Positions 1 to 64,000 of a stretch of 64,000 nucleotides of DNA are shown here, piece by piece. Numbering within the stretch: the first letter of the stretch is position 1; every line of letters begins with the position of its first letter. The notes beneath the pieces were generated by a model. It did no database searches. It had not been told where the DNA came from and was given only the letters and a program-made list of their open reading frames with translations. Made by a program: the position numbers and the translations under genes. The stretch covers positions 1 through 64,000 of the IMG/VR virus record IMGVR_UViG_3300042396_000723; one strand, written 5' to 3'. Source of the stretch: a virus.

Positions 1-675
1 AAAAAAGCGACTCCTGCCAAAACCAAAAAAGCAAAACCCTCAACAAAGCTTAGTGAAGTTAGCAAAGAGCAGAAGAAAGTGGAGGCGATCGCAAAACCAT
101 CCAAAACAATAGGAGATGGAACTCATGACGGTGCACCTAAAAATGCTCAGGAATATTACGATATGGTGACAAAAAGCGGAGGTAAAATCACAAAAGAGGA
201 AGCAGAGGGAACAGCAAGAGCAATTGAAAAATGGGGGTTTGATTCCAATTACGTTAGGGATGTACAAAAAGCGGGTAAATCCAGTCAAGATGAGCAGTAT
301 ATAACCGATTACATCAACAATTCAACTCCGTACAAAGGAGAGGTTTATAGAGGGCTTTTGATCTGGATGGAAAACCCAATGGATCTCATGAAAGTAGGAC
401 AGCCATTGGATAATCAAGGGGCTCACGCTTCTTGGACTTCTAAGTTACAGGTAGCAGAGTATTTTGCTGATGTACCCGACGAGCTTCACTACTCTGTTGT
501 GATTAAGTCAATAAATAATAAAACAGGTGCGTCCATTCGTAACATTGCCGAAGAGTGGCAGGGGGGTTTCACGAAAATGGAGGAGGTCATAGTCCCTAAA
601 AATGCCAAGCATATTGTCAGAAGTATTAAGGAGACAAGAAAAGATGTCTTCTTTGTAGAGGTAGAAGAGGTTTGA
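1..675 (+). CDS. ADP-ribosyltransferase-like domain protein (possible MuF/minor-head associated), 5' end outside window
   Basis: Frame is open from nt 1 with no stop, so the GTG at 79 is not the true start. Translation has YRG, SWTS and MEEVIVP motifs resembling the R / S-T-S / E-x-E triad of ART toxins. Confidence 0.4.
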   Translation, partial: KKATPAKTKKAKPSTKLSEVSKEQKKVEAIAKPSKTIGDGTHDGAPKNAQEYYDMVTKSGGKITKEEAEGTARAIEKWGFDSNYVRDVQKAGKSSQDEQYITDYINNSTPYKGEVYRGLLIWMENPMDLMKVGQPLDNQGAHASWTSKLQVAEYFADVPDELHYSVVIKSINNKTGASIRNIAEEWQGGFTKMEEVIVPKNAKHIVRSIKETRKDVFFVEVEEV

Positions 676-691
676 TTCCTTCCAAAATAAA

Positions 692-716
692 ACCCCAAGA
701 ATACCTGGGGTTTTAT
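692..716 (+). terminator. intrinsic terminator
   Basis: ACCCCA/TGGGGT stem, 8-nt loop, then TTTTATT directly after the stop at 675 (coordinates approx.). Confidence 0.6.
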
Positions 717-886
717 TGTTACAATTCAAATTAAACCGATGTGTACTATTCAATGGGAATGGAAATAATGTACCGCAACCCTGCCTATTTAGTCAGAAAA
801 GACCCTGAAATGTTCGACTTTATTTATGCTGTTGTAAGACAACGTTAAACCGTTTGTTGATATAATTAAGAAAACTAGGGTTAACT

Positions 887-1483
887 ATGGATTTTAATAT
901 TTTTGAGTTAGACGGCAACAGATACCCACTAGAAAAGCCTATTGATTTCCTTCTGAATTGGGCAATGGAGGCATCGGCAGACGAGTTCAAGAGCAAGGAA
1001 TCATTAGATAAAATATCAAAGGTTGTTAAGGCTGTTTGTCCTGCTATTCCTAACGACTACTTCTTTACGGTTGACCCGCAGTGTACGATCCCTTTGATTG
1101 ACAGCTATCAAATAATTGACTTTGTAGCTAAATTAATGGTTTGTGTTATTGAGCGACGGATTAAGGTTATTGAGTCAATCCCAGAAGAAGACAGGGTATC
1201 TTTAAAAGTTGATATTGATCAAAAGGTGGCATTATTCCGTCAAGTTGTTGACCGCATCAGCAAGCAATTCTCTGACTTGAAGTTTAGCCTAATTTTGGGA
1301 GGGATTCAGATAACCAATAACGACAAACCACCATCCCCTGTGTCACAAGAAGATCCGAAACTTGTGGCATTGAATCGGCAGATGTGGACAGGGGTGTCCC
1401 CACAGACAGATTCAAAAATCATGGAACTGAAACGACAGATGGAGGATCTAAGTTCTGAGATTGCTCTACTAGAAAAGGTTTAA
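887..1483 (+). CDS. hypothetical protein, C-terminal coiled coil
   Basis: 198-aa ORF with ATG start; no recognisable motif. Confidence 0.55.
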   Translation: MDFNIFELDGNRYPLEKPIDFLLNWAMEASADEFKSKESLDKISKVVKAVCPAIPNDYFFTVDPQCTIPLIDSYQIIDFVAKLMVCVIERRIKVIESIPEEDRVSLKVDIDQKVALFRQVVDRISKQFSDLKFSLILGGIQITNNDKPPSPVSQEDPKLVALNRQMWTGVSPQTDSKIMELKRQMEDLSSEIALLEKV

Positions 1484-1484
1484 T

Positions 1485-1682
1485 TCAGTCCCCGTATCGA
1501 TCCTGGTACTCCTCAATCCCCATTTCTAGGAGCATCAAGAAAAAATAAGTCATCTCCAAAGAGTCAGAAGCGTCGTGCTTGCTGGCTTTTTCTTTTTGGG
1601 CGATCGCTTCTACCTTCTTATATAGGGGCATGGGAACACGGATGGACATTTTACGTTTTTCGATTCCGTCTGAAACTGGCAT
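1485..1682 (-). CDS. ribbon-helix-helix (CopG/Arc-like) DNA-binding protein
   Basis: 65 aa; N-terminal MSIRVPMPLYKKVEAIAQKE resembles an RHH beta-strand plus helix. Confidence 0.45.
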   Translation of the reverse strand: MPVSDGIEKRKMSIRVPMPLYKKVEAIAQKEKASKHDASDSLEMTYFFLMLLEMGIEEYQDRYGD

Positions 1683-1831
1683 TTTATAGGACTCCTAGCG
1701 AATTAAAAAATATTTTAGCATACCCCTTGACATTTGTAGGACAACCGGCTATTATTGGAAATGTGGATGGGAAAACACCCGAAACGACACCCGCCACAAA
1801 AACCAAAAACGCCACAGAGTAAGTAAACCCC

Positions 1832-2062
1832 ATGAACGCAACATTTAAAAGACTACTGGCTATTGACGACCTCAGAACCGCAAACATTGACCTCAACGAA
1901 TGGAAAGCCCTGGAAAGTGAATTAACCGATCCCGAATGCGTGGAGGTTGAAACAATCCCGAACTTCTATAAAACGCTGGCTAAATATACCGAGAAACGTC
2001 AGAAAGCTATGACAGCTTATCGCAAAGCGCATTTGGAATATTTAATCGAAATCGACTCATAG
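1832..2062 (+). CDS. hypothetical protein
   Basis: 76-aa ORF in the operon leading to the tape-measure gene. Confidence 0.4.
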   Translation: MNATFKRLLAIDDLRTANIDLNEWKALESELTDPECVEVETIPNFYKTLAKYTEKRQKAMTAYRKAHLEYLIEIDS

Positions 2063-2100
2063 CTTCCCAAACCGCAAACTCTACACTACAAAGGACAATT

Positions 2101-2766
2101 ATGCTTTTTACTCAACACATCAACGCATTAAATTCAGGTATCACCTCCATTCAATCCCGAATTGACGAACTAGAGGCTATTCTTAAAGGGTTACGCAACG
2201 ACAAAACCAATTTGGAAGCCGAACTTCAAACAGTCCTAACCTTAGAAGGTGCGGCGGAATCAGCTATCAATCAAGCTCAGTCTTTTGTTAACGCCGCCGA
2301 TTCTATGGGACGGACTGACCTGATCGCCACTTTCTGGCAGGCTATGGACGCTATGCAAAAAGGAGCGATCGCACAACTCCCAGAATCACCGGAACCCGAA
2401 CCTACCCCCGAACCCGAACCTACCCCCGAACCACAATCCCCAACCGATGACGTGATCACGGTAGAAGTGACACCGGAACCACAATCCCCAACCGATGACG
2501 TGATCACGGTAGAAGTGACACCGGAACCCGAACCCACCACCCCGACAACGCCAGATCCCATGACTGAAACTCAAAACGGTAAAGTCCCTCAGTCGGTAGG
2601 GAGTGCAGCTTTTAGCACAAAAGATGCTACCTTGGAAGAACTAAAAGAATATGTCCGAAACTTTCAATCGGACGATAAGACAAAAGTTCACGGGAAACTT
2701 AGTCAACGAAGTACCTGGGTGATCGCTGCCAAACAACTTATGAATATCTCAGACTACACGAAATAA
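2101..2766 (+). CDS. hypothetical protein with N-terminal coiled coil and PEPT-rich repetitive linker
   Basis: 221-aa ORF; internal PEPEPTPEPEPT and duplicated PEPQSPTDDVITVEVT segment. Confidence 0.55.
   Translation: MLFTQHINALNSGITSIQSRIDELEAILKGLRNDKTNLEAELQTVLTLEGAAESAINQAQSFVNAADSMGRTDLIATFWQAMDAMQKGAIAQLPESPEPEPTPEPEPTPEPQSPTDDVITVEVTPEPQSPTDDVITVEVTPEPEPTTPTTPDPMTETQNGKVPQSVGSAAFSTKDATLEELKEYVRNFQSDDKTKVHGKLSQRSTWVIAAKQLMNISDYTK
2428..2523 (+). repeat. perfect 48-bp tandem direct repeat (2 units) inside CDS 2101-2766
   Basis: gaaccacaatccccaaccgatgacgtgatcacggtagaagtgacaccg occurs twice head-to-tail. Confidence 0.9.
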
Positions 2767-2877
2767 GTAAAAATCCCAGACTGTACACCTGGGATTTAAT
2801 CAAAAAAGACAAGTAGATTCGCGAATCAATAAACCATAACCTCTTGATTTAATACTAACAAATCAAGGGGTTTTAGG

Positions 2878-5800
2878 ATGTCAAGTTCAAGTCTTAGCGG
2901 AGTCAGTATCACGATCTCGGCAAGTAATCAAGTTTCTCCTGTCCTTAGATCAATTCAAGAGGAGTTGCTTGGGCTGCGCCAACCCCTTCAGGTACTTGAC
3001 TTGTTTCGGAGTTCCTTTGGGGGGATAACGTCATCTATTGTTCAGGCTACGACAACTATCGGCTTCTTTGGGCAGGGGATGTCAACGCTTCGAGGGTTGG
3101 TTTCTAACGGCCCGTTTAAATTGTTGATTGGACAAACAGTCGAATTACATGGGCAGTTGCTATCGGTCGCTTCAACTATGGCGGCAACCTCAAAAATTAT
3201 TAGTAACGGGTTTGAAATTAAAGATCCTACACAAGCGATTCAGGCACTCAACCAACCTATAAACGAACAGATTAGACAGTTAAGAATTGATTCTATTGAT
3301 CTAGTTGGGGTCACGTCTAAGCAGTTGATTCCAGTATTTCAACAGGTGGCACAGGGTGCGACACCGATTGGAGCAACCCTAAGCGACGCAAGGAGTTTAA
3401 CCATTGACTTTGCAGCCGCACTGGGAACTTTACAAGTTCCATTGTTTCAAAGTAGGCAAGAAATTCAATCAATTTTTCTAGGAACAATTGATATGAATTC
3501 TATCCTGGCTAAATCGTTGGGGATAACTAACGTGATGGTTGCCAAGTGGAAGGCTCAGGGAACTTTGGTGCAGGAATTGACCACGCGATTGTCTGCATTT
3601 AGGGCCGGGAACAAATTGGCAGCCCAGAGTTTTTCTGGGGTAACTTCAAACATTCAAGAGATGTTTGAATTGATAGGACAAAGATCGGGGGAAAAACTAT
3701 TAACACCTTTGACTCAATCCCTAAACGAAGTCTACAAGTTTTTACAAACGAACCTTGATATGTTGGTGGGTGAATCGGGGAAGGTTACAGATCAGATCCT
3801 TCGCGCGGGTCTAGCCTTCCAGTCTATTTTTAAAACGGTTCTTGGGGATGTGGTGACGGTCTTTAAGGATGTTCCATTATTCTTGTTTACCTCTCTAGCG
3901 AACGCATTGGAGGCACTGAATCAAGGTCTGGGATTCACGATGGCGGTATTGCGTCCTGCCATTAACCTGTTCGCGGCATTATCAAGTGCGGTAGCTCCCC
4001 TCGCTTCTGGTTTCCTTGTGATTGCCCTTCAGGTAAAAGCCCTCACTGTTGGAGTAGGAATACTTTCTAAGGCTTTTGGGGTATTAGGCGGCATTCTGTT
4101 ACCCGGTGTCGGGCAAATCTTCCCCCTCCTTGTTGCTAACGCAGGTGCTTTAGGCGCTGCTTTTACGGGGCTTGGGGGAGCAACTATCTTCAGTTCTGTA
4201 GGTATGGCTCAATTCTCTGCCAACCTTCAGCGAATACCCGGCGCAATGACGTTAATGGCTTCTGCTACGGCAGCGTTAGGGAATCTTCTCAGGACAGTTG
4301 GCTTGGCGGTTGTCGCATTTGGTGCGTTCAAAATAATTGATGAATTTATCCTCAAAAACAGGGGGTTAATGGAAGTCCTTGGGGGTGTATTTGGGGGGTT
4401 GGGTGAAGTTGTCAATATTTTAATCGGGTCTTGGCAGTCAGCCTTGATCACTTCGACTGTTGTTGTCGGGGGGTTAGCGATCGCATTCCGCGCTCAATTA
4501 ATCCCTGCGGTTTTGTCGTTTATCTCAATTCAATTAGCTGGTGTTGTAACCAGTTCTGCATCTGCATTTGTGTTTCTTGCCGGAGTATTGACTTCTCTTG
4601 GATTTAGTAGTATGGCTATCACGGCCGGAACTGCTGCACTTCATTTACAAATGCTGTCTGCGTCTGCAAGTCTGGGAACATTGACTATGGGAGGGTTGGC
4701 TCTTGCTATTAAAAGTGTAGCCTTATCTGTAGCTACGTTACTCGCTCCTTTGGCTGCTGTAACTGCGGTAGTGGGAGGTGTTGGACTTGTTCTTTATAGT
4801 CAATCCTTAAAGGATTCTACAGAAGCCACACAGGAGTTAGCTAATAGAACTGAAGAATATGGGGATTTAGCTATTGATTCGCTTGAGAAACTGTCTGTGG
4901 CTCAGAAAAAGCAACAGGAGTCAGAGAAATCAGGGATTAGATTGACCGACGAAGAATATAAAAACAATCAAAAACTTCAAAATCAAGCCAAACTCAGGAT
5001 CGGATTAATAGAGGATCAAATAACTGCATTAAAAGAGCAGGAAAAAACAGTTAAGGGTGATGCCAACAAGTCTAACATTCAATCTCAAATAGGTGAGCTA
5101 GAAAAACTAAAAACGGCATTAGCTCAAGCATCTTCTAATGTGGTTATTGCACCAAAAGATTTAATGGTATTGGGGACGGCGTTAGAACAGTTAAAGAAAA
5201 AAGCAAATGAAGCTATGGACGCAATTCTAAAACCATCTGGAGATCAGGAGGTGTTTAAGAAAAAGGCATCCGAGGTTATTGAATTTAACATGGCTTTGTT
5301 AGAAATGGGGCAAACAATTGATAAGGATGTTATTACTAAACTACGTCAGTTAGCTAACGATACAAGGTTAGATCAAGAGGTTCAACGCAAGGCACAGGAA
5401 ACAATTACTAAAGTCATTGAGCAGGAAAGCAAAAAGCGATCCGATACTATTGCAAAACAAAAAGCAGAGGTAGAATCTCAACAAAAAAACGGGGAGATAG
5501 GAGTAAGGAAATCGGAAAAGTTAATAACTGATTTAACTATCAAGGAATTAGAGGAACGGAAATCAGCCCAACAAGAAATCCAGTCCGAGCAACGAGCTTT
5601 TGGAAACATTGAAGCAGCCCGAAAAGCAGGGGAAGAAATCAAGAAAATAGAATCAGATATTACTAAAGCAATTGCAGAGGAACGGTCTAAACGAAACGAG
5701 GAACTGGTTAAAAACTTTCAGGAGCAACAGTCAATTATTGAGGGGTATCTCGCCCAAGGATTAACCACAGAGAAAAACTACAACAACCAAAAATCACAGT

Positions 5801-7926
5801 TACAAATCGAGGGATTGGACGAACAAATTAGGCAGCAGCGAAACAAATTAGGAAAATTAGCAGGGGATGATAAAGAAGGTCGGGAGGCTATTAACGCCGA
5901 GATAGGGAAACTCCAAGTTCAACGGCAAAAAACAATTAAGGACGGTTATGATCAAGAGCTTTCTACCCTTGAAAAACAACTCCAGAAAACCGTTGATTTA
6001 GTCAAAGAGGCTGAATTAATTAGACAAAGTGAAGTTCAGAAGTCGTTTAATGAATTTGGAGGTAATCAGAATTTAATTAACGAGGAAAATGTAAAAAACA
6101 ACCTTAAGACCCTTGAGGCTGAATACAGTAACACGGTTAAAAAATTAAAGGAAACAAAATCTCAACCAGCACTATCAGATCCCCGACTAGAGACTGACAG
6201 ACAAACTAAAATCAGAAAGTTAAGACAAGAACAACTCCAACAATCTTTGGGGATGTTGAAAGTCGAGAAAGAAGCCTGGGATGCTCATACTCAAACCGTT
6301 TTAGGGAATATTGCCAAAGAAAACAATGCCCAACTATTAAGCATAGAAAAGCAGATTAATAGCGGTAACGTACTGAGGGAATTAGAGGGGGCTGCAAGTG
6401 CTACCGATAAAGTTCAGGAGTTGCAAGTTCTACTTAGTCGAGAAAAAGACATTAATAAGCAAGCCGAGTTAAGGTTGTCCCTAGAGAAAGCTATCAGGGA
6501 AGAACGGGAAGCCTGGGGAGCGTTGGGGATTGCCGAAATTGAAGCAATTAACAATCTTGAGTTAATCGCCTTAAAAAATCTGCTAAACCAAGGGAAAATT
6601 CTCAAGGAAGAATACGATCTGAAAATAGCACAGCAAGCCATAGAAACATTACAAAAACGAATTAGTTTAGAGACGGATGTTGGCAAGAAAATCAAGCTCC
6701 AATTACAGCTAGTTGAAGAACAAGGGCGGTTGATTGATGCAAACGTAAGGAGATACGAAGCAGGGTTAAACAAGGAAGCACAAGCCTACGAGAACACCAT
6801 TAAACGCCAGAATAATGAACTAGACAATCAGAGTCGGAAATTCGATATTCTCAATAAAGCCCTTCAGATGCGTTCGGAATTACAGGACGCACAGAAGGGG
6901 GTGTTTGACGCGGCTAGTAGCTTTTACTCAGGGGAATTAGATGCTTTAGTCCAAGGGGAACGCTCCGAACGGAAGAAAAAACAACTTGCAGAATTAATCT
7001 CGGCTATTAAATTAAAATCAGCAATACAGCAAGCTGAATTTGAGAAACAAAGTCTGATATCCCAACAATTAATGAAAACCATCGAGCTTGAACGGGAGAA
7101 AATAGCTGCTAGAAGGGCGCTGAATGATGCGAAAATTGAAAAAAGAAAAGCTGATAATGCTCTTAAAGTAGCAAAAAAAGATCCTAGAACAACTCCAGAA
7201 CAGTTAGAGGAGCTGCAAACAGCGGCAGATATAGCAGGGGAGAACGTTGGCTACCAAGAGCAAAATTTGGGTTTATTACGAAAACAAGAATTTAACCAGT
7301 CAAAGGTTTTTAAACTCCAGAGAGAAGCGTTAGAATTCCGCAGTCAAGGGGCTATTCGTTCGGCACAGGTAGACTTAGCGAACAACACCAGTAACAGATC
7401 ATTGAGACGACAGCGTTTTGCTGATATTACATCCAGTGTGCTTGATAGTTTTGGAGTAGACAGTATAAATGATCTAACGGGTCGAGCCGCGGCGACGGGA
7501 GAACAAGCCCTCAGAGAAAGTGGATTAAGGGGGGGTAGAAGACTTCCAGGGGGATTATCAGCAGAAGAACAGATGCGAAGCCTTAGAGGGGATTCTGGGG
7601 ATTTTTCTGGTGCAACAGGTAGCGCACCTTCTGAAATCTACAAACTAACTGGCGGACTCGGTGGGGGGTCGGCATCATCTCCTCAATTAACAGATCCTCT
7701 CAAACTTCCCTCTGCTTTGTCTCCTGTCCTATCCCCCATCGTCTCCCCAGACTTCTCACGGGCATTGCAGCAAGCTACAGGGAAAGGTCAAACGACAATT
7801 TCTCCAACAATAAATATCCCGATTACCGTAAACGGCGATCAAAAAGTGGGAGAATCAATTAAGAAACAGGTTGAACCAAGGTTAGAAAATGTTATTCAAC
7901 GAATGGTTAATCTCTCCCGTAATTAG
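2878..7926 (+). CDS. tail tape-measure-like protein
   Basis: 1682 aa; N-terminal third is Gly/Ala-rich with multiple hydrophobic segments, remainder is long K/E/Q-rich coiled coil; size and composition typical of a TMP. Confidence 0.6.
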   Translation: MSSSSLSGVSITISASNQVSPVLRSIQEELLGLRQPLQVLDLFRSSFGGITSSIVQATTTIGFFGQGMSTLRGLVSNGPFKLLIGQTVELHGQLLSVASTMAATSKIISNGFEIKDPTQAIQALNQPINEQIRQLRIDSIDLVGVTSKQLIPVFQQVAQGATPIGATLSDARSLTIDFAAALGTLQVPLFQSRQEIQSIFLGTIDMNSILAKSLGITNVMVAKWKAQGTLVQELTTRLSAFRAGNKLAAQSFSGVTSNIQEMFELIGQRSGEKLLTPLTQSLNEVYKFLQTNLDMLVGESGKVTDQILRAGLAFQSIFKTVLGDVVTVFKDVPLFLFTSLANALEALNQGLGFTMAVLRPAINLFAALSSAVAPLASGFLVIALQVKALTVGVGILSKAFGVLGGILLPGVGQIFPLLVANAGALGAAFTGLGGATIFSSVGMAQFSANLQRIPGAMTLMASATAALGNLLRTVGLAVVAFGAFKIIDEFILKNRGLMEVLGGVFGGLGEVVNILIGSWQSALITSTVVVGGLAIAFRAQLIPAVLSFISIQLAGVVTSSASAFVFLAGVLTSLGFSSMAITAGTAALHLQMLSASASLGTLTMGGLALAIKSVALSVATLLAPLAAVTAVVGGVGLVLYSQSLKDSTEATQELANRTEEYGDLAIDSLEKLSVAQKKQQESEKSGIRLTDEEYKNNQKLQNQAKLRIGLIEDQITALKEQEKTVKGDANKSNIQSQIGELEKLKTALAQASSNVVIAPKDLMVLGTALEQLKKKANEAMDAILKPSGDQEVFKKKASEVIEFNMALLEMGQTIDKDVITKLRQLANDTRLDQEVQRKAQETITKVIEQESKKRSDTIAKQKAEVESQQKNGEIGVRKSEKLITDLTIKELEERKSAQQEIQSEQRAFGNIEAARKAGEEIKKIESDITKAIAEERSKRNEELVKNFQEQQSIIEGYLAQGLTTEKNYNNQKSQLQIEGLDEQIRQQRNKLGKLAGDDKEGREAINAEIGKLQVQRQKTIKDGYDQELSTLEKQLQKTVDLVKEAELIRQSEVQKSFNEFGGNQNLINEENVKNNLKTLEAEYSNTVKKLKETKSQPALSDPRLETDRQTKIRKLRQEQLQQSLGMLKVEKEAWDAHTQTVLGNIAKENNAQLLSIEKQINSGNVLRELEGAASATDKVQELQVLLSREKDINKQAELRLSLEKAIREEREAWGALGIAEIEAINNLELIALKNLLNQGKILKEEYDLKIAQQAIETLQKRISLETDVGKKIKLQLQLVEEQGRLIDANVRRYEAGLNKEAQAYENTIKRQNNELDNQSRKFDILNKALQMRSELQDAQKGVFDAASSFYSGELDALVQGERSERKKKQLAELISAIKLKSAIQQAEFEKQSLISQQLMKTIELEREKIAARRALNDAKIEKRKADNALKVAKKDPRTTPEQLEELQTAADIAGENVGYQEQNLGLLRKQEFNQSKVFKLQREALEFRSQGAIRSAQVDLANNTSNRSLRRQRFADITSSVLDSFGVDSINDLTGRAAATGEQALRESGLRGGRRLPGGLSAEEQMRSLRGDSGDFSGATGSAPSEIYKLTGGLGGGSASSPQLTDPLKLPSALSPVLSPIVSPDFSRALQQATGKGQTTISPTINIPITVNGDQKVGESIKKQVEPRLENVIQRMVNLSRN

Positions 7927-7968
7927 TAGAGCCAATGCACAGGCTTGAATAGGTAGTGTTGAATGGTT

Positions 7969-8502
7969 TTAACTGGATTGTGATTGAGACCAATCGACAG
8001 CCGGCTTTATTGCTGCCATATAAAGATAAGGGAATAGTGTTGTCAGGTCTCCCCCTGTAATATTCTTTTTGAGGTGGGTTCTAAGCCATTTTATTATTGG
8101 TAAACCGCCCGATGTACCTAAAACGTAGTTAATAAAAACACTAAATTCACTTTTTAAATTTTCGTCCAATTGATTCATGTATTTGTCAATATCGGGGAGT
8201 AAAACATCCTGTCCGCAACTCAATACTTTAGATGCTAATTTAAAAGATTGAGCTATTTCTCCATTCTTGTTCTCTTGGAGTTGTAAATCCTTGCGTTGAG
8301 AATCAAAAAAACTTCCAGCTTTGATTCGATATCGAAGATAGTCACTCAGAATTTGATCGTCAAATATTGATGATTGCCGATTCTTTAGTATGTCAACTAG
8401 ATCCGTTTTTCCGTAGTTAGGATCTAACGCTTTCCGACGCTTTGCTTCTCCCATGTTTTTATCCCCAAAACTCTCAATAATTATACCGTATTTTGGACAC
8501 AA
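7969..8502 (-). CDS. hypothetical protein
   Basis: 177-aa ORF, ATG start. Confidence 0.5.
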   Translation of the reverse strand: MCPKYGIIIESFGDKNMGEAKRRKALDPNYGKTDLVDILKNRQSSIFDDQILSDYLRYRIKAGSFFDSQRKDLQLQENKNGEIAQSFKLASKVLSCGQDVLLPDIDKYMNQLDENLKSEFSVFINYVLGTSGGLPIIKWLRTHLKKNITGGDLTTLFPYLYMAAIKPAVDWSQSQSS

Positions 8503-8539
8503 CTAAACAATGAAAATGATATAATTAATAATAACAAAA

Positions 8540-8572
8540 CCCCTCGCGGTGCGTGAACACCCAGGGGTAGTA
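8540..8572 (+). promoter_or_regulatory. conserved 5' leader stem-loop motif, copy 1 (second copy at 19106-19141)
   Basis: CCCCTCGCGGTGCGTGAACACCCAGGGGTAGTAAACC about 30 nt upstream of the 8602 start; near-identical architecture upstream of 19162. Confidence 0.35.
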
Positions 8573-8601
8573 AACCAAAACTTCTAAGGAGACGGTTCAC
8601 C

Positions 8602-9138
8602 ATGTCAGATATTGTAAGATCAATCCGTGCAGAATTGAATCTAGGGGATAAAATTATTGATTGCTACCTATTCCCAGATGGAGAGAAACGGATCGGAATA
8701 GGTGGGGCGAGTATTGCTATCGGACGGAATAAAGAGTATTTGAGCAAGTCGGCTAAAAAGGGTACTAAAACGCTCAATGGCTTATGGGATATAGGTTACA
8801 CAGGTCGCCTAGAGGAAACCGAGATAAAAAATGATAGAGGTGCGACACGAAGTAAGACTATCTCAACCAGAGACTTTACAAAAGTAATCACATGGGACGC
8901 TGTAGTAAACAAAAATCAGAGTTCAATTGTCCTGTTAGCTGCTTTTGCTGAAACTGGGTTAGACGTAATTGTAGACAAGTTGTTCGACAATAAATCCGTA
9001 GATTTCCTACTGGAGAAAATTGTCCACTATACGAAATGGACTACAGAAGATCTCCAGGATGCCTTAAATGCCAACTATGACGATTGGAGCGTGATTGTGG
9101 AACAAGAGCAATTTTTGTTAGAGGGAGGGTTGAACTAA
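8602..9138 (+). CDS. hypothetical protein
   Basis: 178-aa ORF; stop overlaps the next start (TAATG). Confidence 0.55.
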   Translation: MSDIVRSIRAELNLGDKIIDCYLFPDGEKRIGIGGASIAIGRNKEYLSKSAKKGTKTLNGLWDIGYTGRLEETEIKNDRGATRSKTISTRDFTKVITWDAVVNKNQSSIVLLAAFAETGLDVIVDKLFDNKSVDFLLEKIVHYTKWTTEDLQDALNANYDDWSVIVEQEQFLLEGGLN

Positions 9139-9539
9139 TGAAACCCATCATAGAATCCAGAAAGTTTCCTATTCGGTTTTGCCACGTTATCCAGTGTGAA
9201 GGTTTTAGACTCCCTGATAGAGAATACCGAGTCACCATTGAATCAGCAATTTCTGTTGTCGGGTACGCCGAACTTAGACAACTTGATCCATTGACTGCGC
9301 TAAAGGAATTGGGGTTTAAGCATCGAGGGGAAATTATCAAAGTTAGAGATATTGAAACTCAAGTCATTTTTGAAACCTTGGGACTCCCCGATTTTAGTCG
9401 CCTAATATCTTTAGCATCAAGAATGGGGAAGCCTCACTCAGTGGCGTTTGTTGAGTCTATCGTTTCCACAGCCTTAGAAGATTGGTTTAGAGACTGCCAG
9501 AGGGAACAGATCGGGGTTGTAGGGGATTTAATCAGATAG
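9138..9539 (+). CDS. hypothetical protein
   Basis: In-frame ATG (MKPIIESRKF) overlapping the upstream stop; the track's longer GTG-start ORF from 9084 would overlap the previous gene. Confidence 0.5.
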   Translation: MKPIIESRKFPIRFCHVIQCEGFRLPDREYRVTIESAISVVGYAELRQLDPLTALKELGFKHRGEIIKVRDIETQVIFETLGLPDFSRLISLASRMGKPHSVAFVESIVSTALEDWFRDCQREQIGVVGDLIR

Positions 9540-9558
9540 TCGAATTAGATATCAAAAA

Positions 9559-9590
9559 GGCGCGGGGTTGAATCCGTGCCTAAGTTTTTT
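9559..9590. terminator. putative bidirectional intrinsic terminator
   Basis: GGCGCGG/CCGTGCC stem (one G-U) with loop GGTTGAAT, T6 downstream and A5 upstream; sits between converging + and - genes. Confidence 0.4.
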
Positions 9591-9620
9591 GGATTGGTTA
9601 ACGCAGTCTAAACGGAATTG

Positions 9621-9830
9621 CTAGGGATTGTGCGATCGCATACCATAATTTTTAGACATACGGAACCAGAAACAATCAAGGCAGAATTGAGAATTTGGCT
9701 TAACATCAAAACTAAATCCCAACCATCCATTTATGGGGTAAAAAGAAATACCATAATCACCCAAAAATATAAAGTCTGGCTCTTTTGTGTTTTCACTGCC
9801 GAGCAATACTGGATAAAAGTTTATGTGCAT
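9621..9830 (-). CDS. hypothetical protein
   Basis: 69-aa ORF continuing the minus-strand block; an overlapping plus-strand ORF (9618-9851) was not chosen. Confidence 0.3.
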   Translation of the reverse strand: MHINFYPVLLGSENTKEPDFIFLGDYGISFYPINGWLGFSFDVKPNSQFCLDCFWFRMSKNYGMRSHNP

Positions 9831-10067
9831 TCAGTCCTCACATGGGGTTGACATTGGTTCTTGTTCAATCCTGTCAAAAACCTCTTTGATTATAGAGAAG
9901 TTTTTGACAGCTCGGTTTCCCGTGTAGATTTCTGTTTTCCCGTAAACTGTTCTTACTCTTAGGATTGGTAACTGTGAGTTTAAGTTACTGATTTGATATT
10001 CTTTGATGTCTTCGACTCTGATCATTGTTAATTCCTGTTTGGTGAAGTGATAGAGGGTGAAATTCAC
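9831..10067 (-). CDS. hypothetical protein
   Basis: 78-aa ORF. Confidence 0.4.
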   Translation of the reverse strand: MNFTLYHFTKQELTMIRVEDIKEYQISNLNSQLPILRVRTVYGKTEIYTGNRAVKNFSIIKEVFDRIEQEPMSTPCED

Positions 10068-10084
10068 CCTCTGGTTATTAGCTA

Positions 10085-10510
10085 CTAACCGAGTGATTGA
10101 CGGGCATCTCTCAGGATTTTGTCCATTTGTTCTTGTGTAATGTCCATATCAGGATTGCTTTTGATGCGCCCCGCGCTAAATGCTTTCCCTGCGTAGGAGC
10201 GAATCATGGGAATTACAGGAATTACCACGGGTCGGGGTCGGGGTTGGGTTGTTACAGGGCGCAAGGCTTTGTATGCGGTCATCCATTTATTAGTCTTAAC
10301 CGTTGCCCATTTACCGTTTAAAACCGTTCCATCTTTGGTTCGGATGAAGTGGATGGTTTGACCATCGTTTGTTAATTCAGTCCAACCATAGCGGATTTCA
10401 ATCGTCCCATCTGGGTGAACCATTTTGATTGTGTCGATTGTGATTCCGTCAAACGTTGAGGTGTAGCTTGAGATGATCTCTGTGGTGATTGTGGCGATTT
10501 GAGCTACCAT
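10085..10510 (-). CDS. hypothetical protein
   Basis: 141-aa ORF. Confidence 0.5.
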   Translation of the reverse strand: MVAQIATITTEIISSYTSTFDGITIDTIKMVHPDGTIEIRYGWTELTNDGQTIHFIRTKDGTVLNGKWATVKTNKWMTAYKALRPVTTQPRPRPVVIPVIPMIRSYAGKAFSAGRIKSNPDMDITQEQMDKILRDARQSLG

Positions 10511-10574
10511 TGATTTAAGTCCTTAATTGGGTTGAGTGGAGTCGGTTGGGTGTCCCTGGTAAGTTGCTCGACCG

Positions 10575-10680
10575 ACTTTGTTTTACTTCTATGTTTTACA
10601 TCTTAACCGATTTGTTTTACGCTGTCAAGTAGTTTTACATCAGTCTTACTTATATGTTTTACTCGTAAGTAAGACTGATA
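10575..10680. repeat. iteron cluster A: 5 copies of GTTTTAC plus a 12-bp inverted repeat (CAGTCTTACTTA...TAAGTAAGACTG)
   Basis: GTTTTAC at about 10580, 10593, 10614, 10632, 10656; perfect IR at about 10641-10677; TGTCAAGTAGTTTTAC is shared with cluster B. Confidence 0.55.
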
Positions 10681-10724
10681 ACTTATAGATGGGTGAACTC
10701 CCCTCTAGGGAGGGGATTTGGGAT

Positions 10725-10991
10725 TTATTTAATTTTCGATTTTAACCATTTGATGATTTCGGTAACTTTCACGTCTTCCGGGAAGGTTTCAGTATCGGTA
10801 AACTCTAAGCCCGTGGGGTCGTACTGGGTAAGTTCGGCTTCTAATTGACCCTCAAAGGTAAGCGTTAAGAACAATTCGCCGTCAGATGGTAAAAAGTCAA
10901 TTTCACTATTTCCAAAGCGATAGAAGAAACCTTCTTCTGTAATCATCTTTTCAGATGCGAATGTCAGGAGCCGTTCTGTTTGGTTATTCAT
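10725..10991 (-). CDS. hypothetical protein (acidic), flanked on both sides by iteron clusters
   Basis: 88-aa ORF. Confidence 0.45.
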   Translation of the reverse strand: MNNQTERLLTFASEKMITEEGFFYRFGNSEIDFLPSDGELFLTLTFEGQLEAELTQYDPTGLEFTDTETFPEDVKVTEIIKWLKSKIK

Positions 10992-11059
10992 GATAGTTAG
11001 GTGCGGTTGTAGTGTTTGCGGGCTTTTCTTTACCCTATGTATAACAGTATAACAATTCT

Positions 11060-11190
11060 GTCTTACTTTGTCAAGTAGTTTTACTTTAGTATTACTTATA
11101 GGTTTATACTGTTTTACAGAATTACAATTAATCTTACTTATATGTCTTACTATTCGTTTTACATCGTGCTACACTTGAAGGTAAGACACA
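11060..11190. repeat. iteron cluster B: repeated GTTTTAC and CTTACTTATA(T/G)G motifs upstream of the RHH gene
   Basis: TGTCAAGTAGTTTTAC, ATTACTTATAGG, TCTTACTTATATGTCTTAC, CGTTTTAC and inverted GTAAGACA all within about 130 bp. Confidence 0.55.
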
Positions 11191-11204
11191 GAAGGAGTAA
11201 ACCG

Positions 11205-11567
11205 ATGGCGGCTAACAAATTAATTAACTTTCGATGCCCTGATGACTTACTTGCTGCAATAGAAGCCTACGGACGGGAACACTACCCTAACGGTCGGGGT
11301 AATACTGATTTTGACCAATCCAAAGCATTACGGGATATTCTAATTTCTGGCTTGGAGAGTTTAACCAATGGAGAAGTAAAGATAGAGAAAAAGGCTGACA
11401 AGCCCAAATCAAGCTATGCCGACCTATTGGATAGGATTGCCAAACTAGAGGCGCAGCAACCCACAGCTATTGATCCAACTATTATGGCGCGGCTAGATGC
11501 GATGGAGGCTGCAATCGCATTTGAGAAGGTGATGGGGATTTTGAAACAAATTGAAACCCCTAGTTGA
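11205..11567 (+). CDS. ribbon-helix-helix (CopG-like) transcriptional regulator
   Basis: GAAGGAG sits 7 nt upstream of the internal ATG; N-terminus MAANKLINFRCPDDLLAAIEAY fits an RHH fold; track start 11142 lies inside the iterons. Confidence 0.5.
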   Translation: MAANKLINFRCPDDLLAAIEAYGREHYPNGRGNTDFDQSKALRDILISGLESLTNGEVKIEKKADKPKSSYADLLDRIAKLEAQQPTAIDPTIMARLDAMEAAIAFEKVMGILKQIETPS

Positions 11568-11605
11568 TTTTTAATCGGAATCAAGCAATTATCACTAATT
11601 AAAAA

Positions 11606-11633
11606 GGGTAGAGGTTCAATCTCTACCCTTTTT
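11606..11633. terminator. bidirectional intrinsic terminator
   Basis: GGGTAGAG/CTCTACCC stem flanked by AAAAA and TTTTT, between converging genes. Confidence 0.7.
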
Positions 11634-11664
11634 AATGTTTGGTTTTAACTAAGTATTCTGCTAA

Positions 11665-12507
11665 TTACTCACCGATAATCATTTGGCGATCGCCTTTTTG
11701 ATTTGCCCATAATTCCCGAACCAATTCAACAGATTCAGCCGGAATATAGTCAGTCTGAACCGGACGCATGGCTTTAGAAATTAGATGATCATGTCCGCAA
11801 GATTCTAACCATTTTTCCAACTCCTTGCCAGACTTGAATTTTAATTCCTTGCCAAGTTGAGCTAAGGACTTCCCACGAAATACAGCTAACTGTTTTCCGT
11901 CTTCATTCATAACAACCGACTCGAATTGGGTTTCGGTTTCTCTCACCACCGCTTCGGGGCGACCTTGAATGAGTGCTAACATTCCTGCACCGTGAATGGT
12001 GACGATAGAGGCACTGGATTCTAAAACAAATCGCTGATCTTTCATGGAACTGGCTTGGGCTTCGGCAATTCGGACTTGCAACCGGAGTGCTTCTAATTCA
12101 TCGTGTTGCTGAGGAATGACGGTTTCCGCTTCACGGGTTTTAACAACAAAGTAAGATTGAGCTTGAGCGATTTCCGGTTTGCGGACATCACCATTCATGG
12201 CGATAAGATATGCCGCGTAACGAGACAGCTTATAGTCCTCTTGTCTACTTCCCCCTCCCTGTGGGCGTTTTACCAGATTGTCGGCTCCGGCAAAATGGTT
12301 TTCCGTCAACTCTCCTTGAATTTGACATGACACAATTGCCCGTTGAATCGCATCAGCAAATCTTTTCCATTGTCCATACCCTAATAACCCCATCAACTCC
12401 CGTGCCAACCAATACTCGCAACCTTCACGGTCAATGCGCTTAATGGAATCAAAAGGGGATTTGGATTGATTGTGATCTTGATTGCCAGACAATGCTAAAC
12501 TAGACAT
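11665..12507 (-). CDS. Bro-N domain protein (DinD-like, DNA-damage-inducible/antirepressor family)
   Basis: CEYWLARELMGLLGYGQWKRFADAIQRA matches the Bro-N core; start placed at the internal ATG preceded by AAAGGAGGG rather than the track's 12642. Confidence 0.55.
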   Translation of the reverse strand: MSSLALSGNQDHNQSKSPFDSIKRIDREGCEYWLARELMGLLGYGQWKRFADAIQRAIVSCQIQGELTENHFAGADNLVKRPQGGGSRQEDYKLSRYAAYLIAMNGDVRKPEIAQAQSYFVVKTREAETVIPQQHDELEALRLQVRIAEAQASSMKDQRFVLESSASIVTIHGAGMLALIQGRPEAVVRETETQFESVVMNEDGKQLAVFRGKSLAQLGKELKFKSGKELEKWLESCGHDHLISKAMRPVQTDYIPAESVELVRELWANQKGDRQMIIGE

Positions 12508-12699
12508 GGGAAACCCTCCTTTGGGTTTTTGTAAGTAATTTTTGAGAAAAGCTGGAGACTTACTACTTCCTCCGGCTTTTCTCATTCCTATATTATACAC
12601 CAAATTAACAGGAGCTTGAATAAAAAACGGGGTATTTAGCAAGTAAATAATATTAAAATTGTGCGGTGGTAAATTACATTAAATACCCTACAATAATCC

Positions 12700-13035
12700 C
12701 TAAATATCCCCATTACCTTCATCTTCTAAACTTTGGATATGCTCAAATACTACGCCCGTTTGATAGATTTGTTCATGGAGTGTGGCAATGGCTTTAACCG
12801 TCTCTACTGCCATCCTTCCGTGAATATGCGTCCCTGATTTGGTTAACTTGCCACAGGCTTTCATTGGGTCATCGCTCTTGGATGCTTGACTATAAGCCTT
12901 TGCACTAACAGCAATAGAAGATGATGCGATTACGTCTAACCCACGCAAATAAACCTCCATCCTTTTGATTCCATCCTCAAGATCCTTTTTATACTTCTCT
13001 CTATTTTCCTCAATCATTGATTTAATTGCCTCCAT
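12700..13035 (-). CDS. hypothetical protein (possibly longer, with N-terminal HTH; see findings)
   Basis: 111-aa ATG ORF; 51 in-frame codons upstream encode an HTH-like segment without an ATG/GTG/TTG. Confidence 0.45.
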   Translation of the reverse strand: MEAIKSMIEENREKYKKDLEDGIKRMEVYLRGLDVIASSSIAVSAKAYSQASKSDDPMKACGKLTKSGTHIHGRMAVETVKAIATLHEQIYQTGVVFEHIQSLEDEGNGDI

Positions 13036-13276
13036 TTTTTCGTTAATAATCTCTCGTTTCCTTTCTTCCCAAATGGGTTGTTTTTTCCAGTGTCTTATTA
13101 TCCCTTCTGAAACTCCAATCTGACTGGCAACCTCTCTGTTGGACAGGGATGGGTTGTCAAGAAATGCCTTAACAGCATCTTTGATCAGATGTGCCTTACC
13201 TCCCTTTATTTCGCAACCTTACGCAATAACAACACTTTAAAGTTAACATAGTTGAAAACATTGCTACAACTTAAAT

Positions 13277-13927
13277 ATGAGTAAACTTAAAATTACTGAG
13301 ACTGATATCTCTAAATTGACCCCTGATCCTAACAATGCAAGGAAAAGAACGCCCTTATCAGCAAGCGTTATTAGGAAATCAATTGAACAATTTGGGATGA
13401 CTCGGAGCATTGTCACCGATGAAAATGGCGTTATTTTGGCGGGTAACGGGGCGTTTGAAGAAGCGGGTCAATTGGGTATTGAAAGGGTGATCGTCGTCGA
13501 AACAACGGGTAATGAGATAGTGGCGGTGAAACGGACAAACCTTACTGCCGAACAGAAAACTCAATATGCCATTGCTGATAATACGGCTTCTGATTTCTCA
13601 ACATGGGATTTTGATATTTTGAGTGAGTTAACTCAGGAAATTGATCTATCTGAGTTTTTCCCTGATGATAAATTGAATGAATTATTAAAACAATTGGGGG
13701 ATAGCAAGAATGAAGGTATCAATGTTTTCCCTGATTATATCAACATGGACGATCAGGATGTAGAGACAACAGCAGAAAATTTTAGCTCGAATGTTAAGAG
13801 GAGTATAATTATTGATTTTCCTGCCGATGAGTATGACGAAGCTAAAAAACTATGTAACACAGCAAAGAAAAAAGGAGAAGATATTGGTGCTATTTTAGTA
13901 TCTGCACTAAAAGATGTTTTACAATAG
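13277..13927 (+). CDS. ParB/Srx-fold (ParB N-terminal domain-like) protein
   Basis: N-terminal ISKLTPDPNNARK...VILAGNGAFEEAGQLGIERVIVV resembles the ParB N-domain but with GNGA in place of GERR; acidic C-terminus. Confidence 0.55.
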   Translation: MSKLKITETDISKLTPDPNNARKRTPLSASVIRKSIEQFGMTRSIVTDENGVILAGNGAFEEAGQLGIERVIVVETTGNEIVAVKRTNLTAEQKTQYAIADNTASDFSTWDFDILSELTQEIDLSEFFPDDKLNELLKQLGDSKNEGINVFPDYINMDDQDVETTAENFSSNVKRSIIIDFPADEYDEAKKLCNTAKKKGEDIGAILVSALKDVLQ

Positions 13928-13951
13928 AGAACGAACCAGTAACCTGTACAA

Positions 13952-14746
13952 ATGAAAGAACAAAAATTAATAGTAACAAAACATGACTACAAAAGAAATG
14001 ATAGCCCAACAAGCCTCATTCCGAACGTAGTAGACTCAACTGTATTCCTTGATTCTATCGGTAACAAAGTTGGATTTTATCTCAGGAGTTTGCCGGATGA
14101 TGTTAATGATGTTTTAGAATATTGCAACAAAGAACTAAGAAGTGACAGAGTACCTAAATCGACAATGCACAGACAATTGCCACTGGGAACTAAAAGCAAG
14201 ACAGGAGCGTGGGAATATGATACTGTCGAACAGGAGTCTGTGATAATCGGATCTGTACCCGCAAAGCCTCACCAAAGAAGACCTTTTAATTCAATAAGTC
14301 AAGTTCATTTAAAAAATTCAGCGTCTGCTTTTATTAAAGGAATGATAGTATTAGCAAAGCTGTCAGAGAATCTGATTAAAGATATTATGCCAGAGCAGTA
14401 TTTTATTCAGAAAAAAATAATAGAAGAAAATGTTTTAAAAAAATTTAGATTTGGAGATTTATTTACTAGCTCTATTAGCAATTATAATATAGCTGCTAAT
14501 TATCATCAGGACAATAGAAATCTCAAGAACACTGTAAATGTTATTTACTCAAAAAAAGAAAATGCCAGTGGTGGAAATCTTCATGTGCCAGACTATGATT
14601 TGGTTTTTGATAGTGTTGACGGATCAATGATCTGTTATCCGGCATGGGCAAACTTACACGGAGTTACACCTATTTTACCCACAAAGAAAGGTGGATACAG
14701 GAATGGTATTGTTTTTTATCCATTAGGAGGTTTGCACAAAGAATAG
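13952..14746 (+). CDS. hypothetical protein, possible 2OG-Fe(II) dioxygenase fold
   Basis: C-terminal H-Q-D (YHQD), a distal His (LHGV) about 50 aa later and Arg (YRNGIVFY) fit the HxD...H...R spacing; weak assignment. Confidence 0.3.
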   Translation: MKEQKLIVTKHDYKRNDSPTSLIPNVVDSTVFLDSIGNKVGFYLRSLPDDVNDVLEYCNKELRSDRVPKSTMHRQLPLGTKSKTGAWEYDTVEQESVIIGSVPAKPHQRRPFNSISQVHLKNSASAFIKGMIVLAKLSENLIKDIMPEQYFIQKKIIEENVLKKFRFGDLFTSSISNYNIAANYHQDNRNLKNTVNVIYSKKENASGGNLHVPDYDLVFDSVDGSMICYPAWANLHGVTPILPTKKGGYRNGIVFYPLGGLHKE

Positions 14747-14822
14747 ATAAAAACATATGAATACTACGATTTTGTTGCATATTGAGGTTAACATAATCAT
14801 AAACCCTTCTACAACTTAAAAT

Positions 14823-15470
14823 ATGAGTAAGCCTAAAATTACTGAGACAGGTATCAGCAAGTTGACGCTATCTATTCACGAAACATTTCAACAAACGATT
14901 CAAGGTGAAGGGTTTTGGTCTGGGACTCCGTGCGATTTCATCCGATTACACGGGTGTCCGGTGGGGTGTTGGTTTTGTGATACTGGGTATAGTTCACAAG
15001 AAACAGTTAAGCCTCCATCAAAAACTTTTAAAACTCTCGACAATTTACTCAGGGAGTTAAAATCTGAGCATATTGTGATATCAGGCGGGGAACCTTTTAT
15101 CCATAAAGAGTTGCCCGAATTGGTTGATGCTCTTAATGATGCTGATAAATTTGTTGCGATTGAGACATCAGGGAGTTTTTTTCAACCCGTTAAAGACACC
15201 TGGATAACCCTTTCCCCAAAAGAACATCTAAATGATCGTTACCCCGTTTTAGACGAGCTATGGGGACTCGCTAACGAAATAAAATTAATTATCTCCACAG
15301 GGCAGGAGATTGATTTTTACAAGAAAAAGTTAGATGCGTTAAATATTCCTATCTACTTACAGCCGGAATGGAATGGCATAAATAAAACCCTTCCTTTAAC
15401 AATTGAATTAGTGATAGAATATAAGTATAGACTTTCTTTGCAAACTCACAAATTAATAGGGGTTCAATAA
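14823..15470 (+). CDS. queE: 7-carboxy-7-deazaguanine synthase QueE (radical SAM)
   Basis: TIQGEG followed by CPVGCWFC (Cx3Cx2C) cluster; length 215 aa. Confidence 0.8.
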   Translation: MSKPKITETGISKLTLSIHETFQQTIQGEGFWSGTPCDFIRLHGCPVGCWFCDTGYSSQETVKPPSKTFKTLDNLLRELKSEHIVISGGEPFIHKELPELVDALNDADKFVAIETSGSFFQPVKDTWITLSPKEHLNDRYPVLDELWGLANEIKLIISTGQEIDFYKKKLDALNIPIYLQPEWNGINKTLPLTIELVIEYKYRLSLQTHKLIGVQ

Positions 15471-15880
15471 TGTGGACACTGGTTAAGAAATTCACCTTTG
15501 AAGCGGCACACCAACTAACTAAACATCAAGGCAAATGCTCAAGACTTCATGGACATAGTTGGGTTGGATATGTTTATGTTTCAGGTGATAACCTAAAACA
15601 ATCAGGTAGTGAAGCGGGGATGGTGATGGATTATGGCGAAATTAAAAAAGTTATCAATCTTTTGGTCGATAATTATTTAGACCACCATTTTTTAAATGAT
15701 ACGACAAAACTAGAAAACCCTACCAGTGAAGAAATAGCGAGATGGATTTATGATCGAATCAAGCTCAAGCTCCCAGGACTTACAGCAATCAGAATCGATG
15801 AAACTTGCACAAGTCAATGCTTCTACTCTGAACTCAGTGATTTCTCTAGTAGAATCCGCAATGGTGACATTATGGGGTGA
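15470..15880 (+). CDS. queD: 6-carboxy-5,6,7,8-tetrahydropterin synthase QueD
   Basis: FTFEAAHQL...CSRLHGHSW...LDHHFLND...ENPTSEEIARWIY...ETCTS, hallmark QueD/PTPS motifs. Confidence 0.8.
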   Translation: MWTLVKKFTFEAAHQLTKHQGKCSRLHGHSWVGYVYVSGDNLKQSGSEAGMVMDYGEIKKVINLLVDNYLDHHFLNDTTKLENPTSEEIARWIYDRIKLKLPGLTAIRIDETCTSQCFYSELSDFSSRIRNGDIMG

Positions 15881-16373
15881 ACTACCAGAAGGAATGAAAG
15901 AGACACCTTCTAGGGTTGTTAAATACTGGGTAGAGATGTCTCAAGGTATAGGCGTTGATCCTTCCGAGTCTTTGAGTAAAGTTTTTGATTGTGGATATGA
16001 CCAGGTAGTGATTGAAAAGGGTATTCCTTTCACTTCATTATGTGAACATCACCTATTACCCTTTTACGGTGTTGCTCATATTGGCTATATTCCTAATCAA
16101 AAAGTTGTAGGGTTATCAAAACTCCCAAGGGTTTTAGAGGTGTTGGCAACACAACCCCAAATTCAAGAAAGATTAACTGAACAGATGGGCGATTTGATTT
16201 TTGATAAGTTGAGTTGTAAAGGTGTTGTAGTAATTTTAGAAGCGGAACATAATTGTATGAGTTGTAGGGGAGTTAAAAAGCATGGGGTGAAAACTATCAC
16301 CAGTTGTTTAAGAGGTGTTTTTATGACTGATTCCGCAGCCAGGGCAGAAGTTTTAAACCTGATTAAAGGATGA
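15798..16373 (+). CDS. folE: GTP cyclohydrolase I FolE
   Basis: CEHHLLPF, GLSKLPR, QPQIQERLT and EAEHNCM motifs; start uncertain (in-frame alternatives 15750 or 15861); overlaps the queD 3' end in another frame. Confidence 0.75.
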   Translation: MKLAQVNASTLNSVISLVESAMVTLWGELPEGMKETPSRVVKYWVEMSQGIGVDPSESLSKVFDCGYDQVVIEKGIPFTSLCEHHLLPFYGVAHIGYIPNQKVVGLSKLPRVLEVLATQPQIQERLTEQMGDLIFDKLSCKGVVVILEAEHNCMSCRGVKKHGVKTITSCLRGVFMTDSAARAEVLNLIKG

Positions 16374-16557
16374 CATGAGAATACATTTGATTATTCCTAT
16401 TAAGGGGGGATGCAAGTTGACTTTGCATCAAATGTTTTATTAGAACAGGAGTACACCAATAATTTATTCTCTTTTGCTTATCAAGAGTACGAAAAATATC
16501 AGCATCAGTATTGGAATGGATTAATTAATCGCGTCAACAGTACAAGGAATGAAAACA

Positions 16558-17268
16558 ATGGCTGATAAATGTTTGGTAATTTTAAGCGGCGGTCAAGATA
16601 GTACGACTTGCTTGGCGATCGCAAAAAGTAAATTCAAAGAAGTTCACGCAGTAACTTTTAATTATGGTCAACGGCATTTAACCGAAATTGAGAGCGCGAT
16701 CAAAATAGCTGAAAAGTTAAACTTAGCTTCCCATGAAATTATCGATCTAGGTCAGGGGATTTTAAAAGGTAGCTCCCCACTGGTCAGCAACAACGAATTG
16801 GGAGTTTATAAGAATGTTGATGAATTACCTGGCGGGGTAGAACCAACTTTTGTTTATAGCAGGAATATTTTATTTTTAACTATTGCATCTAATCGCGCCG
16901 CCGTTATGGGTATTAATGATATCTTTATCGGTGTCTGTGAAGCTGATTATGCGGGTTATTTTGATTGCAGACTAGATTTTATCAATGTCATGTCGAAAGC
17001 GTTAGGAGAGGGTGTTTATGGTTCGCCCGATGCTTTTAAAATTCATACTCCGTTAATGAGCTTAACTAAAGCCGAATCGGTATTATTAGCTAAGGATTTA
17101 TTGGGTGATGATTTTGATTCAGTGATGGAATTAACCCATACTTGTTATGCGGGTGTTAAGGGCGGATGTGGTAAATGTCACGCTTGTTTGATTCGTGACA
17201 GAGGTTTTCAAGAGGCGGGAATAGTTGACCCAATATGGAAGTTTAGAAATGTATCTGTATTTAGTTGA
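16558..17268 (+). CDS. queC: 7-cyano-7-deazaguanine (preQ0) synthase QueC
   Basis: PP-loop SGGQDS and C-terminal zinc motif CYAGVKGGCGKCHAC; internal ATG preferred over track start 16549. Confidence 0.85.
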   Translation: MADKCLVILSGGQDSTTCLAIAKSKFKEVHAVTFNYGQRHLTEIESAIKIAEKLNLASHEIIDLGQGILKGSSPLVSNNELGVYKNVDELPGGVEPTFVYSRNILFLTIASNRAAVMGINDIFIGVCEADYAGYFDCRLDFINVMSKALGEGVYGSPDAFKIHTPLMSLTKAESVLLAKDLLGDDFDSVMELTHTCYAGVKGGCGKCHACLIRDRGFQEAGIVDPIWKFRNVSVFS

Positions 17269-18361
17269 TCACTCATCCGAACGCGGACAACGCAAAGTTC
17301 TTACTGAGGAGAGATATATAAGCTATTTGCAATCCTACGCATTCGTTGGACAAGCGGGTTTTATTGACACTCAAAAATATTGGGAGGAGTTATTGAGGAT
17401 TCATTTAGCTGATACAACAGCAAAACTAAATGGTGACGTTAACATAAAAGAAGTTTTAGTTGATGAAAACAAACCAGAACATCTGTTTAGTTATGCCTAC
17501 CAAAACCACGAATCTCAATGGTCTGATTCTTGGAATCAGACCATTGAGAAAAACAAGAATATGAATATACATTTAGCGGGTCATTCTGTTAACGTTGACA
17601 TGGACAAAGTGGTGAAGCCTTTACATGAAAACCATTTAACAACATTTGCAGACCAGAAAGAAGTTAAAGATACTTTGTCCATTTTGGACAAAGTATCTGA
17701 CTTAAGACCTAGAGTAATAATTGACTCAGGAGCATTTACAGCTTTTACAACTGGGAAAATAATTAATCCTAAAGATTATGCTACATGGTCTTTAGACTTT
17801 CAGAAGCGATGGGAGCATAAAATGAAATCTCTAAGTTTTATGAACCTGGACGTTATTGGTAATCAAGATGATAGCTGGAAAAATCAATCAATACTTGAAT
17901 CGTTAGGAATGAAACCGATTCCTATTATTACTTTTGGATGTGATAAAAAGCATTTAATTAGAGCATTAGATAACTATGATTATATAGCTTTAGGCGGTTT
18001 AGTTCCCCATAGTAGGAATAAAATCAAACTTCAAAAATGGTTAGATTATTGTTTCAACATAATCATGGGAAGATATAAAGAAACGGGTGTTATGTCAAGG
18101 ATTCATTTACTCGGTATAACAACTGATTGGGTACTGAAAAGATATCCCTGCTATAGTTCAGATTCGTCATCATGGGTTGCTTGTTTAAGGTTTGGCGGCG
18201 GTGCTGCTGCGGGTTTAGATAAAATACCCAGATATAAAGAATCAGATGCCGCGTTATCAGCAACAATTCACACTTTACGATCAGAGGTAGTAAAATATAA
18301 AAAGATGGAAACTGAAGCAACAAATTTATGGAAATCAAGGGGAATAATCTGGGATGACTAA
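17249..18361 (+). CDS. dpdA: DpdA-like DNA-guanine transglycosylase (TGT superfamily)
   Basis: VIIDSGAFT (cf. TGT DSGGFQ), YIALGGL and RIHLLGIT motifs; sits directly after preQ0 genes; ATG at 17249 preferred over TTG 17225. Confidence 0.65.
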   Translation: MYLYLVDHSSERGQRKVLTEERYISYLQSYAFVGQAGFIDTQKYWEELLRIHLADTTAKLNGDVNIKEVLVDENKPEHLFSYAYQNHESQWSDSWNQTIEKNKNMNIHLAGHSVNVDMDKVVKPLHENHLTTFADQKEVKDTLSILDKVSDLRPRVIIDSGAFTAFTTGKIINPKDYATWSLDFQKRWEHKMKSLSFMNLDVIGNQDDSWKNQSILESLGMKPIPIITFGCDKKHLIRALDNYDYIALGGLVPHSRNKIKLQKWLDYCFNIIMGRYKETGVMSRIHLLGITTDWVLKRYPCYSSDSSSWVACLRFGGGAAAGLDKIPRYKESDAALSATIHTLRSEVVKYKKMETEATNLWKSRGIIWDD

Positions 18362-19028
18362 TTATAAAGTTGAGCGTGGGGTTTTGGTTGATAGTATTGA
18401 TATTGAACCTAACCCGTGGAACCCCAACAAAACATCTGAACGTCAGCAAGAGGCGATCACAGAATCATTAAATGCCTACGGTCAAATCATAGAATTACTG
18501 GTTAGACCGCATCCAGAAAAAAAGGGTAAATATCAAGTTATTGACGGGGAACATCGTTTAATCTCATTGAGCAACAAAGAGCAAAAAATCTTTGTTAATA
18601 TTATTTACGACTTACCCGATGTCGAAGCAAAGAAATTAACCATTATCCTCAATGAAACCAGGGGTGATGCTGATAAAATCGAACTTGCTAAACTATTGGA
18701 AGATATAAATAATGATTTAGGGATTGAAACGATCATAGGGTTGCCATACAGTTCTAATGAATTGGATGAGTTAATAAAATTAGCTGATATTGATTGGGAT
18801 AATTTTGCTAAGGGTGATGATGGTGACGAATTTGATGAAAATGATCCTACGACTGAATCATCGGAATGGATTACTGTAGTTGTTAAAATCCCTTCTGATG
18901 CGATGGAGAGAATACAAGATGTGTACAACATCGTAAAAGATGAAAGGGGTACTTTACACAAAGATAAAGCGATTGCATGGGGACAGGTTTTGGAGTCTAT
19001 GTCTGCTGATTACTTAGCTGGAAAATAG
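18354..19028 (+). CDS. ParB/Srx-fold (ParB-like nuclease domain) protein
   Basis: IDIEPNPWNPNK...QVIDGEHRL resembles the ParB/sulfiredoxin DGxHR core; overlaps the dpdA stop by 8 nt. Confidence 0.55.
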   Translation: MTNYKVERGVLVDSIDIEPNPWNPNKTSERQQEAITESLNAYGQIIELLVRPHPEKKGKYQVIDGEHRLISLSNKEQKIFVNIIYDLPDVEAKKLTIILNETRGDADKIELAKLLEDINNDLGIETIIGLPYSSNELDELIKLADIDWDNFAKGDDGDEFDENDPTTESSEWITVVVKIPSDAMERIQDVYNIVKDERGTLHKDKAIAWGQVLESMSADYLAGK

Positions 19029-19105
19029 GAATAATTGAACCTAAATTAATCGGGAGATTGCCAGACTAATTAATATTAATTGTGGTACAATAGTTAATAG
19101 AAATC

Positions 19106-19141
19106 GCCCTTCGCGGTACGTCAAATACCCAAGGGCTGTAA
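19106..19141 (+). promoter_or_regulatory. conserved 5' leader stem-loop motif, copy 2
   Basis: GCCCTTCGCGGTACGTCAAATACCCAAGGGCTGTAAACC about 25 nt upstream of the 19162 start; shares CGCGGTRCGT...ACCCARGGG...TAAACC with copy 1. Confidence 0.35.
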
Positions 19142-19161
19142 ACCTAACTAACAGGATCACA

Positions 19162-19431
19162 ATGAATAACTTTAACAAAGAACTGGCTTTAAGTTTACTC
19201 GGATCTGGTAAAGAATACCCCGTTGATTTTGAAGACGCTTGGCAATGGTTGGGATATTCGAGTAAACAGGCTGCCAAAAAGAAGCTAACCCGCAACTTTG
19301 AACAAGAGGAAGACTATTTATCCGAATGGATGAAAACCCCAGATGGCGGTCGTCCTAGCGAATCCATCTATCTCACCGTCGATTGTTTCAAGGCATTAGG
19401 GATTGATTGTTTTAATGTGTTATACTATTAA
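19162..19431 (+). CDS. antirepressor N-terminal (AntA-like) fragment, candidate exon 1
   Basis: 89 aa; VDFEDAWQWLGYS...SIYLTVDCFKALGI resembles the start of phage antirepressor N-domains and stops where the homing-endonuclease gene begins. Confidence 0.4.
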   Translation: MNNFNKELALSLLGSGKEYPVDFEDAWQWLGYSSKQAAKKKLTRNFEQEEDYLSEWMKTPDGGRPSESIYLTVDCFKALGIDCFNVLYY

Positions 19432-20165
19432 AACAATCACACAACACTTTAACAATAAATGAACATCGAAATATCTTCTGTTACGCCCCATCTAATTGAA
19501 GATTTAGCTAAGACAGGAATTTATTCTATTACACAAAAGAGTACGGGAAGAAAATATATAGGGAGTACATCGGAAAATTTTTACCAAAGATGGAGGCGAC
19601 ATTTAAGCGAACTAAAAAAAGGTAATCACCATAGCCAGTTTTTGCAACGAACCTGGGATAAATATGGCTCCGATGATTTTGTATTTGAGATTATTGAATT
19701 TCACGACGTACTATCTGTTTTAGATAATTTATCTTTATTGAATTTAGAACAGTCTTATTTGGATAAATTAACTCCAGAGTTCAATATTTCACCTTCTGCA
19801 CATAGTAGAAAAGGGGTGAAAGTATCGGAAGAAACCCGCACTAGAATCAAAGAAGCAAGAAAATATCAAGTAATGAAACCCGTTAAAGAAGAAACAAAGA
19901 AAAGAATTTCAGAATCAAATAAAGGAAAACATGAGGCAAGTATTGAAACTAGAAGAAAAATGGCTGAAGCAAAAAGAGGATTACCACTTAGGGCTATAAA
20001 TACTTATGTCTTAACATCTCCACTTGGTGTTGATATCACGGTAAATAACCTAAAAGATTTTTGTCGAGAAAATAATCTGAATTATCAAAACCTTTTTCAT
20101 GTTATAAGAGGGAATAGAAAATCTTCTCAGGGATGGAAAATAGTCAAGATAAATCCCTAGAGATG
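19412..20165 (+). mobile_element. candidate HEG-containing intervening sequence (possible group I intron) in antirepressor gene
   Basis: GIY-YIG ORF lies exactly between the two antirepressor halves; boundaries are inferred from the protein break, not from intron structure. Confidence 0.3.
19459..20160 (+). CDS. GIY-YIG homing endonuclease with NUMOD3-like repeats
   Basis: GIYSIT...KYIGST, RWRRHL, and repeated S-E-x-T/N-K-G-K motifs (VSEETRTRIKEARK / ISESNKGKHEASIETRRKMAEAKRG). Confidence 0.85.
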   Translation: MNIEISSVTPHLIEDLAKTGIYSITQKSTGRKYIGSTSENFYQRWRRHLSELKKGNHHSQFLQRTWDKYGSDDFVFEIIEFHDVLSVLDNLSLLNLEQSYLDKLTPEFNISPSAHSRKGVKVSEETRTRIKEARKYQVMKPVKEETKKRISESNKGKHEASIETRRKMAEAKRGLPLRAINTYVLTSPLGVDITVNNLKDFCRENNLNYQNLFHVIRGNRKSSQGWKIVKINP

Positions 20166-20687
20166 TCAGGGACGGAGCAAGGGAAGAAAACCCGACAATA
20201 TTTCCTGCGGTGCGAGAAGGAGTTGAAAAACACTCATGGAATTAATTTACTAGACAAGCCTTCACCTCAACTGATTAGTGATGCGGTTATGGCAGTTTTC
20301 CGACCCACCAATGTTGACCCAACACTTATCTCAGGGGTCATTGCCAACAACATCGCTAAAACTTATCCGGCGCTAGCTCCTGCGATGGAAGAATCCAAAA
20401 AACATCTGACCGTCGAAGTCGAGGGAAAACTTCTCACGCCCACCGAACTCGGATTAATCTTAGAACAGCGCACTGGTGTTAAACACAGTGGCAGACGAGT
20501 TAATCAATTGTTAGCCGAGAATGGATTGCAAACTCCTAACCCCGCGGGGAAAGATCCGGCTTGGGTTCCAACTCCAGAGGGGAGTGCTTTTTCTAAACTG
20601 TTACTTGCAGCGCAGAAGGGCGTTAAGGATGCGACTAGACAACATTTGCAGTGGTTTGAATCTGTTGTAGATGTTTTGGCGGTTTAG
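20163..20687 (+). CDS. antirepressor C-terminal part (KilAC-like), candidate exon 2
   Basis: EQGKKTRQYFLRCEKEL resembles the conserved R-x-YFI-x-E segment ending antirepressor N-domains; LTPTELGLILEQRTGVKHSGRRVNQLLAENGLQ is KilAC-like. Confidence 0.4.
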   Translation: MSGTEQGKKTRQYFLRCEKELKNTHGINLLDKPSPQLISDAVMAVFRPTNVDPTLISGVIANNIAKTYPALAPAMEESKKHLTVEVEGKLLTPTELGLILEQRTGVKHSGRRVNQLLAENGLQTPNPAGKDPAWVPTPEGSAFSKLLLAAQKGVKDATRQHLQWFESVVDVLAV

Positions 20688-20704
20688 AAGGTTGAAATAG
20701 CAAA

Positions 20705-20735
20705 AACCCCAGGGGTTGAGTCCTGGGGTTTTTAA
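20705..20735 (+). terminator. intrinsic terminator
   Basis: ACCCCAGG/CCTGGGGT 8-bp stem followed by TTTTT. Confidence 0.75.
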
Positions 20736-20941
20736 GGGTTATGGCGTGGTCTAACAGTATCCTTTCTCTCTCAAGTCTTGGATTTCATGAAATCCCCAGA
20801 ATTGCTTAACAGGGATAAAACCATCTTTTGTTATTACCCGCACTTTTTTCTCGGTTTCAATAACCTCGACAACAACATTTCCAAAAAACTCAAATCCAAC
20901 CTTGATCCAGTTTGCGTTCATTTTTTGCTCCGTATAATTCG

Positions 20942-21193
20942 CTAACAGTCTGTTGACAATATCGTTCCGTGTTCCCTATTCTGTCTTTCCTTGTCTCGTC
21001 GTCTTTCGGCACATAACCGCTTCTGTTCGCGCCGATTTTCCTTTTGTTCTGGGGTTAAGTTGGCAAGGTAGCGTTTCCGCCGTTCCCTTGCCTTCTCCGT
21101 CCCCTCGTACTTCAGATCCCTGTCTTTACCCTTCTGGGTTGCCTTATACCGTTGTTGGGCTTCCCAGAGGGAGGGTTTCCATTCTTTGGTCAT
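20942..21193 (-). CDS. small basic repeat protein (family member 1)
   Basis: MTKEWKPSLWEAQQRYKATQKGKDRDLKYEGTEKARERRKRY; paralogous to 22033-22236 and 24491-24694; start at in-frame ATG. Confidence 0.4.
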   Translation of the reverse strand: MTKEWKPSLWEAQQRYKATQKGKDRDLKYEGTEKARERRKRYLANLTPEQKENRREQKRLCAERRRDKERQNREHGTILSTDC

Positions 21194-21468
21194 GTGATAA
21201 ACCACCAATATTTCTTAATTCCCGTGCTTTTCCCGTTGTTGGGACAATCCCCTTCACCCATAACGAGGTTTCCGTCATTGGTGGGATAACCGTCTTCAGT
21301 TTCCCCGACTATTGACAACATGGCTCTATTTAGTGTTTGGATTGAGCAAATAACGTCTTTTTCTTCTTTGAGTTTTTGGGCTAATTCTTTGGTAGAAACC
21401 CCGTCAATCCATCCGGGGTCGCTGTCAATTATCCCCTTGATTTTTGTTTTTAATTGTTCTATTTTCAT
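21190..21468 (-). CDS. hypothetical protein
   Basis: 92-aa ORF with ATG preceded by AAAGGAGG. Confidence 0.5.
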   Translation of the reverse strand: MKIEQLKTKIKGIIDSDPGWIDGVSTKELAQKLKEEKDVICSIQTLNRAMLSIVGETEDGYPTNDGNLVMGEGDCPNNGKSTGIKKYWWFIT

Positions 21469-21538
21469 CTGTCCTCCTTTGTGCGTTTTGGTTTATTAAA
21501 TCCCTAGCCGTTTGGTGTTTGGCTAGGGTGTGGGGTTG

Positions 21539-21961
21539 TTAGATTGGTCGCCCTCTTTCGTCTCGGAGGTAAGGCAAATCATTTTCTTGATTAGCTTTAA
21601 CTTCTGTTTTAAAATTGTTCTCTTGCAACCACCGCCATAAAGCTCTCATTTCAGGTTTATTTTCATCTGTTAAGTCAAAATCACTTGTGATAGTTTGTCC
21701 ATCACCTTTACATCCCCACAGGATTTGAATTTGCTCAAATGGTGCAATTACGTTTACTTTCAAACCGTTTTGTTTTTGCGCTCTGTAACGGTCAACACCT
21801 TGTTGATACGTCGCTTTCCCCGCTTTTTTAGGGTATTTAGTAGATAAGGAGATTGTCTTTGCTCCGGCACACAAAAAACATCTTCCGTTGGCAATATGAG
21901 AAAATTCTTTCAAAAATCCTTTAGCGTCACATCTTGGGCAGTCTATTTGTTGGCAGTTCAT
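21539..21961 (-). CDS. hypothetical zinc-ribbon protein
   Basis: N-terminal CPRC...CFLC pairs; 140 aa. Confidence 0.5.
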   Translation of the reverse strand: MNCQQIDCPRCDAKGFLKEFSHIANGRCFLCAGAKTISLSTKYPKKAGKATYQQGVDRYRAQKQNGLKVNVIAPFEQIQILWGCKGDGQTITSDFDLTDENKPEMRALWRWLQENNFKTEVKANQENDLPYLRDERGRPI

Positions 21962-22000
21962 TGTTTCGTCCTTTGCTTTTGGGTGTTGTTCAATAATCTA

Positions 22001-22047
22001 AATATAGTAGACTTACGGCTATATGTCAACCCCTAAAATAAAATATT
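22001..22047 (-). promoter_or_regulatory. sigma70-like promoter (TTGACA-17-TATATT) with conserved upstream element, copy 1
   Basis: Minus-strand reading AATATTTTATTTTAGGGGTTGACA-17 nt-TATATT about 40 nt upstream of the 21961 start. Confidence 0.4.
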
Positions 22048-22236
22048 GTTTTTGCCTTTCCTGTGGCAAGTTCGGCACGTCGCAGGAGTTTTTGTTACGA
22101 GCCACTGAATCCGTCCACAGTGAAAACATTGACCCTTTCTATCGCCCCTCAACTCCTCTAACTTCTTCCTGTTCCGTTTGTTGTACTCAGTCCGGTTTTT
22201 TCTGCCCTTTTCTGAGTGGTTATAGTTGTCTGTCAT
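22033..22236 (-). CDS. small basic protein (family member 2)
   Basis: MTDNYNHSEKGRKNRTEYNKRNRKK...CFHCG...CRTC; ATG start; conflicts with plus-strand ORF 22023-22328, which was not chosen. Confidence 0.35.
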   Translation of the reverse strand: MTDNYNHSEKGRKNRTEYNKRNRKKLEELRGDRKGQCFHCGRIQWLVTKTPATCRTCHRKGKNNILF

Positions 22237-22324
22237 GTTATTATGAGTTAGTGGTTTTCTGTGACAAGTTCGCCACAAAGAAAGCCGGATCAATTGATCC
22301 GGCTTTTGGTTTGTTGCCTGAAAA

Positions 22325-22606
22325 TTAAAGCCAATCAGACCCCAAATTAAGAGCCGAATCGACTACGGCACCCTCAGGGAGTTCTTCTATTCCCAGTTCT
22401 TTAGCCATAGCGTCTTCGTCAAGACACGCATATCGGGCGCATTTTTTAGCTAATTCATAAAAGTCTTCATGCACCCAGTAGCCCCATTGACAGTCATACT
22501 GACCGCCAGAGATAAAACGATAGTGATTCTCTATCAATTTTTGTCTGTGATCTTCTAGTGAAACAAAAGCGTTTTCGATTTCCAATCCTTTGCTGTAGTC
22601 TTTCAT
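22325..22606 (-). CDS. hypothetical protein
   Basis: Start moved to the internal ATG because the track's TTG start at 22669 lies inside the -35 hexamer. Confidence 0.45.
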   Translation of the reverse strand: MKDYSKGLEIENAFVSLEDHRQKLIENHYRFISGGQYDCQWGYWVHEDFYELAKKCARYACLDEDAMAKELGIEELPEGAVVDSALNLGSDWL

Positions 22607-22639
22607 CTTGTTTGCTTGGTATTTTCTGTGACTTCCTAA

Positions 22640-22687
22640 ATAGTACACGGTGACAAGTTGTATTGTCAACCCCTAAAATAAAATATT
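22640..22687 (-). promoter_or_regulatory. sigma70-like promoter with conserved upstream element, copy 2
   Basis: The same 24-mer TGTCAACCCCTAAAATAAAATATT (plus strand) as at 22024-22047; minus reading TTGACA-18 nt-TACTAT. Confidence 0.4.
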
Positions 22688-22735
22688 TTTTAGATTGACT
22701 GAACCCCTTGCTATGTAAGGAGTTCAGTCTTTTGG

Positions 22736-23029
22736 TTAATCCTCAAATTTTGCCTTGAGAGCCAGCATAGCCTTTTTCTTCTTATGCCTTAAATAAGATT
22801 CGGCATCGGTCAATTTCCTGCCTGGAAAAATAGACGGTCTCCCTATAGGCTTAGGATCAGTTTTGGGATGAATCCTCGGTCTTCCCACGGGCTTAGGATC
22901 GGAGGTTTGGGACGCTCCGCAGGGGGTACAGCGCCATTTTTGCCGACCATCAGGACGCACCCCGTTCTTTTTCATCCTATGCCCACACTTTGGACAGGAC
23001 AGATGTTTTTCCGTGTTATCGTTGATCAT
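22736..23029 (-). CDS. zinc-ribbon (InsA-like) plus AT-hook-like DNA-binding protein
   Basis: CPKCGHRMKKNGVRPDGRQKWRCTPCG zinc ribbon, then PKPVGRPRIHP and PKPIGRPSIFPGRK GRP motifs. Confidence 0.5.
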   Translation of the reverse strand: MINDNTEKHLSCPKCGHRMKKNGVRPDGRQKWRCTPCGASQTSDPKPVGRPRIHPKTDPKPIGRPSIFPGRKLTDAESYLRHKKKKAMLALKAKFED

Positions 23030-23187
23030 CAGTAGCCTGTTATATAGGTTTGCTCAAGTCCCCAGATGTTTTGTCACATCGTGGGGATATTGCATTATTA
23101 TATCATTTTATCTTGGTAGCGCGATCGCTTAAAATCCCTAGCAACAATCAGGGTTACAGCCAATTTAAAAATAATTTTATAAAACGC

Positions 23188-23216
23188 TTGACATATCGTA
23201 GTAAGTAGATTATAGT
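23188..23216 (+). promoter_or_regulatory. sigma70-like promoter
   Basis: TTGACA-17 nt-TATAGT about 30 nt upstream of the 23248 start. Confidence 0.45.
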
Positions 23217-23247
23217 TGTATTAACAACACGCAAAGGACTCAAGACA

Positions 23248-24432
23248 GTGGACATCAAAGATATCGCTAAAGAAATCCGTGTAATTCTTGCCAACAGCTT
23301 CTACAAAACCAAATTCTCAGTTAAGATTAGTCGATTCAGTCAAGGATCATCAGCCGATATTACCTGGACTGATGGCCCCACAGAAAAACAGGTTAATGAA
23401 TTAGTTGGTTATTTTGGAGACACCCGATCTAAATTCATAAATACAACCCGCCTACATAGCGCGACACTGATTAACGGGGCGATCGCAAAATGGAAAGAGT
23501 TTCACCCTAGCCAAGCTCATTTAACCTTAAATTGTGTAGCATCTGGACTTGATCATTATGCAGCCTTTGATATTACCGAGTTTGGTTCCAACAACCCTGA
23601 TTTACCTCTCTATGAACAATCCATCTATGAGATTGTTCGCCATTCAATTCTTGATGAAACGGGTATCCGTGTTACTGGTGATTTAATCTCTAATGAAGAA
23701 TTGGTCAAACTCAATGAGTTAACCGAACCCGAAACCGAAACTCAAGAAACCATCACCCCTATTAAAATCAACTCACTCGCTGAACCGATTTATATTCAAG
23801 GAAATTACCCATCTTTAAACAAGTGCAATACAATTCAGCAATACATTCGGCAGGAAGACAATAATCGCACATTAACCCAGATAAGTAAGATAGTTGAACT
23901 TTCGTCAAAGGATTATCGTGAGTTCCTTCAAAACTTATTACAGCCCCACGAATGGCTCAATGGGGAAGGTGGGAGTGACAGTTTTTATAAGTCACCGCAC
24001 GGCGATAATTCAATAGCACTGATTAACGATAAAATTGAATTAAAAAAATGGTTAGCTGAACGCTACACAATTGCATTGTTAGTCACCAATGGATCTGAGT
24101 ACATTCTAGTTGACCCTCAAGGATATCGTTATGCCCGATACGTTGGCTTTGGTGTTGAGATGACACTTGACGATATTCTAAAGCTCTCGGAAGGGACAAC
24201 TACCGAACCTGAATTAGAAATAGCCGCGCCCGAACCCGAATCCAATCTAGTCCCATTCAAAAAACCAGTCCCTAGTTCAACACCCACGCCCGCACAAAAC
24301 CCCCAAAGTTCAGAGGATGTATTTTTTATCCAGACATACGAAGCATGGGTCAAGAAGCTGATGACAAAAGGGGAACTCAATAAGATTAAGAGCTTTGATG
24401 ATTGGTATGCGATCGCATCTCAAGTCCTTTAA
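23248..24432 (+). CDS. hypothetical protein
   Basis: 394-aa ORF, GTG start; Pro/Glu-rich C-terminal linker. Confidence 0.55.
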   Translation: MDIKDIAKEIRVILANSFYKTKFSVKISRFSQGSSADITWTDGPTEKQVNELVGYFGDTRSKFINTTRLHSATLINGAIAKWKEFHPSQAHLTLNCVASGLDHYAAFDITEFGSNNPDLPLYEQSIYEIVRHSILDETGIRVTGDLISNEELVKLNELTEPETETQETITPIKINSLAEPIYIQGNYPSLNKCNTIQQYIRQEDNNRTLTQISKIVELSSKDYREFLQNLLQPHEWLNGEGGSDSFYKSPHGDNSIALINDKIELKKWLAERYTIALLVTNGSEYILVDPQGYRYARYVGFGVEMTLDDILKLSEGTTTEPELEIAAPEPESNLVPFKKPVPSSTPTPAQNPQSSEDVFFIQTYEAWVKKLMTKGELNKIKSFDDWYAIASQVL

Positions 24433-24442
24433 TTAAACAATC

Positions 24443-24468
24443 CCCTAGTTATCACAGCTAGGGGTTTT
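24443..24468 (+). terminator. intrinsic terminator
   Basis: CCCCTAG/CTAGGGG stem followed by TTTT. Confidence 0.7.
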
Positions 24469-24490
24469 AGAACAATATAACGGGGTAATT

Positions 24491-24694
24491 ATGACTGATT
24501 GGAGTGAGTCTCAATGGCAAGCGCACAAACGCTACGAAGCCACCGAGAAGGCAAAAAAAAGACAGGCTAAATATGAATCCACCGAGAAGGCAAAGAAAAG
24601 ACAGGCTAAATATGAATCCACCGAGGAAGCTAAAGAAAAGCGACGGGTAAGGCAACGGCTTTACCTTCTCAGGAAAAAGGGATTAGCAGAATAA
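24491..24694 (+). CDS. small basic repeat protein (family member 3)
   Basis: Internal tandem KYESTEKAKKRQA repeats encoded by about 42-bp DNA repeats; N-terminus MTDWSESQWQAHKRYEAT matches the paralogs. Confidence 0.45.
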   Translation: MTDWSESQWQAHKRYEATEKAKKRQAKYESTEKAKKRQAKYESTEEAKEKRRVRQRLYLLRKKGLAE

Positions 24695-24698
24695 ATAA

Positions 24699-24734
24699 TT
24701 ATCCCGATCATTTGTAGTGATCGGGATAATTTTT
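24699..24734. terminator. bidirectional intrinsic terminator
   Basis: TTATCCCGATCA/TGATCGGGATAA 12-bp stem, loop TTTGTAG, then TTTTT; between converging genes. Confidence 0.7.
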
Positions 24735-24971
24735 CTACGCACTTAATACGATTGCAGCCGGATAAATTGCCATGTAATCGTTTTCACCTAAGCTGATTTT
24801 CTGTTGCTCAACTAAAGTAAAAATTGCAAACCAGAATACTTTTTCACTCAATCCCAAATCTTTCTGAGCTTTGGAGGGATAGGTAAATACTGCCCTCTTT
24901 CCTAGGAATTGAGGGATTAACCATTTTTCCACAATGGTGCTCGCATTCTCTAGTTCTTGAGTATTAATCAT
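24735..24971 (-). CDS. hypothetical protein
   Basis: 78-aa ORF. Confidence 0.4.
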   Translation of the reverse strand: MINTQELENASTIVEKWLIPQFLGKRAVFTYPSKAQKDLGLSEKVFWFAIFTLVEQQKISLGENDYMAIYPAAIVLSA

Positions 24972-25036
24972 AATTTAATCAGCACAAAACTATTGTTTTA
25001 TTATATAATATAAACAGTTCTAAATGCTAACAAAAT

Positions 25037-25393
25037 ATGGCGATCGCAACGAACCTAAACCAAAGAATTGAAGGGCAAAAACTTCTATTCACGGCTGCCA
25101 CTGATACTATGATTATCGGGGGAATAGTTAGCAATCTTTCTGTAACGGATGCCTATTTTAGCTTAAAACCTTTTATGGTTAATGCTAAGATAGATCGGGG
25201 TTTTCCATTCCAACTTCAAACCAAGTTACTCGCTCCTGCATTAACAGAGGTTAAGGCTTTTGCTGCTGATGCTCCTATTAATTTATTGTGGGATTCTAGC
25301 GATGGTTGGAACTCGGAAGTTTTAGAAAATTGGAACGGTTCAATCCCTAACTTTATTCCTGTATTGTTGAATATAACTATAGCGGAGATTTAA
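25037..25393 (+). CDS. hypothetical protein
   Basis: 118-aa ORF. Confidence 0.5.
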   Translation: MAIATNLNQRIEGQKLLFTAATDTMIIGGIVSNLSVTDAYFSLKPFMVNAKIDRGFPFQLQTKLLAPALTEVKAFAADAPINLLWDSSDGWNSEVLENWNGSIPNFIPVLLNITIAEI

Positions 25394-25397
25394 GATA

Positions 25398-25883
25398 ATG
25401 GTTTGGATGGGTTCAAAGGCGAATATAGCCACAATCACGGCTTTAAGTGTTACTGATTTAGAAGATGGAATTGTCTTCTATGCTTCTGCCGAAAAAACCT
25501 GGTTAGCATTAGCTAAAACCGACACGACTTCAACAGCAAATAGTAAAAGTTGCTACACTGCCACAGGGGGCGGTAGATGGTTTATATCCAGAGATTCTAC
25601 GGTTGTCGCCACTACCACGCCAACGGGGGCGGCTGCGATTGGAACCCGTTGGATATATCAAGAGAATGGGGCGGTCAATAACTATGATTCAGTCCTAACC
25701 TATGTCTACAACGGCACGGCGTGGGTTGAGACAGATGCCAGAATGCGCGTACACACTAACACCCCGGCAAGTGTTTCTAAGACCCCCAATAGTGCGAGAG
25801 AGACCTGGCTTGATACTTCTACTGGGCTGATGTATGTTGCCTTTTCCGGTGGGTGGGTTTGGGCTGGAGCCAGTAATGCTTAA
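25398..25883 (+). CDS. hypothetical protein (Thr/Ser/Gly-rich)
   Basis: 161-aa ORF. Confidence 0.5.
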   Translation: MVWMGSKANIATITALSVTDLEDGIVFYASAEKTWLALAKTDTTSTANSKSCYTATGGGRWFISRDSTVVATTTPTGAAAIGTRWIYQENGAVNNYDSVLTYVYNGTAWVETDARMRVHTNTPASVSKTPNSARETWLDTSTGLMYVAFSGGWVWAGASNA

Positions 25884-26616
25884 ATTTACTTGCGGGTCAA
25901 CTCAATCCATTGACTACGATCAATTTGATGGGATTGTCGCTGGGTATCATTTGAATCTTGGGAGGGAGCCTTGCGCTCTGGATATCCCCAATAAAATCTA
26001 TAGATCCCAATTCCTTTATGGTCACAAACACCATAAACCCGGCGAGGGATGGGAACACTGCGAGACTATTACTGAATGGGTTTATCAGAGGGTTTTGAAG
26101 CGCCCAAAGATTAACGAATGGGTGTTGGTAAATGAATTTACCGATGATTTAGGAGTTTGCTATCCAGATTACAAGCTCGATGACTTAAAGCGGTATTGTG
26201 AAGCCGCGCATATTGCCAATCCCAAAGCCCGATTAATCCTGGGAGATTTTAAGCCCCATCTTTTAAGGAAGTGGGAACAAATAGCGGTTATCTGTCACGA
26301 ATTAAATCGTGAAGGTTTCCCCGTTGAGGTTGGGGTTCAAACCCATATTAAGACCTATAACGCCCCCGTAATTCTTGATAGACTCCCACGGGTAATCAAG
26401 ATGTTTGACTGCCCTGTTCATCTAATAGAGGCAAGTCTCTGGTATCAGAATGATGTTGATAGGTTGCTATGTAATTACTTTTGGGGGAAATTAGAGGGAA
26501 TTGCAGACCAACCTAAAGTTAAATCATTTTGTCAGTGGTGGTTATGTTCTGAAGATGTAGAAATTGGGCGACGGATGCCTACTTTTGAAAACTTGCAGCT
26601 ATATGTTCCTAATTAA
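25876..26616 (+). CDS. hypothetical protein, possible TIM-barrel glycoside hydrolase
   Basis: WVLVNEFTDD (cf. GH10 WDVVNE) and VEVGVQTHI (cf. GxQxH); weak; ATG overlaps the upstream stop. Confidence 0.3.
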   Translation: MLKFTCGSTQSIDYDQFDGIVAGYHLNLGREPCALDIPNKIYRSQFLYGHKHHKPGEGWEHCETITEWVYQRVLKRPKINEWVLVNEFTDDLGVCYPDYKLDDLKRYCEAAHIANPKARLILGDFKPHLLRKWEQIAVICHELNREGFPVEVGVQTHIKTYNAPVILDRLPRVIKMFDCPVHLIEASLWYQNDVDRLLCNYFWGKLEGIADQPKVKSFCQWWLCSEDVEIGRRMPTFENLQLYVPN

Positions 26617-27164
26617 TTAACAAAAACCGCCATATCCAAAAGCCTGCCGTGCGGTCTAAATTCCCACTGTTTAAGAAACTCTTTCATATCTTCTAGTCCC
26701 AAGGTTGTGGCTTCTATCTCAACTTCTCTATCTAAAATCCCCTCCTCTTGTGTCCAATACTTAACACCATCATTAGGGTTGTTGTTATCATATGCAGGTT
26801 TTCGTTTCATTAAAATATATTCCTCGGAAAATTTCAAGGTTTCATTCTTTGGATTTGGAATGCCTAAACCTTGAATCCTAGCGGGAATTTTATTAATTAT
26901 ATCCAAGGACAAATTCTCGTCTTCTCCGGTTACATTGTAAAGCTCAACAGACCAATTAAATGATTCCTTTGAACACAAAAAAGCAAGGTTAGATGGGAAT
27001 ATAGTTGGAAGGTCTTCTGAACGTGAATATAATGATCCAAGCTCATCATTAGCCCTTCGGCAAGCATTGTACCGATAAAGCGTTCTTTTTAGCCACTGAT
27101 AACGCCAATTAGTAATATTATATTTTTGGTCTTCATAATAAGATCGAATGCCTCTAGCTTCCAT
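26613..27164 (-). CDS. hypothetical protein
   Basis: 183-aa ORF. Confidence 0.5.
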   Translation of the reverse strand: MEARGIRSYYEDQKYNITNWRYQWLKRTLYRYNACRRANDELGSLYSRSEDLPTIFPSNLAFLCSKESFNWSVELYNVTGEDENLSLDIINKIPARIQGLGIPNPKNETLKFSEEYILMKRKPAYDNNNPNDGVKYWTQEEGILDREVEIEATTLGLEDMKEFLKQWEFRPHGRLLDMAVFVN

Positions 27165-27189
27165 TTTATTCTCCTATTTTTGATTGTTT

Positions 27190-29520
27190 TCAAGTATCCG
27201 AACCCTCGCCAACAAGATAACGTGCTGGTTCAAAGTACGGGTACGAATACGGGGAGATTCTAGCCCATTTTACCACTTTTCCTTCTGAATCAAGAATTGG
27301 TGAACCTCTTAGCCGCTCTGATTCTACTACCTCGGCGAAATAGTTCTCTGATGTACGGTCAAAGCCTTCATAAGTGCCCGGAGGAGCTGCTACAGGTTTT
27401 AAATCAATATAATATCTATAGGGTCTAACACTACTTCTCCCGTGTGCGCTAAATTTAGTCTCAAGCTCAAAGATAAAATAACTGGTATTTGTTAACGGTT
27501 TTTTTGGACGCTCCAATAAATTCCAGAATATCCAATCTTTTTGATTCCACAAGGATTGAGGCTTAATGTAATCAGGGATTGATTCTATTGGGAAATAACG
27601 ATTTAATGATAGGTCTGTTGTAAAATCAGGTATTGGGTTTGTAGCCCAAGTACCAGGAATTGTCCCCGCTATTTGTGGGTAGCAAATCGGATTACCTGAG
27701 AAACCATTGTCCGACGCTCCTAGGTTGGAAATTGAAATCAAATTAAACCTAGCGTTGCCAGTCCCTCTGTTGTCATAAAATGACCGATATCTGGGGGTTT
27801 TCTCTTGAGTTGATATTTCGTAGCCGATAACAAATTGTTTTGTTTCTGTTAAAGGTTCTGGGTATGTTTTTAAAGATTCTGAAACAATAGAAAATGTTTT
27901 TTTATCTATTGTAAACGTTTTACAATATTTCCAACTGTCTTTTTTGGGTCTGGCATTACTTGTAATTACACCCGTCCCATAACGACTTACCTTGCTATAT
28001 TCATCTCCAATAAAAGGCACGGTATCGGGTGACTGTATCCATCCTTGAGTTACTGATCCAGAATTATAATCATACGTTTCATCGGGTAACTGTTTTCCTG
28101 TCTCCCACTCTCTAATTGTTCCATACAATATTGAAGCATAAATATTTTCTTTATCCATACTGACACGCCCAACAAAAGCCTCTGAAACTATAGGCTGTTC
28201 AGTCGGTCGCCATTCTGTTGCAGGGATATTGCTTTGAATGTATTCACCAGTTCCACTGCCAATTTCACCATTTATATCCCCCGTTTCTGTATCCCAATAA
28301 CTAAGTTTATAATGTTCTGCGGGTGCATCGGGAATAAATTTAACCTTTGTTGCTCTTGTTGGAAATTCAATTGGAAGGGTTAGTTCTTGTGTTTTTCCTT
28401 TTGATTGGTAGTTTAAAATAATGGAAGAATACCGACCTTTGAATCTCAAGGAATAAACCGGAATCTCCTCCTCAACAGGATCAGGATAGATTTCCCCATT
28501 AGCGTCTGTATTACATCCAGATGGTGAAACGCCTCTGACAAATCGAAGGGAGCCGGGGATGCCCCAGTAAGCTAAGATTTGATTTAAGTAGCTCTCGATA
28601 GCACCCTTTTTATCAAGTTGGCACATAACAGCAAAATATCCATTTTTATGTGCTTCGTCAGATGCTTCCCCTGCTGCTTCAGGGATAAAAGATTGGTGCG
28701 CTGAAATATTGACAGTGTTAATATCAGAATCTATAAGAGGATACCAAGCCCAATTATTTAATACTTGACTACATGAAACAACTCGACACATATCAAGATC
28801 CAAAACAGTTAGCATTCGACTCATTGTATAAAAACCAAAATCCTCCTCGTCTTCCCAATTGACGTATCTCATGACATTCGGTGCTGTTGCGTAGTAATTA
28901 ATGTATGCCGTTTCCTCACTCAAAAGTAAAGCCGTTGGTGCTGAAAATCTATAATATTCTTTCTTCCAGTTTGGAATTTTTGGGGTTCTAAACCCTATTT
29001 TTATTAGCCCCGCAGGGTAAGGGATGGGATCGAGAAGGGGGCAATGCTGTGGGCTTTGAGTTGGTGCTACTCCTAGCAAAAAATTCGGATCTGGATTCTC
29101 TTGCCAATTTTTCCAAAATCCATAAAAATTAGGATCGTAAACCTGAGTTTCTTTATTGGGATAAGTAGACTGCCCCGCTATTTTGAAAATTTGATAAAAT
29201 GAAACAGGGCTATTCCCACCCTGTAAATCGTAAAATAAAGTAACTAACTTGCTTTGGGGTGTATCAGATGTATTTGTGCCTGGTCTTCTCTCGTCGTTTA
29301 GAGCGTCTTCCTCTGTGGCATAGACTCCCGTGGGTTCGGGAATTTCAAGACAGCATTCTACGCCCGTATTACCAGGTGACAATATTTTTCTCCACGATGT
29401 TGTTCCCCCCGTAAAAACAAATTCCCTGTCATTTTCTTGAAGTTTTGAATAGAGGAAAGCAAAATCAAGTTTATTAATTATTGCCTCTGTAGAGAATTTA
29501 TAAGCTCCGTTAATTTTCAT
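27190..29520 (-). CDS. large hypothetical protein (putative virion/tail-associated)
   Basis: 776-aa ORF coupled by a 4-nt overlap to the upstream gene; aromatic/Gly-rich. Confidence 0.55.
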   Translation of the reverse strand: MKINGAYKFSTEAIINKLDFAFLYSKLQENDREFVFTGGTTSWRKILSPGNTGVECCLEIPEPTGVYATEEDALNDERRPGTNTSDTPQSKLVTLFYDLQGGNSPVSFYQIFKIAGQSTYPNKETQVYDPNFYGFWKNWQENPDPNFLLGVAPTQSPQHCPLLDPIPYPAGLIKIGFRTPKIPNWKKEYYRFSAPTALLLSEETAYINYYATAPNVMRYVNWEDEEDFGFYTMSRMLTVLDLDMCRVVSCSQVLNNWAWYPLIDSDINTVNISAHQSFIPEAAGEASDEAHKNGYFAVMCQLDKKGAIESYLNQILAYWGIPGSLRFVRGVSPSGCNTDANGEIYPDPVEEEIPVYSLRFKGRYSSIILNYQSKGKTQELTLPIEFPTRATKVKFIPDAPAEHYKLSYWDTETGDINGEIGSGTGEYIQSNIPATEWRPTEQPIVSEAFVGRVSMDKENIYASILYGTIREWETGKQLPDETYDYNSGSVTQGWIQSPDTVPFIGDEYSKVSRYGTGVITSNARPKKDSWKYCKTFTIDKKTFSIVSESLKTYPEPLTETKQFVIGYEISTQEKTPRYRSFYDNRGTGNARFNLISISNLGASDNGFSGNPICYPQIAGTIPGTWATNPIPDFTTDLSLNRYFPIESIPDYIKPQSLWNQKDWIFWNLLERPKKPLTNTSYFIFELETKFSAHGRSSVRPYRYYIDLKPVAAPPGTYEGFDRTSENYFAEVVESERLRGSPILDSEGKVVKWARISPYSYPYFEPARYLVGEGSDT

Positions 29521-30410
29521 ATTATTATTATCTCCTGAGAATCAAAATAGACCTTAGTTTTTAAAGATTCAGAATAAAACGATTCATTTTTCGATACAAC
29601 ATCTCCCGCAAAAGCCACCAATGAATCACTATTATACAGGAATAATATATTATAATCCGATGTTGATTCAGTTTTTATATACTCAACTTCGGACGCAAAC
29701 TTGATGGCAACAAATGGGCTAAGGGTTGTAACAGTTGAAAAAGAGATATCAGTATAATTTACTGGTTTTGTTGATGCTATGATTAGATTATTCAAAACAT
29801 CTTCAGATTTATTCGTGACAACGCCGTTTTTATCTACTATCAGTTCCGATAAAGAACCCGACAGGGAGCCAAACCCAGTAAACCAATCTACATCGCTACT
29901 AAACCACGTCAGACATTCCCTAGAGAAGCAATCCAATGGCGGTGCGGTGGTAACATTCCGATCCTTCTTATCGTAATTTGAAACAGTTATAACTTCGTTT
30001 ATCCCATCTTCATCTATCCTGAACAAATAGAGTGATTTGGCTTTATTTGCCTTAGTAGATGGGATTGAAATATCGTTATAGCCAACGTAAACGGGCGACG
30101 ATTCCGGTCGGGTATAGGCAAAGGGATTTTTAATTGATACTGTCCCTATGGGTGAGTTCAAAAACTCGGCTTCAGTGTTTAGACATAACCATTCCGAGTT
30201 GGTTGTGGAGTGAAACATCGGGACAATAGTTGATATTCCTAGGCCATAACTAACGGTTGAGTCCCATTGTTTCTTAGCTACCAACTCCAAAAATTCCACT
30301 GTTGGCAGTAACGAAACCGAACTAACATAATCAGTCGTCGTTGGCATTTCTCCCTCTGATCTCTCCAATAATATTCTAACACCCAAACCCATAAAACAAA
30401 AAGCCACCAA
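29517..30410 (-). CDS. hypothetical protein (putative virion-associated)
   Basis: 297-aa ORF. Confidence 0.5.
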   Translation of the reverse strand: MVAFCFMGLGVRILLERSEGEMPTTTDYVSSVSLLPTVEFLELVAKKQWDSTVSYGLGISTIVPMFHSTTNSEWLCLNTEAEFLNSPIGTVSIKNPFAYTRPESSPVYVGYNDISIPSTKANKAKSLYLFRIDEDGINEVITVSNYDKKDRNVTTAPPLDCFSRECLTWFSSDVDWFTGFGSLSGSLSELIVDKNGVVTNKSEDVLNNLIIASTKPVNYTDISFSTVTTLSPFVAIKFASEVEYIKTESTSDYNILFLYNSDSLVAFAGDVVSKNESFYSESLKTKVYFDSQEIIII

Positions 30411-30678
30411 GCGGATGCCAGGTAACTTTAAGAGAGAATCTTTCCACCAATATTATTATAACACGAAAACATTAACATAATCAGTCGTTGTTGGCATTGC
30501 GATCGCACTCCTCGTCCACGGGATAAAAAACTATATATCCCTTTGAGTTTATCGTTGCTTTGCACTTAATTGTCTTCCCTTGATTGTCGAGTAAATACCC
30601 TACAATCGACGGCGTAGCTATTTCCGTTGGTGCTGTTTCTGTTGTCATTCTATTTCCTCAATTCTTATCTAAATTTGT

Positions 30679-30957
30679 TCATGTTGATCTTTTCCACGCT
30701 TTTCTACAATCTTCAGAAGTGAACTTGTACAGTGTTCCTTTATCACGAGATACCTTGCCACCTTTACGACCTATCTCAGTCATGTAGTCTTTGTTTCGTG
30801 ATGTGGAAACCCCGCCATCGCTACACTCGTCTGGCGTGAATTTATGAAGCGTTCCTTTATCGTGAGATGCTTTACCGCCTTTGCTAGAAATCTCCCGACG
30901 TTTTTCTGGACTCATGGCGGCGAAACCACATTTCTTTTTCTTATTTTCTGATTTCAT
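30679..30957 (-). CDS. KGG-repeat stress-protein-like protein
   Basis: Two repeats EISSKGGKASHDKGTLHKFTPDE / EIGRKGGKVSRDKGTLYKFTSED typical of the KGG motif. Confidence 0.5.
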   Translation of the reverse strand: MKSENKKKKCGFAAMSPEKRREISSKGGKASHDKGTLHKFTPDECSDGGVSTSRNKDYMTEIGRKGGKVSRDKGTLYKFTSEDCRKAWKRST

Positions 30958-31081
30958 AATTTTACTAACATCTAAGTTAATATTTATTTTAACACAAATA
31001 CCTTATAATAAAGAAAAAGTATCTGAGTTTGTAGAGAATCTCAGATACTTTTAAAAAGCAAACACACAAAGCAACAACATA

Positions 31082-31633
31082 ATGATTATACAACAACTTT
31101 CACTATTTGAAACACAACCCGTAATTCTTGATTCAAACGAAAATTATACCCCGTCTGATTTGATTGATTTAGTCCATGAGTTTTATGGATTTCCTGAATT
31201 AGACCCTTTTAGCTGTGAACTTGCCAACCGAACGGTAAAAGCTCAAAAGATATTTACAATTCAAGATGATGGATTCAAACAGAACTGGAGACGGGCTAAA
31301 ACACTCTGGTTAAACCCTCCCTACAGCGCGGGATTTATTGAGAAGGTTGTTGATAAATTGATTGCAACATTGAACGAGACTGAAGCGGAAGCATTCTTGT
31401 TAACCAATACCGACAACAGTACGGTTTGGTACAAAAAGGCTTTGAATCGGTGCGATCGCTTCTGTCTACCGTCAACTCGGTTAACTTTTTATTCCCCAAG
31501 ACGGGCAGTGGAGGGGAAGAAACAAAACCAAAACCGATTCTCCCAAACTCTATTTTATTTCGGATTGCAACCTCAAAGATTTGAGGAAATTTTTGAGGGT
31601 TGGGGAACTGTTTGTCAGACTTCTAAATGGTAA
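31082..31633 (+). CDS. phage Dam-like DNA N6-adenine methyltransferase
   Basis: LNPPYS motif IV (N/DPPY) in a 183-aa protein, the size of phage Dam-family enzymes. Confidence 0.5.
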   Translation: MIIQQLSLFETQPVILDSNENYTPSDLIDLVHEFYGFPELDPFSCELANRTVKAQKIFTIQDDGFKQNWRRAKTLWLNPPYSAGFIEKVVDKLIATLNETEAEAFLLTNTDNSTVWYKKALNRCDRFCLPSTRLTFYSPRRAVEGKKQNQNRFSQTLFYFGLQPQRFEEIFEGWGTVCQTSKW

Positions 31634-31640
31634 AAAATAA

Positions 31641-31667
31641 CCCCTGTAAATTAATTTACAGGGGTTT
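31641..31667. terminator. bidirectional intrinsic terminator
   Basis: Perfect 24-bp palindrome CCCCTGTAAATTAATTTACAGGGG flanked by A- and T-tracts. Confidence 0.75.
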
Positions 31668-31691
31668 AAAGTTTTAGCTATTAATCACTGG

Positions 31692-31904
31692 TTATATATC
31701 GCCACGACTGACCTCGCGCCGAAGATCCAGGTCTTTATTTAAAACAAATACTCCATCTTGGAGTTCAATCAAATAGCCTGGTTTCAGTGCTTCAAAGATA
31801 GATCCTTGACACCGATCTGCTTTTTTATAATCCCCTGTAGACGCTAACTTGCCTTCCACGAAATTCAGAAAACCATCTTTGTTAAAGATTTTAATATCTC
31901 TCAT
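31692..31904 (-). CDS. hypothetical protein
   Basis: 70-aa ORF. Confidence 0.4.
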   Translation of the reverse strand: MRDIKIFNKDGFLNFVEGKLASTGDYKKADRCQGSIFEALKPGYLIELQDGVFVLNKDLDLRREVSRGDI

Positions 31905-31962
31905 TTGCTTTGTCCTTTATCAATCATTAATTTAGGGTGCTTTTTATTTGTTGAAACTTAAC

Positions 31963-32160
31963 CTATAAAGTAATCGTTTTTCCTGTTAAAAGATTTTCGA
32001 GAGCAACTCGATTTTCCATTAGGTGAATGGACTCTCCATCAAGACACTGAGATCCTATCTCGCCCTTTCTAATTTTCAAACAGTGGCTTGTTTTATTTGT
32101 CATTACCACCACAGGAATAGGGGGATAAGGTGGGGCTACTATGTATGCCGATAATTTCAT
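31963..32160 (-). CDS. hypothetical protein
   Basis: 65-aa ORF. Confidence 0.3.
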   Translation of the reverse strand: MKLSAYIVAPPYPPIPVVVMTNKTSHCLKIRKGEIGSQCLDGESIHLMENRVALENLLTGKTITL

Positions 32161-32213
32161 AATTATTGATTTAGTCCTCTGCGCTAACTCCTATTATAGT
32201 ACAAATCAAACCC

Positions 32214-32681
32214 TCAATATCTCCGCCTTAAATATTCTGCCAATAATAACGCCTCTGCCCTCCCGTGATGTTTTTCGAGTTTAAGATTGTTAGTTTCACC
32301 TGGAAACATCTGCAACGCCATCACCCTTGACGCTTTCTTATCTTTTCCTATTAGGCTGTAGTGCTTTTTCCATGCCTGGGGAGTAACAAACTCCATCGGG
32401 ATTCCTAGCGTTGCAATAATCCCAAGCCAAATCCCAAAACCCATCCCAAAGTTAAAAGTAGAAGATACCCCTTGCTTGGGCATTGCATGAACATTCTCAA
32501 TAATTAGGTGAGTATTGATGGTGATCATTTCCTTCAGTCCAGATGCCATTAATGTCGGGTTGGGGCGTATCTTTCCACTAATCTTAATCACTGGACAGTC
32601 GAGAAATTTAACCTCACCATTAGAAATCCTACACACTGCCCCCGTCGCTCCGGGGTCAATTCCGATAAATGTTTTAGTCAT
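32214..32681 (-). CDS. RuvC-like Holliday junction resolvase
   Basis: N-terminal FIGIDPGATGAV and C-terminal HGRAEALLLAEY match RuvC/YqgF family signatures. Confidence 0.7.
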   Translation of the reverse strand: MTKTFIGIDPGATGAVCRISNGEVKFLDCPVIKISGKIRPNPTLMASGLKEMITINTHLIIENVHAMPKQGVSSTFNFGMGFGIWLGIIATLGIPMEFVTPQAWKKHYSLIGKDKKASRVMALQMFPGETNNLKLEKHHGRAEALLLAEYLRRRY

Positions 32682-32994
32682 TATCCGTTGTTGTTTGTAA
32701 ATAGTTGATAACAGATGGGCTATAGTCAGATATTAAAATTCTTTCAATTGCCCAAGAGAAGTTGTATTTATCAATTTTTTCACCAAGTCTTCTGCTTAGA
32801 ATTTTAAATATTATTCTGATTTTATCGCCAATATAAGCAGATCCATAATTTAGATTTTTGGCAATCTCAGGATAAGTATTGTCGTTTAATATTCCCTCGA
32901 GAATCTTTCTAGTCAAGCTATCAAGATGTTTTCCGGTCTCGGAAAATACCAAACTATCAACCAACCAGATATATTCTAACTGTTCCCTAGTCAC
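32674..32994 (-). CDS. hypothetical protein
   Basis: 106-aa ORF. Confidence 0.4.
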   Translation of the reverse strand: MTREQLEYIWLVDSLVFSETGKHLDSLTRKILEGILNDNTYPEIAKNLNYGSAYIGDKIRIIFKILSRRLGEKIDKYNFSWAIERILISDYSPSVINYLQTTTDND

Positions 32995-33319
32995 CTATAA
33001 AATCTCCCTCCGCATGGTAGATCCCATTATGAATTTTAAAACCTTCAATATTCTCGGTTTCAATATCCGAAAAACTTACCCGTTCACTAACCATCCAGAT
33101 TAGTAATTTTTCTAAAGTGTCAAAAGCTGGAAGGTGTGGCAGTTCAAGCCTTAATCTATCGGGTGTTCCAAAAGCACCTTTAAAGTGAGTGCTGAATTTA
33201 AAGATAGAATAATGGCGATCGCTTACCCCTCTTGATATTTTTTCCACTTCATCGAGTAGGCATCCTAAGTTTTCCATCCTAAGTTTTCCATCCTTTCTTA
33301 GCACTGTTGGCATCCGCAA
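32987..33319 (-). CDS. hypothetical protein
   Basis: 110-aa ORF. Confidence 0.4.
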   Translation of the reverse strand: MRMPTVLRKDGKLRMENLGCLLDEVEKISRGVSDRHYSIFKFSTHFKGAFGTPDRLRLELPHLPAFDTLEKLLIWMVSERVSFSDIETENIEGFKIHNGIYHAEGDFIGD

Positions 33320-33554
33320 AAGCTATATGATCTCGCGTTATTTGCCACTCGTAACGAGGTCTTAGTCCCTCTCCAATCCTAACACAATCCGAGTCTGTAT
33401 CAGTCAGAGGAGTCACACCATTCTGATATTTGAACAGGGTCTTAGTCACCCAATTGACATCGGTTAATAATTGATTCCCGCCGCGTTTTCTGGCAGTGGT
33501 AACAACTAACTCGGCAATCTCTGGATAATTTGATTTAACTTTTGACTTTTTCAT
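33279..33554 (-). CDS. hypothetical protein
   Basis: 91-aa ORF. Confidence 0.4.
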   Translation of the reverse strand: MKKSKVKSNYPEIAELVVTTARKRGGNQLLTDVNWVTKTLFKYQNGVTPLTDTDSDCVRIGEGLRPRYEWQITRDHIAFADANSAKKGWKT

Positions 33555-33884
33555 TTAAAATTCTTGATTGTTGTCTATGGTTTTCTTGAACTCTGAACCA
33601 ACGGGAGCTAAGTTTTCTCGCCAGCTTAACCATCGGGTTTGTTGGTTTAGTTTGGCGGCGTTATAGTCTTCTAGTGTGATGTTCCAATCCTCAACAGGAG
33701 CAAACTCTAAACCAAGATCAAGAATGGTTTTGACAGCCCCTTCACGGGGGTATTTGGCTTTAGGGTTTGTCGTCCGGTGATAGAGTGTCATCAAAATAAA
33801 GTCTTTGTTTTTGGGGATGGGATTGGGTTCTGGGATTAACAGGATTTGACTGTAGACTGATTCGACTACTTCTGGATATTGCAT
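33555..33884 (-). CDS. hypothetical protein
   Basis: 109-aa ORF. Confidence 0.45.
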   Translation of the reverse strand: MQYPEVVESVYSQILLIPEPNPIPKNKDFILMTLYHRTTNPKAKYPREGAVKTILDLGLEFAPVEDWNITLEDYNAAKLNQQTRWLSWRENLAPVGSEFKKTIDNNQEF

Positions 33885-33891
33885 GAGGTTA

Positions 33892-34659
33892 TTAAGCTCT
33901 TGACGGTATCTTGTTAGTGTTGTCAGATGGAACTATTGAGGTAATACTTGAATCCCCATAATTATTCCACTGAACTATATTTGTCGCCTGCTTCCAGAGT
34001 TGTTGCACTCGGACTTTGTGAGGTAAAAATTCTTCGCTACAAAACTTTCCGAAGTAATCTATATCCCCATCATAACAATCAGTAATTAAATCCCTGGGAT
34101 ATTCAAAATCATAAATCCCGTAAATATTGTTAAAGTTTGCATCGGAATGTTTACCAGATCCCTCCCACAAACCAAATTGACCCCGAAACCACCCTCGACT
34201 TATATCTTCTCTCTTTTGGAATTGTTTACGTCTTTGTATCTCGTATTCGTAACCGTCAATCTCGCTACAGTCTTCCTGTTCATCAGGAGCGTAAAGCATC
34301 CCTATTGCTGTTTCCGAGTCAGGATCATAATGTGATGATATCCCGTTATCAAGCAAAGAAATCCCAACTAAAAGAATAAGCCCTTTGCAATTACAGTTTT
34401 CTATATTCTCCTTAATCTTCCGAACAGTTGCATCGTAATCATGGAACGGATAAACGGGTTTAACCTCAACAAATATCAATTCTTGTCTCCCTACTATCAC
34501 AAAGTCAGGTATCCATCCATCAAAATCGCAAGGTTCATATTCCCATTTCCAATTAAGTAAATCAAAGAAAGCCGCCCACTTAGCTTCTAATCTTGACCGG
34601 AATTGAATCCCATTATATCGAGTGGGTTTGTTTTTGATGGTGTAGTCAAATCCTTTCAT
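33892..34659 (-). CDS. PD-(D/E)xK-type nuclease-like protein
   Basis: FRSRLEAKWAAFFD...WIPDFVIV...ELIFVEVKP fits a PD...EVK active-site arrangement. Confidence 0.4.
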   Translation of the reverse strand: MKGFDYTIKNKPTRYNGIQFRSRLEAKWAAFFDLLNWKWEYEPCDFDGWIPDFVIVGRQELIFVEVKPVYPFHDYDATVRKIKENIENCNCKGLILLVGISLLDNGISSHYDPDSETAIGMLYAPDEQEDCSEIDGYEYEIQRRKQFQKREDISRGWFRGQFGLWEGSGKHSDANFNNIYGIYDFEYPRDLITDCYDGDIDYFGKFCSEEFLPHKVRVQQLWKQATNIVQWNNYGDSSITSIVPSDNTNKIPSRA

Positions 34660-34695
34660 GTTTTCCTCTTATTTGCTAATGTTTGCAATTCAAAA

Positions 34696-35316
34696 TTACC
34701 AACTCGGATTACCGCCATTAACGGCATCCGTCATGTATTTAGTTCTACGATGCCAACCCGACTTAAACACGGTTTGAGAAGGTCTACTGGTATAAATTGA
34801 GGTGTAATAACTATCTTGAGACTTGAGATAGTTTAACGCCTGTTCCTGCGGTGTTGACCCTGAGATATCCCACTTTTTACCACTATTAACATAACTATTC
34901 ATAATAGCTAAATTAAGCGGTTTCTGGGCTTTATCTGCACCTGAAGCTATCCAGTAGTCGGTGTGATATATCTTTATTGCTTGGGGTAAAGTTATTGAGG
35001 AAACGTTTAACCCGTGCCGTTTGGCTACACTTTCAATAATACCATACTTGGTTTTCCCACCGCCATCGGCAGGGTGATCCGACCAACCTCCTTCTACCTT
35101 CAAAATGTGACTTATAGCCCATGCAAAACCCTCGTCATTTATACCAGCTTGACTAACAGCTTTCTTAATCTCTTCAGGGGCTTGTGCTTTGGAAATATCA
35201 CCGGAAACATTACCCGATGGATTAGCACCCGTTACTGATTGAATTGCGGGGGATTGTAATAAATTGATAAGTGTAAACCCCGTTACCCCTAACATCATTA
35301 AGTTATTGAAAATCAT
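34696..35316 (-). CDS. GH108-family lysozyme with N-terminal membrane/signal segment
   Basis: ILKVEGGWSDHPADGGGKTKYGI matches the GH108 catalytic motif; hydrophobic N-terminus. Confidence 0.6.
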   Translation of the reverse strand: MIFNNLMMLGVTGFTLINLLQSPAIQSVTGANPSGNVSGDISKAQAPEEIKKAVSQAGINDEGFAWAISHILKVEGGWSDHPADGGGKTKYGIIESVAKRHGLNVSSITLPQAIKIYHTDYWIASGADKAQKPLNLAIMNSYVNSGKKWDISGSTPQEQALNYLKSQDSYYTSIYTSRPSQTVFKSGWHRRTKYMTDAVNGGNPSW

Positions 35317-35909
35317 TTTTTCGGCTCCATTATTGGGATTACTTTTTTAGGGTCAATATATTTCCCGTTGAGTTTTATTCCTAAGTGCAGGTGATTTCCG
35401 GTTGATGTTCCCGTAGTACCAACTAGAGCTATGGGAGTACCTGCTTTGACCGACTGACCCTTTTGAGCTAAAACTTTCGAGGCGTGGCAGTATTTGGACA
35501 GGTAGCCACCTGAGTGATTGATCTCAACTGCATTGCCACAACCGCCCATGTCACCCGCAAAAGACACCTGACCATCGGCAACGGCTAAGATGTTTGCACC
35601 CCCCGGCGCTGCAAAATCAATCCCGTTGTGCATTTTTTGCCCTCCCGTTACAGGATGCTCTCTCATACCAAACCCAGAAGATATTGTGTAAGGGGTTGAA
35701 TGGGGATAGATAAACTTAGGGGCGTTTTTACCTAACGTAATTGTTTCTGATGTTGTTGTTGATTGGGATTGAGGAACTGAGGTAGAGGGTGATCCAAACT
35801 TAAAAATGCTAAAGCCCACAAGCAAAACAGAAACGAAACACCAGAACCAAACATCATCAAGCTGTTCCTCACAATCCCTTATCCTCTCCTCCAATTTCCG
35901 GTTCAACAT
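35313..35909 (-). CDS. M23 family peptidase (LytM-like) with N-terminal TM segment
   Basis: HNGIDFAAP...INHSGGYLSKYCH...GTTGTSTGNHLHLGI motifs. Confidence 0.75.
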   Translation of the reverse strand: MLNRKLEERIRDCEEQLDDVWFWCFVSVLLVGFSIFKFGSPSTSVPQSQSTTTSETITLGKNAPKFIYPHSTPYTISSGFGMREHPVTGGQKMHNGIDFAAPGGANILAVADGQVSFAGDMGGCGNAVEINHSGGYLSKYCHASKVLAQKGQSVKAGTPIALVGTTGTSTGNHLHLGIKLNGKYIDPKKVIPIMEPKK

Positions 35910-35913
35910 TGCC

Positions 35914-36264
35914 TTATTTTCCCCCCATATCTTGCTTGCCTATTTGTTCTGATTTATCGTTTTTGGGAACGTCAAGGTTGTAGCGCGATCGCAAGCCACC
36001 TAATTTAAACTCGCCACTAAATAGGTTTTTAGCTGTCTCTTTCTTTTCGGGTTTAGTGGAATCGGAAGATTTTTTATCATCGGTTTTGGGTTCTTCTTTA
36101 GGTTTTGCCCAGTCCTCCTTGGGTATCTGCCTAGTTATTTCTGGGATGGTTTTTACCGTTTCGGCTACACCCTTTTTAAACCACCAAGGGATTGACTGAT
36201 TCCAACAAAAGTAAATCAGAAATACCCAACCCAGAACAGATCCAAAATAGAATAAAACTCTCAT
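35914..36264 (-). CDS. membrane protein
   Basis: 116 aa; N-terminal TM helix, then lysine-rich tail. Confidence 0.45.
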   Translation of the reverse strand: MRVLFYFGSVLGWVFLIYFCWNQSIPWWFKKGVAETVKTIPEITRQIPKEDWAKPKEEPKTDDKKSSDSTKPEKKETAKNLFSGEFKLGGLRSRYNLDVPKNDKSEQIGKQDMGGK

Positions 36265-36500
36265 TATTTAACATCCTCCAGTGATTCAATTGGGGTAATG
36301 GTTGAATCGGAATCGTCACCTTGACCGGGGGGAAGTTGACGATTATTTGTGGCATTTATAGACCCGCCGAACCAATAGGTTAAAGTCCCTACACTTTTCT
36401 CGAATAATGTCTTGATAGCGGTTTCAACTGTCATCCCTCTGACTCCAAAAAAGACAAGTAAAGTTAGCGCAGAAACGAAAACAATTCTTGAGGGTTTCAT
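36264..36500 (-). CDS. small membrane protein
   Basis: 78 aa with N-terminal TM helix; start overlaps the upstream stop. Confidence 0.45.
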   Translation of the reverse strand: MKPSRIVFVSALTLLVFFGVRGMTVETAIKTLFEKSVGTLTYWFGGSINATNNRQLPPGQGDDSDSTITPIESLEDVK

Positions 36501-36512
36501 AAGTAAAGGCTC

Positions 36513-37949
36513 CTATTTATTAATTAAGACTTTGGACTGAGAGGACTGAGATAATTGAGACTCCCATGCGGGTTTGAGGTAATTCGTGTAACGCTTGTTA
36601 GTAGAACGCGGCTCTATTCCTAACTCGCTACAAATTTGTTTTAGGGGTGATGGAATCAAACCGTGGGAATATTTAAAAGCCCGAAGTTCAAGAGAAGATT
36701 TAAACAGGGCAGTATTAACCTGCTCCCACCAATCACTATCCGGGTCGGTTGATTTGGCACTGGCAAAGGTAACGTTAAATCCTGATAGGTCAGGAATTGA
36801 AACTACTCTTGATTGCCCTTTGATTGTGCAGATAGCGGGTCTTTTCCCTTCCTTGAGCAACCTTTCAGCTATCTCTATTAACCCCGTTTTCTCCCCTGCT
36901 AAATACCGTAACTGCGATTCAGGGATTGATGGGTAGCAGATTATTAATTGAGCTAAATTTTCCAGTGTTGCCAAAGTAAAACCACCCTCACCGACGGACG
37001 CGGATTGACCCACGGGGATTAACTTAATCTTGTAGCCTCTACCCTGCTTAATGATCTCAATTAGCTTATCGAGCCGGGAATTGGTTTTGTCTGACTTGTA
37101 TCGTTCCACGATACTGTCAAATTCTTCGCAGATTAGGCAAATCGGAGTCAGGTCAACTTGAATTTCTGATATCTTTTTGGCTCCGTTTTTGGCTCCGTCA
37201 ACACAAGCCTTAATCCGTTTATCTAATTGGGCGTGAACGTGATCAATTAGGCTATCAATCTCGTCATCGGGTTGCTTGATCCATTCGGTGTCCAACCCAA
37301 ACCAATTATTAAGATAACCGTCATTATCGGGCTTTCCATAGTTCGGGTCAGCAATAAACAGTTGACCATCGGGGTTATTCTCAAGCCATTGACTGATTAT
37401 CAATCCCAGGAGTTTAGATTTTCCCGACCCCGTGCCACCCGTTAGCCTTTGATGTGGCAACGATAGAAATTCGGATACCCAACCCGAATCATCTTTGATT
37501 GATTGAAACTTAGACTTGATTTCCGGTGGGATAGCGCGGATCAACAGTTGAGATGATTTGGCATAACCTTTTTCTCCAAAGTCCCCTAGACTATCCAAAG
37601 CCTGACCAACTCCCCAAACTGTCCAACTAACTGATTTAGCCAAGGTATCGGGGACGGTGCGGGGTAGATCCTCAAGTTTGACCATAGACTCATCCCCTAG
37701 TATCAACCCCGCTAAAGCACCAAGGCATCCCACGCCCGCTAAATATAGAAGGATTGAATTATTAACGGGTTTACGCTCAATTACCAAAACGCTACCCCAT
37801 TCTCCTTTCTGAGATTGGTGGGGTGAGATACCTTTTAAATCCTCAATCTGAACAGTCGCAGCGCTGAATAAACCAATGGCTGAAAATCCTAAACTTGCTG
37901 CAACGGCAACCCCCCAATTATCCTTAGTGAAGTTATTTGGTCTTGCCAT
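36513..37949 (-). CDS. membrane-anchored FtsK/SpoIIIE-like (or coupling-protein-like) P-loop ATPase
   Basis: Two N-terminal TM segments, Walker A LTGGTGSGKSKL, Walker B LICEEFD; start at the ATG preceded by AAGGAGG. Confidence 0.55.
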   Translation of the reverse strand: MARPNNFTKDNWGVAVAASLGFSAIGLFSAATVQIEDLKGISPHQSQKGEWGSVLVIERKPVNNSILLYLAGVGCLGALAGLILGDESMVKLEDLPRTVPDTLAKSVSWTVWGVGQALDSLGDFGEKGYAKSSQLLIRAIPPEIKSKFQSIKDDSGWVSEFLSLPHQRLTGGTGSGKSKLLGLIISQWLENNPDGQLFIADPNYGKPDNDGYLNNWFGLDTEWIKQPDDEIDSLIDHVHAQLDKRIKACVDGAKNGAKKISEIQVDLTPICLICEEFDSIVERYKSDKTNSRLDKLIEIIKQGRGYKIKLIPVGQSASVGEGGFTLATLENLAQLIICYPSIPESQLRYLAGEKTGLIEIAERLLKEGKRPAICTIKGQSRVVSIPDLSGFNVTFASAKSTDPDSDWWEQVNTALFKSSLELRAFKYSHGLIPSPLKQICSELGIEPRSTNKRYTNYLKPAWESQLSQSSQSKVLINK

Positions 37950-38739
37950 CTTTAGCCTCCTTTTCTGCCAATTGTTTAGCCTCAAGTTCTAATTGCTTTT
38001 GAAGGGCCTCAGTCCGCTTCTGCTGCTCGTAGGTTAAAGCTCTAAGTGTCATGGCAACCTCAGAGAACCGACGGACATCACTCGCCAAAACCGAGACATT
38101 AACAGAGGTAAACTTTAATTGAATTTGATCTGCCGATGTAGTTTCCCAATGGCGTTTTAGTGCCAAAAGATTTCCCCAAACCTCAAACAACAAATCAGCC
38201 GCTTGCTTCCGTTCTTTAGGTGAACCGTTAAATTCTCCCTCTAGCGTAGCTTTATCAAGTTTGTTAGCCAGAAAGTTGATTTTCTTAATCAGAAATAACT
38301 CAATAGAAATGGGTTTCTTTTCAATCTCAGAACGAGCTTGCAACAGGAATGTTTCTGCTACCGCTTCACTCAAGTTGTTAACTTGAAAACCTACCTCGTT
38401 TAATGACTTATCTAATAGCTCATTTCGTGCCATTTCTAAGTCAGGGGATGGTTGAAATTCTCCAGAATTATCATTAGCTTCGGTCGAGGTTTCCCCTGTT
38501 GGTTCTACCGTCATTTGCTGAACTTCGGCACTTTCAGCTACGGGAACGTTAGGAGCAAACTTCTTGATAATTCCTGATTTATTCCCGACTAAGGTAATAA
38601 AACTACAAACTGCAATAACTGTTAGTAAAACCGCTACTCGTTTTCGTGTTTTATTAGGCTTTCTAGGTTCCCTCTGAGTGGCTTCTGAATCCCCACTAAA
38701 AGCTGGTAAGTCATCACTAGGCTGTAAACTGTCTAACAT
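37933..38739 (-). CDS. membrane-anchored coiled-coil protein
   Basis: 268 aa; one TM helix (VAVLLTVIAVCSFITLV) then coiled coil. Confidence 0.5.
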   Translation of the reverse strand: MLDSLQPSDDLPAFSGDSEATQREPRKPNKTRKRVAVLLTVIAVCSFITLVGNKSGIIKKFAPNVPVAESAEVQQMTVEPTGETSTEANDNSGEFQPSPDLEMARNELLDKSLNEVGFQVNNLSEAVAETFLLQARSEIEKKPISIELFLIKKINFLANKLDKATLEGEFNGSPKERKQAADLLFEVWGNLLALKRHWETTSADQIQLKFTSVNVSVLASDVRRFSEVAMTLRALTYEQQKRTEALQKQLELEAKQLAEKEAKDGKTK

Positions 38740-38744
38740 CTATA

Positions 38745-39170
38745 TCAATCTCCCTGTGCATGGTGTGAGGTTTTGATTTTCTGGGCGTTGGTGTTTGGAG
38801 TGGTGTTTTCGGGCGAAAGTACCTTTCCATAGAGTTCAAGGGCTTCAAAGTATTCAGGACTCCCAGGCTGAAGGCAATTCAGGTGATTCTCGGTTGCCCT
38901 TTGGATCAGTTCACCCAACACAAGGTTAAAGTCTGGTTTTGTGTCTGATCTGTTGGGGCTTGTTTCCTTGTTTGATTGGGTGTTATTGCGGGTTGTGATA
39001 GCCAAGAGTGCAGTAGTTGTGGAACTAGCTATTAATCCGATAAAACCCCCGTATTGACCCATTCTAACCTCTGATATTTCCGGTTCTAATGTTAGGGATA
39101 ACAGGACTGAACTAAGACCACCAATCACAGTTCCAACCATGATCGCCTTAACGGGTTCTGGGATTTTCAT
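38745..39170 (-). CDS. membrane protein
   Basis: 141 aa with two hydrophobic helices. Confidence 0.45.
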   Translation of the reverse strand: MKIPEPVKAIMVGTVIGGLSSVLLSLTLEPEISEVRMGQYGGFIGLIASSTTTALLAITTRNNTQSNKETSPNRSDTKPDFNLVLGELIQRATENHLNCLQPGSPEYFEALELYGKVLSPENTTPNTNAQKIKTSHHAQGD

Positions 39171-39460
39171 ATTGATAGTTTTGGGATTGTTCCCTGATTC
39201 GACTAAAAACTACTTGATTGCTAAATATTAAAAACCCAATAAAGAATGCTGTTAAATAATAAATAGTATTCATTAGAAACAACCTCCCATTAAAAAGGGC
39301 ATTACGTTATGTGAGCAGTAAACTCCAAATAGATTAACCAAGTCGATAACGATTCCCACTTAAAACCCTCCCATTAATAATTCTAATTGTTGACTGATTT
39401 CCTTGGGTTGAGGGATTTTTAGGATAACTTCTATTCTCTCAACCCGTGTTTCTAGTTCGT

Positions 39461-39970
39461 TTATTCTCCGAAAAAACTTCTCACAGCTAACTGGGATTTT
39501 TTTGACTTTCCCACCGCTTCGTTAAGTTGCTGTTCTAAAGCCTCAATTGAGATTTCTTGATCAAAGTCTAAGAGGTTTCCTAACTCATCCCCGGACGCTT
39601 GATCAATTGCATTCTTGTACTCAGGAATCCCAACTAATAAAGCCTTGGCGGATTCAATTTCATCGTCTGCAATTTCATTTAAGAAAGCCAATTGTTTTGC
39701 TTTTTTAAATAGTTTAGCATCTTCCCGCCCGGAGTTTTGACCCGCAACAACAACGGCTTTAGTGTTAACAATCGCGTTATCCTTAGCTTTCTTTTGGGTC
39801 TTAACAACTGCATCATTGAGTTGATCTGTTGTACTCCCTTTGGTGATAGCTGATTTAGTCTGCTGTTTCGGCTGTTCCGCCTGGGTTTGGGGTTTCCGTG
39901 AGTTCTGATACAACTCGGTAAGTTCCGGTTGAGTGTTGTTGTCGGTAGCTTGTGATTCTTGATAGGACAT
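39461..39970 (-). CDS. hypothetical protein
   Basis: 169-aa ORF. Confidence 0.45.
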   Translation of the reverse strand: MSYQESQATDNNTQPELTELYQNSRKPQTQAEQPKQQTKSAITKGSTTDQLNDAVVKTQKKAKDNAIVNTKAVVVAGQNSGREDAKLFKKAKQLAFLNEIADDEIESAKALLVGIPEYKNAIDQASGDELGNLLDFDQEISIEALEQQLNEAVGKSKKSQLAVRSFFGE

Positions 39971-40328
39971 CGACTTTAAACTCCTTAAATAGTTGGGTTG
40001 TGTTTAGCATTAACATCTTCTGGAAAACTTCTATCTCGATAGATAAACCGTTGTTTAAACAGTGGTGATAGAGGCTTTGGAACTGATAGTAGGTATGGTG
40101 TGGGTATTTGGAACTAACAAAAATATGCAATAGGTACAAGATGTTTAATTCCGCCCAATCAACAGGTTTTCTTGTTATCCCCAAAACCCCTTTTCTGTCT
40201 GCGATTGTCTGGTGGGAAACCTTGAAAATCAACTGAATCTCTTTTGAGGAAAATGGTTCTAAAGCGTTTTCGTCTCTAAGATCTATTGTTTTCCTAATTC
40301 CCCCTTGCCTCGATCTAAAATCGCCCAT
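39855..40328 (-). CDS. hypothetical protein (start or extent uncertain)
   Basis: 157-aa ORF overlapping the downstream gene by about 116 nt in another frame. Confidence 0.3.
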   Translation of the reverse strand: MGDFRSRQGGIRKTIDLRDENALEPFSSKEIQLIFKVSHQTIADRKGVLGITRKPVDWAELNILYLLHIFVSSKYPHHTYYQFQSLYHHCLNNGLSIEIEVFQKMLMLNTTQLFKEFKVDVLSRITSYRQQHSTGTYRVVSELTETPNPGGTAETAD

Positions 40329-40451
40329 TCATGGCTTCCTATAGTCCTCCGTTCTGGGTTTACTCAGGCTTGATTTAACCTGATGTACCAATAGTAAACC
40401 CACCTCTAAGGGTGGGCATAGGGGAAAATACATCTGGGGTGGAATTTGCCA

Positions 40452-40655
40452 CTACTGATTATTCTTTTCCTGCCATTCCATAACATAAAGCGTGTGTTTG
40501 CAAAATCGTTTCAATACATCTCGGTCAACCCATAAGTCCACAAAGGTATTATCTTGATTAATCGTTGCAATACAGTATTGACCATTAAGGTTTTGCCCTA
40601 ATTTTATTTCCCCTTTTAGGTGATGGACTTCTTGAGAGTGTGAATAATTGTCCAT
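40452..40655 (-). CDS. hypothetical protein
   Basis: 67-aa ORF. Confidence 0.35.
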   Translation of the reverse strand: MDNYSHSQEVHHLKGEIKLGQNLNGQYCIATINQDNTFVDLWVDRDVLKRFCKHTLYVMEWQEKNNQ

Positions 40656-40852
40656 TATATTTTTCCCTCTGATTGTGCTAACAAACCTAAGTGGCGACGA
40701 AATTGAACGTATTGGGGTTTAGGGTCGTAGCCTTTGCGACGGTGATTTTTTACCGTGTCAGGGTCGGCTCCTGTTAACAATGAAATTTGGTTGATGGATT
40801 TTCCGGTAAGTAAACGAAATTCATCTACAGATAGTTCTTTTTGTGCAAACAT
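40655..40852 (-). CDS. hypothetical protein
   Basis: 65-aa ORF. Confidence 0.35.
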   Translation of the reverse strand: MFAQKELSVDEFRLLTGKSINQISLLTGADPDTVKNHRRKGYDPKPQYVQFRRHLGLLAQSEGKI

Positions 40853-40977
40853 TGTAATAGCCTCAACTGGGTTAAAGAATGGGTTGGGGTGGGGCTGATC
40901 GGCTGATATCCGGTCAGCCCCTTTCAGTATTTGTGTTAATGTTATGCTGATTATATGCTAAACGACATAAAAAAACA

Positions 40978-41229
40978 ATGGACAAAAGGTATAGAATTAC
41001 GATTAAGATCCCTGCGTGGCATAATAAGCGATTAAGGGAATGGGCAGCACTCAAGGGTGTAGCACCCACAACCTTGGCGGGTAACGTATTGCAAGCTCGA
41101 ATAGAAGCAAACGACGAACAAATTGTGGCGATGTTAAAGTCTCGGTCTGAGGATGAAGGATTAACTATTGAGGAATTTATTAAAAAGATTGTCAATGATT
41201 CAGATGATCAAGAAAAGCCCACTAGGTAG
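40978..41229 (+). CDS. ribbon-helix-helix (CopG-like) protein
   Basis: ITIKIPAWHNKRLREWAALKGVAPTTLAGNVLQARIE fits an RHH beta-alpha-alpha pattern. Confidence 0.5.
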   Translation: MDKRYRITIKIPAWHNKRLREWAALKGVAPTTLAGNVLQARIEANDEQIVAMLKSRSEDEGLTIEEFIKKIVNDSDDQEKPTR

Positions 41230-41281
41230 AGTGAGCTTCTTTGGAGTTATCGGGAATAAGGGCAGGAGTTGTAAGATTGTT

Positions 41282-41716
41282 TTAAATAAGACTGTTCAAA
41301 CTATTTACAATTTCTTCCTTATTGATTTCATCATCTACAAATCTTTTTGCATTGATTGAATCAATTAAAAATTGAAAAGCTCTTGATTCAGTAAGATACA
41401 TTGGGATATTTAAAACGTTGTCAAGTTCACCGTTAAATATTTTATTTGCTATTATCACGGCATCCTCAACATTTAGAACGCCATCATGCACCAACAATTC
41501 CACAATGCCAATTAATCCCATGTAGAATCCAGCTTTTAATAAATCCGAATAATCGGGTTTTACTATTTTGGCTTTTTCGTTAATTTCAACCGTAGATTTA
41601 TGAGCTAAACTGTATTCTAAACAGTATTTGAAATTATCTGGGTTCAATTGTGAGAGTAAAATAACGCCTTTTTCACTCACAAACTTTGAGCCAGAATCTA
41701 ATTCTTTAATGTCCAT
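41282..41716 (-). CDS. hypothetical protein
   Basis: 144-aa ORF. Confidence 0.45.
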   Translation of the reverse strand: MDIKELDSGSKFVSEKGVILLSQLNPDNFKYCLEYSLAHKSTVEINEKAKIVKPDYSDLLKAGFYMGLIGIVELLVHDGVLNVEDAVIIANKIFNGELDNVLNIPMYLTESRAFQFLIDSINAKRFVDDEINKEEIVNSLNSLI

Positions 41717-41829
41717 TTTGTCTCCATAATGTTTCCTGTGGGATGCCCCTACTCTGACGGGAATCAGAAATAGGGGCTTTTAATTTATTTTATCGCCACC
41801 ATTGTCCGTCGCTGATGAAGTCTTGATCG

Positions 41830-42159
41830 TTAGATAAACAAACTTAACTGACCCTCACTAGCAACCGCTTTACGTTTTGGATTGTTCCACGATTCCCCCC
41901 GACTGTTGACACGGTTTCGCCAGTGGGGATAGGTTCTGAACGGTTGTTTCAGTGCCACAAATTTAGGAATCAGTTTCAATTCCTCAAGCCAGATTTTGTA
42001 AGGACTGTATTCCCTGGCTCCGAATGGGTAGCGGTCGTTGCAATACTTCCGGGCATCCTTAGAGTTGATCTCTTCGCTCAGACAAGCGCATTGTGCTTCG
42101 TACTCGATCAAAGAGTCTGCAATCTTTGAGATTGAACAATCGCGCCAAGACATTTGCAT
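41830..42159 (-). CDS. hypothetical protein
   Basis: 109-aa ORF. Confidence 0.4.
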   Translation of the reverse strand: MQMSWRDCSISKIADSLIEYEAQCACLSEEINSKDARKYCNDRYPFGAREYSPYKIWLEELKLIPKFVALKQPFRTYPHWRNRVNSRGESWNNPKRKAVASEGQLSLFI

Positions 42160-42290
42160 TTCAATTCCCTCCAGAATAATAATTCAACCAATACCAAAAC
42201 GTTGTCAGTTGCCACTCGTGGGGTTTTTTACGACTGACAATATTGCGCCATAGTCTGAAGTTGGCTCGAAAGTCACGCAGGCCAGTCCAA

Positions 42291-42572
42291 TCAATCATGT
42301 TTCCTCCTGTGTTTTTTGGGGTTTAGCGATCGCAAATAATCTGCAATCGCTCGGCAATGGTTTGGATCATTAACATCTTCATGACACTGAATCCAATGTT
42401 TAATCAGTGTCAAATTGTAGCCATACCCCGCCCGATTCCCCCCAGGGCGTTTGTAATAATGAATATTTTCGATCCATTTTTTGTGAGAGTGTTTAACGGA
42501 ATCGGGATTTTTTAATCCCAGGAGTTTGACCGCTTCATGTTTGGAGCCAAATTCGTAGGCTGTGGCAATCAT
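42291..42572 (-). CDS. hypothetical protein
   Basis: 93-aa ORF. Confidence 0.4.
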   Translation of the reverse strand: MIATAYEFGSKHEAVKLLGLKNPDSVKHSHKKWIENIHYYKRPGGNRAGYGYNLTLIKHWIQCHEDVNDPNHCRAIADYLRSLNPKKHRRKHD

Positions 42573-42958
42573 AAACCTTGAATCCTTAACTGAATAGGAA
42601 CCTCGTTAATCTCCAACAATCCTTTTTTAGAAAGTTTTGCCAATTCAACCTGAACATCTTGCACGTCGAATTTAATTTCTTTCTCCTTCCCCAATGGAGT
42701 TACGCCAGAACAGTCAAGTATTGTGATTAGATTTTCTGGTGTAACTTCTAAATCTTTATTGCAGCCATAAAGAAGACGAAGCATATAGAGAATGTAGACA
42801 GATTTGTTTATTCCCCCTGCTATTAAATCCGATTGCAAATTATAAACAGATTGGACTAATTTACCCTGTTTATTCATCACTGTCCCCATATTTTTCTCTG
42901 GGGCTTTTAATTGAATGACGTTATCAATTTCAGTGGTTTCAATTTGTTCAACTTGCAT
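42569..42958 (-). CDS. hypothetical protein
   Basis: 129-aa ORF; 4-nt overlap with the next gene. Confidence 0.45.
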   Translation of the reverse strand: MQVEQIETTEIDNVIQLKAPEKNMGTVMNKQGKLVQSVYNLQSDLIAGGINKSVYILYMLRLLYGCNKDLEVTPENLITILDCSGVTPLGKEKEIKFDVQDVQVELAKLSKKGLLEINEVPIQLRIQGL

Positions 42959-42967
42959 AATCTTCTC

Positions 42968-43261
42968 CTATCTAGTAAAACTGATTTGAGCATCCCAGAG
43001 GGTTTGAAGCCACTGGTTTTGCGTGGGCATTAAGTGTTGATTTTTTTCTCTTAACGGATGCGGGAACATCCTCCGAGCTAGTTTAGATGCTGCGATCGCA
43101 TCTTTTTTAGAATGAAAATACCCAGGGAAACGTCGCCCTGATGCCAAGTGAGTAACCCCCCAGTAATCGTCGTCAATCCGATGTACAGCGATCCACTTTC
43201 TGATAGTTGCCTTTACTTTCCATCGCCCATAAATAGTATGGGTTACAATCGTTTTTCTCAT
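42968..43261 (-). CDS. hypothetical protein
   Basis: 97-aa ORF. Confidence 0.4.
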   Translation of the reverse strand: MRKTIVTHTIYGRWKVKATIRKWIAVHRIDDDYWGVTHLASGRRFPGYFHSKKDAIAASKLARRMFPHPLREKNQHLMPTQNQWLQTLWDAQISFTR

Positions 43262-43449
43262 GACTCAACCCTTGTTCTTGTGATAACTGAAACGGGAACC
43301 CCGTCCCAATCTTCCTGGATATAGTATCTGCCAGTGCCAGATTTATTCATTTCCTCGCACTTTTTCCGAGCTTGATTAAATCTCGGATAAGACGCGATAA
43401 TAACGCCTTTTCCTAGTTCCCAAATCGCGTAGCCTTTCTGTTTGCTCAT
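43258..43449 (-). CDS. hypothetical protein
   Basis: 63-aa ORF. Confidence 0.35.
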   Translation of the reverse strand: MSKQKGYAIWELGKGVIIASYPRFNQARKKCEEMNKSGTGRYYIQEDWDGVPVSVITRTRVES

Positions 43450-43540
43450 CTTTCTGTCTTAATGTTAATTTGGCATATTCAATAGCAAAAAATATGCCCC
43501 CTTTATACTGTTTTTCCCTGTATGGATTGGGGGCTTAAAC

Positions 43541-43697
43541 TTTAAGCTCGTTTTAATCTCGAACCATATTGAACGTGATGGTATAGAGTCTCAACAGTTT
43601 TGAACCGATGCCCACAGTCTGGACATTTCCGCTCTCGGTACTCTTTCCTCGTGCCGACTACACAAGTCTTTTCAGCGTTGCATTTAGGACATTTCAT
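43541..43697 (-). CDS. small zinc-ribbon protein (not in ORF track)
   Basis: Hand translation MKCPKCNAEKTCVVGTRKEYRERKCPDCGHRF... with two CxxC pairs, preceded by GGAGGAGG; coordinates approx. Confidence 0.4.
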
Positions 43698-44050
43698 TAC
43701 AACACCTCCTCCTTCTTGTTGTAAAAGTCTTTTAGTTCGCTAATGGCTTTAATGAGAAGATCAATTTCTGGAGAATAACGCTTCGTACTTGACATCTGGT
43801 TTCTGGTTAATGGGTTAAAAAAGGGGTGTAGCTAGAGGGCTTTCCACCCCAGGAGATTCTTACTTACACAAACGTTTAAATGATTAAACGATTTTTGTCT
43901 AAACATCACCTCCTTCATCTTCGGCTTCAATATCAATTGAAGCATCCGCTTTTTCTAGCAGCCATTCGATAAATTCTTGGTAGATTTCTTCTTTGGTCAA
44001 AGAAGGATAATCTATTTCTTCTGTGTCACCACAAGCTCTAAATATTGCTT

Positions 44051-44347
44051 TCATGATTCTCCTTTCTGCTTGATATAATCCCCAAGCGATAAAACATAAA
44101 CTTCTGTCCCTTGTTCAATTGTTCCTTCGCTCCATTCAGGCTTGGGGATTCCCTTAGAGATTCCTAACAAAGTAACTGTTACCGAGGGGACGCTGTTGCC
44201 GTATCCGTTGGTAAAGCGGATATGGGTTAGTGGCTTATGAAATCGGGATTGATAGTAAGGTTTAATCTCCCGATATTCCTCTAGCTTCACGCCGGAGGCT
44301 ATCATGTCAAACCACTTTTTCTTGATGGCTAGAGTTAAGGTTTTCAT
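44051..44347 (-). CDS. ASCH/PUA-like domain protein
   Basis: LTLAIKKKWFDMIASGVKLEEYRE resembles the ASCH N-terminal motif. Confidence 0.4.
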   Translation of the reverse strand: MKTLTLAIKKKWFDMIASGVKLEEYREIKPYYQSRFHKPLTHIRFTNGYGNSVPSVTVTLLGISKGIPKPEWSEGTIEQGTEVYVLSLGDYIKQKGES

Positions 44348-44379
44348 AACCCTTTTCCTGCTCTCATAAGTTCATTGAT

Positions 44380-44589
44380 CTAGCGAGTGCGATCGCGCCC
44401 CGCTTGTTGACCATCTTCATAACACCCTTGATCAAGGTGTGCTATTACTTCATCCCCTTTCAGGAGCCACCATTTCCGGTGATAAGGGACAGAACCCGTA
44501 GCGGTTCCCCAGAGTTCAACGCCTTCGGGCATCGCGTAATAATCTTTGTCGTAATTTGAAGCCACCCGTCTAATTTCTGATGCGTTCAT
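44380..44589 (-). CDS. hypothetical protein
   Basis: 69-aa ORF. Confidence 0.35.
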   Translation of the reverse strand: MNASEIRRVASNYDKDYYAMPEGVELWGTATGSVPYHRKWWLLKGDEVIAHLDQGCYEDGQQAGRDRTR

Positions 44590-44668
44590 AATTCTCTTAT
44601 TTATGCTGGGTTTTGAATTGGGGGAATTTCACCCCCGGAGTTAATCAGTCAAGAACCAAGGCAATTAT

Positions 44669-45352
44669 TTAGAAATCGAAATTACTTCCAGTGAGAACTT
44701 TTACTTCAACAGGTGGCAGCGCCGAGGGGAGTGTGGGAGTTTTGTTCCCAACTAAATAACTCAATTCATCTTGAGCAAGACCATCAATGCACTGCATCAT
44801 CCGAGTCCCTTCCATGTCGGTCATTCGAGACAGATTAGCCGGATCAGCTAAAACCGCCGACGCTTGATCTAACATCGCCCAGTCGGTGCGCTCCTGCCAA
44901 GACCACTTAAGGCTGTAATAATTAACAGGCTTGATAACGTTGTTGGCATCGGGTTTGGAGCTTGACTGTTTGACAAATTCGGGTACAAAAATGCCTGTCG
45001 CGGGTTCCACACCTCGCGCTTGAACTTCTGTGACGAGGCGGTTAAAATCCCCTAAAGATTGGGTTTTTAAGTACGTCACCATCACCACACCTTTAGGCAG
45101 TTCCCCCGATTCAGCGACGAACCAAATCTGTCCCCAGGTTGCGCCTTGAGTTTGTCCGAGGTCGCCCCAGAATTTGGAGAATTTCAGGATTGTCATGGAA
45201 CATTTAGAGCCATAATCGGTGTCGCCAATTGTCCATTGTCCGGCTTGGCAATTGTTACGAACGGCAATAGGGAAATTGGGAACTAAGATTGCATCTTTCG
45301 GCTTAGCTCCGAAGACGGAAATAGTGGATTTTTCGGCTGCTGTTTTTGTCAT
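44669..45352 (-). CDS. hypothetical protein
   Basis: 227-aa ORF. Confidence 0.5.
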   Translation of the reverse strand: MTKTAAEKSTISVFGAKPKDAILVPNFPIAVRNNCQAGQWTIGDTDYGSKCSMTILKFSKFWGDLGQTQGATWGQIWFVAESGELPKGVVMVTYLKTQSLGDFNRLVTEVQARGVEPATGIFVPEFVKQSSSKPDANNVIKPVNYYSLKWSWQERTDWAMLDQASAVLADPANLSRMTDMEGTRMMQCIDGLAQDELSYLVGNKTPTLPSALPPVEVKVLTGSNFDF

Positions 45353-45445
45353 TTTGTTTTAGCTTGGTTTCTGTTAGTTTAATTAGGCTTAATCGCACCG
45401 CCCCAACGCCTCACAATCGCACTATGAAGCGTAAGGGAAAAACGA

Positions 45446-45682
45446 TTACTGATTACGCTCTTTGTACATATCAAAAGGATAAAAGTCGTCATCCGGCATT
45501 TCGGGAAAGAAGCCGTCGCTACCATCGGCAAATAGAATAATTCCCCCTGAGTTGTTGGGGTTCTTGATAAAAATGTCCCCTTCTGGATTTGAGAAATAAT
45601 CCAGACTTAAACTAGATCCACGATCAGATCCGATCTCATAGGCTCTATCTAAATTTTTTCTGTCCATGTTAGTTTTCTCCAA
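45446..45682 (-). CDS. hypothetical protein
   Basis: 78-aa ORF. Confidence 0.35.
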   Translation of the reverse strand: MEKTNMDRKNLDRAYEIGSDRGSSLSLDYFSNPEGDIFIKNPNNSGGIILFADGSDGFFPEMPDDDFYPFDMYKERNQ

Positions 45683-45866
45683 GAATTGAATTAATTAATT
45701 CGTTAAACTCATTCATTGTTCCCTGTGGAATCTGCTTAATAATTGCAGGGATCAAAACATCGTCAATCTCAATACATCGGTCGTTATAGGTTTCGTTGAA
45801 CTCGACAATGAAGTCGCGTTCTTCTATTAATTCGACGAATCTTTCAGCCAACTGCTTAACATCCAT
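45669..45866 (-). CDS. hypothetical protein
   Basis: 65-aa ORF. Confidence 0.35.
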   Translation of the reverse strand: MDVKQLAERFVELIEERDFIVEFNETYNDRCIEIDDVLIPAIIKQIPQGTMNEFNELINSILGEN

Positions 45867-46096
45867 TACGCCACCTCCTCGTGGGATTTGTAATATTTCA
45901 CCGATCCGTTGTCGTAACGATATTCGATCCGATAGACTCGGTTAAATTTATCAGTTTCTTCTTTATTCGGAAATCCTATGATTCCTTCACATCTGAAGGT
46001 GGGATTTTCCCCATTCTCTCCCACCCATTCTTTAAATTCTTGGTAGGTGTCGAAGTTGATGGGTTCGATTCCCAGCGTGATGTAGTTACTGTTCAT
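45866..46096 (-). CDS. hypothetical protein
   Basis: 76-aa ORF. Confidence 0.4.
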   Translation of the reverse strand: MNSNYITLGIEPINFDTYQEFKEWVGENGENPTFRCEGIIGFPNKEETDKFNRVYRIEYRYDNGSVKYYKSHEEVA

Positions 46097-46171
46097 TTTT
46101 TTTGCCTTAAATAATTAATGCTTTGTTGAACCTTTTAGGGACTTGTTCAGGTCTCGGTTGTTCTATGGGTA

Positions 46172-46696
46172 TTAATAGCGGTTTTCCTCCTCAGTCCAAC
46201 TTTGTTCAACTAAGCAATCAACAGCTAACTGAAACGAACTATGGCGGGACGTACTATACTGAAAACCTTTCCCATGCACCAGCATCTCACCGACCGCATA
46301 AAACCAGGATTTGTACTGGACTACGAAACCCAACTTACAACCCGTCTCATAAATAACCGTCCCCTGTTGTTTGGCTAAGGAAACAATCATTTCTTGAGTT
46401 GGTTGATTCGCGTCGATTAATTCCCGTTTTTGGGAACAGATTAGCTCCCAATAGAATGAGAACTGATCCGCACCAATTAGAATTGCGCCACCATCAGCTA
46501 ACACAAATTTCAAGATGTCGTGATTGGTAAAGATACCTGTTATCTGTTCGGGCGTGGGATTGATTTGTCCGAATGTGTCCCAAGCAATGACTTGGGCAGC
46601 GATGGTCTTGTCTAGTGCTAACGCCATGATTTCCCCTGAAATCAGAGGGGCGGGCGCTGTCTGAACTTGACTTGTTTGGACGGTTGTTGCTATCAT
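46172..46696 (-). CDS. hypothetical protein
   Basis: 174-aa ORF. Confidence 0.5.
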   Translation of the reverse strand: MIATTVQTSQVQTAPAPLISGEIMALALDKTIAAQVIAWDTFGQINPTPEQITGIFTNHDILKFVLADGGAILIGADQFSFYWELICSQKRELIDANQPTQEMIVSLAKQQGTVIYETGCKLGFVVQYKSWFYAVGEMLVHGKGFQYSTSRHSSFQLAVDCLVEQSWTEEENRY

Positions 46697-46915
46697 GGTT
46701 TAGTTGGGTTTTGACCCGTAAGGCGGTTGGCACTGATGTTGTAGTCGGGTGCTGACCGCTTTTGGCTTTGTATCTACAATCTTATAGTAATCTGATTACT
46801 ATGTCAAGGGGTTTCGGAAAAATTCTTGTTACTACACAAAAAGAAGTTTAGGTATTGGCGGCAAGGCTTGTACAGAAAGGCATTTAGCTTATGCGGTTGC
46901 AATCGACAATCACTC

Positions 46916-47248
46916 TCATCGCTTCTGACTAAAGGACTTGATTGTCACGGTAGGGAACAGGTCTCGGATATCAGCACCGAGGGTCTTTAAAACAAAATCC
47001 AATCTTTCACGACTAACAGATGCAACTTTTCCCTGTTCCCATTTGAGGATTGTGTCAAAGGAAACCGTTGGCTCCGTAAGGGTTGCAAGTTTTTTTTGCG
47101 ATATGTTTTTGGCATTTCTTACATCTTGCAATCTAGTCCCAACGTCCTTATCCCAAGCAATTTGGACAATACAGTTATATGGAATCATAATCTCCTCTTC
47201 TTGATCTTTCGGTATAGTATTGACATTACTACCTTTTTGTTCTAACAT
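46916..47248 (-). CDS. HTH (XRE/Cro-CI-type) transcriptional regulator
   Basis: VGTRLQDVRNAKNISQKKLATLT...ILKWEQGK is a classic XRE HTH; start uncertain (track 47401, in-frame ATGs at 47248 and 47188). Confidence 0.5.
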   Translation of the reverse strand: MLEQKGSNVNTIPKDQEEEIMIPYNCIVQIAWDKDVGTRLQDVRNAKNISQKKLATLTEPTVSFDTILKWEQGKVASVSRERLDFVLKTLGADIRDLFPTVTIKSFSQKR

Positions 47249-47465
47249 AGCAATATTGTAGGAATCTGGCAAGACCAAATCACCAGATTCCTGCACCCCC
47301 TGAAACAACAAGCCTTGGATCGGCTTTGTAAATCGTAAGGGGAAAAACCCGAAAAGGAAAATGCCTATGGGATGAAACTGAACGGGCAGATTGTAGAACA
47401 CCTAAATACCAGAGGGAAGATTCAAGCATTCCCTTTGGTTTCCTAAATAATGAAATGAAAAAAAT

Positions 47466-47490
47466 AGCGATAGCGATTGCGATTGCGATT
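47466..47490. repeat. tandem hexamer repeat (GCGATW)x4
   Basis: agcgat agcgat tgcgat tgcgat t between the HTH regulator and the replication module. Confidence 0.8.
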
Positions 47491-47630
47491 TTTGCAGTCA
47501 TAAATTGTTTATTAATTTTCTGTGATGATTCGCAGAAAATCGGGGAAAATTCCCCGTCGGAAGAGCAACCCAAACGGGGAGATGGTCGAAGAAGCTGATC
47601 ATCATTTTCCCTAAAAATTTTGAGGAAAAT

Positions 47631-47909
47631 ATGAAGATTTCAATTTCAGAAGAATTGGATGACATTGGAATGTCCGCCGAAGCATTCCGAGTCTATTTTG
47701 CGATCGTTTGCCATATTGCAAATCACGAGACGTTTCCAACGGTTGATCAAATCACGTCAAAATGTTTTTCCAGACGACGCGCGTCTGGAAAAACGCAGAC
47801 AAGGCTTGCGTTGCGCGAGCTAATTAAGCTCGGTTTAATTAGCGGTGATATCGAAACGGAAAACTATACCTTAGTTCATCCCAGTAAGTGGGAAGTGGGG
47901 GCTGTATGA
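47631..47909 (+). CDS. winged-helix DNA-binding protein (possible replication-module organizer N-domain)
   Basis: 92 aa; helix-rich with a basic wing, first gene of the operon containing dnaB. Confidence 0.4.
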   Translation: MKISISEELDDIGMSAEAFRVYFAIVCHIANHETFPTVDQITSKCFSRRRASGKTQTRLALRELIKLGLISGDIETENYTLVHPSKWEVGAV

Positions 47910-49081
47910 AACCATCTATTCTAGCCGCCTTTGCAGAAGCCGTCCCCTATATCCCCGGACTCAGACAGCAAACAGGGAGCGTAGTAGCCACGATTCTTAT
48001 GATGCAACTTGAGTATCGTTTCGCAAAGTATCCAGACGGGTTTTATAAGTTTTTAGAACCCCCTCAAAACGGACATCAGGACTACAGGCTTGGGGATAGT
48101 TGGGTTGAGGAACTCGCTTTTTCTAAAGAAGAATTTAGGACTGGGTTTGACAAGATTGGAGTCCGTTACAACTCCAAAACCCAGTATGACGAAGCAAAAT
48201 CTAGCGGATCGGAATTTGGTTGTAATTACTACTGTTCTTACGTTGACCGGAGGTCGGGGTTAACTTTCTACTTTCGGAATCACAGCAAGGTAGATGAGCT
48301 AATTTCCGATATCGAACCCAGGCAAAAATCAGTGGGTTTTCGCCCACGGAAAACTAGACCCCAAATGGTAGATCCCAATCTACAGGAAATCGGGAATCCC
48401 AATTTACTGAATATGGTAAATCCCAATTTACCATCATCGGGAATCCCAATTTACCAGAGTGGTGAATCCCAATTTCCTATTCCTTATATAGATATTTCAG
48501 AAAAGACTTCAGAAAAGACTCCAGAAAATACCCCCCTTACCCCCCAAGGGGAATCGGAGGAGGGGGGGATTCAGAACGAAGCCGTTTTGATTTCAAACGA
48601 AGACCAGGGGAAAGAGCTTACCGAGGACTCTGCTACACAGCAAAGTCAAAAAGAGAATCACCGACCTGAACAAAATCTTAATCCGGTGATCAGACATTCC
48701 GCCGCCGTCGAGTCCGATCCTCGATTTCTACCAACGGACGCAACAGCAGACAATATGAAAACTTGGAACGCAATTGTGGCGACCGGAGCCATGAGAGGTG
48801 AGCGATCGCCCGACCCTGAGTTTTTGGAATATTACAGGGGGCTATTAAGCAAATGCACTCATTACAGGGGCAAAGACTGTAATTCAAACCATGCCAAATC
48901 TTCCCTTGCTCAGAAATGGAAATCCGAGCCACTAAAAATCCTTGCCGATGCCGAGTCGTGGTTGAAATCAAAAGCCAAGTTTAGCGGTGGCAAATCAACC
49001 CAGACCCGCAATATCAGCGAACTTTCTAGGGATGAACGCCTCGCCATCCTGAGAGCCAAACGCGAACAAAAAGGAGCCTAA
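47888..49081 (+). CDS. hypothetical protein (replication module)
   Basis: 397-aa ORF; repeated NPNL-like tetrapeptides. Confidence 0.5.
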   Translation: MGSGGCMKPSILAAFAEAVPYIPGLRQQTGSVVATILMMQLEYRFAKYPDGFYKFLEPPQNGHQDYRLGDSWVEELAFSKEEFRTGFDKIGVRYNSKTQYDEAKSSGSEFGCNYYCSYVDRRSGLTFYFRNHSKVDELISDIEPRQKSVGFRPRKTRPQMVDPNLQEIGNPNLLNMVNPNLPSSGIPIYQSGESQFPIPYIDISEKTSEKTPENTPLTPQGESEEGGIQNEAVLISNEDQGKELTEDSATQQSQKENHRPEQNLNPVIRHSAAVESDPRFLPTDATADNMKTWNAIVATGAMRGERSPDPEFLEYYRGLLSKCTHYRGKDCNSNHAKSSLAQKWKSEPLKILADAESWLKSKAKFSGGKSTQTRNISELSRDERLAILRAKREQKGA

Positions 49082-49083
49082 CC

Positions 49084-49671
49084 ATGACCGAGCTTAACGA
49101 TGAAATCTTTGATCAGGGAATTGAAAACCTGAAAGAAAATTTTTCCGACGCGATTTTCACCGAACTCAAATATGAAATTTGGTTCGACAAACTCTCTCAG
49201 GAGTTATCAGCTGAAGAATTTGAGACTGCAATCCGTGAGGCAATTTTCAACCTTAGCAAGTGTCCCACGGGAAAAGAGCTTGTAAGCCTCGTTAAAGAAT
49301 CCGAACGTGAGTTAGTAAGTAACTGTTGGTCAAGATGCCTAGAATCGCTTGCTAAACGCCTCCCGTTGAATAATTTAGACGATGCGAGTCAATATGCAAT
49401 CGTTCAACTCGGAGGGATGTCTCACCTTGGGTCGATTGAAAGTACCCAACTCAACTACCTGAGCAACGATTTCAAGACTCATTGGCAAGCCTACCGAAAA
49501 GCCCCGCGAGAATTTGAGCGTCCCACGCAGGTCATCCCCCGTGAGCAAATCGAGTTCAAGCCCAATGGACTCAAGCCACAGATTTCAGAGGAACAGAAGT
49601 TAAAAAATCAGGAATTTCTAAATAACCTGATCGCCACAAAAATGAATAAAAACTTAAATGGAGCGAAATAA
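49084..49671 (+). CDS. hypothetical protein (replication module, possible helicase loader)
   Basis: 195-aa ORF immediately 5' of dnaB; stop overlaps the dnaB start. Confidence 0.45.
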   Translation: MTELNDEIFDQGIENLKENFSDAIFTELKYEIWFDKLSQELSAEEFETAIREAIFNLSKCPTGKELVSLVKESERELVSNCWSRCLESLAKRLPLNNLDDASQYAIVQLGGMSHLGSIESTQLNYLSNDFKTHWQAYRKAPREFERPTQVIPREQIEFKPNGLKPQISEEQKLKNQEFLNNLIATKMNKNLNGAK

Positions 49672-50987
49672 TGGAAACAATAATCATGCAAAACGTTGAG
49701 GCAGAACAAGCCGTTTTGGGAGCGATTCTCTTAGACCCCGAAGCTATGGGGCGAGTTGCGGAAACGCTAACTGCTAAATCTTTTTCCCTGCGATCGCATC
49801 AAACAATCTACAAAGCAGCTTTAGCATTACATTCCGAGGGAATAACCACGGATTTAATGACCGTCACTACCTGGTTATCCGATCAGAAATTACTTGAAAA
49901 AGCCGGGGGACAATTAGGATTAACCCAATTATTAGACCGCACAGTTTCAGCAGTTAACATTGATCAATACGGGCTGTTAATTGCCGATAAGCAAACTCGA
50001 AGAAACCTAATTGAATCTGCCCATAAAATTATTGAATTGGCAGAAGATACCAGTCAACCTTTAGAGACAATTCTCCAAAAGTCAGAGGAACAAATTGCTA
50101 ATATTTCCCAATCAAAATCACAACAGGATTTAGTTTCGATTGGTGAAACTTTAATTGATACCTTTCAAGAAATTGAAGACCGGAGCGAAAGCAAGATTCC
50201 CCCCGGTGTCCCCTCTGGATTTTATGACCTCGATGCTATGACTGGAGGATTCCAACACACCGACTTAATTATTGTGGCAGGAAGACCTGCAATGGGCAAA
50301 TCGAGTTTGGCTTTAAATTTTGGATATAACATTGCCAAAAAAGGGCTACCCGTCGCGGTCTTCAGTTTAGAAATGTCTAAAGGTCAATTAGTCCAAAGAC
50401 TATTATCGAGCGAAACCAAAATTGAAAGTACCCGCATTCGTTCAGGAAACATTCAGCAAGAGGAATGGGAACCTTTGACAACCGCAATTAGTTCCTTAGC
50501 AGAATTACCGATTTATATTGACGACACCTCGAATATTACCATCACCGAAATGCGTTCTGAAGCTCGAAGATTGCAAGCCGATAACGATGGAAAGTTAGGC
50601 TTAATTCTAATAGATTATCTGCAATTAATGGACGGAGGAAGTGATAATCGGGTGCAAGAATTGTCAAGAATTACACGGGGATTAAAGGGAATGGCAAAAG
50701 ATTTAAACGTTCCTGTAGTTGTCCTGTCTCAGTTGAGTCGTAGCGTCGAACAGCGCACCAATAAACGCCCAATGCTTTCAGACTTGAGAGAATCGGGCTC
50801 AATTGAACAAGACGCGGACTTAGTAATGATGATCTATCGAGATGATTATTATAATCCCAACACTTCGGACGCGGGAATAGCTGAATTAATTTTAGCTAAA
50901 CATCGCAACGGCCCCACCGGAACAGTAAAGCTATTGTTCGATTCTCAATTTACCCAATTTAAAAATTTAGTACGGGGGATGAACTAA
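49671..50987 (+). CDS. dnaB: replicative DNA helicase DnaB
   Basis: N-terminal AEQAVLGAILLDPEA, Walker A AGRPAMGKSSLALN, Walker B LGLILIDYLQLM, RecA-like SQLSRSVEQR and arginine finger region. Confidence 0.9.
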   Translation: METIIMQNVEAEQAVLGAILLDPEAMGRVAETLTAKSFSLRSHQTIYKAALALHSEGITTDLMTVTTWLSDQKLLEKAGGQLGLTQLLDRTVSAVNIDQYGLLIADKQTRRNLIESAHKIIELAEDTSQPLETILQKSEEQIANISQSKSQQDLVSIGETLIDTFQEIEDRSESKIPPGVPSGFYDLDAMTGGFQHTDLIIVAGRPAMGKSSLALNFGYNIAKKGLPVAVFSLEMSKGQLVQRLLSSETKIESTRIRSGNIQQEEWEPLTTAISSLAELPIYIDDTSNITITEMRSEARRLQADNDGKLGLILIDYLQLMDGGSDNRVQELSRITRGLKGMAKDLNVPVVVLSQLSRSVEQRTNKRPMLSDLRESGSIEQDADLVMMIYRDDYYNPNTSDAGIAELILAKHRNGPTGTVKLLFDSQFTQFKNLVRGMN

Positions 50988-51416
50988 ATGGACATACTTG
51001 GTTGGGAAGACTTAGGAAGTATTATCAATTGGTTTTACGAACAGCAGAGACAAGGCAAAACTTCCTTTAAAGTTCAAGAAATGCGCGATAAGTTTAATTT
51101 GAATATTCCAAATTCAAACACCCGAATAAAACGGTTTCTTAAGTTTGGAATCATTAAACCACTAACTTATGGCAGATACGAAATCGAACCACTGTCAGAA
51201 GAAAGAATCCAGGAGATTAAAGACAAAATCATCCCCCCTAATCCCATTTTTAAAACCTATTATTTCAGGGGAAGACAACATACCGTCGAATGGATTTACC
51301 AAAACCAAAACCCCCCGATGACCCTCCAATATTTTGCTCAAAGACTTCAACGGGGTTGGTCACTAAAGAAAGCATTAGAAACACCGACCCGAAAATACAA
51401 AAAAGAGGTTAATTAA
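50988..51416 (+). CDS. hypothetical protein
   Basis: 142-aa ORF. Confidence 0.5.
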   Translation: MDILGWEDLGSIINWFYEQQRQGKTSFKVQEMRDKFNLNIPNSNTRIKRFLKFGIIKPLTYGRYEIEPLSEERIQEIKDKIIPPNPIFKTYYFRGRQHTVEWIYQNQNPPMTLQYFAQRLQRGWSLKKALETPTRKYKKEVN

Positions 51417-51420
51417 CGCC

Positions 51421-51984
51421 ATGACCGCAGCAACCAAGAAGATAATTGAAAGAATCTTAAAAATTGGTGAGTGGGTAGAGATTGACCCACATAAACACCG
51501 CCCATCTTATCTAATAAGAGGTACAGCATGGCGAGTTGAAAGTTTCAATGTATTAAAACAAACCTGTCAAGTAACTAACGAAAAAACCAGATCGGAAACC
51601 CTAGACTTTGAGGAGGTTTCCGACTCATCCCCATTCAAAAAAACAGATATTGTGCAATTAAAAAAGGATAGCCGTTACATCGGACGGGTGATTATGTGCC
51701 GGGGGAATAAAATCAAAATTCAGTGGGCGAAAGGATTGGCAGAATCCTTAGACTCGGACAAGATAAAACTATTTATTCAGATGGTCAAAGGGGAACAAAT
51801 CCCCCTCGGAAATTACGCTTTCCAGAAAGGCGATCATGTCAAAACTACAGACAAGAATTTTGGCAATGTAATCCTCACTGTAAAAGAATGCTTACCCTCT
51901 GGAATGGTGGTGTTGAGTTCATCAAACGATCCTAATTTATTGCTCCCCGGCTGTGGCTTAACAATTGTTGAGGAGGGTTTCTAA
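51421..51984 (+). CDS. hypothetical protein
   Basis: 187-aa ORF. Confidence 0.5.
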   Translation: MTAATKKIIERILKIGEWVEIDPHKHRPSYLIRGTAWRVESFNVLKQTCQVTNEKTRSETLDFEEVSDSSPFKKTDIVQLKKDSRYIGRVIMCRGNKIKIQWAKGLAESLDSDKIKLFIQMVKGEQIPLGNYAFQKGDHVKTTDKNFGNVILTVKECLPSGMVVLSSSNDPNLLLPGCGLTIVEEGF

Positions 51985-53015
51985 TGCCAACATTCGCAAC
52001 ATTATTCATGGGCGGAGGCGGTGCAGATTTGGGGTTAGAGGCCGCAGGGTTTAAGTCTTTATGGGGAATTGAAAGAGATCCTAAAATTGCAGAAGTAGCA
52101 CGATTAAATTTCCCAAATACCAAAGTATTTAATTCTTGCGCAGGAGACATAAACCCCCGCAGTCTTCCCTATGTTGACCTGCTTTGGATGAGTCCCCCGT
52201 GCCAACAGTATTCAAACGCTAGACGGGGTAATTTAGGCGATCACAAAGACAAGGACGCGGGGCTGTACTGTAGCAGTTATATCGCAGCGATTGATCCTCG
52301 ATGGGTAGTTTTAGAAAACGTCCCTGGCTACTCAAAATCACCTGTATTCGAGAAAATCCTACAATCCTTAATTCGCCACGGATATCGCTATCATTGGTTA
52401 ATACTTGACGCGGCGGATCACGGGGTTCCCCAAAACCGGAAACGGTTGATTATGTGGGCAGTTAAAAATGATCAACCTCTCCCCTATTTCCCCGAATCAA
52501 AACCCAAAAAGGGATGGTATCAAGCCATTGCTGACTTAATCCCAGAAATGCAGGACTGTGAGCTTGCAGACTGGCAGATTAAGCGACTAAATGAATTGGG
52601 TTATTTACCAGAAAAAGCCTGGATTGATATTGGGAAACAACTCATTAGACAGGCTACAGTTCGGGAGTCAAACGATCCAAGTTTTACTATTGTGAGTGGT
52701 CATGTTAACTCGCATTCTCCTATCCTGTTAATCCCCCGAGCGGGAGCTTGCATCAAGAATATTCTCCCGACTCCACAGAACAAACCCTGCCCAACAATTC
52801 GAGCTATGAAGGATGTTTCAACCCATTGGGCGGACATCGTGCAGGGAAGCCAAATTAAACGAATTAGTCAGAAAGCGACGGCACGGCTCCAGACTTTCCC
52901 CGACTCCTATCAATTCCCAGAATCCAAAACTTTAAGCCAACAAATAATAGGAAACGCCGTGCCTCCGTTATTGGCTAAAGAATTAGGTCTGGCAATCTTA
53001 AAATCAATTAACTAA
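51984..53015 (+). CDS. DNA (cytosine-5)-methyltransferase
   Basis: Motif I LFMGGGG, motif IV SPPCQQYS (PCQ), motif VI VLENVPG. Confidence 0.85.
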   Translation: MPTFATLFMGGGGADLGLEAAGFKSLWGIERDPKIAEVARLNFPNTKVFNSCAGDINPRSLPYVDLLWMSPPCQQYSNARRGNLGDHKDKDAGLYCSSYIAAIDPRWVVLENVPGYSKSPVFEKILQSLIRHGYRYHWLILDAADHGVPQNRKRLIMWAVKNDQPLPYFPESKPKKGWYQAIADLIPEMQDCELADWQIKRLNELGYLPEKAWIDIGKQLIRQATVRESNDPSFTIVSGHVNSHSPILLIPRAGACIKNILPTPQNKPCPTIRAMKDVSTHWADIVQGSQIKRISQKATARLQTFPDSYQFPESKTLSQQIIGNAVPPLLAKELGLAILKSIN

Positions 53016-53017
53016 CC

Positions 53018-53461
53018 ATGAAAACATCAACTAAAGCCAAAACCAAACCCGCTAAAAAAGGATTTCAACCCGCCCCTAAAATTCATGACAATGACTTACA
53101 TATATTTTCTTGTGAGTGCCTTTGGTATGACTCAGAAACCGACGAGGAACTATTGACCGAATTGTGGACAGTCAAACTCGATAAACGACGGTTTCGGACT
53201 GATGTCAGGCAAGCCATTATTACGGGGTTGATCTATTGCTTTCTTGAAACACCGGAAGCAACGGAACGGCATATTAACAGGGTGTTTTTTTGGAATAATA
53301 AATCCCGTGCCTATGAGCCATTAGGGGCGGTGTCTGACGCGCCGATGGACGGATCTAGTCCGGTTGATTTTGAAGCCGATCCGGTGGTGGCTTATGAGCG
53401 ATTAAAAGCCCTTTGTGTCGAGATCGAAGTTATCAAGGTTGACGATTGCTTTTGCTCTTGA
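53018..53461 (+). CDS. hypothetical protein
   Basis: 147-aa ORF. Confidence 0.5.
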   Translation: MKTSTKAKTKPAKKGFQPAPKIHDNDLHIFSCECLWYDSETDEELLTELWTVKLDKRRFRTDVRQAIITGLIYCFLETPEATERHINRVFFWNNKSRAYEPLGAVSDAPMDGSSPVDFEADPVVAYERLKALCVEIEVIKVDDCFCS

Positions 53462-53469
53462 CCTTTTAA

Positions 53470-53515
53470 AAATACACAAATAAACTTGTTTTTTTTGCGT
53501 TATTTGTGTATAATG
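53470..53515 (+). promoter_or_regulatory. promoter-like element with overlapping inverted repeat (extended -10 TGTGTATAAT)
   Basis: ACACAAATAA...TTATTTGTGT inverted repeat and a TATAAT box about 16 nt after TTGTTT. Confidence 0.4.
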
Positions 53516-53519
53516 AAAA

Positions 53520-53780
53520 CAGTCAAGAATCAAGGTTTACCAATGTAGTTTGTTGGTAAATAGTTAACCAGTCTAAGCTCTTTACTGAGCTACGTTATTG
53601 GGAAGTGTTTAAGTTCATACCTTGGGATGCGTTGCCAGTTCCAAGCTCTATAACTAAGTGATTAAACAGATGTACAGCAATTAAGTCAGCAATACTGCTG
53701 ATACCCTCTTAATAAGCAGCGATTTCCCACAAATCCCCATAATCTGTTATAACTGGTGAGTAGTTATATGAGGTTGTTTT
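53520..53780 (+). ncRNA. candidate structured noncoding RNA or long 5' leader
   Basis: About 260 nt without an ORF downstream of the promoter-like element; hairpins TTTACCAA/TTGGTAAA and CAGCA/TGCTG. Confidence 0.25.
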
Positions 53781-53781
53781 T

Positions 53782-53982
53782 ATGGTAAGACCCCACGAAC
53801 ACAGGCAAGAAATCAAAGCCAGACTCAAACCAGAAGATAGGGAGAAGTTGAAAGCCCTCGTCGTTGGCATGGGTTATCGTTATTGGAGGCAGGAGTCACC
53901 GGAACCCGCATGGACTGAGTTTTTGGAGGCGATCGCAACGGGCGATATAATTCTTTACAAAAAAGTCGGGGGAGGGGGTTGA
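53782..53982 (+). CDS. hypothetical small protein
   Basis: 66-aa ORF. Confidence 0.35.
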   Translation: MVRPHEHRQEIKARLKPEDREKLKALVVGMGYRYWRQESPEPAWTEFLEAIATGDIILYKKVGGGG

Positions 53983-54043
53983 CCTTTTGGGATAAGTGGG
54001 GTACAGTTATAAATGTAGAAGGTTGAAATAAAGGAACAAGACG

Positions 54044-54274
54044 ATGACCACTCAAACCGAGCCAACTAAAATTTACTGCGACCGGAAATTTTCACTTTAC
54101 GACGTAACACCCTGGACAGCCGCAAGGCTGACGAATTTCTTTAACTTGGTTGACGATGGTGAAGACGTGAAACGTGCCGTCAATGGGTTGAAAACCTGGA
54201 AAGGTAGTCAGTCCTACCGCTTGACAATGAGTGACAAAGCTTCGATTGATTACGTTATTGAATGCTACGGTTAA
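54044..54274 (+). CDS. hypothetical protein
   Basis: 76-aa ORF. Confidence 0.45.
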   Translation: MTTQTEPTKIYCDRKFSLYDVTPWTAARLTNFFNLVDDGEDVKRAVNGLKTWKGSQSYRLTMSDKASIDYVIECYG

Positions 54275-54342
54275 AGATTAATTAACCGAGTAAGGTGGCT
54301 GCCCTACTCGGTTCGAAGTCAATCATTTAAGAGGAGTATACC

Positions 54343-54852
54343 ATGTCAAGCAAAAAACAGGTCAAGCAATCTTTAGAACTGACACTAAGTTTAGCCGAAT
54401 CACTAGGGCCATTAACACGGTCAGAAGCTAAAGAGTTTTTTGGATTATTGGGAGAACTCAATAAAGTTTTCAGTAAAGTAGTTGACCCCGATGCTCACGG
54501 CCTAAAACCCGAACCCAGTCCCGAAGTAGTTAAACACCCCATTGATGCCCTACTCAAAAAAGGAAAGGTCGAACTACCAGAGGGACGCTACAAACAACTG
54601 ATTCAGATTCATGACGAGCTTTTAGTCCTCAAGATTAAATTCTTGAGTGCGAAGCAAAATCAGAATGTCACCTGGTTCCCCCTTGAGTGGAACGGGGATA
54701 AGTCAGCCGCGTTGTACTTGTCATCGTCGGAATGGTCTATAGCTCCCATCAAGTACCGAGATGACAACGATTTGACGGGCGAGTGGGAAGGATTTGATCT
54801 TACTGAGTTCATGAGTATGAACTGCCCAGAGTTTGATCAAGACGAATATTGA
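54343..54852 (+). CDS. hypothetical protein
   Basis: 169-aa ORF. Confidence 0.5.
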   Translation: MSSKKQVKQSLELTLSLAESLGPLTRSEAKEFFGLLGELNKVFSKVVDPDAHGLKPEPSPEVVKHPIDALLKKGKVELPEGRYKQLIQIHDELLVLKIKFLSAKQNQNVTWFPLEWNGDKSAALYLSSSEWSIAPIKYRDDNDLTGEWEGFDLTEFMSMNCPEFDQDEY

Positions 54853-54904
54853 TTTCATGGGAGGTCTTACCCTCCCTCCAAGAAGTAAAGCAGGAGAACA
54901 AATT

Positions 54905-55063
54905 ATGCTATATCGCATCACCCGAATCAAAACCGCACCCGACAGAAAAGACCGTCAAGGGTATTATTTAGAAGCCTTGAATGAGTTAGAGGCTTTGACA
55001 AGATTTCATAACCAATTCCCTGAATTTGTAGGGGAAGAATTAGAGTTAGAGGAATGGAATTAA
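54905..55063 (+). CDS. hypothetical small protein
   Basis: In-frame ATG with AGGAG 8 nt upstream; the track's longer form would overlap the previous gene. Confidence 0.4.
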   Translation: MLYRITRIKTAPDRKDRQGYYLEALNELEALTRFHNQFPEFVGEELELEEWN

Positions 55064-55088
55064 AAGACCTCTAATTCAACTTAAAACT

Positions 55089-55118
55089 AACCAGGGGTTT
55101 ATATTCCCTGGTTTTTTG
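55089..55118. terminator. bidirectional intrinsic terminator
   Basis: AACCAGGG/CCCTGGTT stem followed by TTTTT, between converging genes. Confidence 0.7.
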
Positions 55119-55122
55119 CTGT

Positions 55123-55719
55123 TTATCTAATCACAGGGACAGGAATAATCCCCATCAGAATGCCAGATATTTCCTGAAACATTCGCGTAGTTGTTTGCGT
55201 TGCGTCAATTATAATCCAGTTATTTTGCCTAGCCAATTCCAGATATCCGAAGCGAACCCGATCTAAAAAAAGCAAGTCTCGTTCAACCTTGTCCAGAGGT
55301 TTGTCGAGATCGCGGCGCACCGCCACCTCAACAGGACAATCGAACAAAATCACCATATCGGGATCAATTCCCCCCGTCGCCTCGTGATTTAGCTTCCTTA
55401 AATTATCTAAATTAAGCCCGTGCCCATATCCCTGATAGGCAAGTGTTGAATCCGTGTATCGATCACACAATACCAAATCAGAATCTTCTAACAAATATCT
55501 AATCGTGGGATTGTGTTTAATCCTATCCTTCAGGATTAATTTAAGCTGCTGCTCCGGCGTTAAACACCCATTCTTTAATTCAAAACGAACGTCATAATCG
55601 CAGGGTTCTCTTGTGATGTAGAACTTTAACTTTAACGCCGTGAAATGGTCGCAAAGTTTTCTAATTTGGGTTGTTTTCCCACTGCGGTCAATACCTTCAA
55701 AAGCAATCAATTTACTCAT
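55123..55719 (-). CDS. tmk: thymidylate kinase
   Basis: P-loop FEGIDRSGKTTQ, DRY-like LCDRYTDSTLAYQG and lid region; start at ATG overlapping the upstream stop. Confidence 0.8.
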   Translation of the reverse strand: MSKLIAFEGIDRSGKTTQIRKLCDHFTALKLKFYITREPCDYDVRFELKNGCLTPEQQLKLILKDRIKHNPTIRYLLEDSDLVLCDRYTDSTLAYQGYGHGLNLDNLRKLNHEATGGIDPDMVILFDCPVEVAVRRDLDKPLDKVERDLLFLDRVRFGYLELARQNNWIIIDATQTTTRMFQEISGILMGIIPVPVIR

Positions 55720-55880
55720 TTCATCCTCATCCAATTTTTAATCAAATCATCTTTAATCATACCTTGCCTTATTAATTCAATTATATATTCTCTAGCTTCC
55801 TCCAGTGTCAATATATCCACATTACGTTTAATTATCGCAAGTTTAAATTCTTGCTCCATTGTTAGCTGTGTTGGTTCCAT
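55716..55880 (-). CDS. hypothetical small protein (not in ORF track)
   Basis: 54-aa hand-translated ORF whose TGA overlaps the tmk ATG (ATGA). Confidence 0.35.
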   Translation of the reverse strand: MEPTQLTMEQEFKLAIIKRNVDILTLEEAREYIIELIRQGMIKDDLIKNWMRMK

Positions 55881-55912
55881 TTCCGTTGTTATAAGAATAT
55901 CAACACATAGAT

Positions 55913-55976
55913 TATATCAAAAAATATTTTGATTTTTATACCTCTTTAATACAGAATCAAAATATTTTTTTGATTT
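55913..55976. promoter_or_regulatory. pair of palindromic operator-like sites (ATCAAAA-N-TTTTGAT)
   Basis: ATCAAAAAATATTTTGAT and ATCAAAATATTTTTTTGAT about 45 bp apart in the divergent region between the tmk operon and the RHH gene. Confidence 0.4.
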
Positions 55977-56011
55977 ACCTGTTGCCAATTGCTCCTGATG
56001 ATGGATTTAAT

Positions 56012-56040
56012 TTGCCAATGCGTATAGTATAGAAATATAT
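56012..56040 (+). promoter_or_regulatory. sigma70-like promoter
   Basis: TTGCCA-17 nt-TATATA upstream of the 56063 start; shares ATGCGTATAKTATAGAA with the promoter at 56269. Confidence 0.4.
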
Positions 56041-56062
56041 AAATACAGCAGGAGATGGCACA

Positions 56063-56272
56063 ATGCGCGACTATATAAACAGAGTCCCCGACTATGGGGA
56101 AAAGAAAAAGCCTCACAATCTGAGTTTGACCGACACGGCGTGGCAACGGCTTGATAAATTAGCTGCGCTCTTGGGAGTGTCCAGGAGTGAGTTCGTCGAA
56201 CGCCTATCCCGTGGAGCGATTGCCCCACAAGACTTACAAGCCTTTTATAAAATTTTTTTAAAAAAAGGTTGA
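56063..56272 (+). CDS. ribbon-helix-helix (CopG-like) regulator
   Basis: LSLTDTAWQRLDKLAALLGVSRSEFVERL fits an RHH fold. Confidence 0.5.
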   Translation: MRDYINRVPDYGEKKKPHNLSLTDTAWQRLDKLAALLGVSRSEFVERLSRGAIAPQDLQAFYKIFLKKG

Positions 56273-56298
56273 CAATTTCTAAAGTATGCGTATATTAT
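56269..56298 (+). promoter_or_regulatory. sigma70-like promoter
   Basis: TTGACA-17 nt-ATATTA/TATATT upstream of the 56328 start. Confidence 0.45.
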
Positions 56299-56327
56299 AG
56301 AATTTGTAAACGCACAGAGGTAACGCC

Positions 56328-57131
56328 ATGACAACCGCAACCACAGCAAAAACCAAAACCGCAGCAAAAACTAAAACCCCTGAGTGGAAATGGAATAATA
56401 ATCTGGGGTGTGATGCCCTAAAACTCCCTACAAAGGGATGTCACGTTGACAACAGAGGAAACGTCTGGAAAGACGGCGACTCCATTGGTAACGTCACCCC
56501 GTTGCCAAATTCAGTTAAGGTGACACCCCTAGAATGGGTTGTCACCCACGAACAAAAACAGGAAGCCGTTTCCTGCGAAAAGCTACACGGGAGCTACAAA
56601 AAAAACGCGACTCCTGCCCGTCGTAAAGAATCCCCCGATGGGATGCGGGGAGGCAATTCTCAGTGGGGAGAAGTCTCTGGCCCTAAAGCCCATTTTGTGG
56701 CTGATGAGTACGAGGTGATTGTCACCTACACGGCAACTAAAGCCGTCAATCAATTCAGGGAAATTATTGAGGGAAAACCCAAGTTTCCTTCCCCCACTAC
56801 CATTGCCTATGAAACGGGCTATGGGAAAGAAACGGAATATACCGTGACCGAGTTGGCCGTCTTAGACTTGCCTACCGAAAAAGTGGAGAAGGTCTACACA
56901 GACCAACGAAAACACCTCTATGGAGAGGCAATCAAGGTTGTCAAAGAATACCTTGACAATTTAGATAAACCCGTTGAAGGGCTGTTAAAGGTCGGTGACA
57001 GCGTGATTCACCCTGTATATGGACAGGGAACTGTCACAAAGGCTTTCGGGACTAAAAACCCCACCTACCAGTCCGTTTGCGCGGATTTCCCCTGCGGGAA
57101 CAAGATGGTAGGAAAATGTGACCTGATATGA
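56328..57131 (+). CDS. hypothetical protein
   Basis: 267-aa ORF with Thr/Ala/Lys-rich N-terminus. Confidence 0.55.
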   Translation: MTTATTAKTKTAAKTKTPEWKWNNNLGCDALKLPTKGCHVDNRGNVWKDGDSIGNVTPLPNSVKVTPLEWVVTHEQKQEAVSCEKLHGSYKKNATPARRKESPDGMRGGNSQWGEVSGPKAHFVADEYEVIVTYTATKAVNQFREIIEGKPKFPSPTTIAYETGYGKETEYTVTELAVLDLPTEKVEKVYTDQRKHLYGEAIKVVKEYLDNLDKPVEGLLKVGDSVIHPVYGQGTVTKAFGTKNPTYQSVCADFPCGNKMVGKCDLI

Positions 57132-57187
57132 CCTTTTCACTATGATTACCCCACGGAAGCCACAGCTAAAAACAGAGAGGAAAAACA

Positions 57188-57685
57188 ATGACAACTTTCA
57201 CAAAACCAGAAAACCTTTTTGATTCAGTTGATTTTCAAGGATTTGTCGTCGGAGAAGACGACGCGGTAACAACAGTATTGTATCGGGGTCAAGTCCCCGA
57301 TTTTAAGCGGAATAAAAAACAGGTCGTAAAGTTTGACTTCGACCTTCACTGCCTAACGGCAAAACACTGGTTTCTAGCTATAGAGCTATCTACTTCTGAC
57401 CTTTTGTTTAAGGAGGTAGAAAGTTGTCCTGTTGAACTTCCCAATGAGTTCAAGGATTCAGTTGTCCTGCACCCTGTAAACGGGAAAGTGGGCGTTTGGG
57501 TTGCGCCGATGTCACCCACTGATGTTTCGGGTTGGCAAAAAGCTATGGAAACTACAGCGACAGAGGTAAAAGCCTCTGGTAGTGTGAAGTTTCGAGGGCT
57601 TCACAACCTGTTCAACAGGCTATCCCGCGTTACCCCCAAAACAGGGGTTGTTGGGGGTGCTAAATTCCCGACATGGAGAGACTAA
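57188..57685 (+). CDS. hypothetical protein
   Basis: 165-aa ORF. Confidence 0.55.
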   Translation: MTTFTKPENLFDSVDFQGFVVGEDDAVTTVLYRGQVPDFKRNKKQVVKFDFDLHCLTAKHWFLAIELSTSDLLFKEVESCPVELPNEFKDSVVLHPVNGKVGVWVAPMSPTDVSGWQKAMETTATEVKASGSVKFRGLHNLFNRLSRVTPKTGVVGGAKFPTWRD

Positions 57686-57710
57686 AAGTAGCGATCTCAG
57701 GTTAGCTCCT

Positions 57711-57737
57711 AGCACGGTTCGATTCCGTGCGGTCGCA
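57711..57737 (+). other. tRNA 3'-end-like element (T-arm plus acceptor-like), not a complete tRNA
   Basis: CACGG-TTCGATT-CCGTG followed by CGGTCGCA; no D-arm or anticodon arm can be built upstream. Confidence 0.3.
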
Positions 57738-57774
57738 TTCCCGAAAGGGATTATTAACTACATAGGCTAAAGCA

Positions 57775-58056
57775 ATGAAGAAACATCAAATCAATGAGCA
57801 ACTTAGTAAGTTATTGAAACTTACTAACTGCTCTAACCTAGAGGTAACGGTTGACAACAACACCAGGGATTGTATGACCGTCTGGAAGCTATGGGGTAAA
57901 GGTGGGCAAATTGCCCAAGCCGAAGCACGGTTTGGATCGGAATATTCTGATCAACCCGATGGTTTTGCCTTCTATTTAGAAGGCTACAACTGGACAGATT
58001 ACTGTCCTACAGTTCAAGATTGTGCCAGCCAACACAAGGAGCGCGCTCTTGTCTAA
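57775..58056 (+). CDS. hypothetical protein
   Basis: 93-aa ORF. Confidence 0.45.
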   Translation: MKKHQINEQLSKLLKLTNCSNLEVTVDNNTRDCMTVWKLWGKGGQIAQAEARFGSEYSDQPDGFAFYLEGYNWTDYCPTVQDCASQHKERALV

Positions 58057-58057
58057 T

Positions 58058-58222
58058 ATGACCCATTATTTCGGCTACGAAGTCGAGATTAAAGATAAAT
58101 CAGGGAAGTACGCCTGGTTTATCTACCAAGACGGGGTAATCATCTTTTCAAGTGGCTACGATTACCCCACAGAAGCCACAGCCTATGACTGCGCTTGCAG
58201 TCGCATTGACACATTATTCTAA
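58058..58222 (+). CDS. hypothetical small protein
   Basis: 54 aa from the in-frame ATG (track's TTG start at 58022 overlaps the previous gene). Confidence 0.35.
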   Translation: MTHYFGYEVEIKDKSGKYAWFIYQDGVIIFSSGYDYPTEATAYDCACSRIDTLF

Positions 58223-58233
58223 GGAAAAATCAA

Positions 58234-58614
58234 ATGGAAATCATTAACGCTACACCCCATCAAATCGTTATCTGTAGCAACCAAGGGGTTGTCCAAGATG
58301 CAAAGACTAAGCAATTCACAGCTTCGGCTGTTGAGATCCTCCACACCCTGCCACCATCGGGAATCATCCCCCGCGTGGCGATGGGGAATACCGAATCCGA
58401 ACCCATTTTAGGTATTCCAGTCCAAAGCGTTCAATATGGCGAGATTGAGGGACTCCCCCCTGCGTCTCCCGATGTTTATTATGTAGTGTCGGGACTGGTA
58501 GCAGCAGCCGCCGTTAAAGTGAACAGGGCTGATTGCCTGGCTCCGGGTGCGCTAGTCCGCAATTCTGCCAACCCATCAGAGGTGTTAGGCTGTCTTTTTT
58601 TGCAAAAGCCCTGA
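58234..58614 (+). CDS. hypothetical protein (possible frameshift partner of downstream zinc-ribbon ORF)
   Basis: 126-aa ORF ending just after a T7 run. Confidence 0.45.
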   Translation: MEIINATPHQIVICSNQGVVQDAKTKQFTASAVEILHTLPPSGIIPRVAMGNTESEPILGIPVQSVQYGEIEGLPPASPDVYYVVSGLVAAAAVKVNRADCLAPGALVRNSANPSEVLGCLFLQKP

Positions 58615-58721
58615 TTGGCGACGGTTGCCCCCGGTGTGGTAGTCATAGGCTGGTTAGATATGGTTACACCGAACACGGTCGCCGCCGAATGAAATGCAAG
58701 GATTGTAATAAATTATTTTAA
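58533..58721 (+). CDS. zinc-ribbon (InsA-like) ORF in -1 frame, probably expressed only as a fusion
   Basis: CPRCGSHRLVRYGYTEHGRRRMKCKDCNKLF; only a TTG start, no SD; lies in the -1 frame relative to 58234-58614. Confidence 0.35.
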   Translation: MPGSGCASPQFCQPIRGVRLSFFAKALIGDGCPRCGSHRLVRYGYTEHGRRRMKCKDCNKLF

Positions 58722-58725
58722 AATC

Positions 58726-58757
58726 AACCCTCTAAATATTTAGAGGGTTCTTTTTTT
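58726..58757. terminator. bidirectional intrinsic terminator
   Basis: Perfect palindrome AACCCTCTAAATATTTAGAGGGTT followed by T7. Confidence 0.75.
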
Positions 58758-58759
58758 GA

Positions 58760-59449
58760 TTATCTGATAATCGTTAACGTCGTAGTCTCTGGCAACTTCA
58801 CCCACGGATAAACGATCCGCCAAACATCGTGACTATAAATATTTTTCGTCATGTACCGGGCGTCGGGAACTTGTTTAATCTCTATCCCCATCTTAATACT
58901 CATCGCTTTGAGAGGTCGCCAACTGAAGTTAGACTCATGAACTTTATTGAACTTGGCAACCCTGATGATTGACGAATAATCAAAAAGTTCATCCAAAGCC
59001 TCGGACAGTTGATTGTTTTCTTCCTCAAGCAGTGCTTTCTCGGCCTCTAACTTTTCTACCTCTAACGCCAATCGTCCAGCCTCTAGCAAAGCCTGAGCAT
59101 AGGTTTGTGGTAACGCAAGCGGGGTCTGAACGTGGTTATTCTTAGCAAGGGAGAAAGCCTCAACTAACCGTTCTTTGCAATCCAAAACCTGATCACTGTT
59201 TCGGGAAAACGTCATCAAAAGTGTTGCTTGTGCTTCATTCAAGAAACAGTAAGAGACTTCGTAAGCCCCACCCTGCGGGCGTCTCACCACGTCCGTTTTA
59301 AACGCGACTGGTGTTTTTCGTTCTAATCGGTCTAAATACTTTGTGATTGTTTGCAGTAAGTTCTTATGTTGAATCCCCAGTTCATCAGCAATCAATCGGG
59401 AATCGACAACTAAGGTGTCATTCTGTGTGGTAATGTCAAGAATAGCCAT
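58760..59449 (-). CDS. phage regulatory protein Rha / antirepressor-like
   Basis: N-terminal LVVDSRLIADELGIQHKNLLQTI resembles the Rha DNA-binding domain; central coiled coil. Confidence 0.55.
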   Translation of the reverse strand: MAILDITTQNDTLVVDSRLIADELGIQHKNLLQTITKYLDRLERKTPVAFKTDVVRRPQGGAYEVSYCFLNEAQATLLMTFSRNSDQVLDCKERLVEAFSLAKNNHVQTPLALPQTYAQALLEAGRLALEVEKLEAEKALLEEENNQLSEALDELFDYSSIIRVAKFNKVHESNFSWRPLKAMSIKMGIEIKQVPDARYMTKNIYSHDVWRIVYPWVKLPETTTLTIIR

Positions 59450-59604
59450 TGTTTACTCCGTATAAGTAAGTTGTGGTTAGACCCGTTCAAAAGCCAAAAA
59501 CTTTTGGCGGGTTGCCTATTTATATTATAATACAAACCCAATATCTTCACCAATAAAAATAACCCAACAATTAATAAATCATCGGGTGTGTTGTCCAATT
59601 TTAA

Positions 59605-60036
59605 TCAGTGTGCATTATTATTATAGCACCCTATTTCATCATCAACCATTGCTGAAACCAAAGGTTTTCTTTCTGGAAATAAATCTTTAATTGACCTGAC
59701 AGCATCAATATAAGACTTACCGAGGTATGTTCCATTCTCTCCAAAACTAACAGGGATATCAGAAACCGCCCACCACCCAGACCGACCTCTGAACTCAATA
59801 TACCAATAACCATAGTTGGTATTTTCTCCCGTTGTTTGGGATATTAAATTATTTAATTGTTCTGTTTTTGTTTGCATTCGCAACATCATTTCCTCTCTAA
59901 TTTTCCCTTGAAGTTCCCAGATATCTTTTTTTATAATGTCGTTCATCTGATTAGCTAATCTCATCTTGTACCCTGAATCCGTAGTAGCATTCTCGTACTC
60001 GGTTATTAAATTTTTTAATGCTTCCGTATCCATCAT
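59605..60036 (-). CDS. hypothetical protein
   Basis: 143-aa ORF. Confidence 0.45.
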   Translation of the reverse strand: MMDTEALKNLITEYENATTDSGYKMRLANQMNDIIKKDIWELQGKIREEMMLRMQTKTEQLNNLISQTTGENTNYGYWYIEFRGRSGWWAVSDIPVSFGENGTYLGKSYIDAVRSIKDLFPERKPLVSAMVDDEIGCYNNNAH

Positions 60037-60272
60037 CCCACCTCAAAAGTAACAACATTCCACTTCAATTCTACCTGTAATTCTACCTGTAATTTTACCT
60101 GTTCTGATATCCATTTATCCATACACGAATTAATAAAAACAGGATAATCATTACGAGATTGTAGCCATTGTTTAGGATACTTAACTTTCAATTCCTTAAT
60201 CGTGAAAGTTTCCTCGGATACGGTAACTTCACGATCCAATGCAATCAGTTTAATTTTAGTTGAATTATTCAT
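60033..60272 (-). CDS. hypothetical protein
   Basis: 79-aa ORF, 4-nt overlap with the next gene. Confidence 0.4.
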   Translation of the reverse strand: MNNSTKIKLIALDREVTVSEETFTIKELKVKYPKQWLQSRNDYPVFINSCMDKWISEQVKLQVELQVELKWNVVTFEVG

Positions 60273-60344
60273 GATAAAAAGGGACTGGGTTGTGTTGGTG
60301 TTGCATTAAATACAATCTAATGCCCTCCCGTGCAAGAGATTGTC

Positions 60345-60791
60345 TCAGGTTTGATTGCCGTCGTTAGTGTTTGAATTACTTGCATTGGTAGATACCCCTT
60401 TTAGCTTCTTTATTATTGCAATAGCTTTTTGATGTTCTGAAGCTAAGTGTTGATATTTTTCTTGAATGTTTACTAATTGTTCAGAAAAATTAGAGTTAGT
60501 TTTCTCCTGTAGCGCGGCTATCTTTTCCCTGAGTTCGTTGTTTTCAACCTCAAGCCTGTTTAAATCATTCTCCCTATAATTAGCCTCCCTCTGAAGGCTT
60601 TTAATTTCACTTTGTAATTCAACTATAACCTTGATGTTTTTGGTATCAAAAATTCTATTGATAGCAATACCAATTACACTACTACCACCCAACAGAACGG
60701 TAATCAAACCAAATACTGATTGAATCGTTTGGTCTGTAGTAGCTGTTGTTGTATTTGATTGGAGAATAACATGAAAAAAAGACATCAACAT
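60345..60791 (-). CDS. membrane-anchored coiled-coil protein
   Basis: One TM helix then coiled coil. Confidence 0.45.
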   Translation of the reverse strand: MLMSFFHVILQSNTTTATTDQTIQSVFGLITVLLGGSSVIGIAINRIFDTKNIKVIVELQSEIKSLQREANYRENDLNRLEVENNELREKIAALQEKTNSNFSEQLVNIQEKYQHLASEHQKAIAIIKKLKGVSTNASNSNTNDGNQT

Positions 60792-60808
60792 TTTGATTAC
60801 GAGGGTAA

Positions 60809-61339
60809 TTAACTTTTGTAGGCATATTTAATTGATAACATAATCTCTGCAAGCATTGAAGAAAACACCCCGCAAGCTAAGGAAGATATACTGCCATTTT
60901 GCTTGATTCCTACAGACAAAAAGAAAACTACTATAAACAATACTGAAAGGATGTGGCAGATATTTAAAAGAATATAGCAAGCAGTCCAAACAGAGGAGCT
61001 AATTTCACTACTAAACTCTTTCTTGAACTTGTAGACGAAACACCAACAAATTATCCCGCCAATCCCCACCCCAAGGGTGATAGCGTTTAAAAAATCAATA
61101 CTCTCATTTATCCATCTAATAGATGTTTCTAATGGGGTAAAAATCATTCCAAACAATCCGACCAGAATCATCACCAGGAAATGATGATTAAAAAATAATG
61201 CCTGAACTATATATTTAATTCTAAAAACAGGGCGTGGCATATTGCAATATTTACCCCCTCTTTCTAAAATCGTAAGACTCACCCTCTTTTTTTCGCTCTT
61301 TGAGTTTTTTGCTACGTTCATAGTGATGCCCCAATACAA
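60809..61339 (-). CDS. multi-pass membrane protein
   Basis: 176 aa with about 4 hydrophobic helices; start uncertain. Confidence 0.4.
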   Translation of the reverse strand: MYWGITMNVAKNSKSEKKRVSLTILERGGKYCNMPRPVFRIKYIVQALFFNHHFLVMILVGLFGMIFTPLETSIRWINESIDFLNAITLGVGIGGIICWCFVYKFKKEFSSEISSSVWTACYILLNICHILSVLFIVVFFLSVGIKQNGSISSLACGVFSSMLAEIMLSIKYAYKS

Positions 61340-61610
61340 GGAAAAGCGATAAAAAACTTATAATAATTTGAATTATTAAAGTTGATATTTTCATATTATC
61401 AAACTTGTCATAACCTATCTTGTTAAAGCTGTCAAACAATAACATCAATCCGTTATTTATCAACAGAGTAGATGACAAGTATTGATTCAACTTTCGGTTA
61501 TCAAATATCAAGGAAAATCCATTAATAATAGAAATCAGTCCGGCAAAGAAAAGCAAGAAGGCATAACCGGACTGGTTGAAAGGGAGCGAAAAAATTGATA
61601 TTGATATCAT
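61251..61610 (-). CDS. membrane protein
   Basis: 119 aa with 3 hydrophobic helices; overlaps the downstream ORF. Confidence 0.35.
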   Translation of the reverse strand: MISISIFSLPFNQSGYAFLLFFAGLISIINGFSLIFDNRKLNQYLSSTLLINNGLMLLFDSFNKIGYDKFDNMKISTLIIQIIISFLSLFLVLGHHYERSKKLKERKKEGESYDFRKRG

Positions 61611-61930
61611 TCTATTGGTGTTAATGGGTTGTTTTTTGACGCTTCAATTGCTGCTTTTCTGGTGGCTATTATTCCCATTGCCTCTGTAACCAGTGCAATT
61701 TTTATCCACTCCATCTTTTCGGAAAATCCTGGATATTTAGTCTCTAATTCATTGGGTGTTCCCAAATTCAAAATACCTTCACCTGGACTTGTCCCCAAAA
61801 CTTCTCCAGTCTCAAGATTGACAATCGAATATTGGTGGCACAGTTCAATTACAACATCCAATAAAATCCCACTCACAGGAATCTGTTGGCTTTGTAATAC
61901 AAAAAAATGGTCTTTTTTCTCAATAGTCAT
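61607..61930 (-). CDS. hypothetical protein
   Basis: 107-aa ORF directly downstream of the tail-fibre gene. Confidence 0.45.
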   Translation of the reverse strand: MTIEKKDHFFVLQSQQIPVSGILLDVVIELCHQYSIVNLETGEVLGTSPGEGILNLGTPNELETKYPGFSEKMEWIKIALVTEAMGIIATRKAAIEASKNNPLTPIE

Positions 61931-61934
61931 GATT

Positions 61935-64000
61935 TTATGCCGTGTAAATTATTGTTATTTTAACTGGTTTTGATAAAATATTTTCGCTATTTGTTGGATG
62001 ATTTATTATTTGTATGTCCGCCACTGACACGGACACGGAAAAATGAAGACCAACAAACTGTGTATCATATCCAGACAATACAAACGCGTTTGCGCTGAAT
62101 TCCACTAATACTGTGACGGATACAATTTTTGAAACCGTAACTCCATGAGCTATTAATGCAACCCCCCCTTCAGTTGCAGCCGTAGTCCCCGTCAAAACTT
62201 TAATCTTAATCCCTGGATGATTAGCGTCCCCACCTAAAGAACTGAAACCACCAACATATTGATTTCCTCCAATCCCCTGTCCCCCAGGAATTACACTAGC
62301 TCCCGTGGTGGGAGATGTTGAAGGTGTTGTGGAATTAGTTGATATCACACCTCTTAGGTAGGTATTGGTGATACTTGAATCACCAATTGTTACGGTGTTT
62401 GAGCCGTTACCGGTGGCGTTAAAACAAAATACGTTTTCGTTGGTTGCGTTCTGGGTTCCTTTTGTATTTGCGCCAAAAAAACAAGAGTTATTTGAGATAG
62501 TTAGACCTGTAACGCCGTCAGAAGTGAAGCGTCCTGCACCAACTCCAAAACCTGCCAAATTACTCCCTGTTATATTGCTGAAAAGCGCACCAACTCCAGA
62601 GGCAGTTAAATTATTCCCTGTAGTGTTATTTTCTAAAGCCCCAACGCCAAAAGCAGACGAATTATTCCCTGTAGTATTAGAACGAAGCGCATTAAGTCCA
62701 GCGGCAGTTAAACTACTCCCTGTAATATTGGACAAAAGCGCACTAACTCCAACTGCCGTTGAATAATTCCCTGTGGTGTTATTTTGTAAAGCCCCAGTTC
62801 CAAAACCTGCCAGGCCAATACCTGTGGTATTGGCCTGGAGCACACTAACTCCTGTTATTGTATTTGTGTCTAAACTCCCCCCTCCTCTCCCAATAGGAAT
62901 CAAATTATAAGAATTGGCACTAACAGTACCAGCAAAAATAGCACCCGTAACCCCTAAACTAGCGACCCTTAAAGCCCCTGTAGTTGTTGATGTTGATTGG
63001 GTTGATAGGGGAATATGAAATCTCGAACTATCAACAGAGAAATAAGTAGTCGCACCATCTCCCCAGGATTGAATCCCTGTCGATATATCTCTCTCCCACC
63101 ACGTTCTAGTGGTACTCAGGGGAATGTTAAAGGAAGCATCAACAGCTATCCCGTTATGAAAACTGGTTGTATTCCAGTCTACACCATTAGCTTTCCGACA
63201 AAGCCAAGTTCTTTCTGTTATTATGTTTCCTGATGCCCCTGTTTTTGAAGATAAAACTTGAAAATCTCCAGATGTACTACCGAGAGGAGACCCTTGATAT
63301 AGACTAACTCCTGCACCTAAAGAACCTATTATGTTTCCGTTTACTGCTAGATTCCCCGTGATAGTCCCACCCGCCAATGAAAGATAGGAATTAATATCAA
63401 TTGAATAAGTCCCATCCCCTGTTTTCTTTAGGAATCCTGGGGTGTCGGATAGCGATTGAATAGCAATTAATTCGTTGCCGATACTGTTAGTTGAAACCGC
63501 AGTTACTTGACCCTTAGCATTGACAGTAATAGCAGGAATTGAACTAGCACTACCGAAAGAACCAGCATTACTATTGACCGTTGCCAGTGTTATCGCACTT
63601 GTAACATTGGCTGAACCATCAAAAGATACTGAATAACTAGCATCCCCCGTTGTTGTAATTGTCCGTGGCGTGGTTAGTTTTAAAGCCTCTCCCGCAGTAG
63701 CAGAACTCGATATCTCAACATAAACAGAACCCGACCATCGGTAAACTTTATTAGTCGTTTCATCAACGTAAATCTTTCCAGTTTCACCCGTACCTGGGAA
63801 CCCGGCAAGGTTTGTATAACTCAGGACATCATCAACATAAGACGGTAAAAGCCCAGATGAAATTGTGCCAGACGCGGCGTTTAAACTTGTTAAAACTTCG
63901 TTACCAGTAGACGCGATCGCACCAACATCAGACGCGGTTAAACTAATCTGAGCTTTAGGAACCTTGGTATTTGAATCCAAGGTAGCCACACCATTAGCCA
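61935..64000 (-). CDS. tail fibre-like protein, N-terminus outside window
   Basis: Frame stays open upstream of the GTG at 63989 to the window edge; Thr/Ser/Gly-rich with about six 17-19-aa N-x-TG-x(4)-A-x-G-x-(G)AL repeats; KIYVDETTNKVYRWSGSVYVEI fibre-like segment. Confidence 0.55.
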   Translation of the reverse strand, partial: ANGVATLDSNTKVPKAQISLTASDVGAIASTGNEVLTSLNAASGTISSGLLPSYVDDVLSYTNLAGFPGTGETGKIYVDETTNKVYRWSGSVYVEISSSATAGEALKLTTPRTITTTGDASYSVSFDGSANVTSAITLATVNSNAGSFGSASSIPAITVNAKGQVTAVSTNSIGNELIAIQSLSDTPGFLKKTGDGTYSIDINSYLSLAGGTITGNLAVNGNIIGSLGAGVSLYQGSPLGSTSGDFQVLSSKTGASGNIITERTWLCRKANGVDWNTTSFHNGIAVDASFNIPLSTTRTWWERDISTGIQSWGDGATTYFSVDSSRFHIPLSTQSTSTTTGALRVASLGVTGAIFAGTVSANSYNLIPIGRGGGSLDTNTITGVSVLQANTTGIGLAGFGTGALQNNTTGNYSTAVGVSALLSNITGSSLTAAGLNALRSNTTGNNSSAFGVGALENNTTGNNLTASGVGALFSNITGSNLAGFGVGAGRFTSDGVTGLTISNNSCFFGANTKGTQNATNENVFCFNATGNGSNTVTIGDSSITNTYLRGVISTNSTTPSTSPTTGASVIPGGQGIGGNQYVGGFSSLGGDANHPGIKIKVLTGTTAATEGGVALIAHGVTVSKIVSVTVLVEFSANAFVLSGYDTQFVGLHFSVSVSVADIQIINHPTNSENILSKPVKITIIYTA

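What the first reader, a model, noticed from the sequence alone, without database searches (positions are those of the whole stretch)
1..64000. HIP1 (GCGATCGC) over-representation marks a cyanobacterial host
I count at least 22 copies (for example about 85, 1600, 4447, 9612, 11686, 23112, 23476, 24410, 25046, 30497, 31445, 33227, 35986, 42326, 43096, 44388, 48805, 49787, 53928, 63914), against roughly one expected by chance in 64 kb. HIP1 is a hallmark of many cyanobacterial chromosomes, so this element is either a prophage or a phage long adapted to a HIP1-rich host. HIP1 contains GATC and CGATCG, which is relevant to the phage's own Dam-like and Dcm enzymes.
Basis: partly seen in the sequence, partly recalled or inferred. 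Interest (0 to 1): 0.5.

Follow-up and report, generated by a model that had tools for sequence, protein, structure and literature searches.

The report
Host-type HIP1 palindromes in a Planktothrix phage
The cyanobacterial signature octamer GCGATCGC really is about 50-100 times too frequent here, because the window is a relative of the Planktothrix cyanophage PaV-LD whose DNA carries its host's sequence signature; this is a clean but expected host marker.

Summary
GCGATCGC occurs exactly 22 times, against 0.2-0.4 expected. It is the most frequent octamer in the window.

The window is bases 1-64000 of a 96-kb contig. It is a mosaic relative of Planktothrix phage PaV-LD and colinear with it. PaV-LD itself has 46 HIP1 sites. 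Thirty-nine uncultured relatives are equally rich.

Planktothrix chromosomal loci carry 0.58-0.78 sites per kb, against 0.34 in the window. Non-cyanobacterial loci carry essentially none.

The excess lies in the DNA, not the protein. Ten of 18 Ala-Ile-Ala tripeptides are spelled GCG-ATC-GCN, against 0.9 expected from codon usage. Sites are scattered at random, equally dense in PaV-LD-shared and window-specific DNA, and turn over by point mutation. Twenty-two of 23 CGATCG sit inside HIP1, as in hosts.

The phage also shares the host's palindrome avoidance: 22 of 64 hexamer palindromes are absent.

No integrase and no host DNA were found in the window, so a free or episomal phage is more likely than a prophage. 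The phage encodes a Dam-family and a C5 methyltransferase, but their targets could not be determined. Podoviruses A-4L and Pf-WMP4, with no annotated methyltransferase, have no GATC at all.

Verdict: a host signature acquired in situ, and an expected extension of known HIP1 biology.

The parts
85..92 (.). HIP1 site, codon phase 0 (E-A-I-A-K)
   Evidence: PaV-LD has GCGATTGC at the orthologous position.
1600..1607 (.). HIP1 site, phase 0 (A-I-A) on the minus-strand ORF
   Evidence: Conserved in PaV-LD.
2365..2372 (.). HIP1 site, phase 0 (G-A-I-A-Q)
   Evidence: Conserved in PaV-LD.
4477..4484 (.). HIP1 site inside the tape-measure gene (2878-7926), phase 0 (L-A-I-A-F)
   Evidence: Conserved in PaV-LD. 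This is a phage structural gene, not host-derived.
9632..9639 (.). HIP1 site in window-specific DNA
11686..11693 (.). HIP1 site in the Bro-N gene, phase 1 (G-D-R)
   Evidence: Conserved in PaV-LD.
16615..16622 (.). HIP1 site inside queC of the 7-deazaguanine cluster, phase 0 (L-A-I-A-K)
   Evidence: This DNA is absent from PaV-LD.
23121..23128 (.). HIP1 site in window-specific DNA
23479..23486 (.). HIP1 site, phase 0 (G-A-I-A-K), in ORF 23248-24432
24409..24416 (.). HIP1 site, phase 0 (Y-A-I-A-S), in ORF 23248-24432
25040..25047 (.). HIP1 site at the start of an ORF (M-A-I-A-T)
   Evidence: PaV-LD has GCGTTAGC here.
30499..30506 (.). HIP1 site, phase 1 (C-D-R)
   Evidence: Not conserved in PaV-LD. 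It lies 8 nt from the end of a homology block.
31452..31459 (.). HIP1 site inside the Dam-family methyltransferase gene, phase 1 (C-D-R)
   Evidence: Conserved in PaV-LD.
33215..33222 (.). HIP1 site, phase 1 (S-D-R)
35985..35992 (.). HIP1 site, phase 2 (L-R-S)
   Evidence: PaV-LD has a sequence that differs at several positions.
42326..42333 (.). HIP1 site, phase 2 (L-R-S)
   Evidence: Conserved in PaV-LD and in 6 of 9 aligned relatives.
43092..43099 (.). HIP1 site, phase 0 (D-A-I-A-A)
   Evidence: Kept in 17 of 20 aligned relatives.
44389..44396 (.). HIP1 site, phase 1 (R-D-R)
   Evidence: Kept in only 1 of 8 aligned relatives.
48802..48809 (.). HIP1 site in ORF 47888-49081 (counterpart of the PaV-LD replication-initiation gene), phase 2 (E-R-S)
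   Evidence: Kept in 9 of 22 relatives.
49790..49797 (.). HIP1 site inside dnaB (49671-50987), phase 2 (L-R-S)
   Evidence: Conserved in PaV-LD and in 34 of 42 relatives.
53929..53936 (.). HIP1 site, phase 2 (L-R-S)
   Evidence: Kept in 5 of 15 relatives. The others carry GCGATCAC, GCGGTCGC or GCGATTAC.
63913..63920 (.). HIP1 site, phase 0 (G-A-I-A-S), in ORF 61935-63989
51984..53015 (+). C5 cytosine DNA methyltransferase; target sequence unknown
   Evidence: PF00145 at E 3e-54. TIGR00675 at 137.6 bits. 85% identical to PaV-LD ORF010R.
31082..31633 (+). Dam-family N6-adenine DNA methyltransferase; GATC is a plausible target but was not shown
   Evidence: PF05869 at 60.7 bits, above its cut-off. 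TIGR01712 matches below its cut-off. 94% identical to PaV-LD ORF117R.
22784..23017 (-). Lar-like restriction-alleviation protein; context for the phage's anti-restriction repertoire
   Evidence: tblastn with PaV-LD ORF107L gives 85% identity. The name comes from the annotation shown.

Best explanation
**What it is.** The window is two thirds of the genome of a PaV-LD-like cyanophage of Planktothrix. Its 22 HIP1 sites are the host lineage's genome signature, written into phage DNA in situ.

**How the sites arise.** They arise by point mutation, mostly at synonymous positions of Ala-Ile-Ala, x-Asp-Arg and Arg-Ser codon runs. The directional pressure is the same one that fills cyanobacterial chromosomes with HIP1. 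They are not imported with pieces of host DNA.

**Most likely driver (inferred, not shown).** A methylation-linked repair bias of the kind Elhai proposed (PMC4390886). In that model a methylated CGATCG that gains a flanking G or C is preferentially fixed. CGATCG then ratchets into GCGATCGC.

**Why the phage can accumulate the motif (inferred).** It replicates generation after generation in HIP1-rich hosts, and GATC-containing sites are not purged from its genome. That tolerance is probably due to its own Dam-family and C5 methyltransferases, or to host methylation of its DNA.

**Shown here:** the enrichment, its DNA-level nature, its dispersion, its turnover, its presence across the phage clade and the match to host loci.

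**Inferred:** the repair-bias driver and the protective role of the methyltransferases.
For: **Enrichment.** There are 22 sites against 0.2-0.4 expected, and HIP1 is the top octamer.

**Identity of the element.** The window is colinear with PaV-LD across that record's ends. It is bases 1-64000 of a 96,184-bp contig. IMG/VR contig L087 is 100% identical over 41123-60984.

**Clade-wide and host-matched.**
- PaV-LD has 46 sites, or 0.48 per kb.
- Thirty-nine IMG/VR relatives have 240 sites in 548 kb against 3.8 expected.
- Planktothrix chromosomal dnaB regions have 12-16 sites per 20.6 kb.
- Forty-five non-cyanobacterial loci have none, and five distant IMG/VR relatives have none.

**DNA-level effect.**
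- Ten of 18 A-I-A tripeptides are spelled GCGATCGCN, against 0.88 expected from codon usage.
- Five of 11 [SGRC]-D-R runs carry HIP1, against 0.18 expected.
- Seven of 15 x-R-S-[LPHQR] runs carry HIP1, against 0.03 expected.
- PaV-LD behaves the same way.

**In-situ origin.**
- Spacing is Poisson-like (CV 0.83, P = 0.71).
- Ten sites lie in PaV-LD-aligned DNA and 12 in window-specific DNA of equal size.
- Sites occur in the tape-measure gene and in other genes with no sign of host origin.
- In aligned DNA, 8 sites are shared, 4 are window-only and 8 are PaV-LD-only. Some alternatives are one step away, such as GCGATTGC, GCAATCGC and GCGGTCGC.

**Ratchet-like signature.** Twenty-two of 23 CGATCG in the window lie inside HIP1, as do 46 of 48 in PaV-LD and 240 of 255 in relatives. 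Non-HIP1 CGATCG totals 3 in the two phages, against 16.8 expected from a Markov model (numbers; Poisson P about 5e-5 by my arithmetic). Elhai reports the same context dependence for hosts.

**Tolerance of GATC.** GATC is not depleted in the window (211 against 233 expected). In contrast, 22 of 64 hexamer palindromes are absent (Poisson expectation 0.08). The palindrome profile correlates with host loci at rho 0.72.

**Comparators.** CL131 and Nostoc N1 each have an annotated C5 methyltransferase. They are HIP1-rich at 1.40 and 0.66 per kb. A-4L and Pf-WMP4 have no annotated methyltransferase. They have zero GATC against about 157 expected.
Against: - The driver is not identified. Xu et al. (PMC5861425) argue for selection on HIP1 in hosts, and Elhai himself lists arguments for function.
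- Elhai's model predicts that one-off variants deviate mainly at positions 1 and 8. In the phage these variants are nearly absent: 1 of 16 in the window and 2 of 13 in PaV-LD. The commonest one-off class is C6>T / G3>A.
- The phage C5 methyltransferase has no close named host orthologue. Its only full-length solved relative is M.HaeIII, a GGCC enzyme. A CGATCG target is therefore unproven.
- The host density comes from one orthologous chromosomal region in five genomes (92 kb), not from whole genomes.
- The methyltransferase/HIP1 contrast rests on six phages from about four lineages.
Confidence: 0.8

Rival explanations
1. HIP1 sites are kept in the phage by selection for a function of the motif itself. 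Candidate functions are recombination with co-infecting phages or the host, a strand-discrimination or 'self' mark read by host repair or defence systems, or a methylation-dependent process.
For: - Three of the six window sites covered by many relatives are kept more often than about 90% of neighbouring octamers: 42326, 43092 and 49790.
- Six of 22 window sites lie within 40 nt of a homology-block boundary with PaV-LD, against 2.0 expected (P about 0.01).
- Published work argues for selection in hosts (PMC5861425). A preprint reports a homology- and methylation-dependent effect of HIP1 on transformation (10.1101/2024.09.10.611283, abstract).
Against: - Site retention between the window and PaV-LD is no better than for neighbouring octamers: 8 of 12 against 6.8 expected, P = 0.31.
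- The other three multi-relative sites rank at the 28th-46th percentile.
- The boundary association depends on a threshold chosen afterwards. It fails on the PaV-LD side: 4 of 30 against 2.5 expected, P = 0.24.
- Spacing is indistinguishable from random.
Confidence: 0.3
2. The sites were imported with host DNA. On this view the window is an integrated prophage with host flanks, or HIP1 came in with captured host genes such as dnaB, tmk and nblA.
For: - The phage carries host-like genes: DnaB 72% identical to host DnaB, thymidylate kinase and nblA.
- PaV-LD encodes an integrase.
- The contig sits in a genome or MAG assembly, GCA_043536285.1.
Against: - Only one site (49790) lies in dnaB, and none lies in tmk or nblA. 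Sites do occur in the tape-measure gene, the Bro-N gene, the Dam gene and many small ORFs with no identified host counterpart.
- All 64 kb are colinear with PaV-LD or are mosaic inserts between shared blocks.
- The window has no integrase.
- In the Planktothrix genome assemblies, including one complete chromosome, the search found only the host's own intein-containing dnaB. The full-length phage-type DnaB hits under a Planktothrix label (L006, L007) are MAG contigs.
Confidence: 0.05
3. The excess is a by-product of amino-acid content, codon usage or local composition.
For: All 22 sites fall in ORFs and use only three peptide contexts.
Against: - Dinucleotide shuffles give 0.2 sites and a third-order Markov model gives 0.34.
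- Given the same peptides and the phage's own codon usage, 1.1 sites are expected in the three contexts together, and 22 are seen.
Confidence: 0.01

Closest known systems
HIP1 (highly iterated palindrome 1, GCGATCGC) of cyanobacterial chromosomes (Robinson 1995; Elhai 2015, PMC4390886; Xu 2018, PMC5861425)
   Same: It is the same octamer. The observed/expected ratio of 54-110 falls in the reported host range of 55-228, and the density of 344 per Mb falls in the reported 300-2700 per Mb. It is the top octamer. CGATCG is over-represented only inside HIP1. Sites are dispersed, mostly coding, and have unique flanks.
   Different: It sits on a phage genome, not a chromosome. The density is about half that of the sampled host loci. 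One-off variants at the outer positions are nearly absent, whereas in hosts they are the commonest class. Non-HIP1 CGATCG is depleted in this phage and in PaV-LD but not in the host sample. None of the HIP1 papers I could search mentions phages.
Planktothrix phage PaV-LD (NC_016564)
   Same: Gene order is colinear over the whole window at 67-99% identity per block. Shared genes include the tape-measure gene, dnaB, the C5 and Dam methyltransferases, nblA, tmk, endolysin/peptidase, FtsK-like and Lar-like genes. Eight HIP1 sites lie at orthologous positions.
   Different: About half of the window (32.7 kb) has no DNA match to PaV-LD. PaV-LD's integrase region and its third methyltransferase are missing. 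The window has a 7-deazaguanine cluster that PaV-LD lacks.
Genome-signature convergence of phages with their hosts, and restriction-site avoidance in phage genomes
   Same: The phage matches its host in over-represented words (HIP1) and under-represented words (22 absent hexamer palindromes, GGCC 16 against 111 expected, rho 0.72 with host loci). This is the basis of k-mer host prediction.
   Different: Here one octamer carries most of the positive signal. It is a palindrome that contains two methyltransferase targets, in a genome that has otherwise purged a third of all hexamer palindromes.
Other functionally read over-represented oligomers (Chi sites, DNA uptake sequences)
   Same: They are short words, tens to hundreds of times over-represented, dispersed, and often encoded through codon choice.
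   Different: No reader protein or orientation bias is known for HIP1. The motif is a palindrome, so it cannot carry polarity as Chi does. No functional test exists for phages.

Membership tests
HIP1 genome signature | Exact GCGATCGC over-represented at least 15-fold over a composition-matched expectation | tested here: met
   22 sites against 0.20 (shuffles), 0.34 (third-order Markov) and 0.41 (base composition).
HIP1 genome signature | HIP1 is the most abundant octamer, at a density of hundreds per Mb | tested here: met
   It is the top octamer. The density is 344 per Mb, against the reported host range of 300-2700 per Mb.
HIP1 genome signature | CGATCG is over-represented only in the HIP1 context | tested here: met
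   22 of 23 in the window, 46 of 48 in PaV-LD. Elhai describes the same for hosts.
HIP1 genome signature | Sites are dispersed and formed in situ, not copies of a mobile repeat | tested here: met
   Flanks are unique. Spacing is Poisson-like. Gain and loss occur by point mutation between relatives.
HIP1 genome signature | One-off variants deviate mostly at positions 1 and 8 (Elhai 2015) | tested here: not met
   Variants at positions 1 or 8 number 1 of 16 in the window and 2 of 13 in PaV-LD. C6>T / G3>A is the commonest class. The counts are small.
HIP1 genome signature | Accompanied by GATC-specific (DmtA) and CGATCG-specific (DmtC) methyltransferases | tested here: inconclusive
   A Dam-family and a C5 methyltransferase are encoded. 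Their specificity cannot be read from sequence, and there is no close named host orthologue.
HIP1 genome signature | The sites are methylated in vivo | not testable with these tools
   This needs methylome sequencing or restriction assays on virion DNA.
PaV-LD-like Planktothrix cyanophage | Synteny and sequence similarity to PaV-LD across structural, replication and lysis modules | tested here: met
PaV-LD-like Planktothrix cyanophage | Planktothrix as host | tested here: inconclusive
   The evidence is indirect: the closest isolate infects P. agardhii, DnaB is nearest to Planktothrix DnaB, and the HIP1 and palindrome profiles match Planktothrix loci. There is no culture or CRISPR-spacer evidence.
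Integrated prophage | Integrase, attachment sites and flanking host genes | tested here: not met
   The window has no homologue of the PaV-LD integrase and no host stretch. The contig is about the size of the phage genome. Contig bases 64001-96184 could not be read.

The most novel reading that the evidence does not exclude
Freshwater cyanophages of HIP1-rich hosts may follow two alternative strategies, set by whether they carry their own DNA methyltransferases. Phages without them, such as the podoviruses A-4L and Pf-WMP4, purge GATC completely and therefore cannot carry HIP1. Phages with Dam/C5 enzymes, such as the PaV-LD group, CL131 and N1, methylate these sites and then accumulate HIP1 to near-host density. 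The accumulation could be actively favoured. A phage-encoded CGATCG-type methylase might drive the CGATCG-to-HIP1 ratchet harder than in the host. Alternatively, host-like HIP1 methylation might let phage DNA pass as self for repair, recombination or defence systems.
Probability: 0.2. Interest if true: 0.55.

Novelty: new member of a known kind. Interest (0 to 1): 0.3.

Why it matters
HIP1 gives a one-word, alignment-free marker that assigns this contig and its relatives to a HIP1-rich cyanobacterial host. Several relatives sit in MAGs labelled Acetobacteraceae, Terrimicrobiaceae or Obscuribacterales, and the marker exposes those as binning errors.

Phage genomes that replicate in HIP1-rich cells are also natural experiments on how HIP1 arises, which has been an open question for 30 years. 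They share the host's replication and repair environment but not its chromosome biology. Their HIP1 density, their turnover and their own methyltransferases can therefore help separate mutational bias from selection.

For this window in particular, the result is confirmatory rather than surprising.

Tried and rejected
1. **Purifying selection on individual sites.** Retention against PaV-LD was 8 of 12, with 6.8 expected (P = 0.31). Retention against 43 relatives was mixed. This gives no support.
2. **HIP1 as mosaic recombination junctions.** The window side is suggestive: 6 of 22 sites within 40 nt of a boundary, P about 0.01, with the threshold chosen afterwards. It was not reproduced on the PaV-LD side (P = 0.24). 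Inconclusive.
3. **Enrichment of one-off precursors.** None was seen: 16 against 11.4 expected in the window and 13 against 18 in PaV-LD.
4. **Specificity of the C5 methyltransferase.** The homologue search returned no organism-named protein above 36% identity; closer hits carry at most a generic enzyme name. The PDB search gives only generic C5 enzymes, with M.HaeIII the only full-length match. The Dam-family protein has no PDB relative.
5. **Source organism of GCA_043536285.1.** No paper mentions the accession. The genome-collection scan did not return this contig.
6. **Reading the rest of the contig.** The 684-aa product at the window's end is not on record, so bases 64001-96184 stayed unread.
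7. **The PaV-LD genome paper (10.1128/JVI.06282-11).** It is not held in the library.
8. **Single-sequence structure prediction of the 378-aa protein at 17225-18361.** The model was unusable, with mean pLDDT 39. The PHROG match answered the question instead.
9. **Literature on HIP1 in cyanophages.** Full-text searches found none.

Full report
**1. The observation**

An exact search finds 22 copies of GCGATCGC. One hundred dinucleotide-preserving shuffles give a mean of 0.20 and never more than 1. Base composition predicts 0.41 and a third-order Markov model 0.34. HIP1 is the most frequent of all octamers in this 41% G+C window, ahead of A/T-rich words. The two unlisted sites start at 2365 and 16615. 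The flanks of the 22 sites all differ, so these are independent sites and not copies of a larger repeat.

**2. What the window is**

- Megablast against phage records hits only Planktothrix phage PaV-LD, whose host is P. agardhii.
- A local blastn shows that the window runs colinearly from PaV-LD position 56.6 kb to the end of that record. It then continues from the start of the record to 25.2 kb. Blocks range from 67% to 99% identity, with unrelated inserts between them.
- About half of the window (31.3 kb) aligns with PaV-LD and half (32.7 kb) does not.
- The tape-measure protein is encoded on a single public contig, JBFDIP010000094.1 of assembly GCA_043536285.1. That contig is 96,184 bp, and the window is its first 64,000 bases. 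PaV-LD is 95,299 bp.
- An IMG/VR contig (L087) is 100% identical to window 41123-60984.
- The window has no homologue of PaV-LD's integrase. PaV-LD region 7.9-11.5 kb is replaced by about 290 bp.
- No stretch of the window looks like host chromosome.
- A scan of one genome per species returned Planktothrix chromosomes only through their own intein-containing dnaB. No integrated copy of the phage appeared.

The element is therefore best read as a free or episomal phage genome co-assembled with its host. I could not read the last 32 kb of the contig.

**3. Is HIP1 a host mark?**

| Sequence set | HIP1 count and density | Source |
|---|---|---|
| Window | 22 in 64 kb; 0.34 per kb | |
| PaV-LD | 46 in 95.3 kb; 0.48 per kb | |
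| 39 uncultured relatives with DnaB at least 77% identical | 240 in 548 kb against 3.8 expected; each locus 0.21-0.70 per kb | |
| 3 Planktothrix chromosomal dnaB regions (L052, L054, L055) | 12-16 per 20.6 kb; 0.58-0.78 per kb | |
| All 5 host-type dnaB loci (adds L051, labelled Oscillatoriales, and the shorter L057) | 59 in 92.5 kb; about 640 per Mb | |
| 45 loci from other phyla, fetched by the same search | none; the rest near expectation | |
| 5 distant viral relatives (32-38% DnaB identity) | none | |

Elhai's survey gives 300-2700 sites per Mb and an observed/expected ratio of 55-228 for most cyanobacteria. The window (344 per Mb, ratio 54-110) lies at the low end of that range and at about half the sampled host density.

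The host sample has two limits. The loci are orthologous, so they represent one chromosomal region. The IMG/VR loci also overlap one another and are not independent.

**4. Anatomy of the enrichment**

- **Coding context.** All 22 sites lie in ORFs. Ten read Ala-Ile-Ala, five read x-Asp-Arg and seven read Arg-Ser.
- **Not a protein effect.** Of 18 A-I-A tripeptides, 10 are spelled GCG-ATC-GCN, against 0.88 expected from the phage's own codon usage. The other two contexts give 5 against 0.18 and 7 against 0.03. PaV-LD behaves the same way, with 23 of 36 against 1.64.
- **Spacing.** It is indistinguishable from random (CV 0.83, P = 0.71; largest gap 10 kb, P = 0.45). Sites are equally dense in PaV-LD-shared DNA (10 sites) and window-specific DNA (12 sites).
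- **Gene types.** Sites occur in the tape-measure gene, the Bro-N gene, the Dam gene, queC and many small ORFs with no identified host counterpart. Only one lies in the host-like dnaB. Import with host DNA is therefore excluded as the main source.
- **Turnover against PaV-LD.** In aligned DNA, 8 sites are shared, 4 are window-only and 8 are PaV-LD-only. Several alternatives are a single transition away: GCGATTGC, GCAATCGC and GCGGTCGC.
- **Turnover across relatives.** Across 43 relatives, 13 orthologous columns carry HIP1 in some genomes and not in others.
- **Retention.** Retention is not clearly better than for neighbouring octamers. It is 8 of 12 against 6.8 expected (P = 0.31). Across relatives, three sites rank near the 90th percentile and three at the 28th-46th.

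**5. CGATCG and GATC**

- Twenty-two of the 23 CGATCG in the window are HIP1. The figures are 46 of 48 in PaV-LD and 240 of 255 in relatives.
- Outside HIP1, CGATCG is depleted in the two phages: 1 and 2 observed against Markov expectations of 5.6 and 11.2. By my arithmetic the combined Poisson P is about 5e-5.
- The host sample shows 9 against 12.1 expected, which is no depletion.
- GATC as such is neutral, at 211 against 233 expected.

This is the context dependence that Elhai reports for host genomes. He explains it by a ratchet in which methylated CGATCG gains a flanking G or C through methyl-directed mismatch repair. One prediction of that model is not met here. One-off variants at the outer positions are nearly absent, and the commonest one-off class is C6>T / G3>A. 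The counts are small.

**6. The phage's methyltransferases**

- The window encodes a C5 cytosine methyltransferase at 51984-53015. It matches PF00145 at E 3e-54 and is 85% identical to PaV-LD ORF010R.
- It also encodes a Dam-family N6-adenine methyltransferase at 31082-31633. It matches PF05869 above the cut-off and is 94% identical to PaV-LD ORF117R.
The next tier is at 44% or less, and the only organism-named hit is a hypothetical protein at 36%. It is therefore not a close copy of a conserved host enzyme.
- The only full-length solved relative is M.HaeIII. That says nothing firm about the target, and GGCC is in fact strongly avoided in the phage (16 against 111 expected).

**7. Wider context**

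- **Palindrome avoidance.** Twenty-two of the 64 hexamer palindromes are completely absent from the window, against a Poisson expectation of 0.08. Twelve of them are also absent from the 92 kb of Planktothrix loci. The observed/expected profiles correlate at rho 0.72 with the host and 0.82 with PaV-LD. They correlate at only 0.10-0.38 with cyanophages of other hosts.
- **CGATCG stands out.** It is the most over-represented hexamer palindrome in the window, in PaV-LD and in the host. The phage mirrors its host in avoided words as well as in the favoured one.
- **Comparator phages.**

| Phage | HIP1 | GATC (observed / expected) | Annotated methyltransferase |
|---|---|---|---|
| Aphanizomenon phage CL131 (first 50 kb) | 1.40 per kb | 186 / 175 | C5 and N4/N6 |
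| Nostoc phage N1 (first 50 kb) | 0.66 per kb | 206 / 165 | C5 |
| Anabaena podovirus A-4L | 0 | 0 / about 157 | none |
| Phormidium podovirus Pf-WMP4 | 0 | 0 / about 159 | none |
| Microcystis phage Ma-LMM01 (first 50 kb) | 1 site | 102 / 192 | not assessed |
| Prochlorococcus phage P-SSP7 | 0 | 133 / 156 | not assessed |

HIP1 richness is therefore not universal among phages of HIP1-rich hosts. In this small sample it goes with carrying methyltransferases and tolerating GATC.

**8. Explanation**

Shown here:
- the motif excess is real and acts at the DNA level;
- the sites are dispersed and turn over;
- the excess is shared by the whole phage clade;
- it matches Planktothrix DNA.

Inferred:
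- the sites form in situ under the pressure that acts on host chromosomes, most likely a methylation-linked repair bias;
- the phage can accumulate them because GATC-containing sites are protected and not purged.

Selection for a function of HIP1 in the phage is neither supported nor excluded. Import with host DNA and compositional artefact are rejected.

**9. Novelty**

HIP1 itself, PaV-LD, and the convergence of phage word usage on that of the host are all known. Full-text searches found no paper that describes HIP1 in cyanophage genomes. The main HIP1 studies do not mention phages, and one excluded plasmids. This is a new instance of a known signature. It is useful as a host and binning marker, and as material for the question of how HIP1 arises, but it would not surprise a specialist.

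Noticed in passing
window 13277-19028: A 7-deazaguanine DNA-modification module that PaV-LD lacks. It comprises QueE (14823-15470), QueD (15470-15880), FolE (15750-16373) and QueC (16549-17268). A 378-aa protein (17225-18361) has no Pfam or NCBIfam hit but matches PHROG 887, 'queuine tRNA-ribosyltransferase', at E 6e-36, so it is DpdA-like. A 264-aa protein (13952-14746) matches Tet_JBP weakly (33 bits, below the cut-off) and PHROG 6059. ParB-like proteins flank the module on both sides. McKindles et al. 2023 (PMC10343443) already report queuosine-cassette and Tet_JBP genes on Planktothrix phage contigs.
   Followed up: partly
whole window; host loci L051, L052, L054, L055, L057: Palindrome avoidance is extreme. 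Twenty-two of 64 hexamer palindromes are absent (Poisson expectation 0.08), for example ATGCAT, AGTACT, ACTAGT, TCTAGA, TACGTA, CTGCAG and GGATCC. GGCC occurs 16 times against 111 expected. Twelve of the absent words are also absent from 92 kb of Planktothrix chromosome, and the profiles correlate at rho 0.72.
   Followed up: yes
loci L084 (Anabaena phage A-4L) and L085 (Phormidium phage Pf-WMP4): Both podovirus genomes contain no GATC at all in about 41 kb, against about 157 expected. They therefore have no HIP1, and neither has an annotated methyltransferase. CL131, N1 and PaV-LD each have an annotated methyltransferase and are HIP1-rich.
   Followed up: partly
loci L004, L011, L005, L009, L080: Contigs binned into MAGs labelled Acetobacteraceae, Terrimicrobiaceae and Candidatus Obscuribacterales encode DnaB proteins 75-100% identical to the window's. 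They also carry HIP1 at phage-like density. They are almost certainly mis-binned PaV-LD-like phage fragments.
   Followed up: partly
window 49671-50987; L054 9956-12325: The phage DnaB helicase is 72% identical to the N-terminal part of the host's chromosomal DnaB. The host protein is interrupted by an intein and the phage copy is not. The phage helicase therefore looks host-related.
   Followed up: partly
window 53447-53737: PaV-LD region 7.9-11.5 kb, which includes its integrase, is replaced here by about 290 bp. PaV-LD's third methyltransferase (ORF029L) also has no counterpart in the window.
   Followed up: partly
window 55722-55880 (-) and 22784-23017 (-): The window carries an nblA phycobilisome-degradation gene (94% identical to PaV-LD's) and a Lar-like restriction-alleviation gene (85% identical).
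   Followed up: no
window HIP1 sites 11686, 30499, 33215, 44389, 53929, 63913: Six sites lie within about 45 nt of the ends of homology blocks shared with PaV-LD. With a 40-nt limit the expectation is 2.0 and P is about 0.01. The pattern was not reproduced on the PaV-LD side. It could hint at recombination near HIP1, or it could be a BLAST end effect.
   Followed up: partly
window 19459-20160: A GIY-YIG / NUMOD3 homing-endonuclease-like ORF lies next to the modification module.
   Followed up: no

Follow-up and report, generated by a model that had tools for sequence, protein, structure and literature searches.

An ADP-ribosyltransferase domain behind a Cys4 module in the structural gene block of a PaV-LD-like cyanophage

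The gene that opens the 64,000-nucleotide stretch of viral DNA analysed here (the window) almost certainly encodes a protein with the ADP-ribosyltransferase (ART) fold. From the N- to the C-terminus, the full product consists of a short Cys4 module, a Lys/Pro-rich linker that is predicted to be disordered, and an R-S-E-clade mono-ADP-ribosyltransferase domain. The virus particle probably carries the enzyme, which would act to modify the host. The window holds the 3' part of this gene: its 5' end is cut by the window edge, and frame 1 of the plus strand has no stop between base 1 and the TGA at 673-675. The features of the gene are as follows.

1-675, plus strand: 3' part of the gene, codons 134-357 and the TGA stop, from the open reading frame and the full 357-aa product (P0002)
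1-108, plus strand: Lys/Pro/Ala-rich linker between the Cys4 module and the enzyme domain, predicted to be disordered from pLDDT and alignment
109-672, plus strand: R-S-E-clade ADP-ribosyltransferase domain, fragment residues 37-224, from profile, AF2 model, Foldseek and dN/dS
346-354, plus strand: Y116-R117-G118, the aromatic-Arg NAD-binding motif on strand beta-1, from conservation and register with the Vis toxin
430-441, plus strand: S144-W145-T146-S147, the equivalent of the S-T-S motif, from conservation and register with the Vis toxin
577-597, plus strand: M193-E194-E195-V-I-V-P199, the end of the ARTT loop and strand beta-5, from conservation and register with the Vis toxin

The fragment makes up the final 224 codons of the gene, whose full 357 aa are encoded at positions 6146-7219 of a metagenome contig (L004) that is 98.2% identical to window 1-7937 and in which position 6545 is window base 1. 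The same protein is called as an intact ORF on five independent contigs, and P0001-P0003 are 100% identical to the window fragment across 224/224 residues. Over the adjoining tape-measure region, the Planktothrix phage PaV-LD shares ~95% DNA identity with the window, and the far window end aligns with the left end of that phage's record. As the window thus spans the ends of this linear record, the genome is either circularly permuted or has had its ends placed differently, and on these matches the window is the genome of a PaV-LD-like Planktothrix cyanophage, permuted relative to the PaV-LD record. Window 46661-60282 additionally resembles positions 764-22761 of that record (helicase, integrase, methylase and others) at ~87% identity, in pieces that cover 31% of the 25-kb query. 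Similarity between the window and L004 ends at window 9664 (L004 15879), so that the window phage and L004 differ there by an insertion or a replacement; L004 carries an OrfB_IS605 / Cas12f-like TnpB gene at 16127-17219, downstream of the tape-measure region.

Single-sequence searches of the fragment were uninformative. Neither the fragment nor P0002 matched a Pfam family above the gathering threshold (the best match of the fragment being DUF5926 with an E-value of 0.11), the fragment had no match in NCBIfam, and a phmmer search with it against the PDB returned noise alone (E ~1). Profile and structure-based methods were therefore needed. When compared with the PDB, a profile of the family matched the Vis toxin (4xzj) with an E-value of 8.6e-10 and Tre1 with 0.0028, and XopAI was also matched. 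The AF2 model of the fragment has a mean pLDDT of 82.8, with 141/224 residues at 90 or above and most 10-residue blocks of the domain at 85 or above; the linker alone is disordered, with a pLDDT below 50 at residues 1-33, where the alignment is also indel-rich and poorly conserved. The top 50 matches of this model in a Foldseek search of the PDB were all ARTs (E 5.6e-10 to 2e-05) and included Vis, Tre1, ExoS/T, C3, XopAI, Plx2A, VIP2, ART2.2, HopU1, C2-I and VahC. Both the model and the Foldseek matches indicate the ART fold, which is defined by an alpha-helical N-lobe and an NAD+-binding split beta-sandwich.

Against predicted viral structures, the PaV-LD paralogues rank first, and the further matches are 'minor capsid protein', 'portal' and 'head morphogenesis' fusions, phage 'ADP-ribosyltransferases', T4-Alt-like RNA-polymerase ARTs and mycobacteriophage VIP2 proteins. 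Relatives of the window protein also pass Pfam cut-offs: P0015 matches PF03496 (ADPrib_exo_Tox) with 30.8 bits against a cut-off of 23.4, PaV-LD ORF079R matches PF01129 (ART) with 24.2 bits against a cut-off of 22.3, and several homologues carry precomputed PF03496 or PF01129 labels. The first-pass annotation had proposed an ART domain and had named the lack of an ART fold by profile or structure prediction as the result that would refute it; both methods show the fold, and the domain resembles those of Vis, Tre1, C3, ExoS and T4 Alt/VIP2.

The segments from which that proposal was made, VYRG, SWTS and EEVIVP in ART order, are indeed present and conserved at residues 115-118 (V115-Y116-R117-G118, nt 343-354), 144-147 and 194-199 (E194-E195-V-I-V-P199, nt 580-597). 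In the profile alignment, YRG, S144-W-T146 and E195-V lie in register with YRG, S-T-S and E-A-E-V of the Vis toxin, and the order of an aromatic-Arg motif on beta-1, an S-T-S-type motif on beta-2 and a catalytic Glu on beta-5 is that of the R-S-E clade. S144, S147, E195 and V196 are invariant in both homologue alignments (n=12 and n=25), and R117 is invariant among the 12 homologues of the first (A1) and conserved in at least 90% of the 25 in the second (A2). A wider survey of 52 domain copies, drawn from family homologues, PSS2 gp030 and the PaV-LD paralogues, found Arg, Ser and the catalytic Glu retained without exception. The dN/dS of the domain relative to PaV-LD ORF062R is 0.175, and the ART domain is under purifying selection. 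We rejected the reading of these segments as chance motifs on the profile E-values and the invariant alignment columns, and that of the gene as a pseudogene on the dN/dS value and the intact ORF on the five contigs.

The agreement with the R/STS/ExE pattern claimed in the first-pass annotation holds for the Arg, the S-T-S equivalent and the catalytic Glu, but not for the ExE element, which is degenerate. E195, the conserved catalytic Glu, aligns to the second Glu of the E-A-E of the Vis toxin, and two residues before it stands Met193, giving an M-E-E motif unlike E-x-E. The -2 position is thus occupied neither by the Glu of arginine-specific ExE enzymes nor by the Gln of C3-type QxE enzymes. 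Across the 52 copies surveyed, this position is E in 40, Q in 1, M in 6, T in 2, A in 2 and L in 1, with PaV-LD ORF062R among those with Met. The -2 Glu sets arginine specificity in R-S-E enzymes (PMC3102197), and the presence of Met193 therefore suggests either that the acceptor is probably other than arginine or that NAD+ glycohydrolase activity predominates. Judged by this residue, the window enzyme is unlikely to be a classical arginine-specific transferase; it could use a different acceptor, act predominantly as an NADase, or have lost transferase activity.

The second of these possibilities would make the protein an NAD+ glycohydrolase and not a transferase, one in which the acceptor-positioning Glu has been lost while NAD+ binding and the catalytic Glu have been kept. 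Such an enzyme would mainly hydrolyse NAD+ or NAD-derived signals, for example blunting host NAD-dependent defence or reprogramming metabolism. The dependence of arginine specificity on the -2 Glu is consistent with this reading, as are the Met found here and in ORF062R, the T, A or L found in three other lineages, and the retention of R, S and E under purifying selection. However, the ExE in 40/52 copies, together with the single QxE, indicates that the ancestral activity was transfer, and loss of the -2 Glu is also compatible with a new acceptor; we consider the glycohydrolase reading unlikely.

The complete gene allowed the part of the protein that lies beyond the window edge to be described. 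The N-terminus of the full protein is a ~75-aa segment with an invariant Cys4 motif, PKCKNGVSYSCGKSCISLKKNCKS, followed by the Lys/Pro/Ala-rich linker. This segment is the C-terminal half of a larger N-terminal module, so that the window protein has the short form (~75 aa) alone. In the short form or the long form (~150 aa), the module was found by hmmsearch at the head of PaV-LD ORF061R, 065R, 078R, 079R, 080R, 081R and 085R, and at least seven neighbouring PaV-LD genes carry it. The AF2 model of the long module (mean pLDDT 69.7) comprises a helix and a four-stranded sheet, a disordered stretch, the Cys4 knuckle and a further helix. Its fold matches are PaV-LD paralogues and Nodularia phage proteins that join the module to DUF3626 or ParB/Srx domains, and a search of the PDB with the module profile found no relative. 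An exhaustive HMMER search placed the module in 217 clusters (50% identity, E <=1e-3) of proteins between 45 and 1975 aa, usually at the N-terminus and sometimes repeated. When 69 representatives were scanned for partner domains, InPase was found in 8, ADPrib_exo_Tox in 5, GNAT in 3 and ART in 3, with protein kinase (2), PARP (2), ParB_N (1) and serine esterase (1) as rarer partners, a repertoire that is the one described for MuF-linked and polyvalent injected effectors (PMC5512222, PMC9503650).

A second type of cargo behind the Cys4 module is a ~250-aa HExxH domain (VVVHEMSHW / AIVHELAHW), which occurs in PaV-LD ORF080R and 081R (L003 22631-24876) and in three adjacent genes at L004 2085-6072. 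This domain has no match in Pfam or, in a sequence search with ORF081R, in the PDB, and has weak PHROG matches to 'minor head protein' families. The module also occurs by itself, in recurrent ORFs of 152-174 aa on metagenome contigs (P0050, P0052, P0054 and P0055). These end in tails that look out of frame, such as ...DRLKRKNTGNIQEGL, and one of them recurs on 5 contigs, the longest reaching 30 kb. Frameshifts in cargo genes or errors of assembly could account for these ORFs, as could genuine truncation.

PaV-LD itself contains five copies of the ART domain, all direct paralogues or orthologues of the window copy, one each in ORF062R, ORF066R and ORF085R and two in tandem in ORF079R, with identities to the window fragment of 87% (ORF062R), 54% (ORF066R and ORF085R) and 40% and 39% (ORF079R). 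The N-terminus of the window gene, on the other hand, matches the ORF085R type. At the nucleotide level the ORF085R-like 5' part is 75% identical and the ORF062R-like 3' part 88.5% identical to its counterpart, and the window ART gene thus reads as a mosaic of an ORF085R-type N-terminus and an ORF062R-type ART domain. In PaV-LD the ART-only ORFs 062R and 066R lack an N-module (L003 5492-8489 and 9711-12604). Immediately upstream of them stand two large ORFs that bear the module, 061R before 062R, with an overlap of 11 nt, and 065R before 066R, and homology to the ART family continues upstream of the annotated start of ORF066R; the 061R/062R and 065R/066R pairs may be split or frameshifted single genes.

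The gene order over window 1-1817 differs from that of PaV-LD (L001 8001-11915). In the window the ART gene is upstream of the ORF084R homologue, whereas in PaV-LD ORF085R is downstream of ORF084R; ORF081R-083R and ORF085R are absent from the window, and the homologues of ORF084R and ORF086L abut at 1470-1483. Two features were found in the interval between the ART gene and the ORF084R homologue.

686-717, plus strand: 12-bp hairpin with a U run at the end of its 3' arm, terminator-like, from folding
750-848, plus strand: relic, 32 codons long, of the 3' end of an ORF080R/081R-type HExxH cargo gene, from nucleotide identity and its translation, SMGMEIMYRNPAYLVRKDPEMFDFIYAVVRQR with a stop

The relic is 94% identical in nucleotide sequence to the 3' end of PaV-LD ORF080R. 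It looks like a recombination scar, which would be consistent with the shuffling of cassettes among module-bearing paralogues. The hairpin starts 11 nt past the ART stop codon, within an otherwise co-directional structural block, and has a folding energy of -15.8 kcal/mol (z -3.3), with 1/200 shuffled sequences folding as well. It was left unflagged by a simple scan for the terminator consensus and, from its predicted fold, looks like an intrinsic terminator. The neighbouring ORFs at 887-1483, 1485-1682 (minus strand), 1832-2062 and 2101-2766 have no PHROG or Pfam match, and no target, immunity gene or ADP-ribosyl hydrolase partner was recognised near the ART gene. Within ORF 2101-2766, positions 2392-2528 (plus strand) consist of perfect tandem repeats (18-bp in 2.3 copies and 48-bp in 2.1 copies) that encode a PEPEPT / PEPQSPTDDVITVEVT repeat in a 221-aa protein upstream of the tape-measure gene.

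The position of the gene bears on the route by which its product would reach the host. The ART gene lies inside the head-to-tail structural block, between the head/cargo genes and the tape-measure gene. It had been described as the start of the virion gene block, an impression that arose because the window was cut there; the PaV-LD block starts with the portal gene, over 20 kb further upstream, and the ART gene stands just before the tape-measure cluster. In the PaV-LD GenBank entry ORF085R, which has the same N-terminus, is labelled 'minor virion protein' and ORF081R, which has the same Cys4 module, 'virion structural protein'. Further evidence comes from the related Aphanizomenon phage CL131, for which LC-MS/MS of purified virions identified gp048 by 105 unique peptides and gp045 by 33 (PMC6293099 Table S5). 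Gp048 (L009 3706-9141, 1811 aa) is encoded just upstream of the tape-measure gene and has at least four Cys-module-like segments in its interior, interspersed with several domains of alpha/beta-hydrolase or lipase-like type, and gp045 also carries a Cys module by hmmsearch. What PaV-LD spreads over separate genes is fused into one protein in CL131 gp048. More generally, ~44% of phage ARTs are in contexts that suggest head packaging (PMC9503650).

We therefore favour, if only modestly, a mechanism in which the window protein is active, packaged and injected. It would be made together with the head and tail proteins as the product of a late, virion-block gene, would enter the particle via the shared N-terminal module and would be released into the cell with the DNA, where host NAD+ would be used to ADP-ribosylate a host component early in infection. 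The enzymatic activity, acceptor, packaging and injection of the protein are what we infer from the data above.

A different fate is that the ART is active but never packaged, being expressed late and acting in the infected cytoplasm like T4 ModA/ModB, or on phage proteins, with the N-terminal module serving a role other than capsid targeting. That the window protein has the short form of the module alone would be compatible with this, and the terminator-like hairpin would make the gene the end of a separate transcription unit. The embedding of the gene in the head-to-tail structural block, the detection of module-bearing proteins in CL131 virions and the annotation of ORF085R as a virion protein all argue the other way, and we find an unpackaged enzyme about as improbable as a glycohydrolase.

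The 'minor head protein' label that PHROGs and RefSeq give the ART family could instead be taken at face value, the window protein being an ART-fold paralogue without catalytic activity that acts as a decoy or as a structural or internal component of the head, while the canonical ExE copies (ORF079R and a 392-aa gene in L004) carry the activity. The degenerate ExE motif would be in keeping with this, and with five paralogous domains in PaV-LD subfunctionalisation is plausible. Dead ARTs, however, usually lose the NAD-contacting Arg, the Ser and the catalytic Glu. All three are strictly retained here, at a dN/dS of 0.18, and a dead paralogue seems to us more doubtful still than the two preceding readings.

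That leaves the packaged and injected enzyme as the preferred reading, and the question of which class of virion-associated ART it belongs to. The first-pass annotation had likened the gene to the ARTs found on MuF-like minor head proteins and had asked whether the N-terminus, upstream of the window, is MuF-like. The nearest case is gp030 of the cyanophage PSS2, the sole other relative of the window ART domain from a phage record, which at 1499 aa combines MuF, a Zeta toxin and an ART. Its residues 873-1034 are homologous to the window domain (tblastn 9e-4; profile domain E 1.5e-24), and its motifs are canonical (YRG, ESWS and EWEV). The analogy holds to the extent that PSS2 gp030 has both MuF and ART; the window protein is without MuF. 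The upstream sequence recovered from L004 shows the Cys4 module and no PF04233, and this Pfam family (MuF) has no match in P0002 or in eight PaV-LD / L004 paralogues, although PSS2 gp030, as the positive control, matches it at 1.7e-08. We accordingly rejected a MuF N-terminus. That the protein might nevertheless belong to the MuF family of minor head proteins and carry an ART toxin at its C-terminus, as the PHROG family name and the joining of PF04233 to a homologous ART domain in PSS2 gp030 could suggest, is highly improbable given the absence of PF04233, the lack of MuF proteins among the fold matches of the module, and a gene position directly before the ORF084R homologue in place of the MuF-type position just after the portal gene.

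The best profile and fold matches remain bacterial. The Vis toxin of Vibrio splendidus (PDB 4XZJ) and Tre1, a T6SS effector of Serratia (PDB 6DRH), align with the window domain at ~21% identity over ~190 columns, with the YRG, S-x-S/T and E-V motifs in register. Both are arginine-specific ExE mono-ARTs delivered by bacterial secretion systems, whereas the window protein has Met at -2 and is encoded in a phage virion block, with a Cys4 module and linker where Vis and Tre1 have PAAR or secretion domains. T4 Alt and the Alt/VIP2 enzymes share the R-S-E clade with the window domain, whose fold matches include Alt-like and phage VIP2 proteins, and the late/virion gene context and proposed injection alongside DNA fit the published Alt/VIP2 model (PMC5512222, PMC9503650). 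Unlike T4 Alt, to which it has no detectable sequence similarity beyond the fold, the window protein comes from a phage that is not T4-like and whose host is a cyanobacterium; its carrier module is different, its ExE is non-canonical, and its packaging is a proposal.

With MuF-linked effectors and polyvalent proteins, the window protein shares the joining of a conserved virion-associated carrier to variable enzymatic cargo. In contrast to PSS2 gp030, there is no MuF, and PaV-LD-like phages split the cargo into many single-effector genes, each headed by Cys4. Classic polyvalent protein ARTs are of the H-Y-D (Tox-ART-HYD2) clade (PMC5512222), whereas the window domain has the R-S-E configuration. 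Polyvalent proteins moreover carry two or more effector domains on one virion-associated polypeptide, and the window protein has one enzymatic domain; relatives that do carry several are ORF079R (two ART), P0024 (ART and GNAT) and CL131 gp048 (several hydrolase domains). Head-block and MuF-fused R-S-E (Alt/VIP2) ARTs are already an established class, and the window protein belongs to the head-block phage ARTs. It departs from this class in having a Cys4 carrier where others have MuF, in the splitting of the cargo over several genes and in its non-canonical -2 residue. The papers searched give no account of ARTs in PaV-LD-like phages, and the Cys4 'carrier' module may be previously undescribed.

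A broader reading, which we put forward tentatively and hold to be possible though not the likeliest, is that the Cys4 'carrier' replaces MuF in PaV-LD-like phages and in siphoviruses of other filamentous cyanobacteria, and loads a split, recombining arsenal of single-domain effectors (ART, zincin-like HExxH, GNAT, kinase, pyrophosphatase, PARP and ParB) into the virion. Several ART paralogues in this arsenal, the window copy among them, are without the arginine-specifying Glu and may now use a new acceptor or hydrolyse NAD+.

Head-block phage ARTs are already thought to be injected enzymes of host takeover or anti-defence, and our observations extend this known theme and open no new one: the window protein is a credible but ordinary example of such a phage enzyme. 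They add a freshwater bloom-forming host, Planktothrix, and a concrete, testable gene. The five ART paralogues of PaV-LD, the altered acceptor-specifying residue in some of them and the shared non-MuF module may provide handles on the early stages of cyanobacterial infection.

What the first reader, a model, noticed from the sequence alone, without database searches (positions are those of the whole stretch)
8540..8572. Conserved stem-loop leader motif present twice (also 19106-19141)
Both copies have a 5-6 bp stem enclosing CGCGGTRCGT-N3-5-ACCCA, followed by TR-TAAACC, and sit 25-35 nt upstream of plus-strand starts (8602 and 19162). Conservation of loop sequence with covarying stems (CCCCT/AGGGG versus GCCCTT/AAGGGC) suggests a structured RNA or protein-binding site. 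It matches no riboswitch consensus I can recall.
Basis: seen in the sequence. Interest (0 to 1): 0.55.

Follow-up and report, generated by a model that had tools for sequence, protein, structure and literature searches.

The report
Antisense RNA governor of selfish phage genes
The twice-occurring hairpin is real and is most likely the terminator stem-loop of a small antisense RNA, read from the opposite strand, that holds down translation of potentially toxic "selfish" phage genes (antirepressor-like proteins and homing endonucleases); the same module occurs in over a hundred variants across unrelated phages.

Summary
The window, a relative of Planktothrix phage PaV-LD, holds exactly two copies, at 8539-8568 and 19106-19136. 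A 6-bp outer stem ends in an invariant U-A pair. Next comes 5'-CGC, two bulged C around one G-C pair. A 4-bp inner helix, GGUR/YACC, then closes a 6-7-nt loop. The motif is not in Rfam 15. Pattern and covariance-model searches found at least 120 distinct variants in viral and metagenome contigs, with strong compensatory changes. All lie 25-35 nt upstream of genes for GIY-YIG or HNH homing endonucleases, TnpB, or KilA-N/Bro-N/Rha/Ant-like proteins. The structured RNA appears to be on the minus strand. About 80% of cassettes carry a promoter element of the phage's own class on the minus strand inside codons 2-6, against 13% at control gene starts. The minus-sense RNA folds better in 75 of 77 cases. 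It forms a G·U-rich first stem-loop that presents the anti-Shine-Dalgarno sequence. It ends in this hairpin plus a U-tract. This is the architecture of P22 sar RNA, but with no detectable homology to it. No transcript data were available.

The parts
8517..8525 (+). Site 1: extended -10 promoter element TGATATAAT for the cassette mRNA. The predicted start is about 8532.
   Evidence: Read from the sequence. The same element is conserved in homologous contigs joined to different downstream genes. The promoter call rests on consensus only.
8539..8568 (-). Site 1 hairpin (the finding). Proposed SL2, the intrinsic-terminator stem-loop of the antisense RNA. The same bases form a 5'-proximal hairpin in the mRNA.
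   Evidence: CM score 60.4 bits; folds; covariation.
8526..8538 (-). Site 1 U-tract following the hairpin on the minus strand (UUUUGUUAUUAUU).
   Evidence: Across 82 cassettes the 12 nt on this side are 56% U in the minus sense, against 33% U after the hairpin in the plus sense.
8569..8601 (-). Site 1 SL1 of the antisense RNA. The stem is GGUGAACCG/UGGUUUACU with G·U pairs, and the loop carries CUCCUU, complementary to the SD AAGGAG at 8586-8591.
   Evidence: Minus-sense MFE fold, -25.4 kcal/mol, z -2.5. SL1 covariation across cassettes.
8611..8616 (-). Site 1 minus-strand -10 hexamer TACAAT, the reverse complement of codons Ile-Val (ATTGTA). It predicts an antisense start at about 8604.
   Evidence: The same hexamer at the same offset occurs in the homologues L105 and L418 and in the unrelated KilA-N-like gene of L205. 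Enrichment against control ORF starts.
8602..9138 (+). Site 1 target gene: a 178-aa protein of unknown function (phrog_32599).
19083..19091 (+). Site 2: extended -10 promoter element TGGTACAAT for the cassette mRNA.
   Evidence: Conserved in PaV-LD and related contigs.
19106..19136 (-). Site 2 hairpin (second copy of the finding). Proposed SL2, the terminator stem-loop of the antisense RNA.
   Evidence: CM score 61.5 bits; folds.
19092..19105 (-). Site 2 U-rich tail on the minus strand (GAUUUCUAUUAACU). It is weaker than at site 1.
19137..19161 (-). Site 2 SL1 of the antisense RNA (GUGAU-CCUG ... UAGG-UUUAC). It overlaps the complement of the SD AGGA at 19153-19156.
   Evidence: Minus-sense MFE fold, -22.8 kcal/mol, z -3.0.
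19169..19177 (-). Site 2 minus-strand extended -10 element TGTTAAAGT, the reverse complement of codons 3-6. It predicts an antisense start at about 19162.
   Evidence: Homologues carry TGYTAAAAT at the same offset (L124, L138, L148, L165/PaV-LD, L407).
19162..19431 (+). Site 2 target gene: the 5' part of an Ant-like antirepressor gene. It is interrupted after about codon 79 by a GIY-YIG endonuclease gene (19459-20160), and the remainder continues at about 20163-20687.
   Evidence: The remainder is 95% identical to residues 82-255 of the uninterrupted 255-aa homologue in L128.

Best explanation
Each copy belongs to a compact convergent-promoter module that travels with a potentially toxic accessory gene. 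A rightward promoter makes the mRNA, whose 5' UTR begins at or a few bases before the hairpin. A second promoter of the same class lies on the opposite strand inside codons 2-6 of the ORF. It starts a leftward RNA of about 65-80 nt at the start codon. That RNA is fully complementary to the 5' UTR. It folds into SL1, an 8-9-bp G·U-rich stem that displays the anti-Shine-Dalgarno sequence in its loop. It then folds into SL2, the hairpin of the finding. SL2 together with the following U-tract terminates the RNA just before the rightward promoter. Pairing of this antisense RNA with the mRNA leader would block ribosome binding and perhaps expose the duplex to RNase III. The convergent promoters may add transcriptional interference. 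The result would be low or delayed expression of antirepressor-like proteins and homing endonucleases. Shown here: the hairpin and its covariation, the SL1 covariation, the strand asymmetry, and the enrichment and fixed position of the promoter element. Inferred: that the minus strand is transcribed, that it terminates at the hairpin, and that it represses.
For: (1) The family is real. A 78-variant alignment has 98.8% of cells paired, 7 of 11 pairs with double changes, and a covariation score of 0.62 against 0.13 in shuffles. RNAalifold recovers the same structure independently on either strand. (2) There is a minus-strand promoter signal. ATAAATA, TGNTANNNT or TANAAT occurs on the minus strand in the first 36 nt of the ORF in 66 of 82 cassettes (80.5%). 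The figure for 798 control ORF starts in the same contigs is 13.0%. Within the first 22 nt it is 72% against 9.4%. The element matches the cassette's own promoter class and sits at a fixed offset, so the predicted antisense start is at -1 to +3 of the AUG. It holds across unrelated proteins. Nuclease ORFs of different families all begin ATG-NNT-ATT-TAT. (3) Folding is strand-asymmetric. The minus sense is more stable in 75 of 77 leaders. Between the hairpin and the AUG the z-score is -2.27 in the minus sense and -0.17 in the plus sense. (4) SL1 is uninterrupted for 8-9 bp in 41 of 75 cases and 23% of its pairs are G·U. Its third pair is G·U in 61 of 67. Levels 4-8 show 4-6 pair types each. Levels 4-9 are paired at 0.81, against 0.48±0.02 with shuffled partners. 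(5) Within the hairpin, single mismatches are A·C or C·A in 9 of 10 cases, which are G·U in the minus sense, and none is G·U in the plus sense. The minus sense also adds an invariant U·G pair that closes a tetraloop. (6) The U-rich tail lies only on the minus strand. (7) Both window loci fold as SL1 + SL2 + tail, with z -2.5 and -3.0. (8) P22 sar RNA regulates an antirepressor. It starts at the ant start codon and folds the same way (sequence from PMC13397905; role from PMC2629481). (9) The downstream genes are of the kind expected to need restraint: homing endonucleases, KilA-N, Bro-N, Rha, Ant and TnpB.
Against: There is no transcript evidence of any kind. The promoters are consensus matches, and no convincing -35 elements were seen. 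The U-tract at site 2 is weak, and the simple terminator scan called neither site. Two variants have a plus-sense G·U at the apical pair, which is A·C in the minus sense. A terminator or antisense role alone does not explain the near-invariance of U-CGC-G...C-C-A, the two bulges. About 20% of cassettes lack a recognisable minus-strand promoter element. The hairpin also sits in a fixed position at the 5' end of the predicted mRNA: with T4-late-like promoters the gap is 5 nt in 22 of 35 cases. A plus-strand role cannot therefore be excluded and may coexist.
Confidence: 0.6

Rival explanations
1. The hairpin is a plus-strand cis-regulatory leader element. It forms at the 5' end of the mRNA and acts there, either as a binding site for a trans-acting protein (translational operator or antiterminator) or as a 5'-terminal stabiliser against 5'-end-dependent RNases.
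For: The hairpin is always on the same strand as the downstream ORF and 25-35 nt upstream of it. It lies at a fixed distance from the plus-strand promoter, so with T4-late-like promoters the transcript would begin at the first base of the stem. The conserved bulges and pair identities look like a recognition surface. Two plus-sense G·U pairs are seen.
Against: The plus-sense region between the hairpin and the AUG shows no structure beyond chance (z -0.17), whereas the minus sense does. There are no G·U pairs in about 390 outer-stem pairs, yet there are nine A·C mismatches. The conserved tail and the conserved bases before the AUG are explained only by minus-sense pairing. No candidate binding protein is shared by the very different phages that carry the motif.
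Confidence: 0.2
2. The element is a DNA-level cassette boundary. The conserved core is a short patch of homology, or a single-stranded DNA hairpin, at which accessory-gene cassettes are exchanged. This is analogous to the PeSL promoter/stem-loop cassettes of T4-type phages.
For: The same promoter plus hairpin is joined to at least four different downstream genes (L161, L082, L140, L121). L121 carries a hybrid hairpin, with the 5' arm of one type and the 3' arm of another. Pairing is almost exclusively Watson-Crick. The cargo genes are mobile nucleases. PeSL-mediated shuffling is documented (PMC2839356, PMC4122927).
Against: This does not explain the covarying SL1, the strand asymmetry or the minus-strand promoter. 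No recombinase is shared by the carriers. Exchange at a conserved patch is an expected by-product of any conserved regulatory sequence, so this is more likely a secondary consequence than the selected function.
Confidence: 0.12
3. The hairpin is a small riboswitch aptamer or a self-cleaving ribozyme in the 5' UTR.
For: It is small, highly conserved, has an asymmetric internal loop and lies close to the SD.
Against: There is no Rfam match, even at E<=10. The cargo genes are nucleases and DNA-binding proteins, not metabolic or transport genes. The loop triplet is freely variable, and divergent copies replace the inner helix and loop entirely. There is no plus-sense expression platform.
Confidence: 0.03

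Closest known systems
P22 sar RNA (small antisense regulator of the antirepressor gene ant; Rfam RF00262)
   Same: Both are cis-antisense RNAs of about 70 nt made from a promoter convergent with the target's promoter. In both, the 5' end lies at the target's start codon: the P22 sequence begins AUUCAU, the reverse complement of ATGAAT. Both have a first stem-loop carrying the anti-SD and a second long stem-loop followed by a U-containing tail. The target is an antirepressor, as at window site 2. P22 role: PMC2629481, PMC13397905.
   Different: There is no alignable sequence similarity and no RF00262 hit even at E<=10. The present family has a diagnostic bulged 3' stem-loop (GCG with two bulged G in the minus sense). 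It is found with two promoter classes (sigma-70-type and T4-late-type). It is attached mostly to homing endonuclease genes in lytic phages rather than to an immunity region. Transcription is not demonstrated.
Regulatory hairpins of T4-family homing endonuclease genes (I-TevI, I-TevII, I-TevIII, segB, mobE; and the seg43(25) hairpin of Aeromonas phage 25)
   Same: The gene class is the same, and a late promoter TATAAATA lies immediately upstream. As with seg43(25), a stable hairpin sits just upstream of the SD without sequestering it (PMC2988022).
   Different: The T4 paradigm is a plus-strand hairpin that sequesters the SD in read-through transcripts and has the late promoter inside it. Here the SD is outside the hairpin, and the late promoter lies 5 nt upstream of it. 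The seg43(25) hairpin itself is a plain 9-bp stem and does not match the model.
Conserved 5'-UTR hairpins of free-standing endonucleases in marine 'fractured genes' (Dassa et al. 2009, PMC2677866)
   Same: That paper describes RNA hairpins upstream of GIY-YIG and Vsr-like endonuclease ORFs in T4-like metagenomic loci. Many have TATAAATA, and two conserved motifs pair with each other in the stem. This may be the same element.
   Different: The motif sequences are only in a figure and a supplement that I could not read, so identity is unverified. The authors interpreted the hairpins as plus-strand translational attenuators and did not propose an antisense RNA.
PeSL mobile regulatory cassettes of T4-type phages (PMC2839356, PMC4122927)
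   Same: Both are composite promoter + stem-loop modules that flank accessory ORFs. Both lie at junctions of modular exchange, and recombinant hybrids are seen (L121).
   Different: In PeSLs the stem-loop lies upstream of the promoter and terminates same-strand transcription. PeSLs have no conserved bulged core, no second promoter and no antisense RNA.
Type I toxin-antitoxin and plasmid copy-control antisense RNAs (hok/sok, CopA/CopT), recalled from general knowledge and not tested here
   Same: A short cis-antisense RNA restrains translation of a harmful protein. The stem-loops carry bulges, which in CopA are needed for fast pairing.
   Different: The cargo here is nucleases and DNA-binding proteins, not membrane toxins. 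No addiction phenotype is implied or tested.

Membership tests
Any Rfam 15 family | Covariance-model score at or above the family's gathering threshold | tested here: not met
   There were 0 hits in the whole window. Only chance-level hits with E>=2.8 appeared around both sites on both strands. None fell on the motif in 20 related loci.
P22 sar RNA (RF00262) | Sequence and structure homology to the sar covariance model | tested here: not met
   No RF00262 match at E<=10 on either strand. The MAFFT alignment with P22 sar is poor.
P22 sar RNA (RF00262) | Antisense promoter at the 5' end of the target ORF, convergent with the target promoter, so that the RNA starts at the start codon | tested here: inconclusive
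   Consensus -10 elements lie at the right place in both window loci, and in 80.5% of cassettes against 13.0% of controls. Transcription was not observed.
P22 sar RNA (RF00262) | Two stem-loops, the first presenting the anti-SD and the second followed by a U-containing tail | tested here: met
   Minus-sense folds of both window loci and of PaV-LD, L484 and L301, compared with the fold of P22 sar.
Rho-independent terminator (minus strand) | Stable G+C-rich hairpin immediately followed by a U-tract | tested here: inconclusive
   Site 1 has a 12-bp bulged hairpin followed by UUUUGUUAUUAUU. Site 2 has GAUUUCUAUU. The family mean is 56% U in the 12 nt after the stem. The simple scan, which does not allow bulges, called neither site.
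T4-type SD-sequestering endonuclease hairpin | The Shine-Dalgarno sequence is paired within the hairpin | tested here: not met
   The SD lies 10-20 nt 3' of the hairpin in all members.
T4-type SD-sequestering endonuclease hairpin | The late promoter is embedded in the hairpin, so that late transcripts lack its 5' arm | tested here: not met
   (N)ATAAATA ends 5 nt before the first stem base in 22 of 35 cases, so late transcripts would contain the whole hairpin. The window itself has sigma-70-type promoters.
PeSL cassette | Stem-loop terminator upstream of a sigma-70-like early promoter on the same strand | tested here: not met
   The order is promoter then hairpin, and no U-tract follows the hairpin on the plus strand.
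PeSL cassette | Flanks accessory ORFs and marks junctions of modular exchange | tested here: met
   The same promoter + hairpin is joined to different genes, and L121 carries a hybrid hairpin.
Riboswitch | Association with genes of one metabolic or transport pathway, and an expression platform | tested here: not met
   The cargo is nucleases and DNA-binding proteins. There is no plus-sense structure downstream of the hairpin.
Group I intron element | Match to the group I intron core, or location inside an interrupted gene | tested here: not met
   Both window copies are intergenic and lie after promoters. There is no intron model hit.

The most novel reading that the evidence does not exclude
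The module is a portable, promoter-class-independent 'governor' consisting of a forward promoter, an antisense RNA gene and a terminator packed into about 100 bp. It moves with selfish nuclease and antirepressor genes between unrelated phage lineages (T4-like myoviruses, PaV-LD-like cyanophages, prophage-like regions). It is strong enough as a constraint to dictate the first 4-6 codons of unrelated proteins (M-x-I-Y, M-S-x-I-V, M-N-N-I-I, x-F-N-K). Its invariant bulged core could serve a further role, such as recognition by a conserved host factor or cross-talk between competing cassettes in co-infections.
Probability: 0.35. Interest if true: 0.8.

Novelty: new variant of a known kind. Interest (0 to 1): 0.68.

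Why it matters
Homing endonucleases and antirepressor-like genes are among the most mobile genes in phage genomes. How they avoid harming the genomes they invade is known in detail only for a few T4 genes. A single antisense-RNA module shared by over a hundred cassettes, working with two different promoter systems, would be a general answer that can be tested directly. The tests are Northern or RACE analysis in PaV-LD, and read mapping in existing Planktothrix bloom metatranscriptomes. The result would also add a widespread, well-covarying RNA family to the catalogues. It would explain odd N-terminal sequence conservation across unrelated nuclease families. It would give annotators a marker for free-standing endonuclease cassettes. 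If the antisense reading is wrong, the hairpin still stands as an unannotated structured motif with unusually clean covariation.

Tried and rejected
Rfam at gathering and permissive thresholds gave nothing.

BLAST of the core against 50,697 GenBank phages found only PaV-LD. The invariant runs are too short for BLAST.

The genome and metagenome pattern scans were swamped by a G+C-rich actinobacterial coding motif whose reverse strand reads W-V-F-T-H-R-E. I filtered these hits out by stem pairing and local G+C.

I recalled several resemblances from memory and dropped them for lack of any supporting feature: tRNA T-arm or anticodon-arm mimicry, IRE-like architecture, a CRISPR-repeat mimic (the ...GTAAACC tail), preQ1-I or guanidine riboswitches, an integron attC, and IS200/IS605 ends.

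A minus-strand -35 inside the loop (TTGACG) has no consistent -10 at the right spacing, although the scan picked TTCACG-N18-TATTAT at site 1.

The site 1 loop (GUGAAC) is complementary to GUUCAC just before the AUG. The homologue L418 has a different loop with the same downstream sequence, so I treat this as coincidence.

I considered long-range plus-sense pairing of the late promoter (AUAAAUA) with codons 3-4 (UAUUUAU), as in T4 gene e and I-TevI. The sigma-70-class cassettes show a promoter, not a complement, at the same place.

The seg43(25) hairpin of Aeromonas phage 25 is not a member.

MAFFT/RNAalifold could not align SL1 because of its variable loop length. I counted it with an anchored script instead.

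Full report
**What is in the window**

The window is a relative of Planktothrix phage PaV-LD, with 94% identity over about 2 kb. Both sites exist as described. A covariance model run without filters finds these two sites at 61.5 and 60.4 bits and nothing else above 12.4 bits.

The anatomy needs correcting.
- The outer stem is 6 bp and ends in a U-A pair.
- The 5' strand then reads C-G-C. The G pairs with a 3' C and the two C are bulged.
- A 4-bp inner helix follows, GGUG/CACC at site 1 and GGUA/UACC at site 2. This is a compensatory change.
- The loop is 6-7 nt.

Each hairpin lies 13-14 nt after an extended -10 element, TGATATAAT at 8517-8525 and TGGTACAAT at 19083-19091. It ends 33 or 25 nt before the ATG. 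Nothing in Rfam 15 matches, even at E<=10.

**The motif is a large family**

Exact-pattern scans of viral, metagenome and genome collections, filtered by stem pairing, recovered at least 120 distinct hairpin variants in A+T-rich phage-like contigs (filters). Two covariance models added further copies.

In a 78-variant alignment, 98.8% of cells are paired and 7 of 11 pairs show changes on both sides. The covariation score is 0.62, against 0.13 for shuffles and at most 0.15 for slid registers. RNAalifold predicts the same structure on its own.

The loop triplet is free (C-NNN-AA). Divergent copies replace the inner helix with compensation: GGGA/UCCC, GAGA/UCUC, GAUG/CAUC, GUGG/CCAC, or a 5-bp helix with a GGGG loop. 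The constant features are U-CGC-G...C-C-A and a short tail [U/A][C/G]UA.

Among 50,697 GenBank phages, BLAST found the core only in PaV-LD, upstream of ORF099R and the 'anti-repressor' ORF100R.

**What the motif travels with**

The motif is always on the same strand as, and 25-35 nt upstream of, an ORF. I scanned 77 distinct downstream proteins.
- 39 match PHROG 314 and 22 match PHROG 655, both annotated as homing endonucleases.
- 21 carry NUMOD3 repeats.
- Others match GIY-YIG, HNH, HNH_3, HNH_5 and the I-TevI DNA-binding domain.
- The rest are KilA-N, Bro-N, Rha, AntA/anti-repressor, BstA-like or TnpB proteins.

One carrier, L143, is plainly T4-like, with UvsX and gp41 as neighbours. Cassettes lie in either orientation relative to their neighbours.

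In myovirus-like contigs the upstream promoter is (N)ATAAATA. It ends 5 nt before the stem in 22 of 35 cases. From established T4 late-promoter geometry, this puts +1 on the first stem base. In the other contigs a sigma-70-type -10 lies 8-17 nt upstream.

The same promoter + hairpin is found joined to different genes. L121 carries a hybrid hairpin, so the element is also a junction of exchange.

**Which strand carries the structure**

Five observations point to the minus strand.

1. In the outer stem there is not one G·U pair among about 390 variable pairs. Nine of ten single mismatches are A·C or C·A, which are G·U wobbles in the minus sense. In the minus sense RNAalifold also adds an invariant U·G pair that closes a tetraloop.

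2. The 12 nt flanking the hairpin are 56% U in the minus sense. The 12 nt after the hairpin in the plus sense are only 33% U.

3. The region between the hairpin and the AUG has no plus-sense structure beyond chance (mean z -0.17). It is clearly structured in the minus sense (z -2.27). The whole leader is more stable in the minus sense in 75 of 77 cassettes.

4. The minus-sense structure, SL1, is an uninterrupted 8-9-bp stem in 41 of 75 cassettes, and 23% of its pairs are G·U.
   - Its third pair is G·U in 61 of 67.
   - Levels 4-8 each show 4-6 pair types.
   - Pairing at levels 4-9 is 0.81, against 0.48±0.02 with shuffled partners.
   - Its loop holds the complement of the SD.

5. A promoter element of the cassette's own class lies on the minus strand inside codons 2-6.
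   - ATAAATA occurs in 21 of 33 T4-late-class cassettes, against a 1% background, usually as TATTTAT at +5.
   - TGNTANNNT occurs in 23 and TANAAT in 17 of the 49 others.
   - Overall 80.5% of cassettes carry such an element, against 13.0% of 798 control ORF starts.
   - The spacing puts the antisense start at the AUG.
   - The signal crosses protein families: GIY-YIG and HNH ORFs both begin ATG-NNT-ATT-TAT.

**The model for the window**

At site 1 a leftward RNA would start near 8604, from TACAAT at 8616-8611.
- It would form SL1 at 8601-8569, with CUCCUU in the loop opposite the SD at 8586-8591.
- It would form SL2 at 8568-8539.
- It would end in UUUUGUUAUUAUU at 8538-8526.

At site 2 it would start near 19162, from TGTTAAAGT at 19177-19169.
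- SL1 would lie at 19161-19137 and SL2 at 19136-19106.
- The tail at 19105-19092 is weaker.

Both fold this way, at -25.4 kcal/mol (z -2.5) and -22.8 kcal/mol (z -3.0).

I infer, but have not shown, that these RNAs are made, that they terminate at the hairpin, and that they repress translation of the convergent mRNA by covering its SD.

**Comparison with known systems**

P22 sar RNA controls the antirepressor gene ant (PMC2629481). Its published sequence (PMC13397905) begins with the complement of the ant start codon. It folds into an anti-SD stem-loop plus a long 3' stem-loop and tail. The architecture is therefore the same. There is no alignable similarity and no RF00262 hit, so this is not a detectable member of that family.

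The classical T4 endonuclease hairpins sequester the SD and contain the late promoter (PMC2988022). Neither feature holds here. The non-sequestering seg43(25) hairpin of Aeromonas phage 25 is not this motif.

PeSL cassettes (PMC2839356, PMC4122927) share the modular, recombinogenic character but have the opposite order of parts and no antisense RNA.

Dassa et al. 2009 (PMC2677866) reported conserved hairpins with two mutually complementary motifs upstream of free-standing endonucleases in marine metagenomes. This may be the same element, read then as a plus-strand attenuator. I could not see their motif sequences.

**Verdict**

I put 0.6 on the antisense-RNA module. I put 0.2 on a plus-strand leader function, which could coexist. 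I put about 0.1 on a primarily DNA-level exchange role. The near-invariant bulged core remains unexplained by any of these. All evidence is computational, and a single Northern blot or strand-specific read map would settle the main claim.

Noticed in passing
window 19162-20687: The Ant-like antirepressor gene is split. Codons 1-79 (19162-~19398) are followed by a GIY-YIG/NUMOD3 endonuclease gene (19459-20160). The remainder (~20163-20687) is 95% identical to residues 82-255 of the uninterrupted 255-aa homologue in L128. The endonuclease's 3' end overlaps the start of the second part. No group I intron model matches, so this looks like an endonuclease-'fractured' gene rather than an intron.
   Followed up: partly
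cassette ORF starts in many loci (e.g. L410, L472, L496, L414, L203, L432): ORFs of unrelated nuclease families (GIY-YIG, HNH, HNH_3) all begin M-x-I-Y, encoded as ATG-NNT-ATT-TAT with T always at the wobble position of codon 2. A nucleotide-level constraint, the reverse complement ATAAATA, appears to shape protein N-termini.
   Followed up: yes
L121 11751-11797; L126 1554-1600; L100 7196-7238: These are recombinant or decaying hairpins. L121 joins the 5' arm of the ACCCCT type to the 3' arm of the GCCTCT type. L126 has one C·A mismatch. L100/L126 also carry a second copy whose 3' arm is lost and which is followed by another -10-like element.
   Followed up: partly
L179 385-431 and L504 5240-5286: The motif also precedes TnpB/OrfB_IS605-type genes (Cas12f1-like TNB domain). 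The association therefore extends to RNA-guided transposon nucleases.
   Followed up: no
L463 3657-3731 (minus strand): A freshwater-2 RNA (RF02980, 71.6 bits) lies about 2.6 kb from the cassette in the same contig. This suggests a freshwater phage origin for that T4-like contig.
   Followed up: no
L472 (three copies: 6905-6951, 7930-7976, 10719-10766); also L138, L151/L160/L161, L148/L156/L280, L422, L435, L440: Several contigs carry two or three cassettes within a few kb, some only 230-520 bp apart. The hairpins differ, including fully compensated inner helices.
   Followed up: partly
window 7969-8455 (minus strand): The leftward gene next to site 1 (likely start ATG at 8455) has no obvious promoter of its own between 8456 and 8516. 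Read-through of the proposed antisense terminator could feed it.
   Followed up: no
window 2878-7926: A 1682-aa ORF has no Pfam match at E<=0.01.
   Followed up: no
Genome-contig loci such as L296, L298, L331, L343 (Actinomycetota): The core 20-mer recurs in G+C-rich actinobacterial genomes inside a coding region whose reverse strand reads W-V-F-T-H-R-E. This is a false-positive source for any pattern search for the motif.
   Followed up: partly
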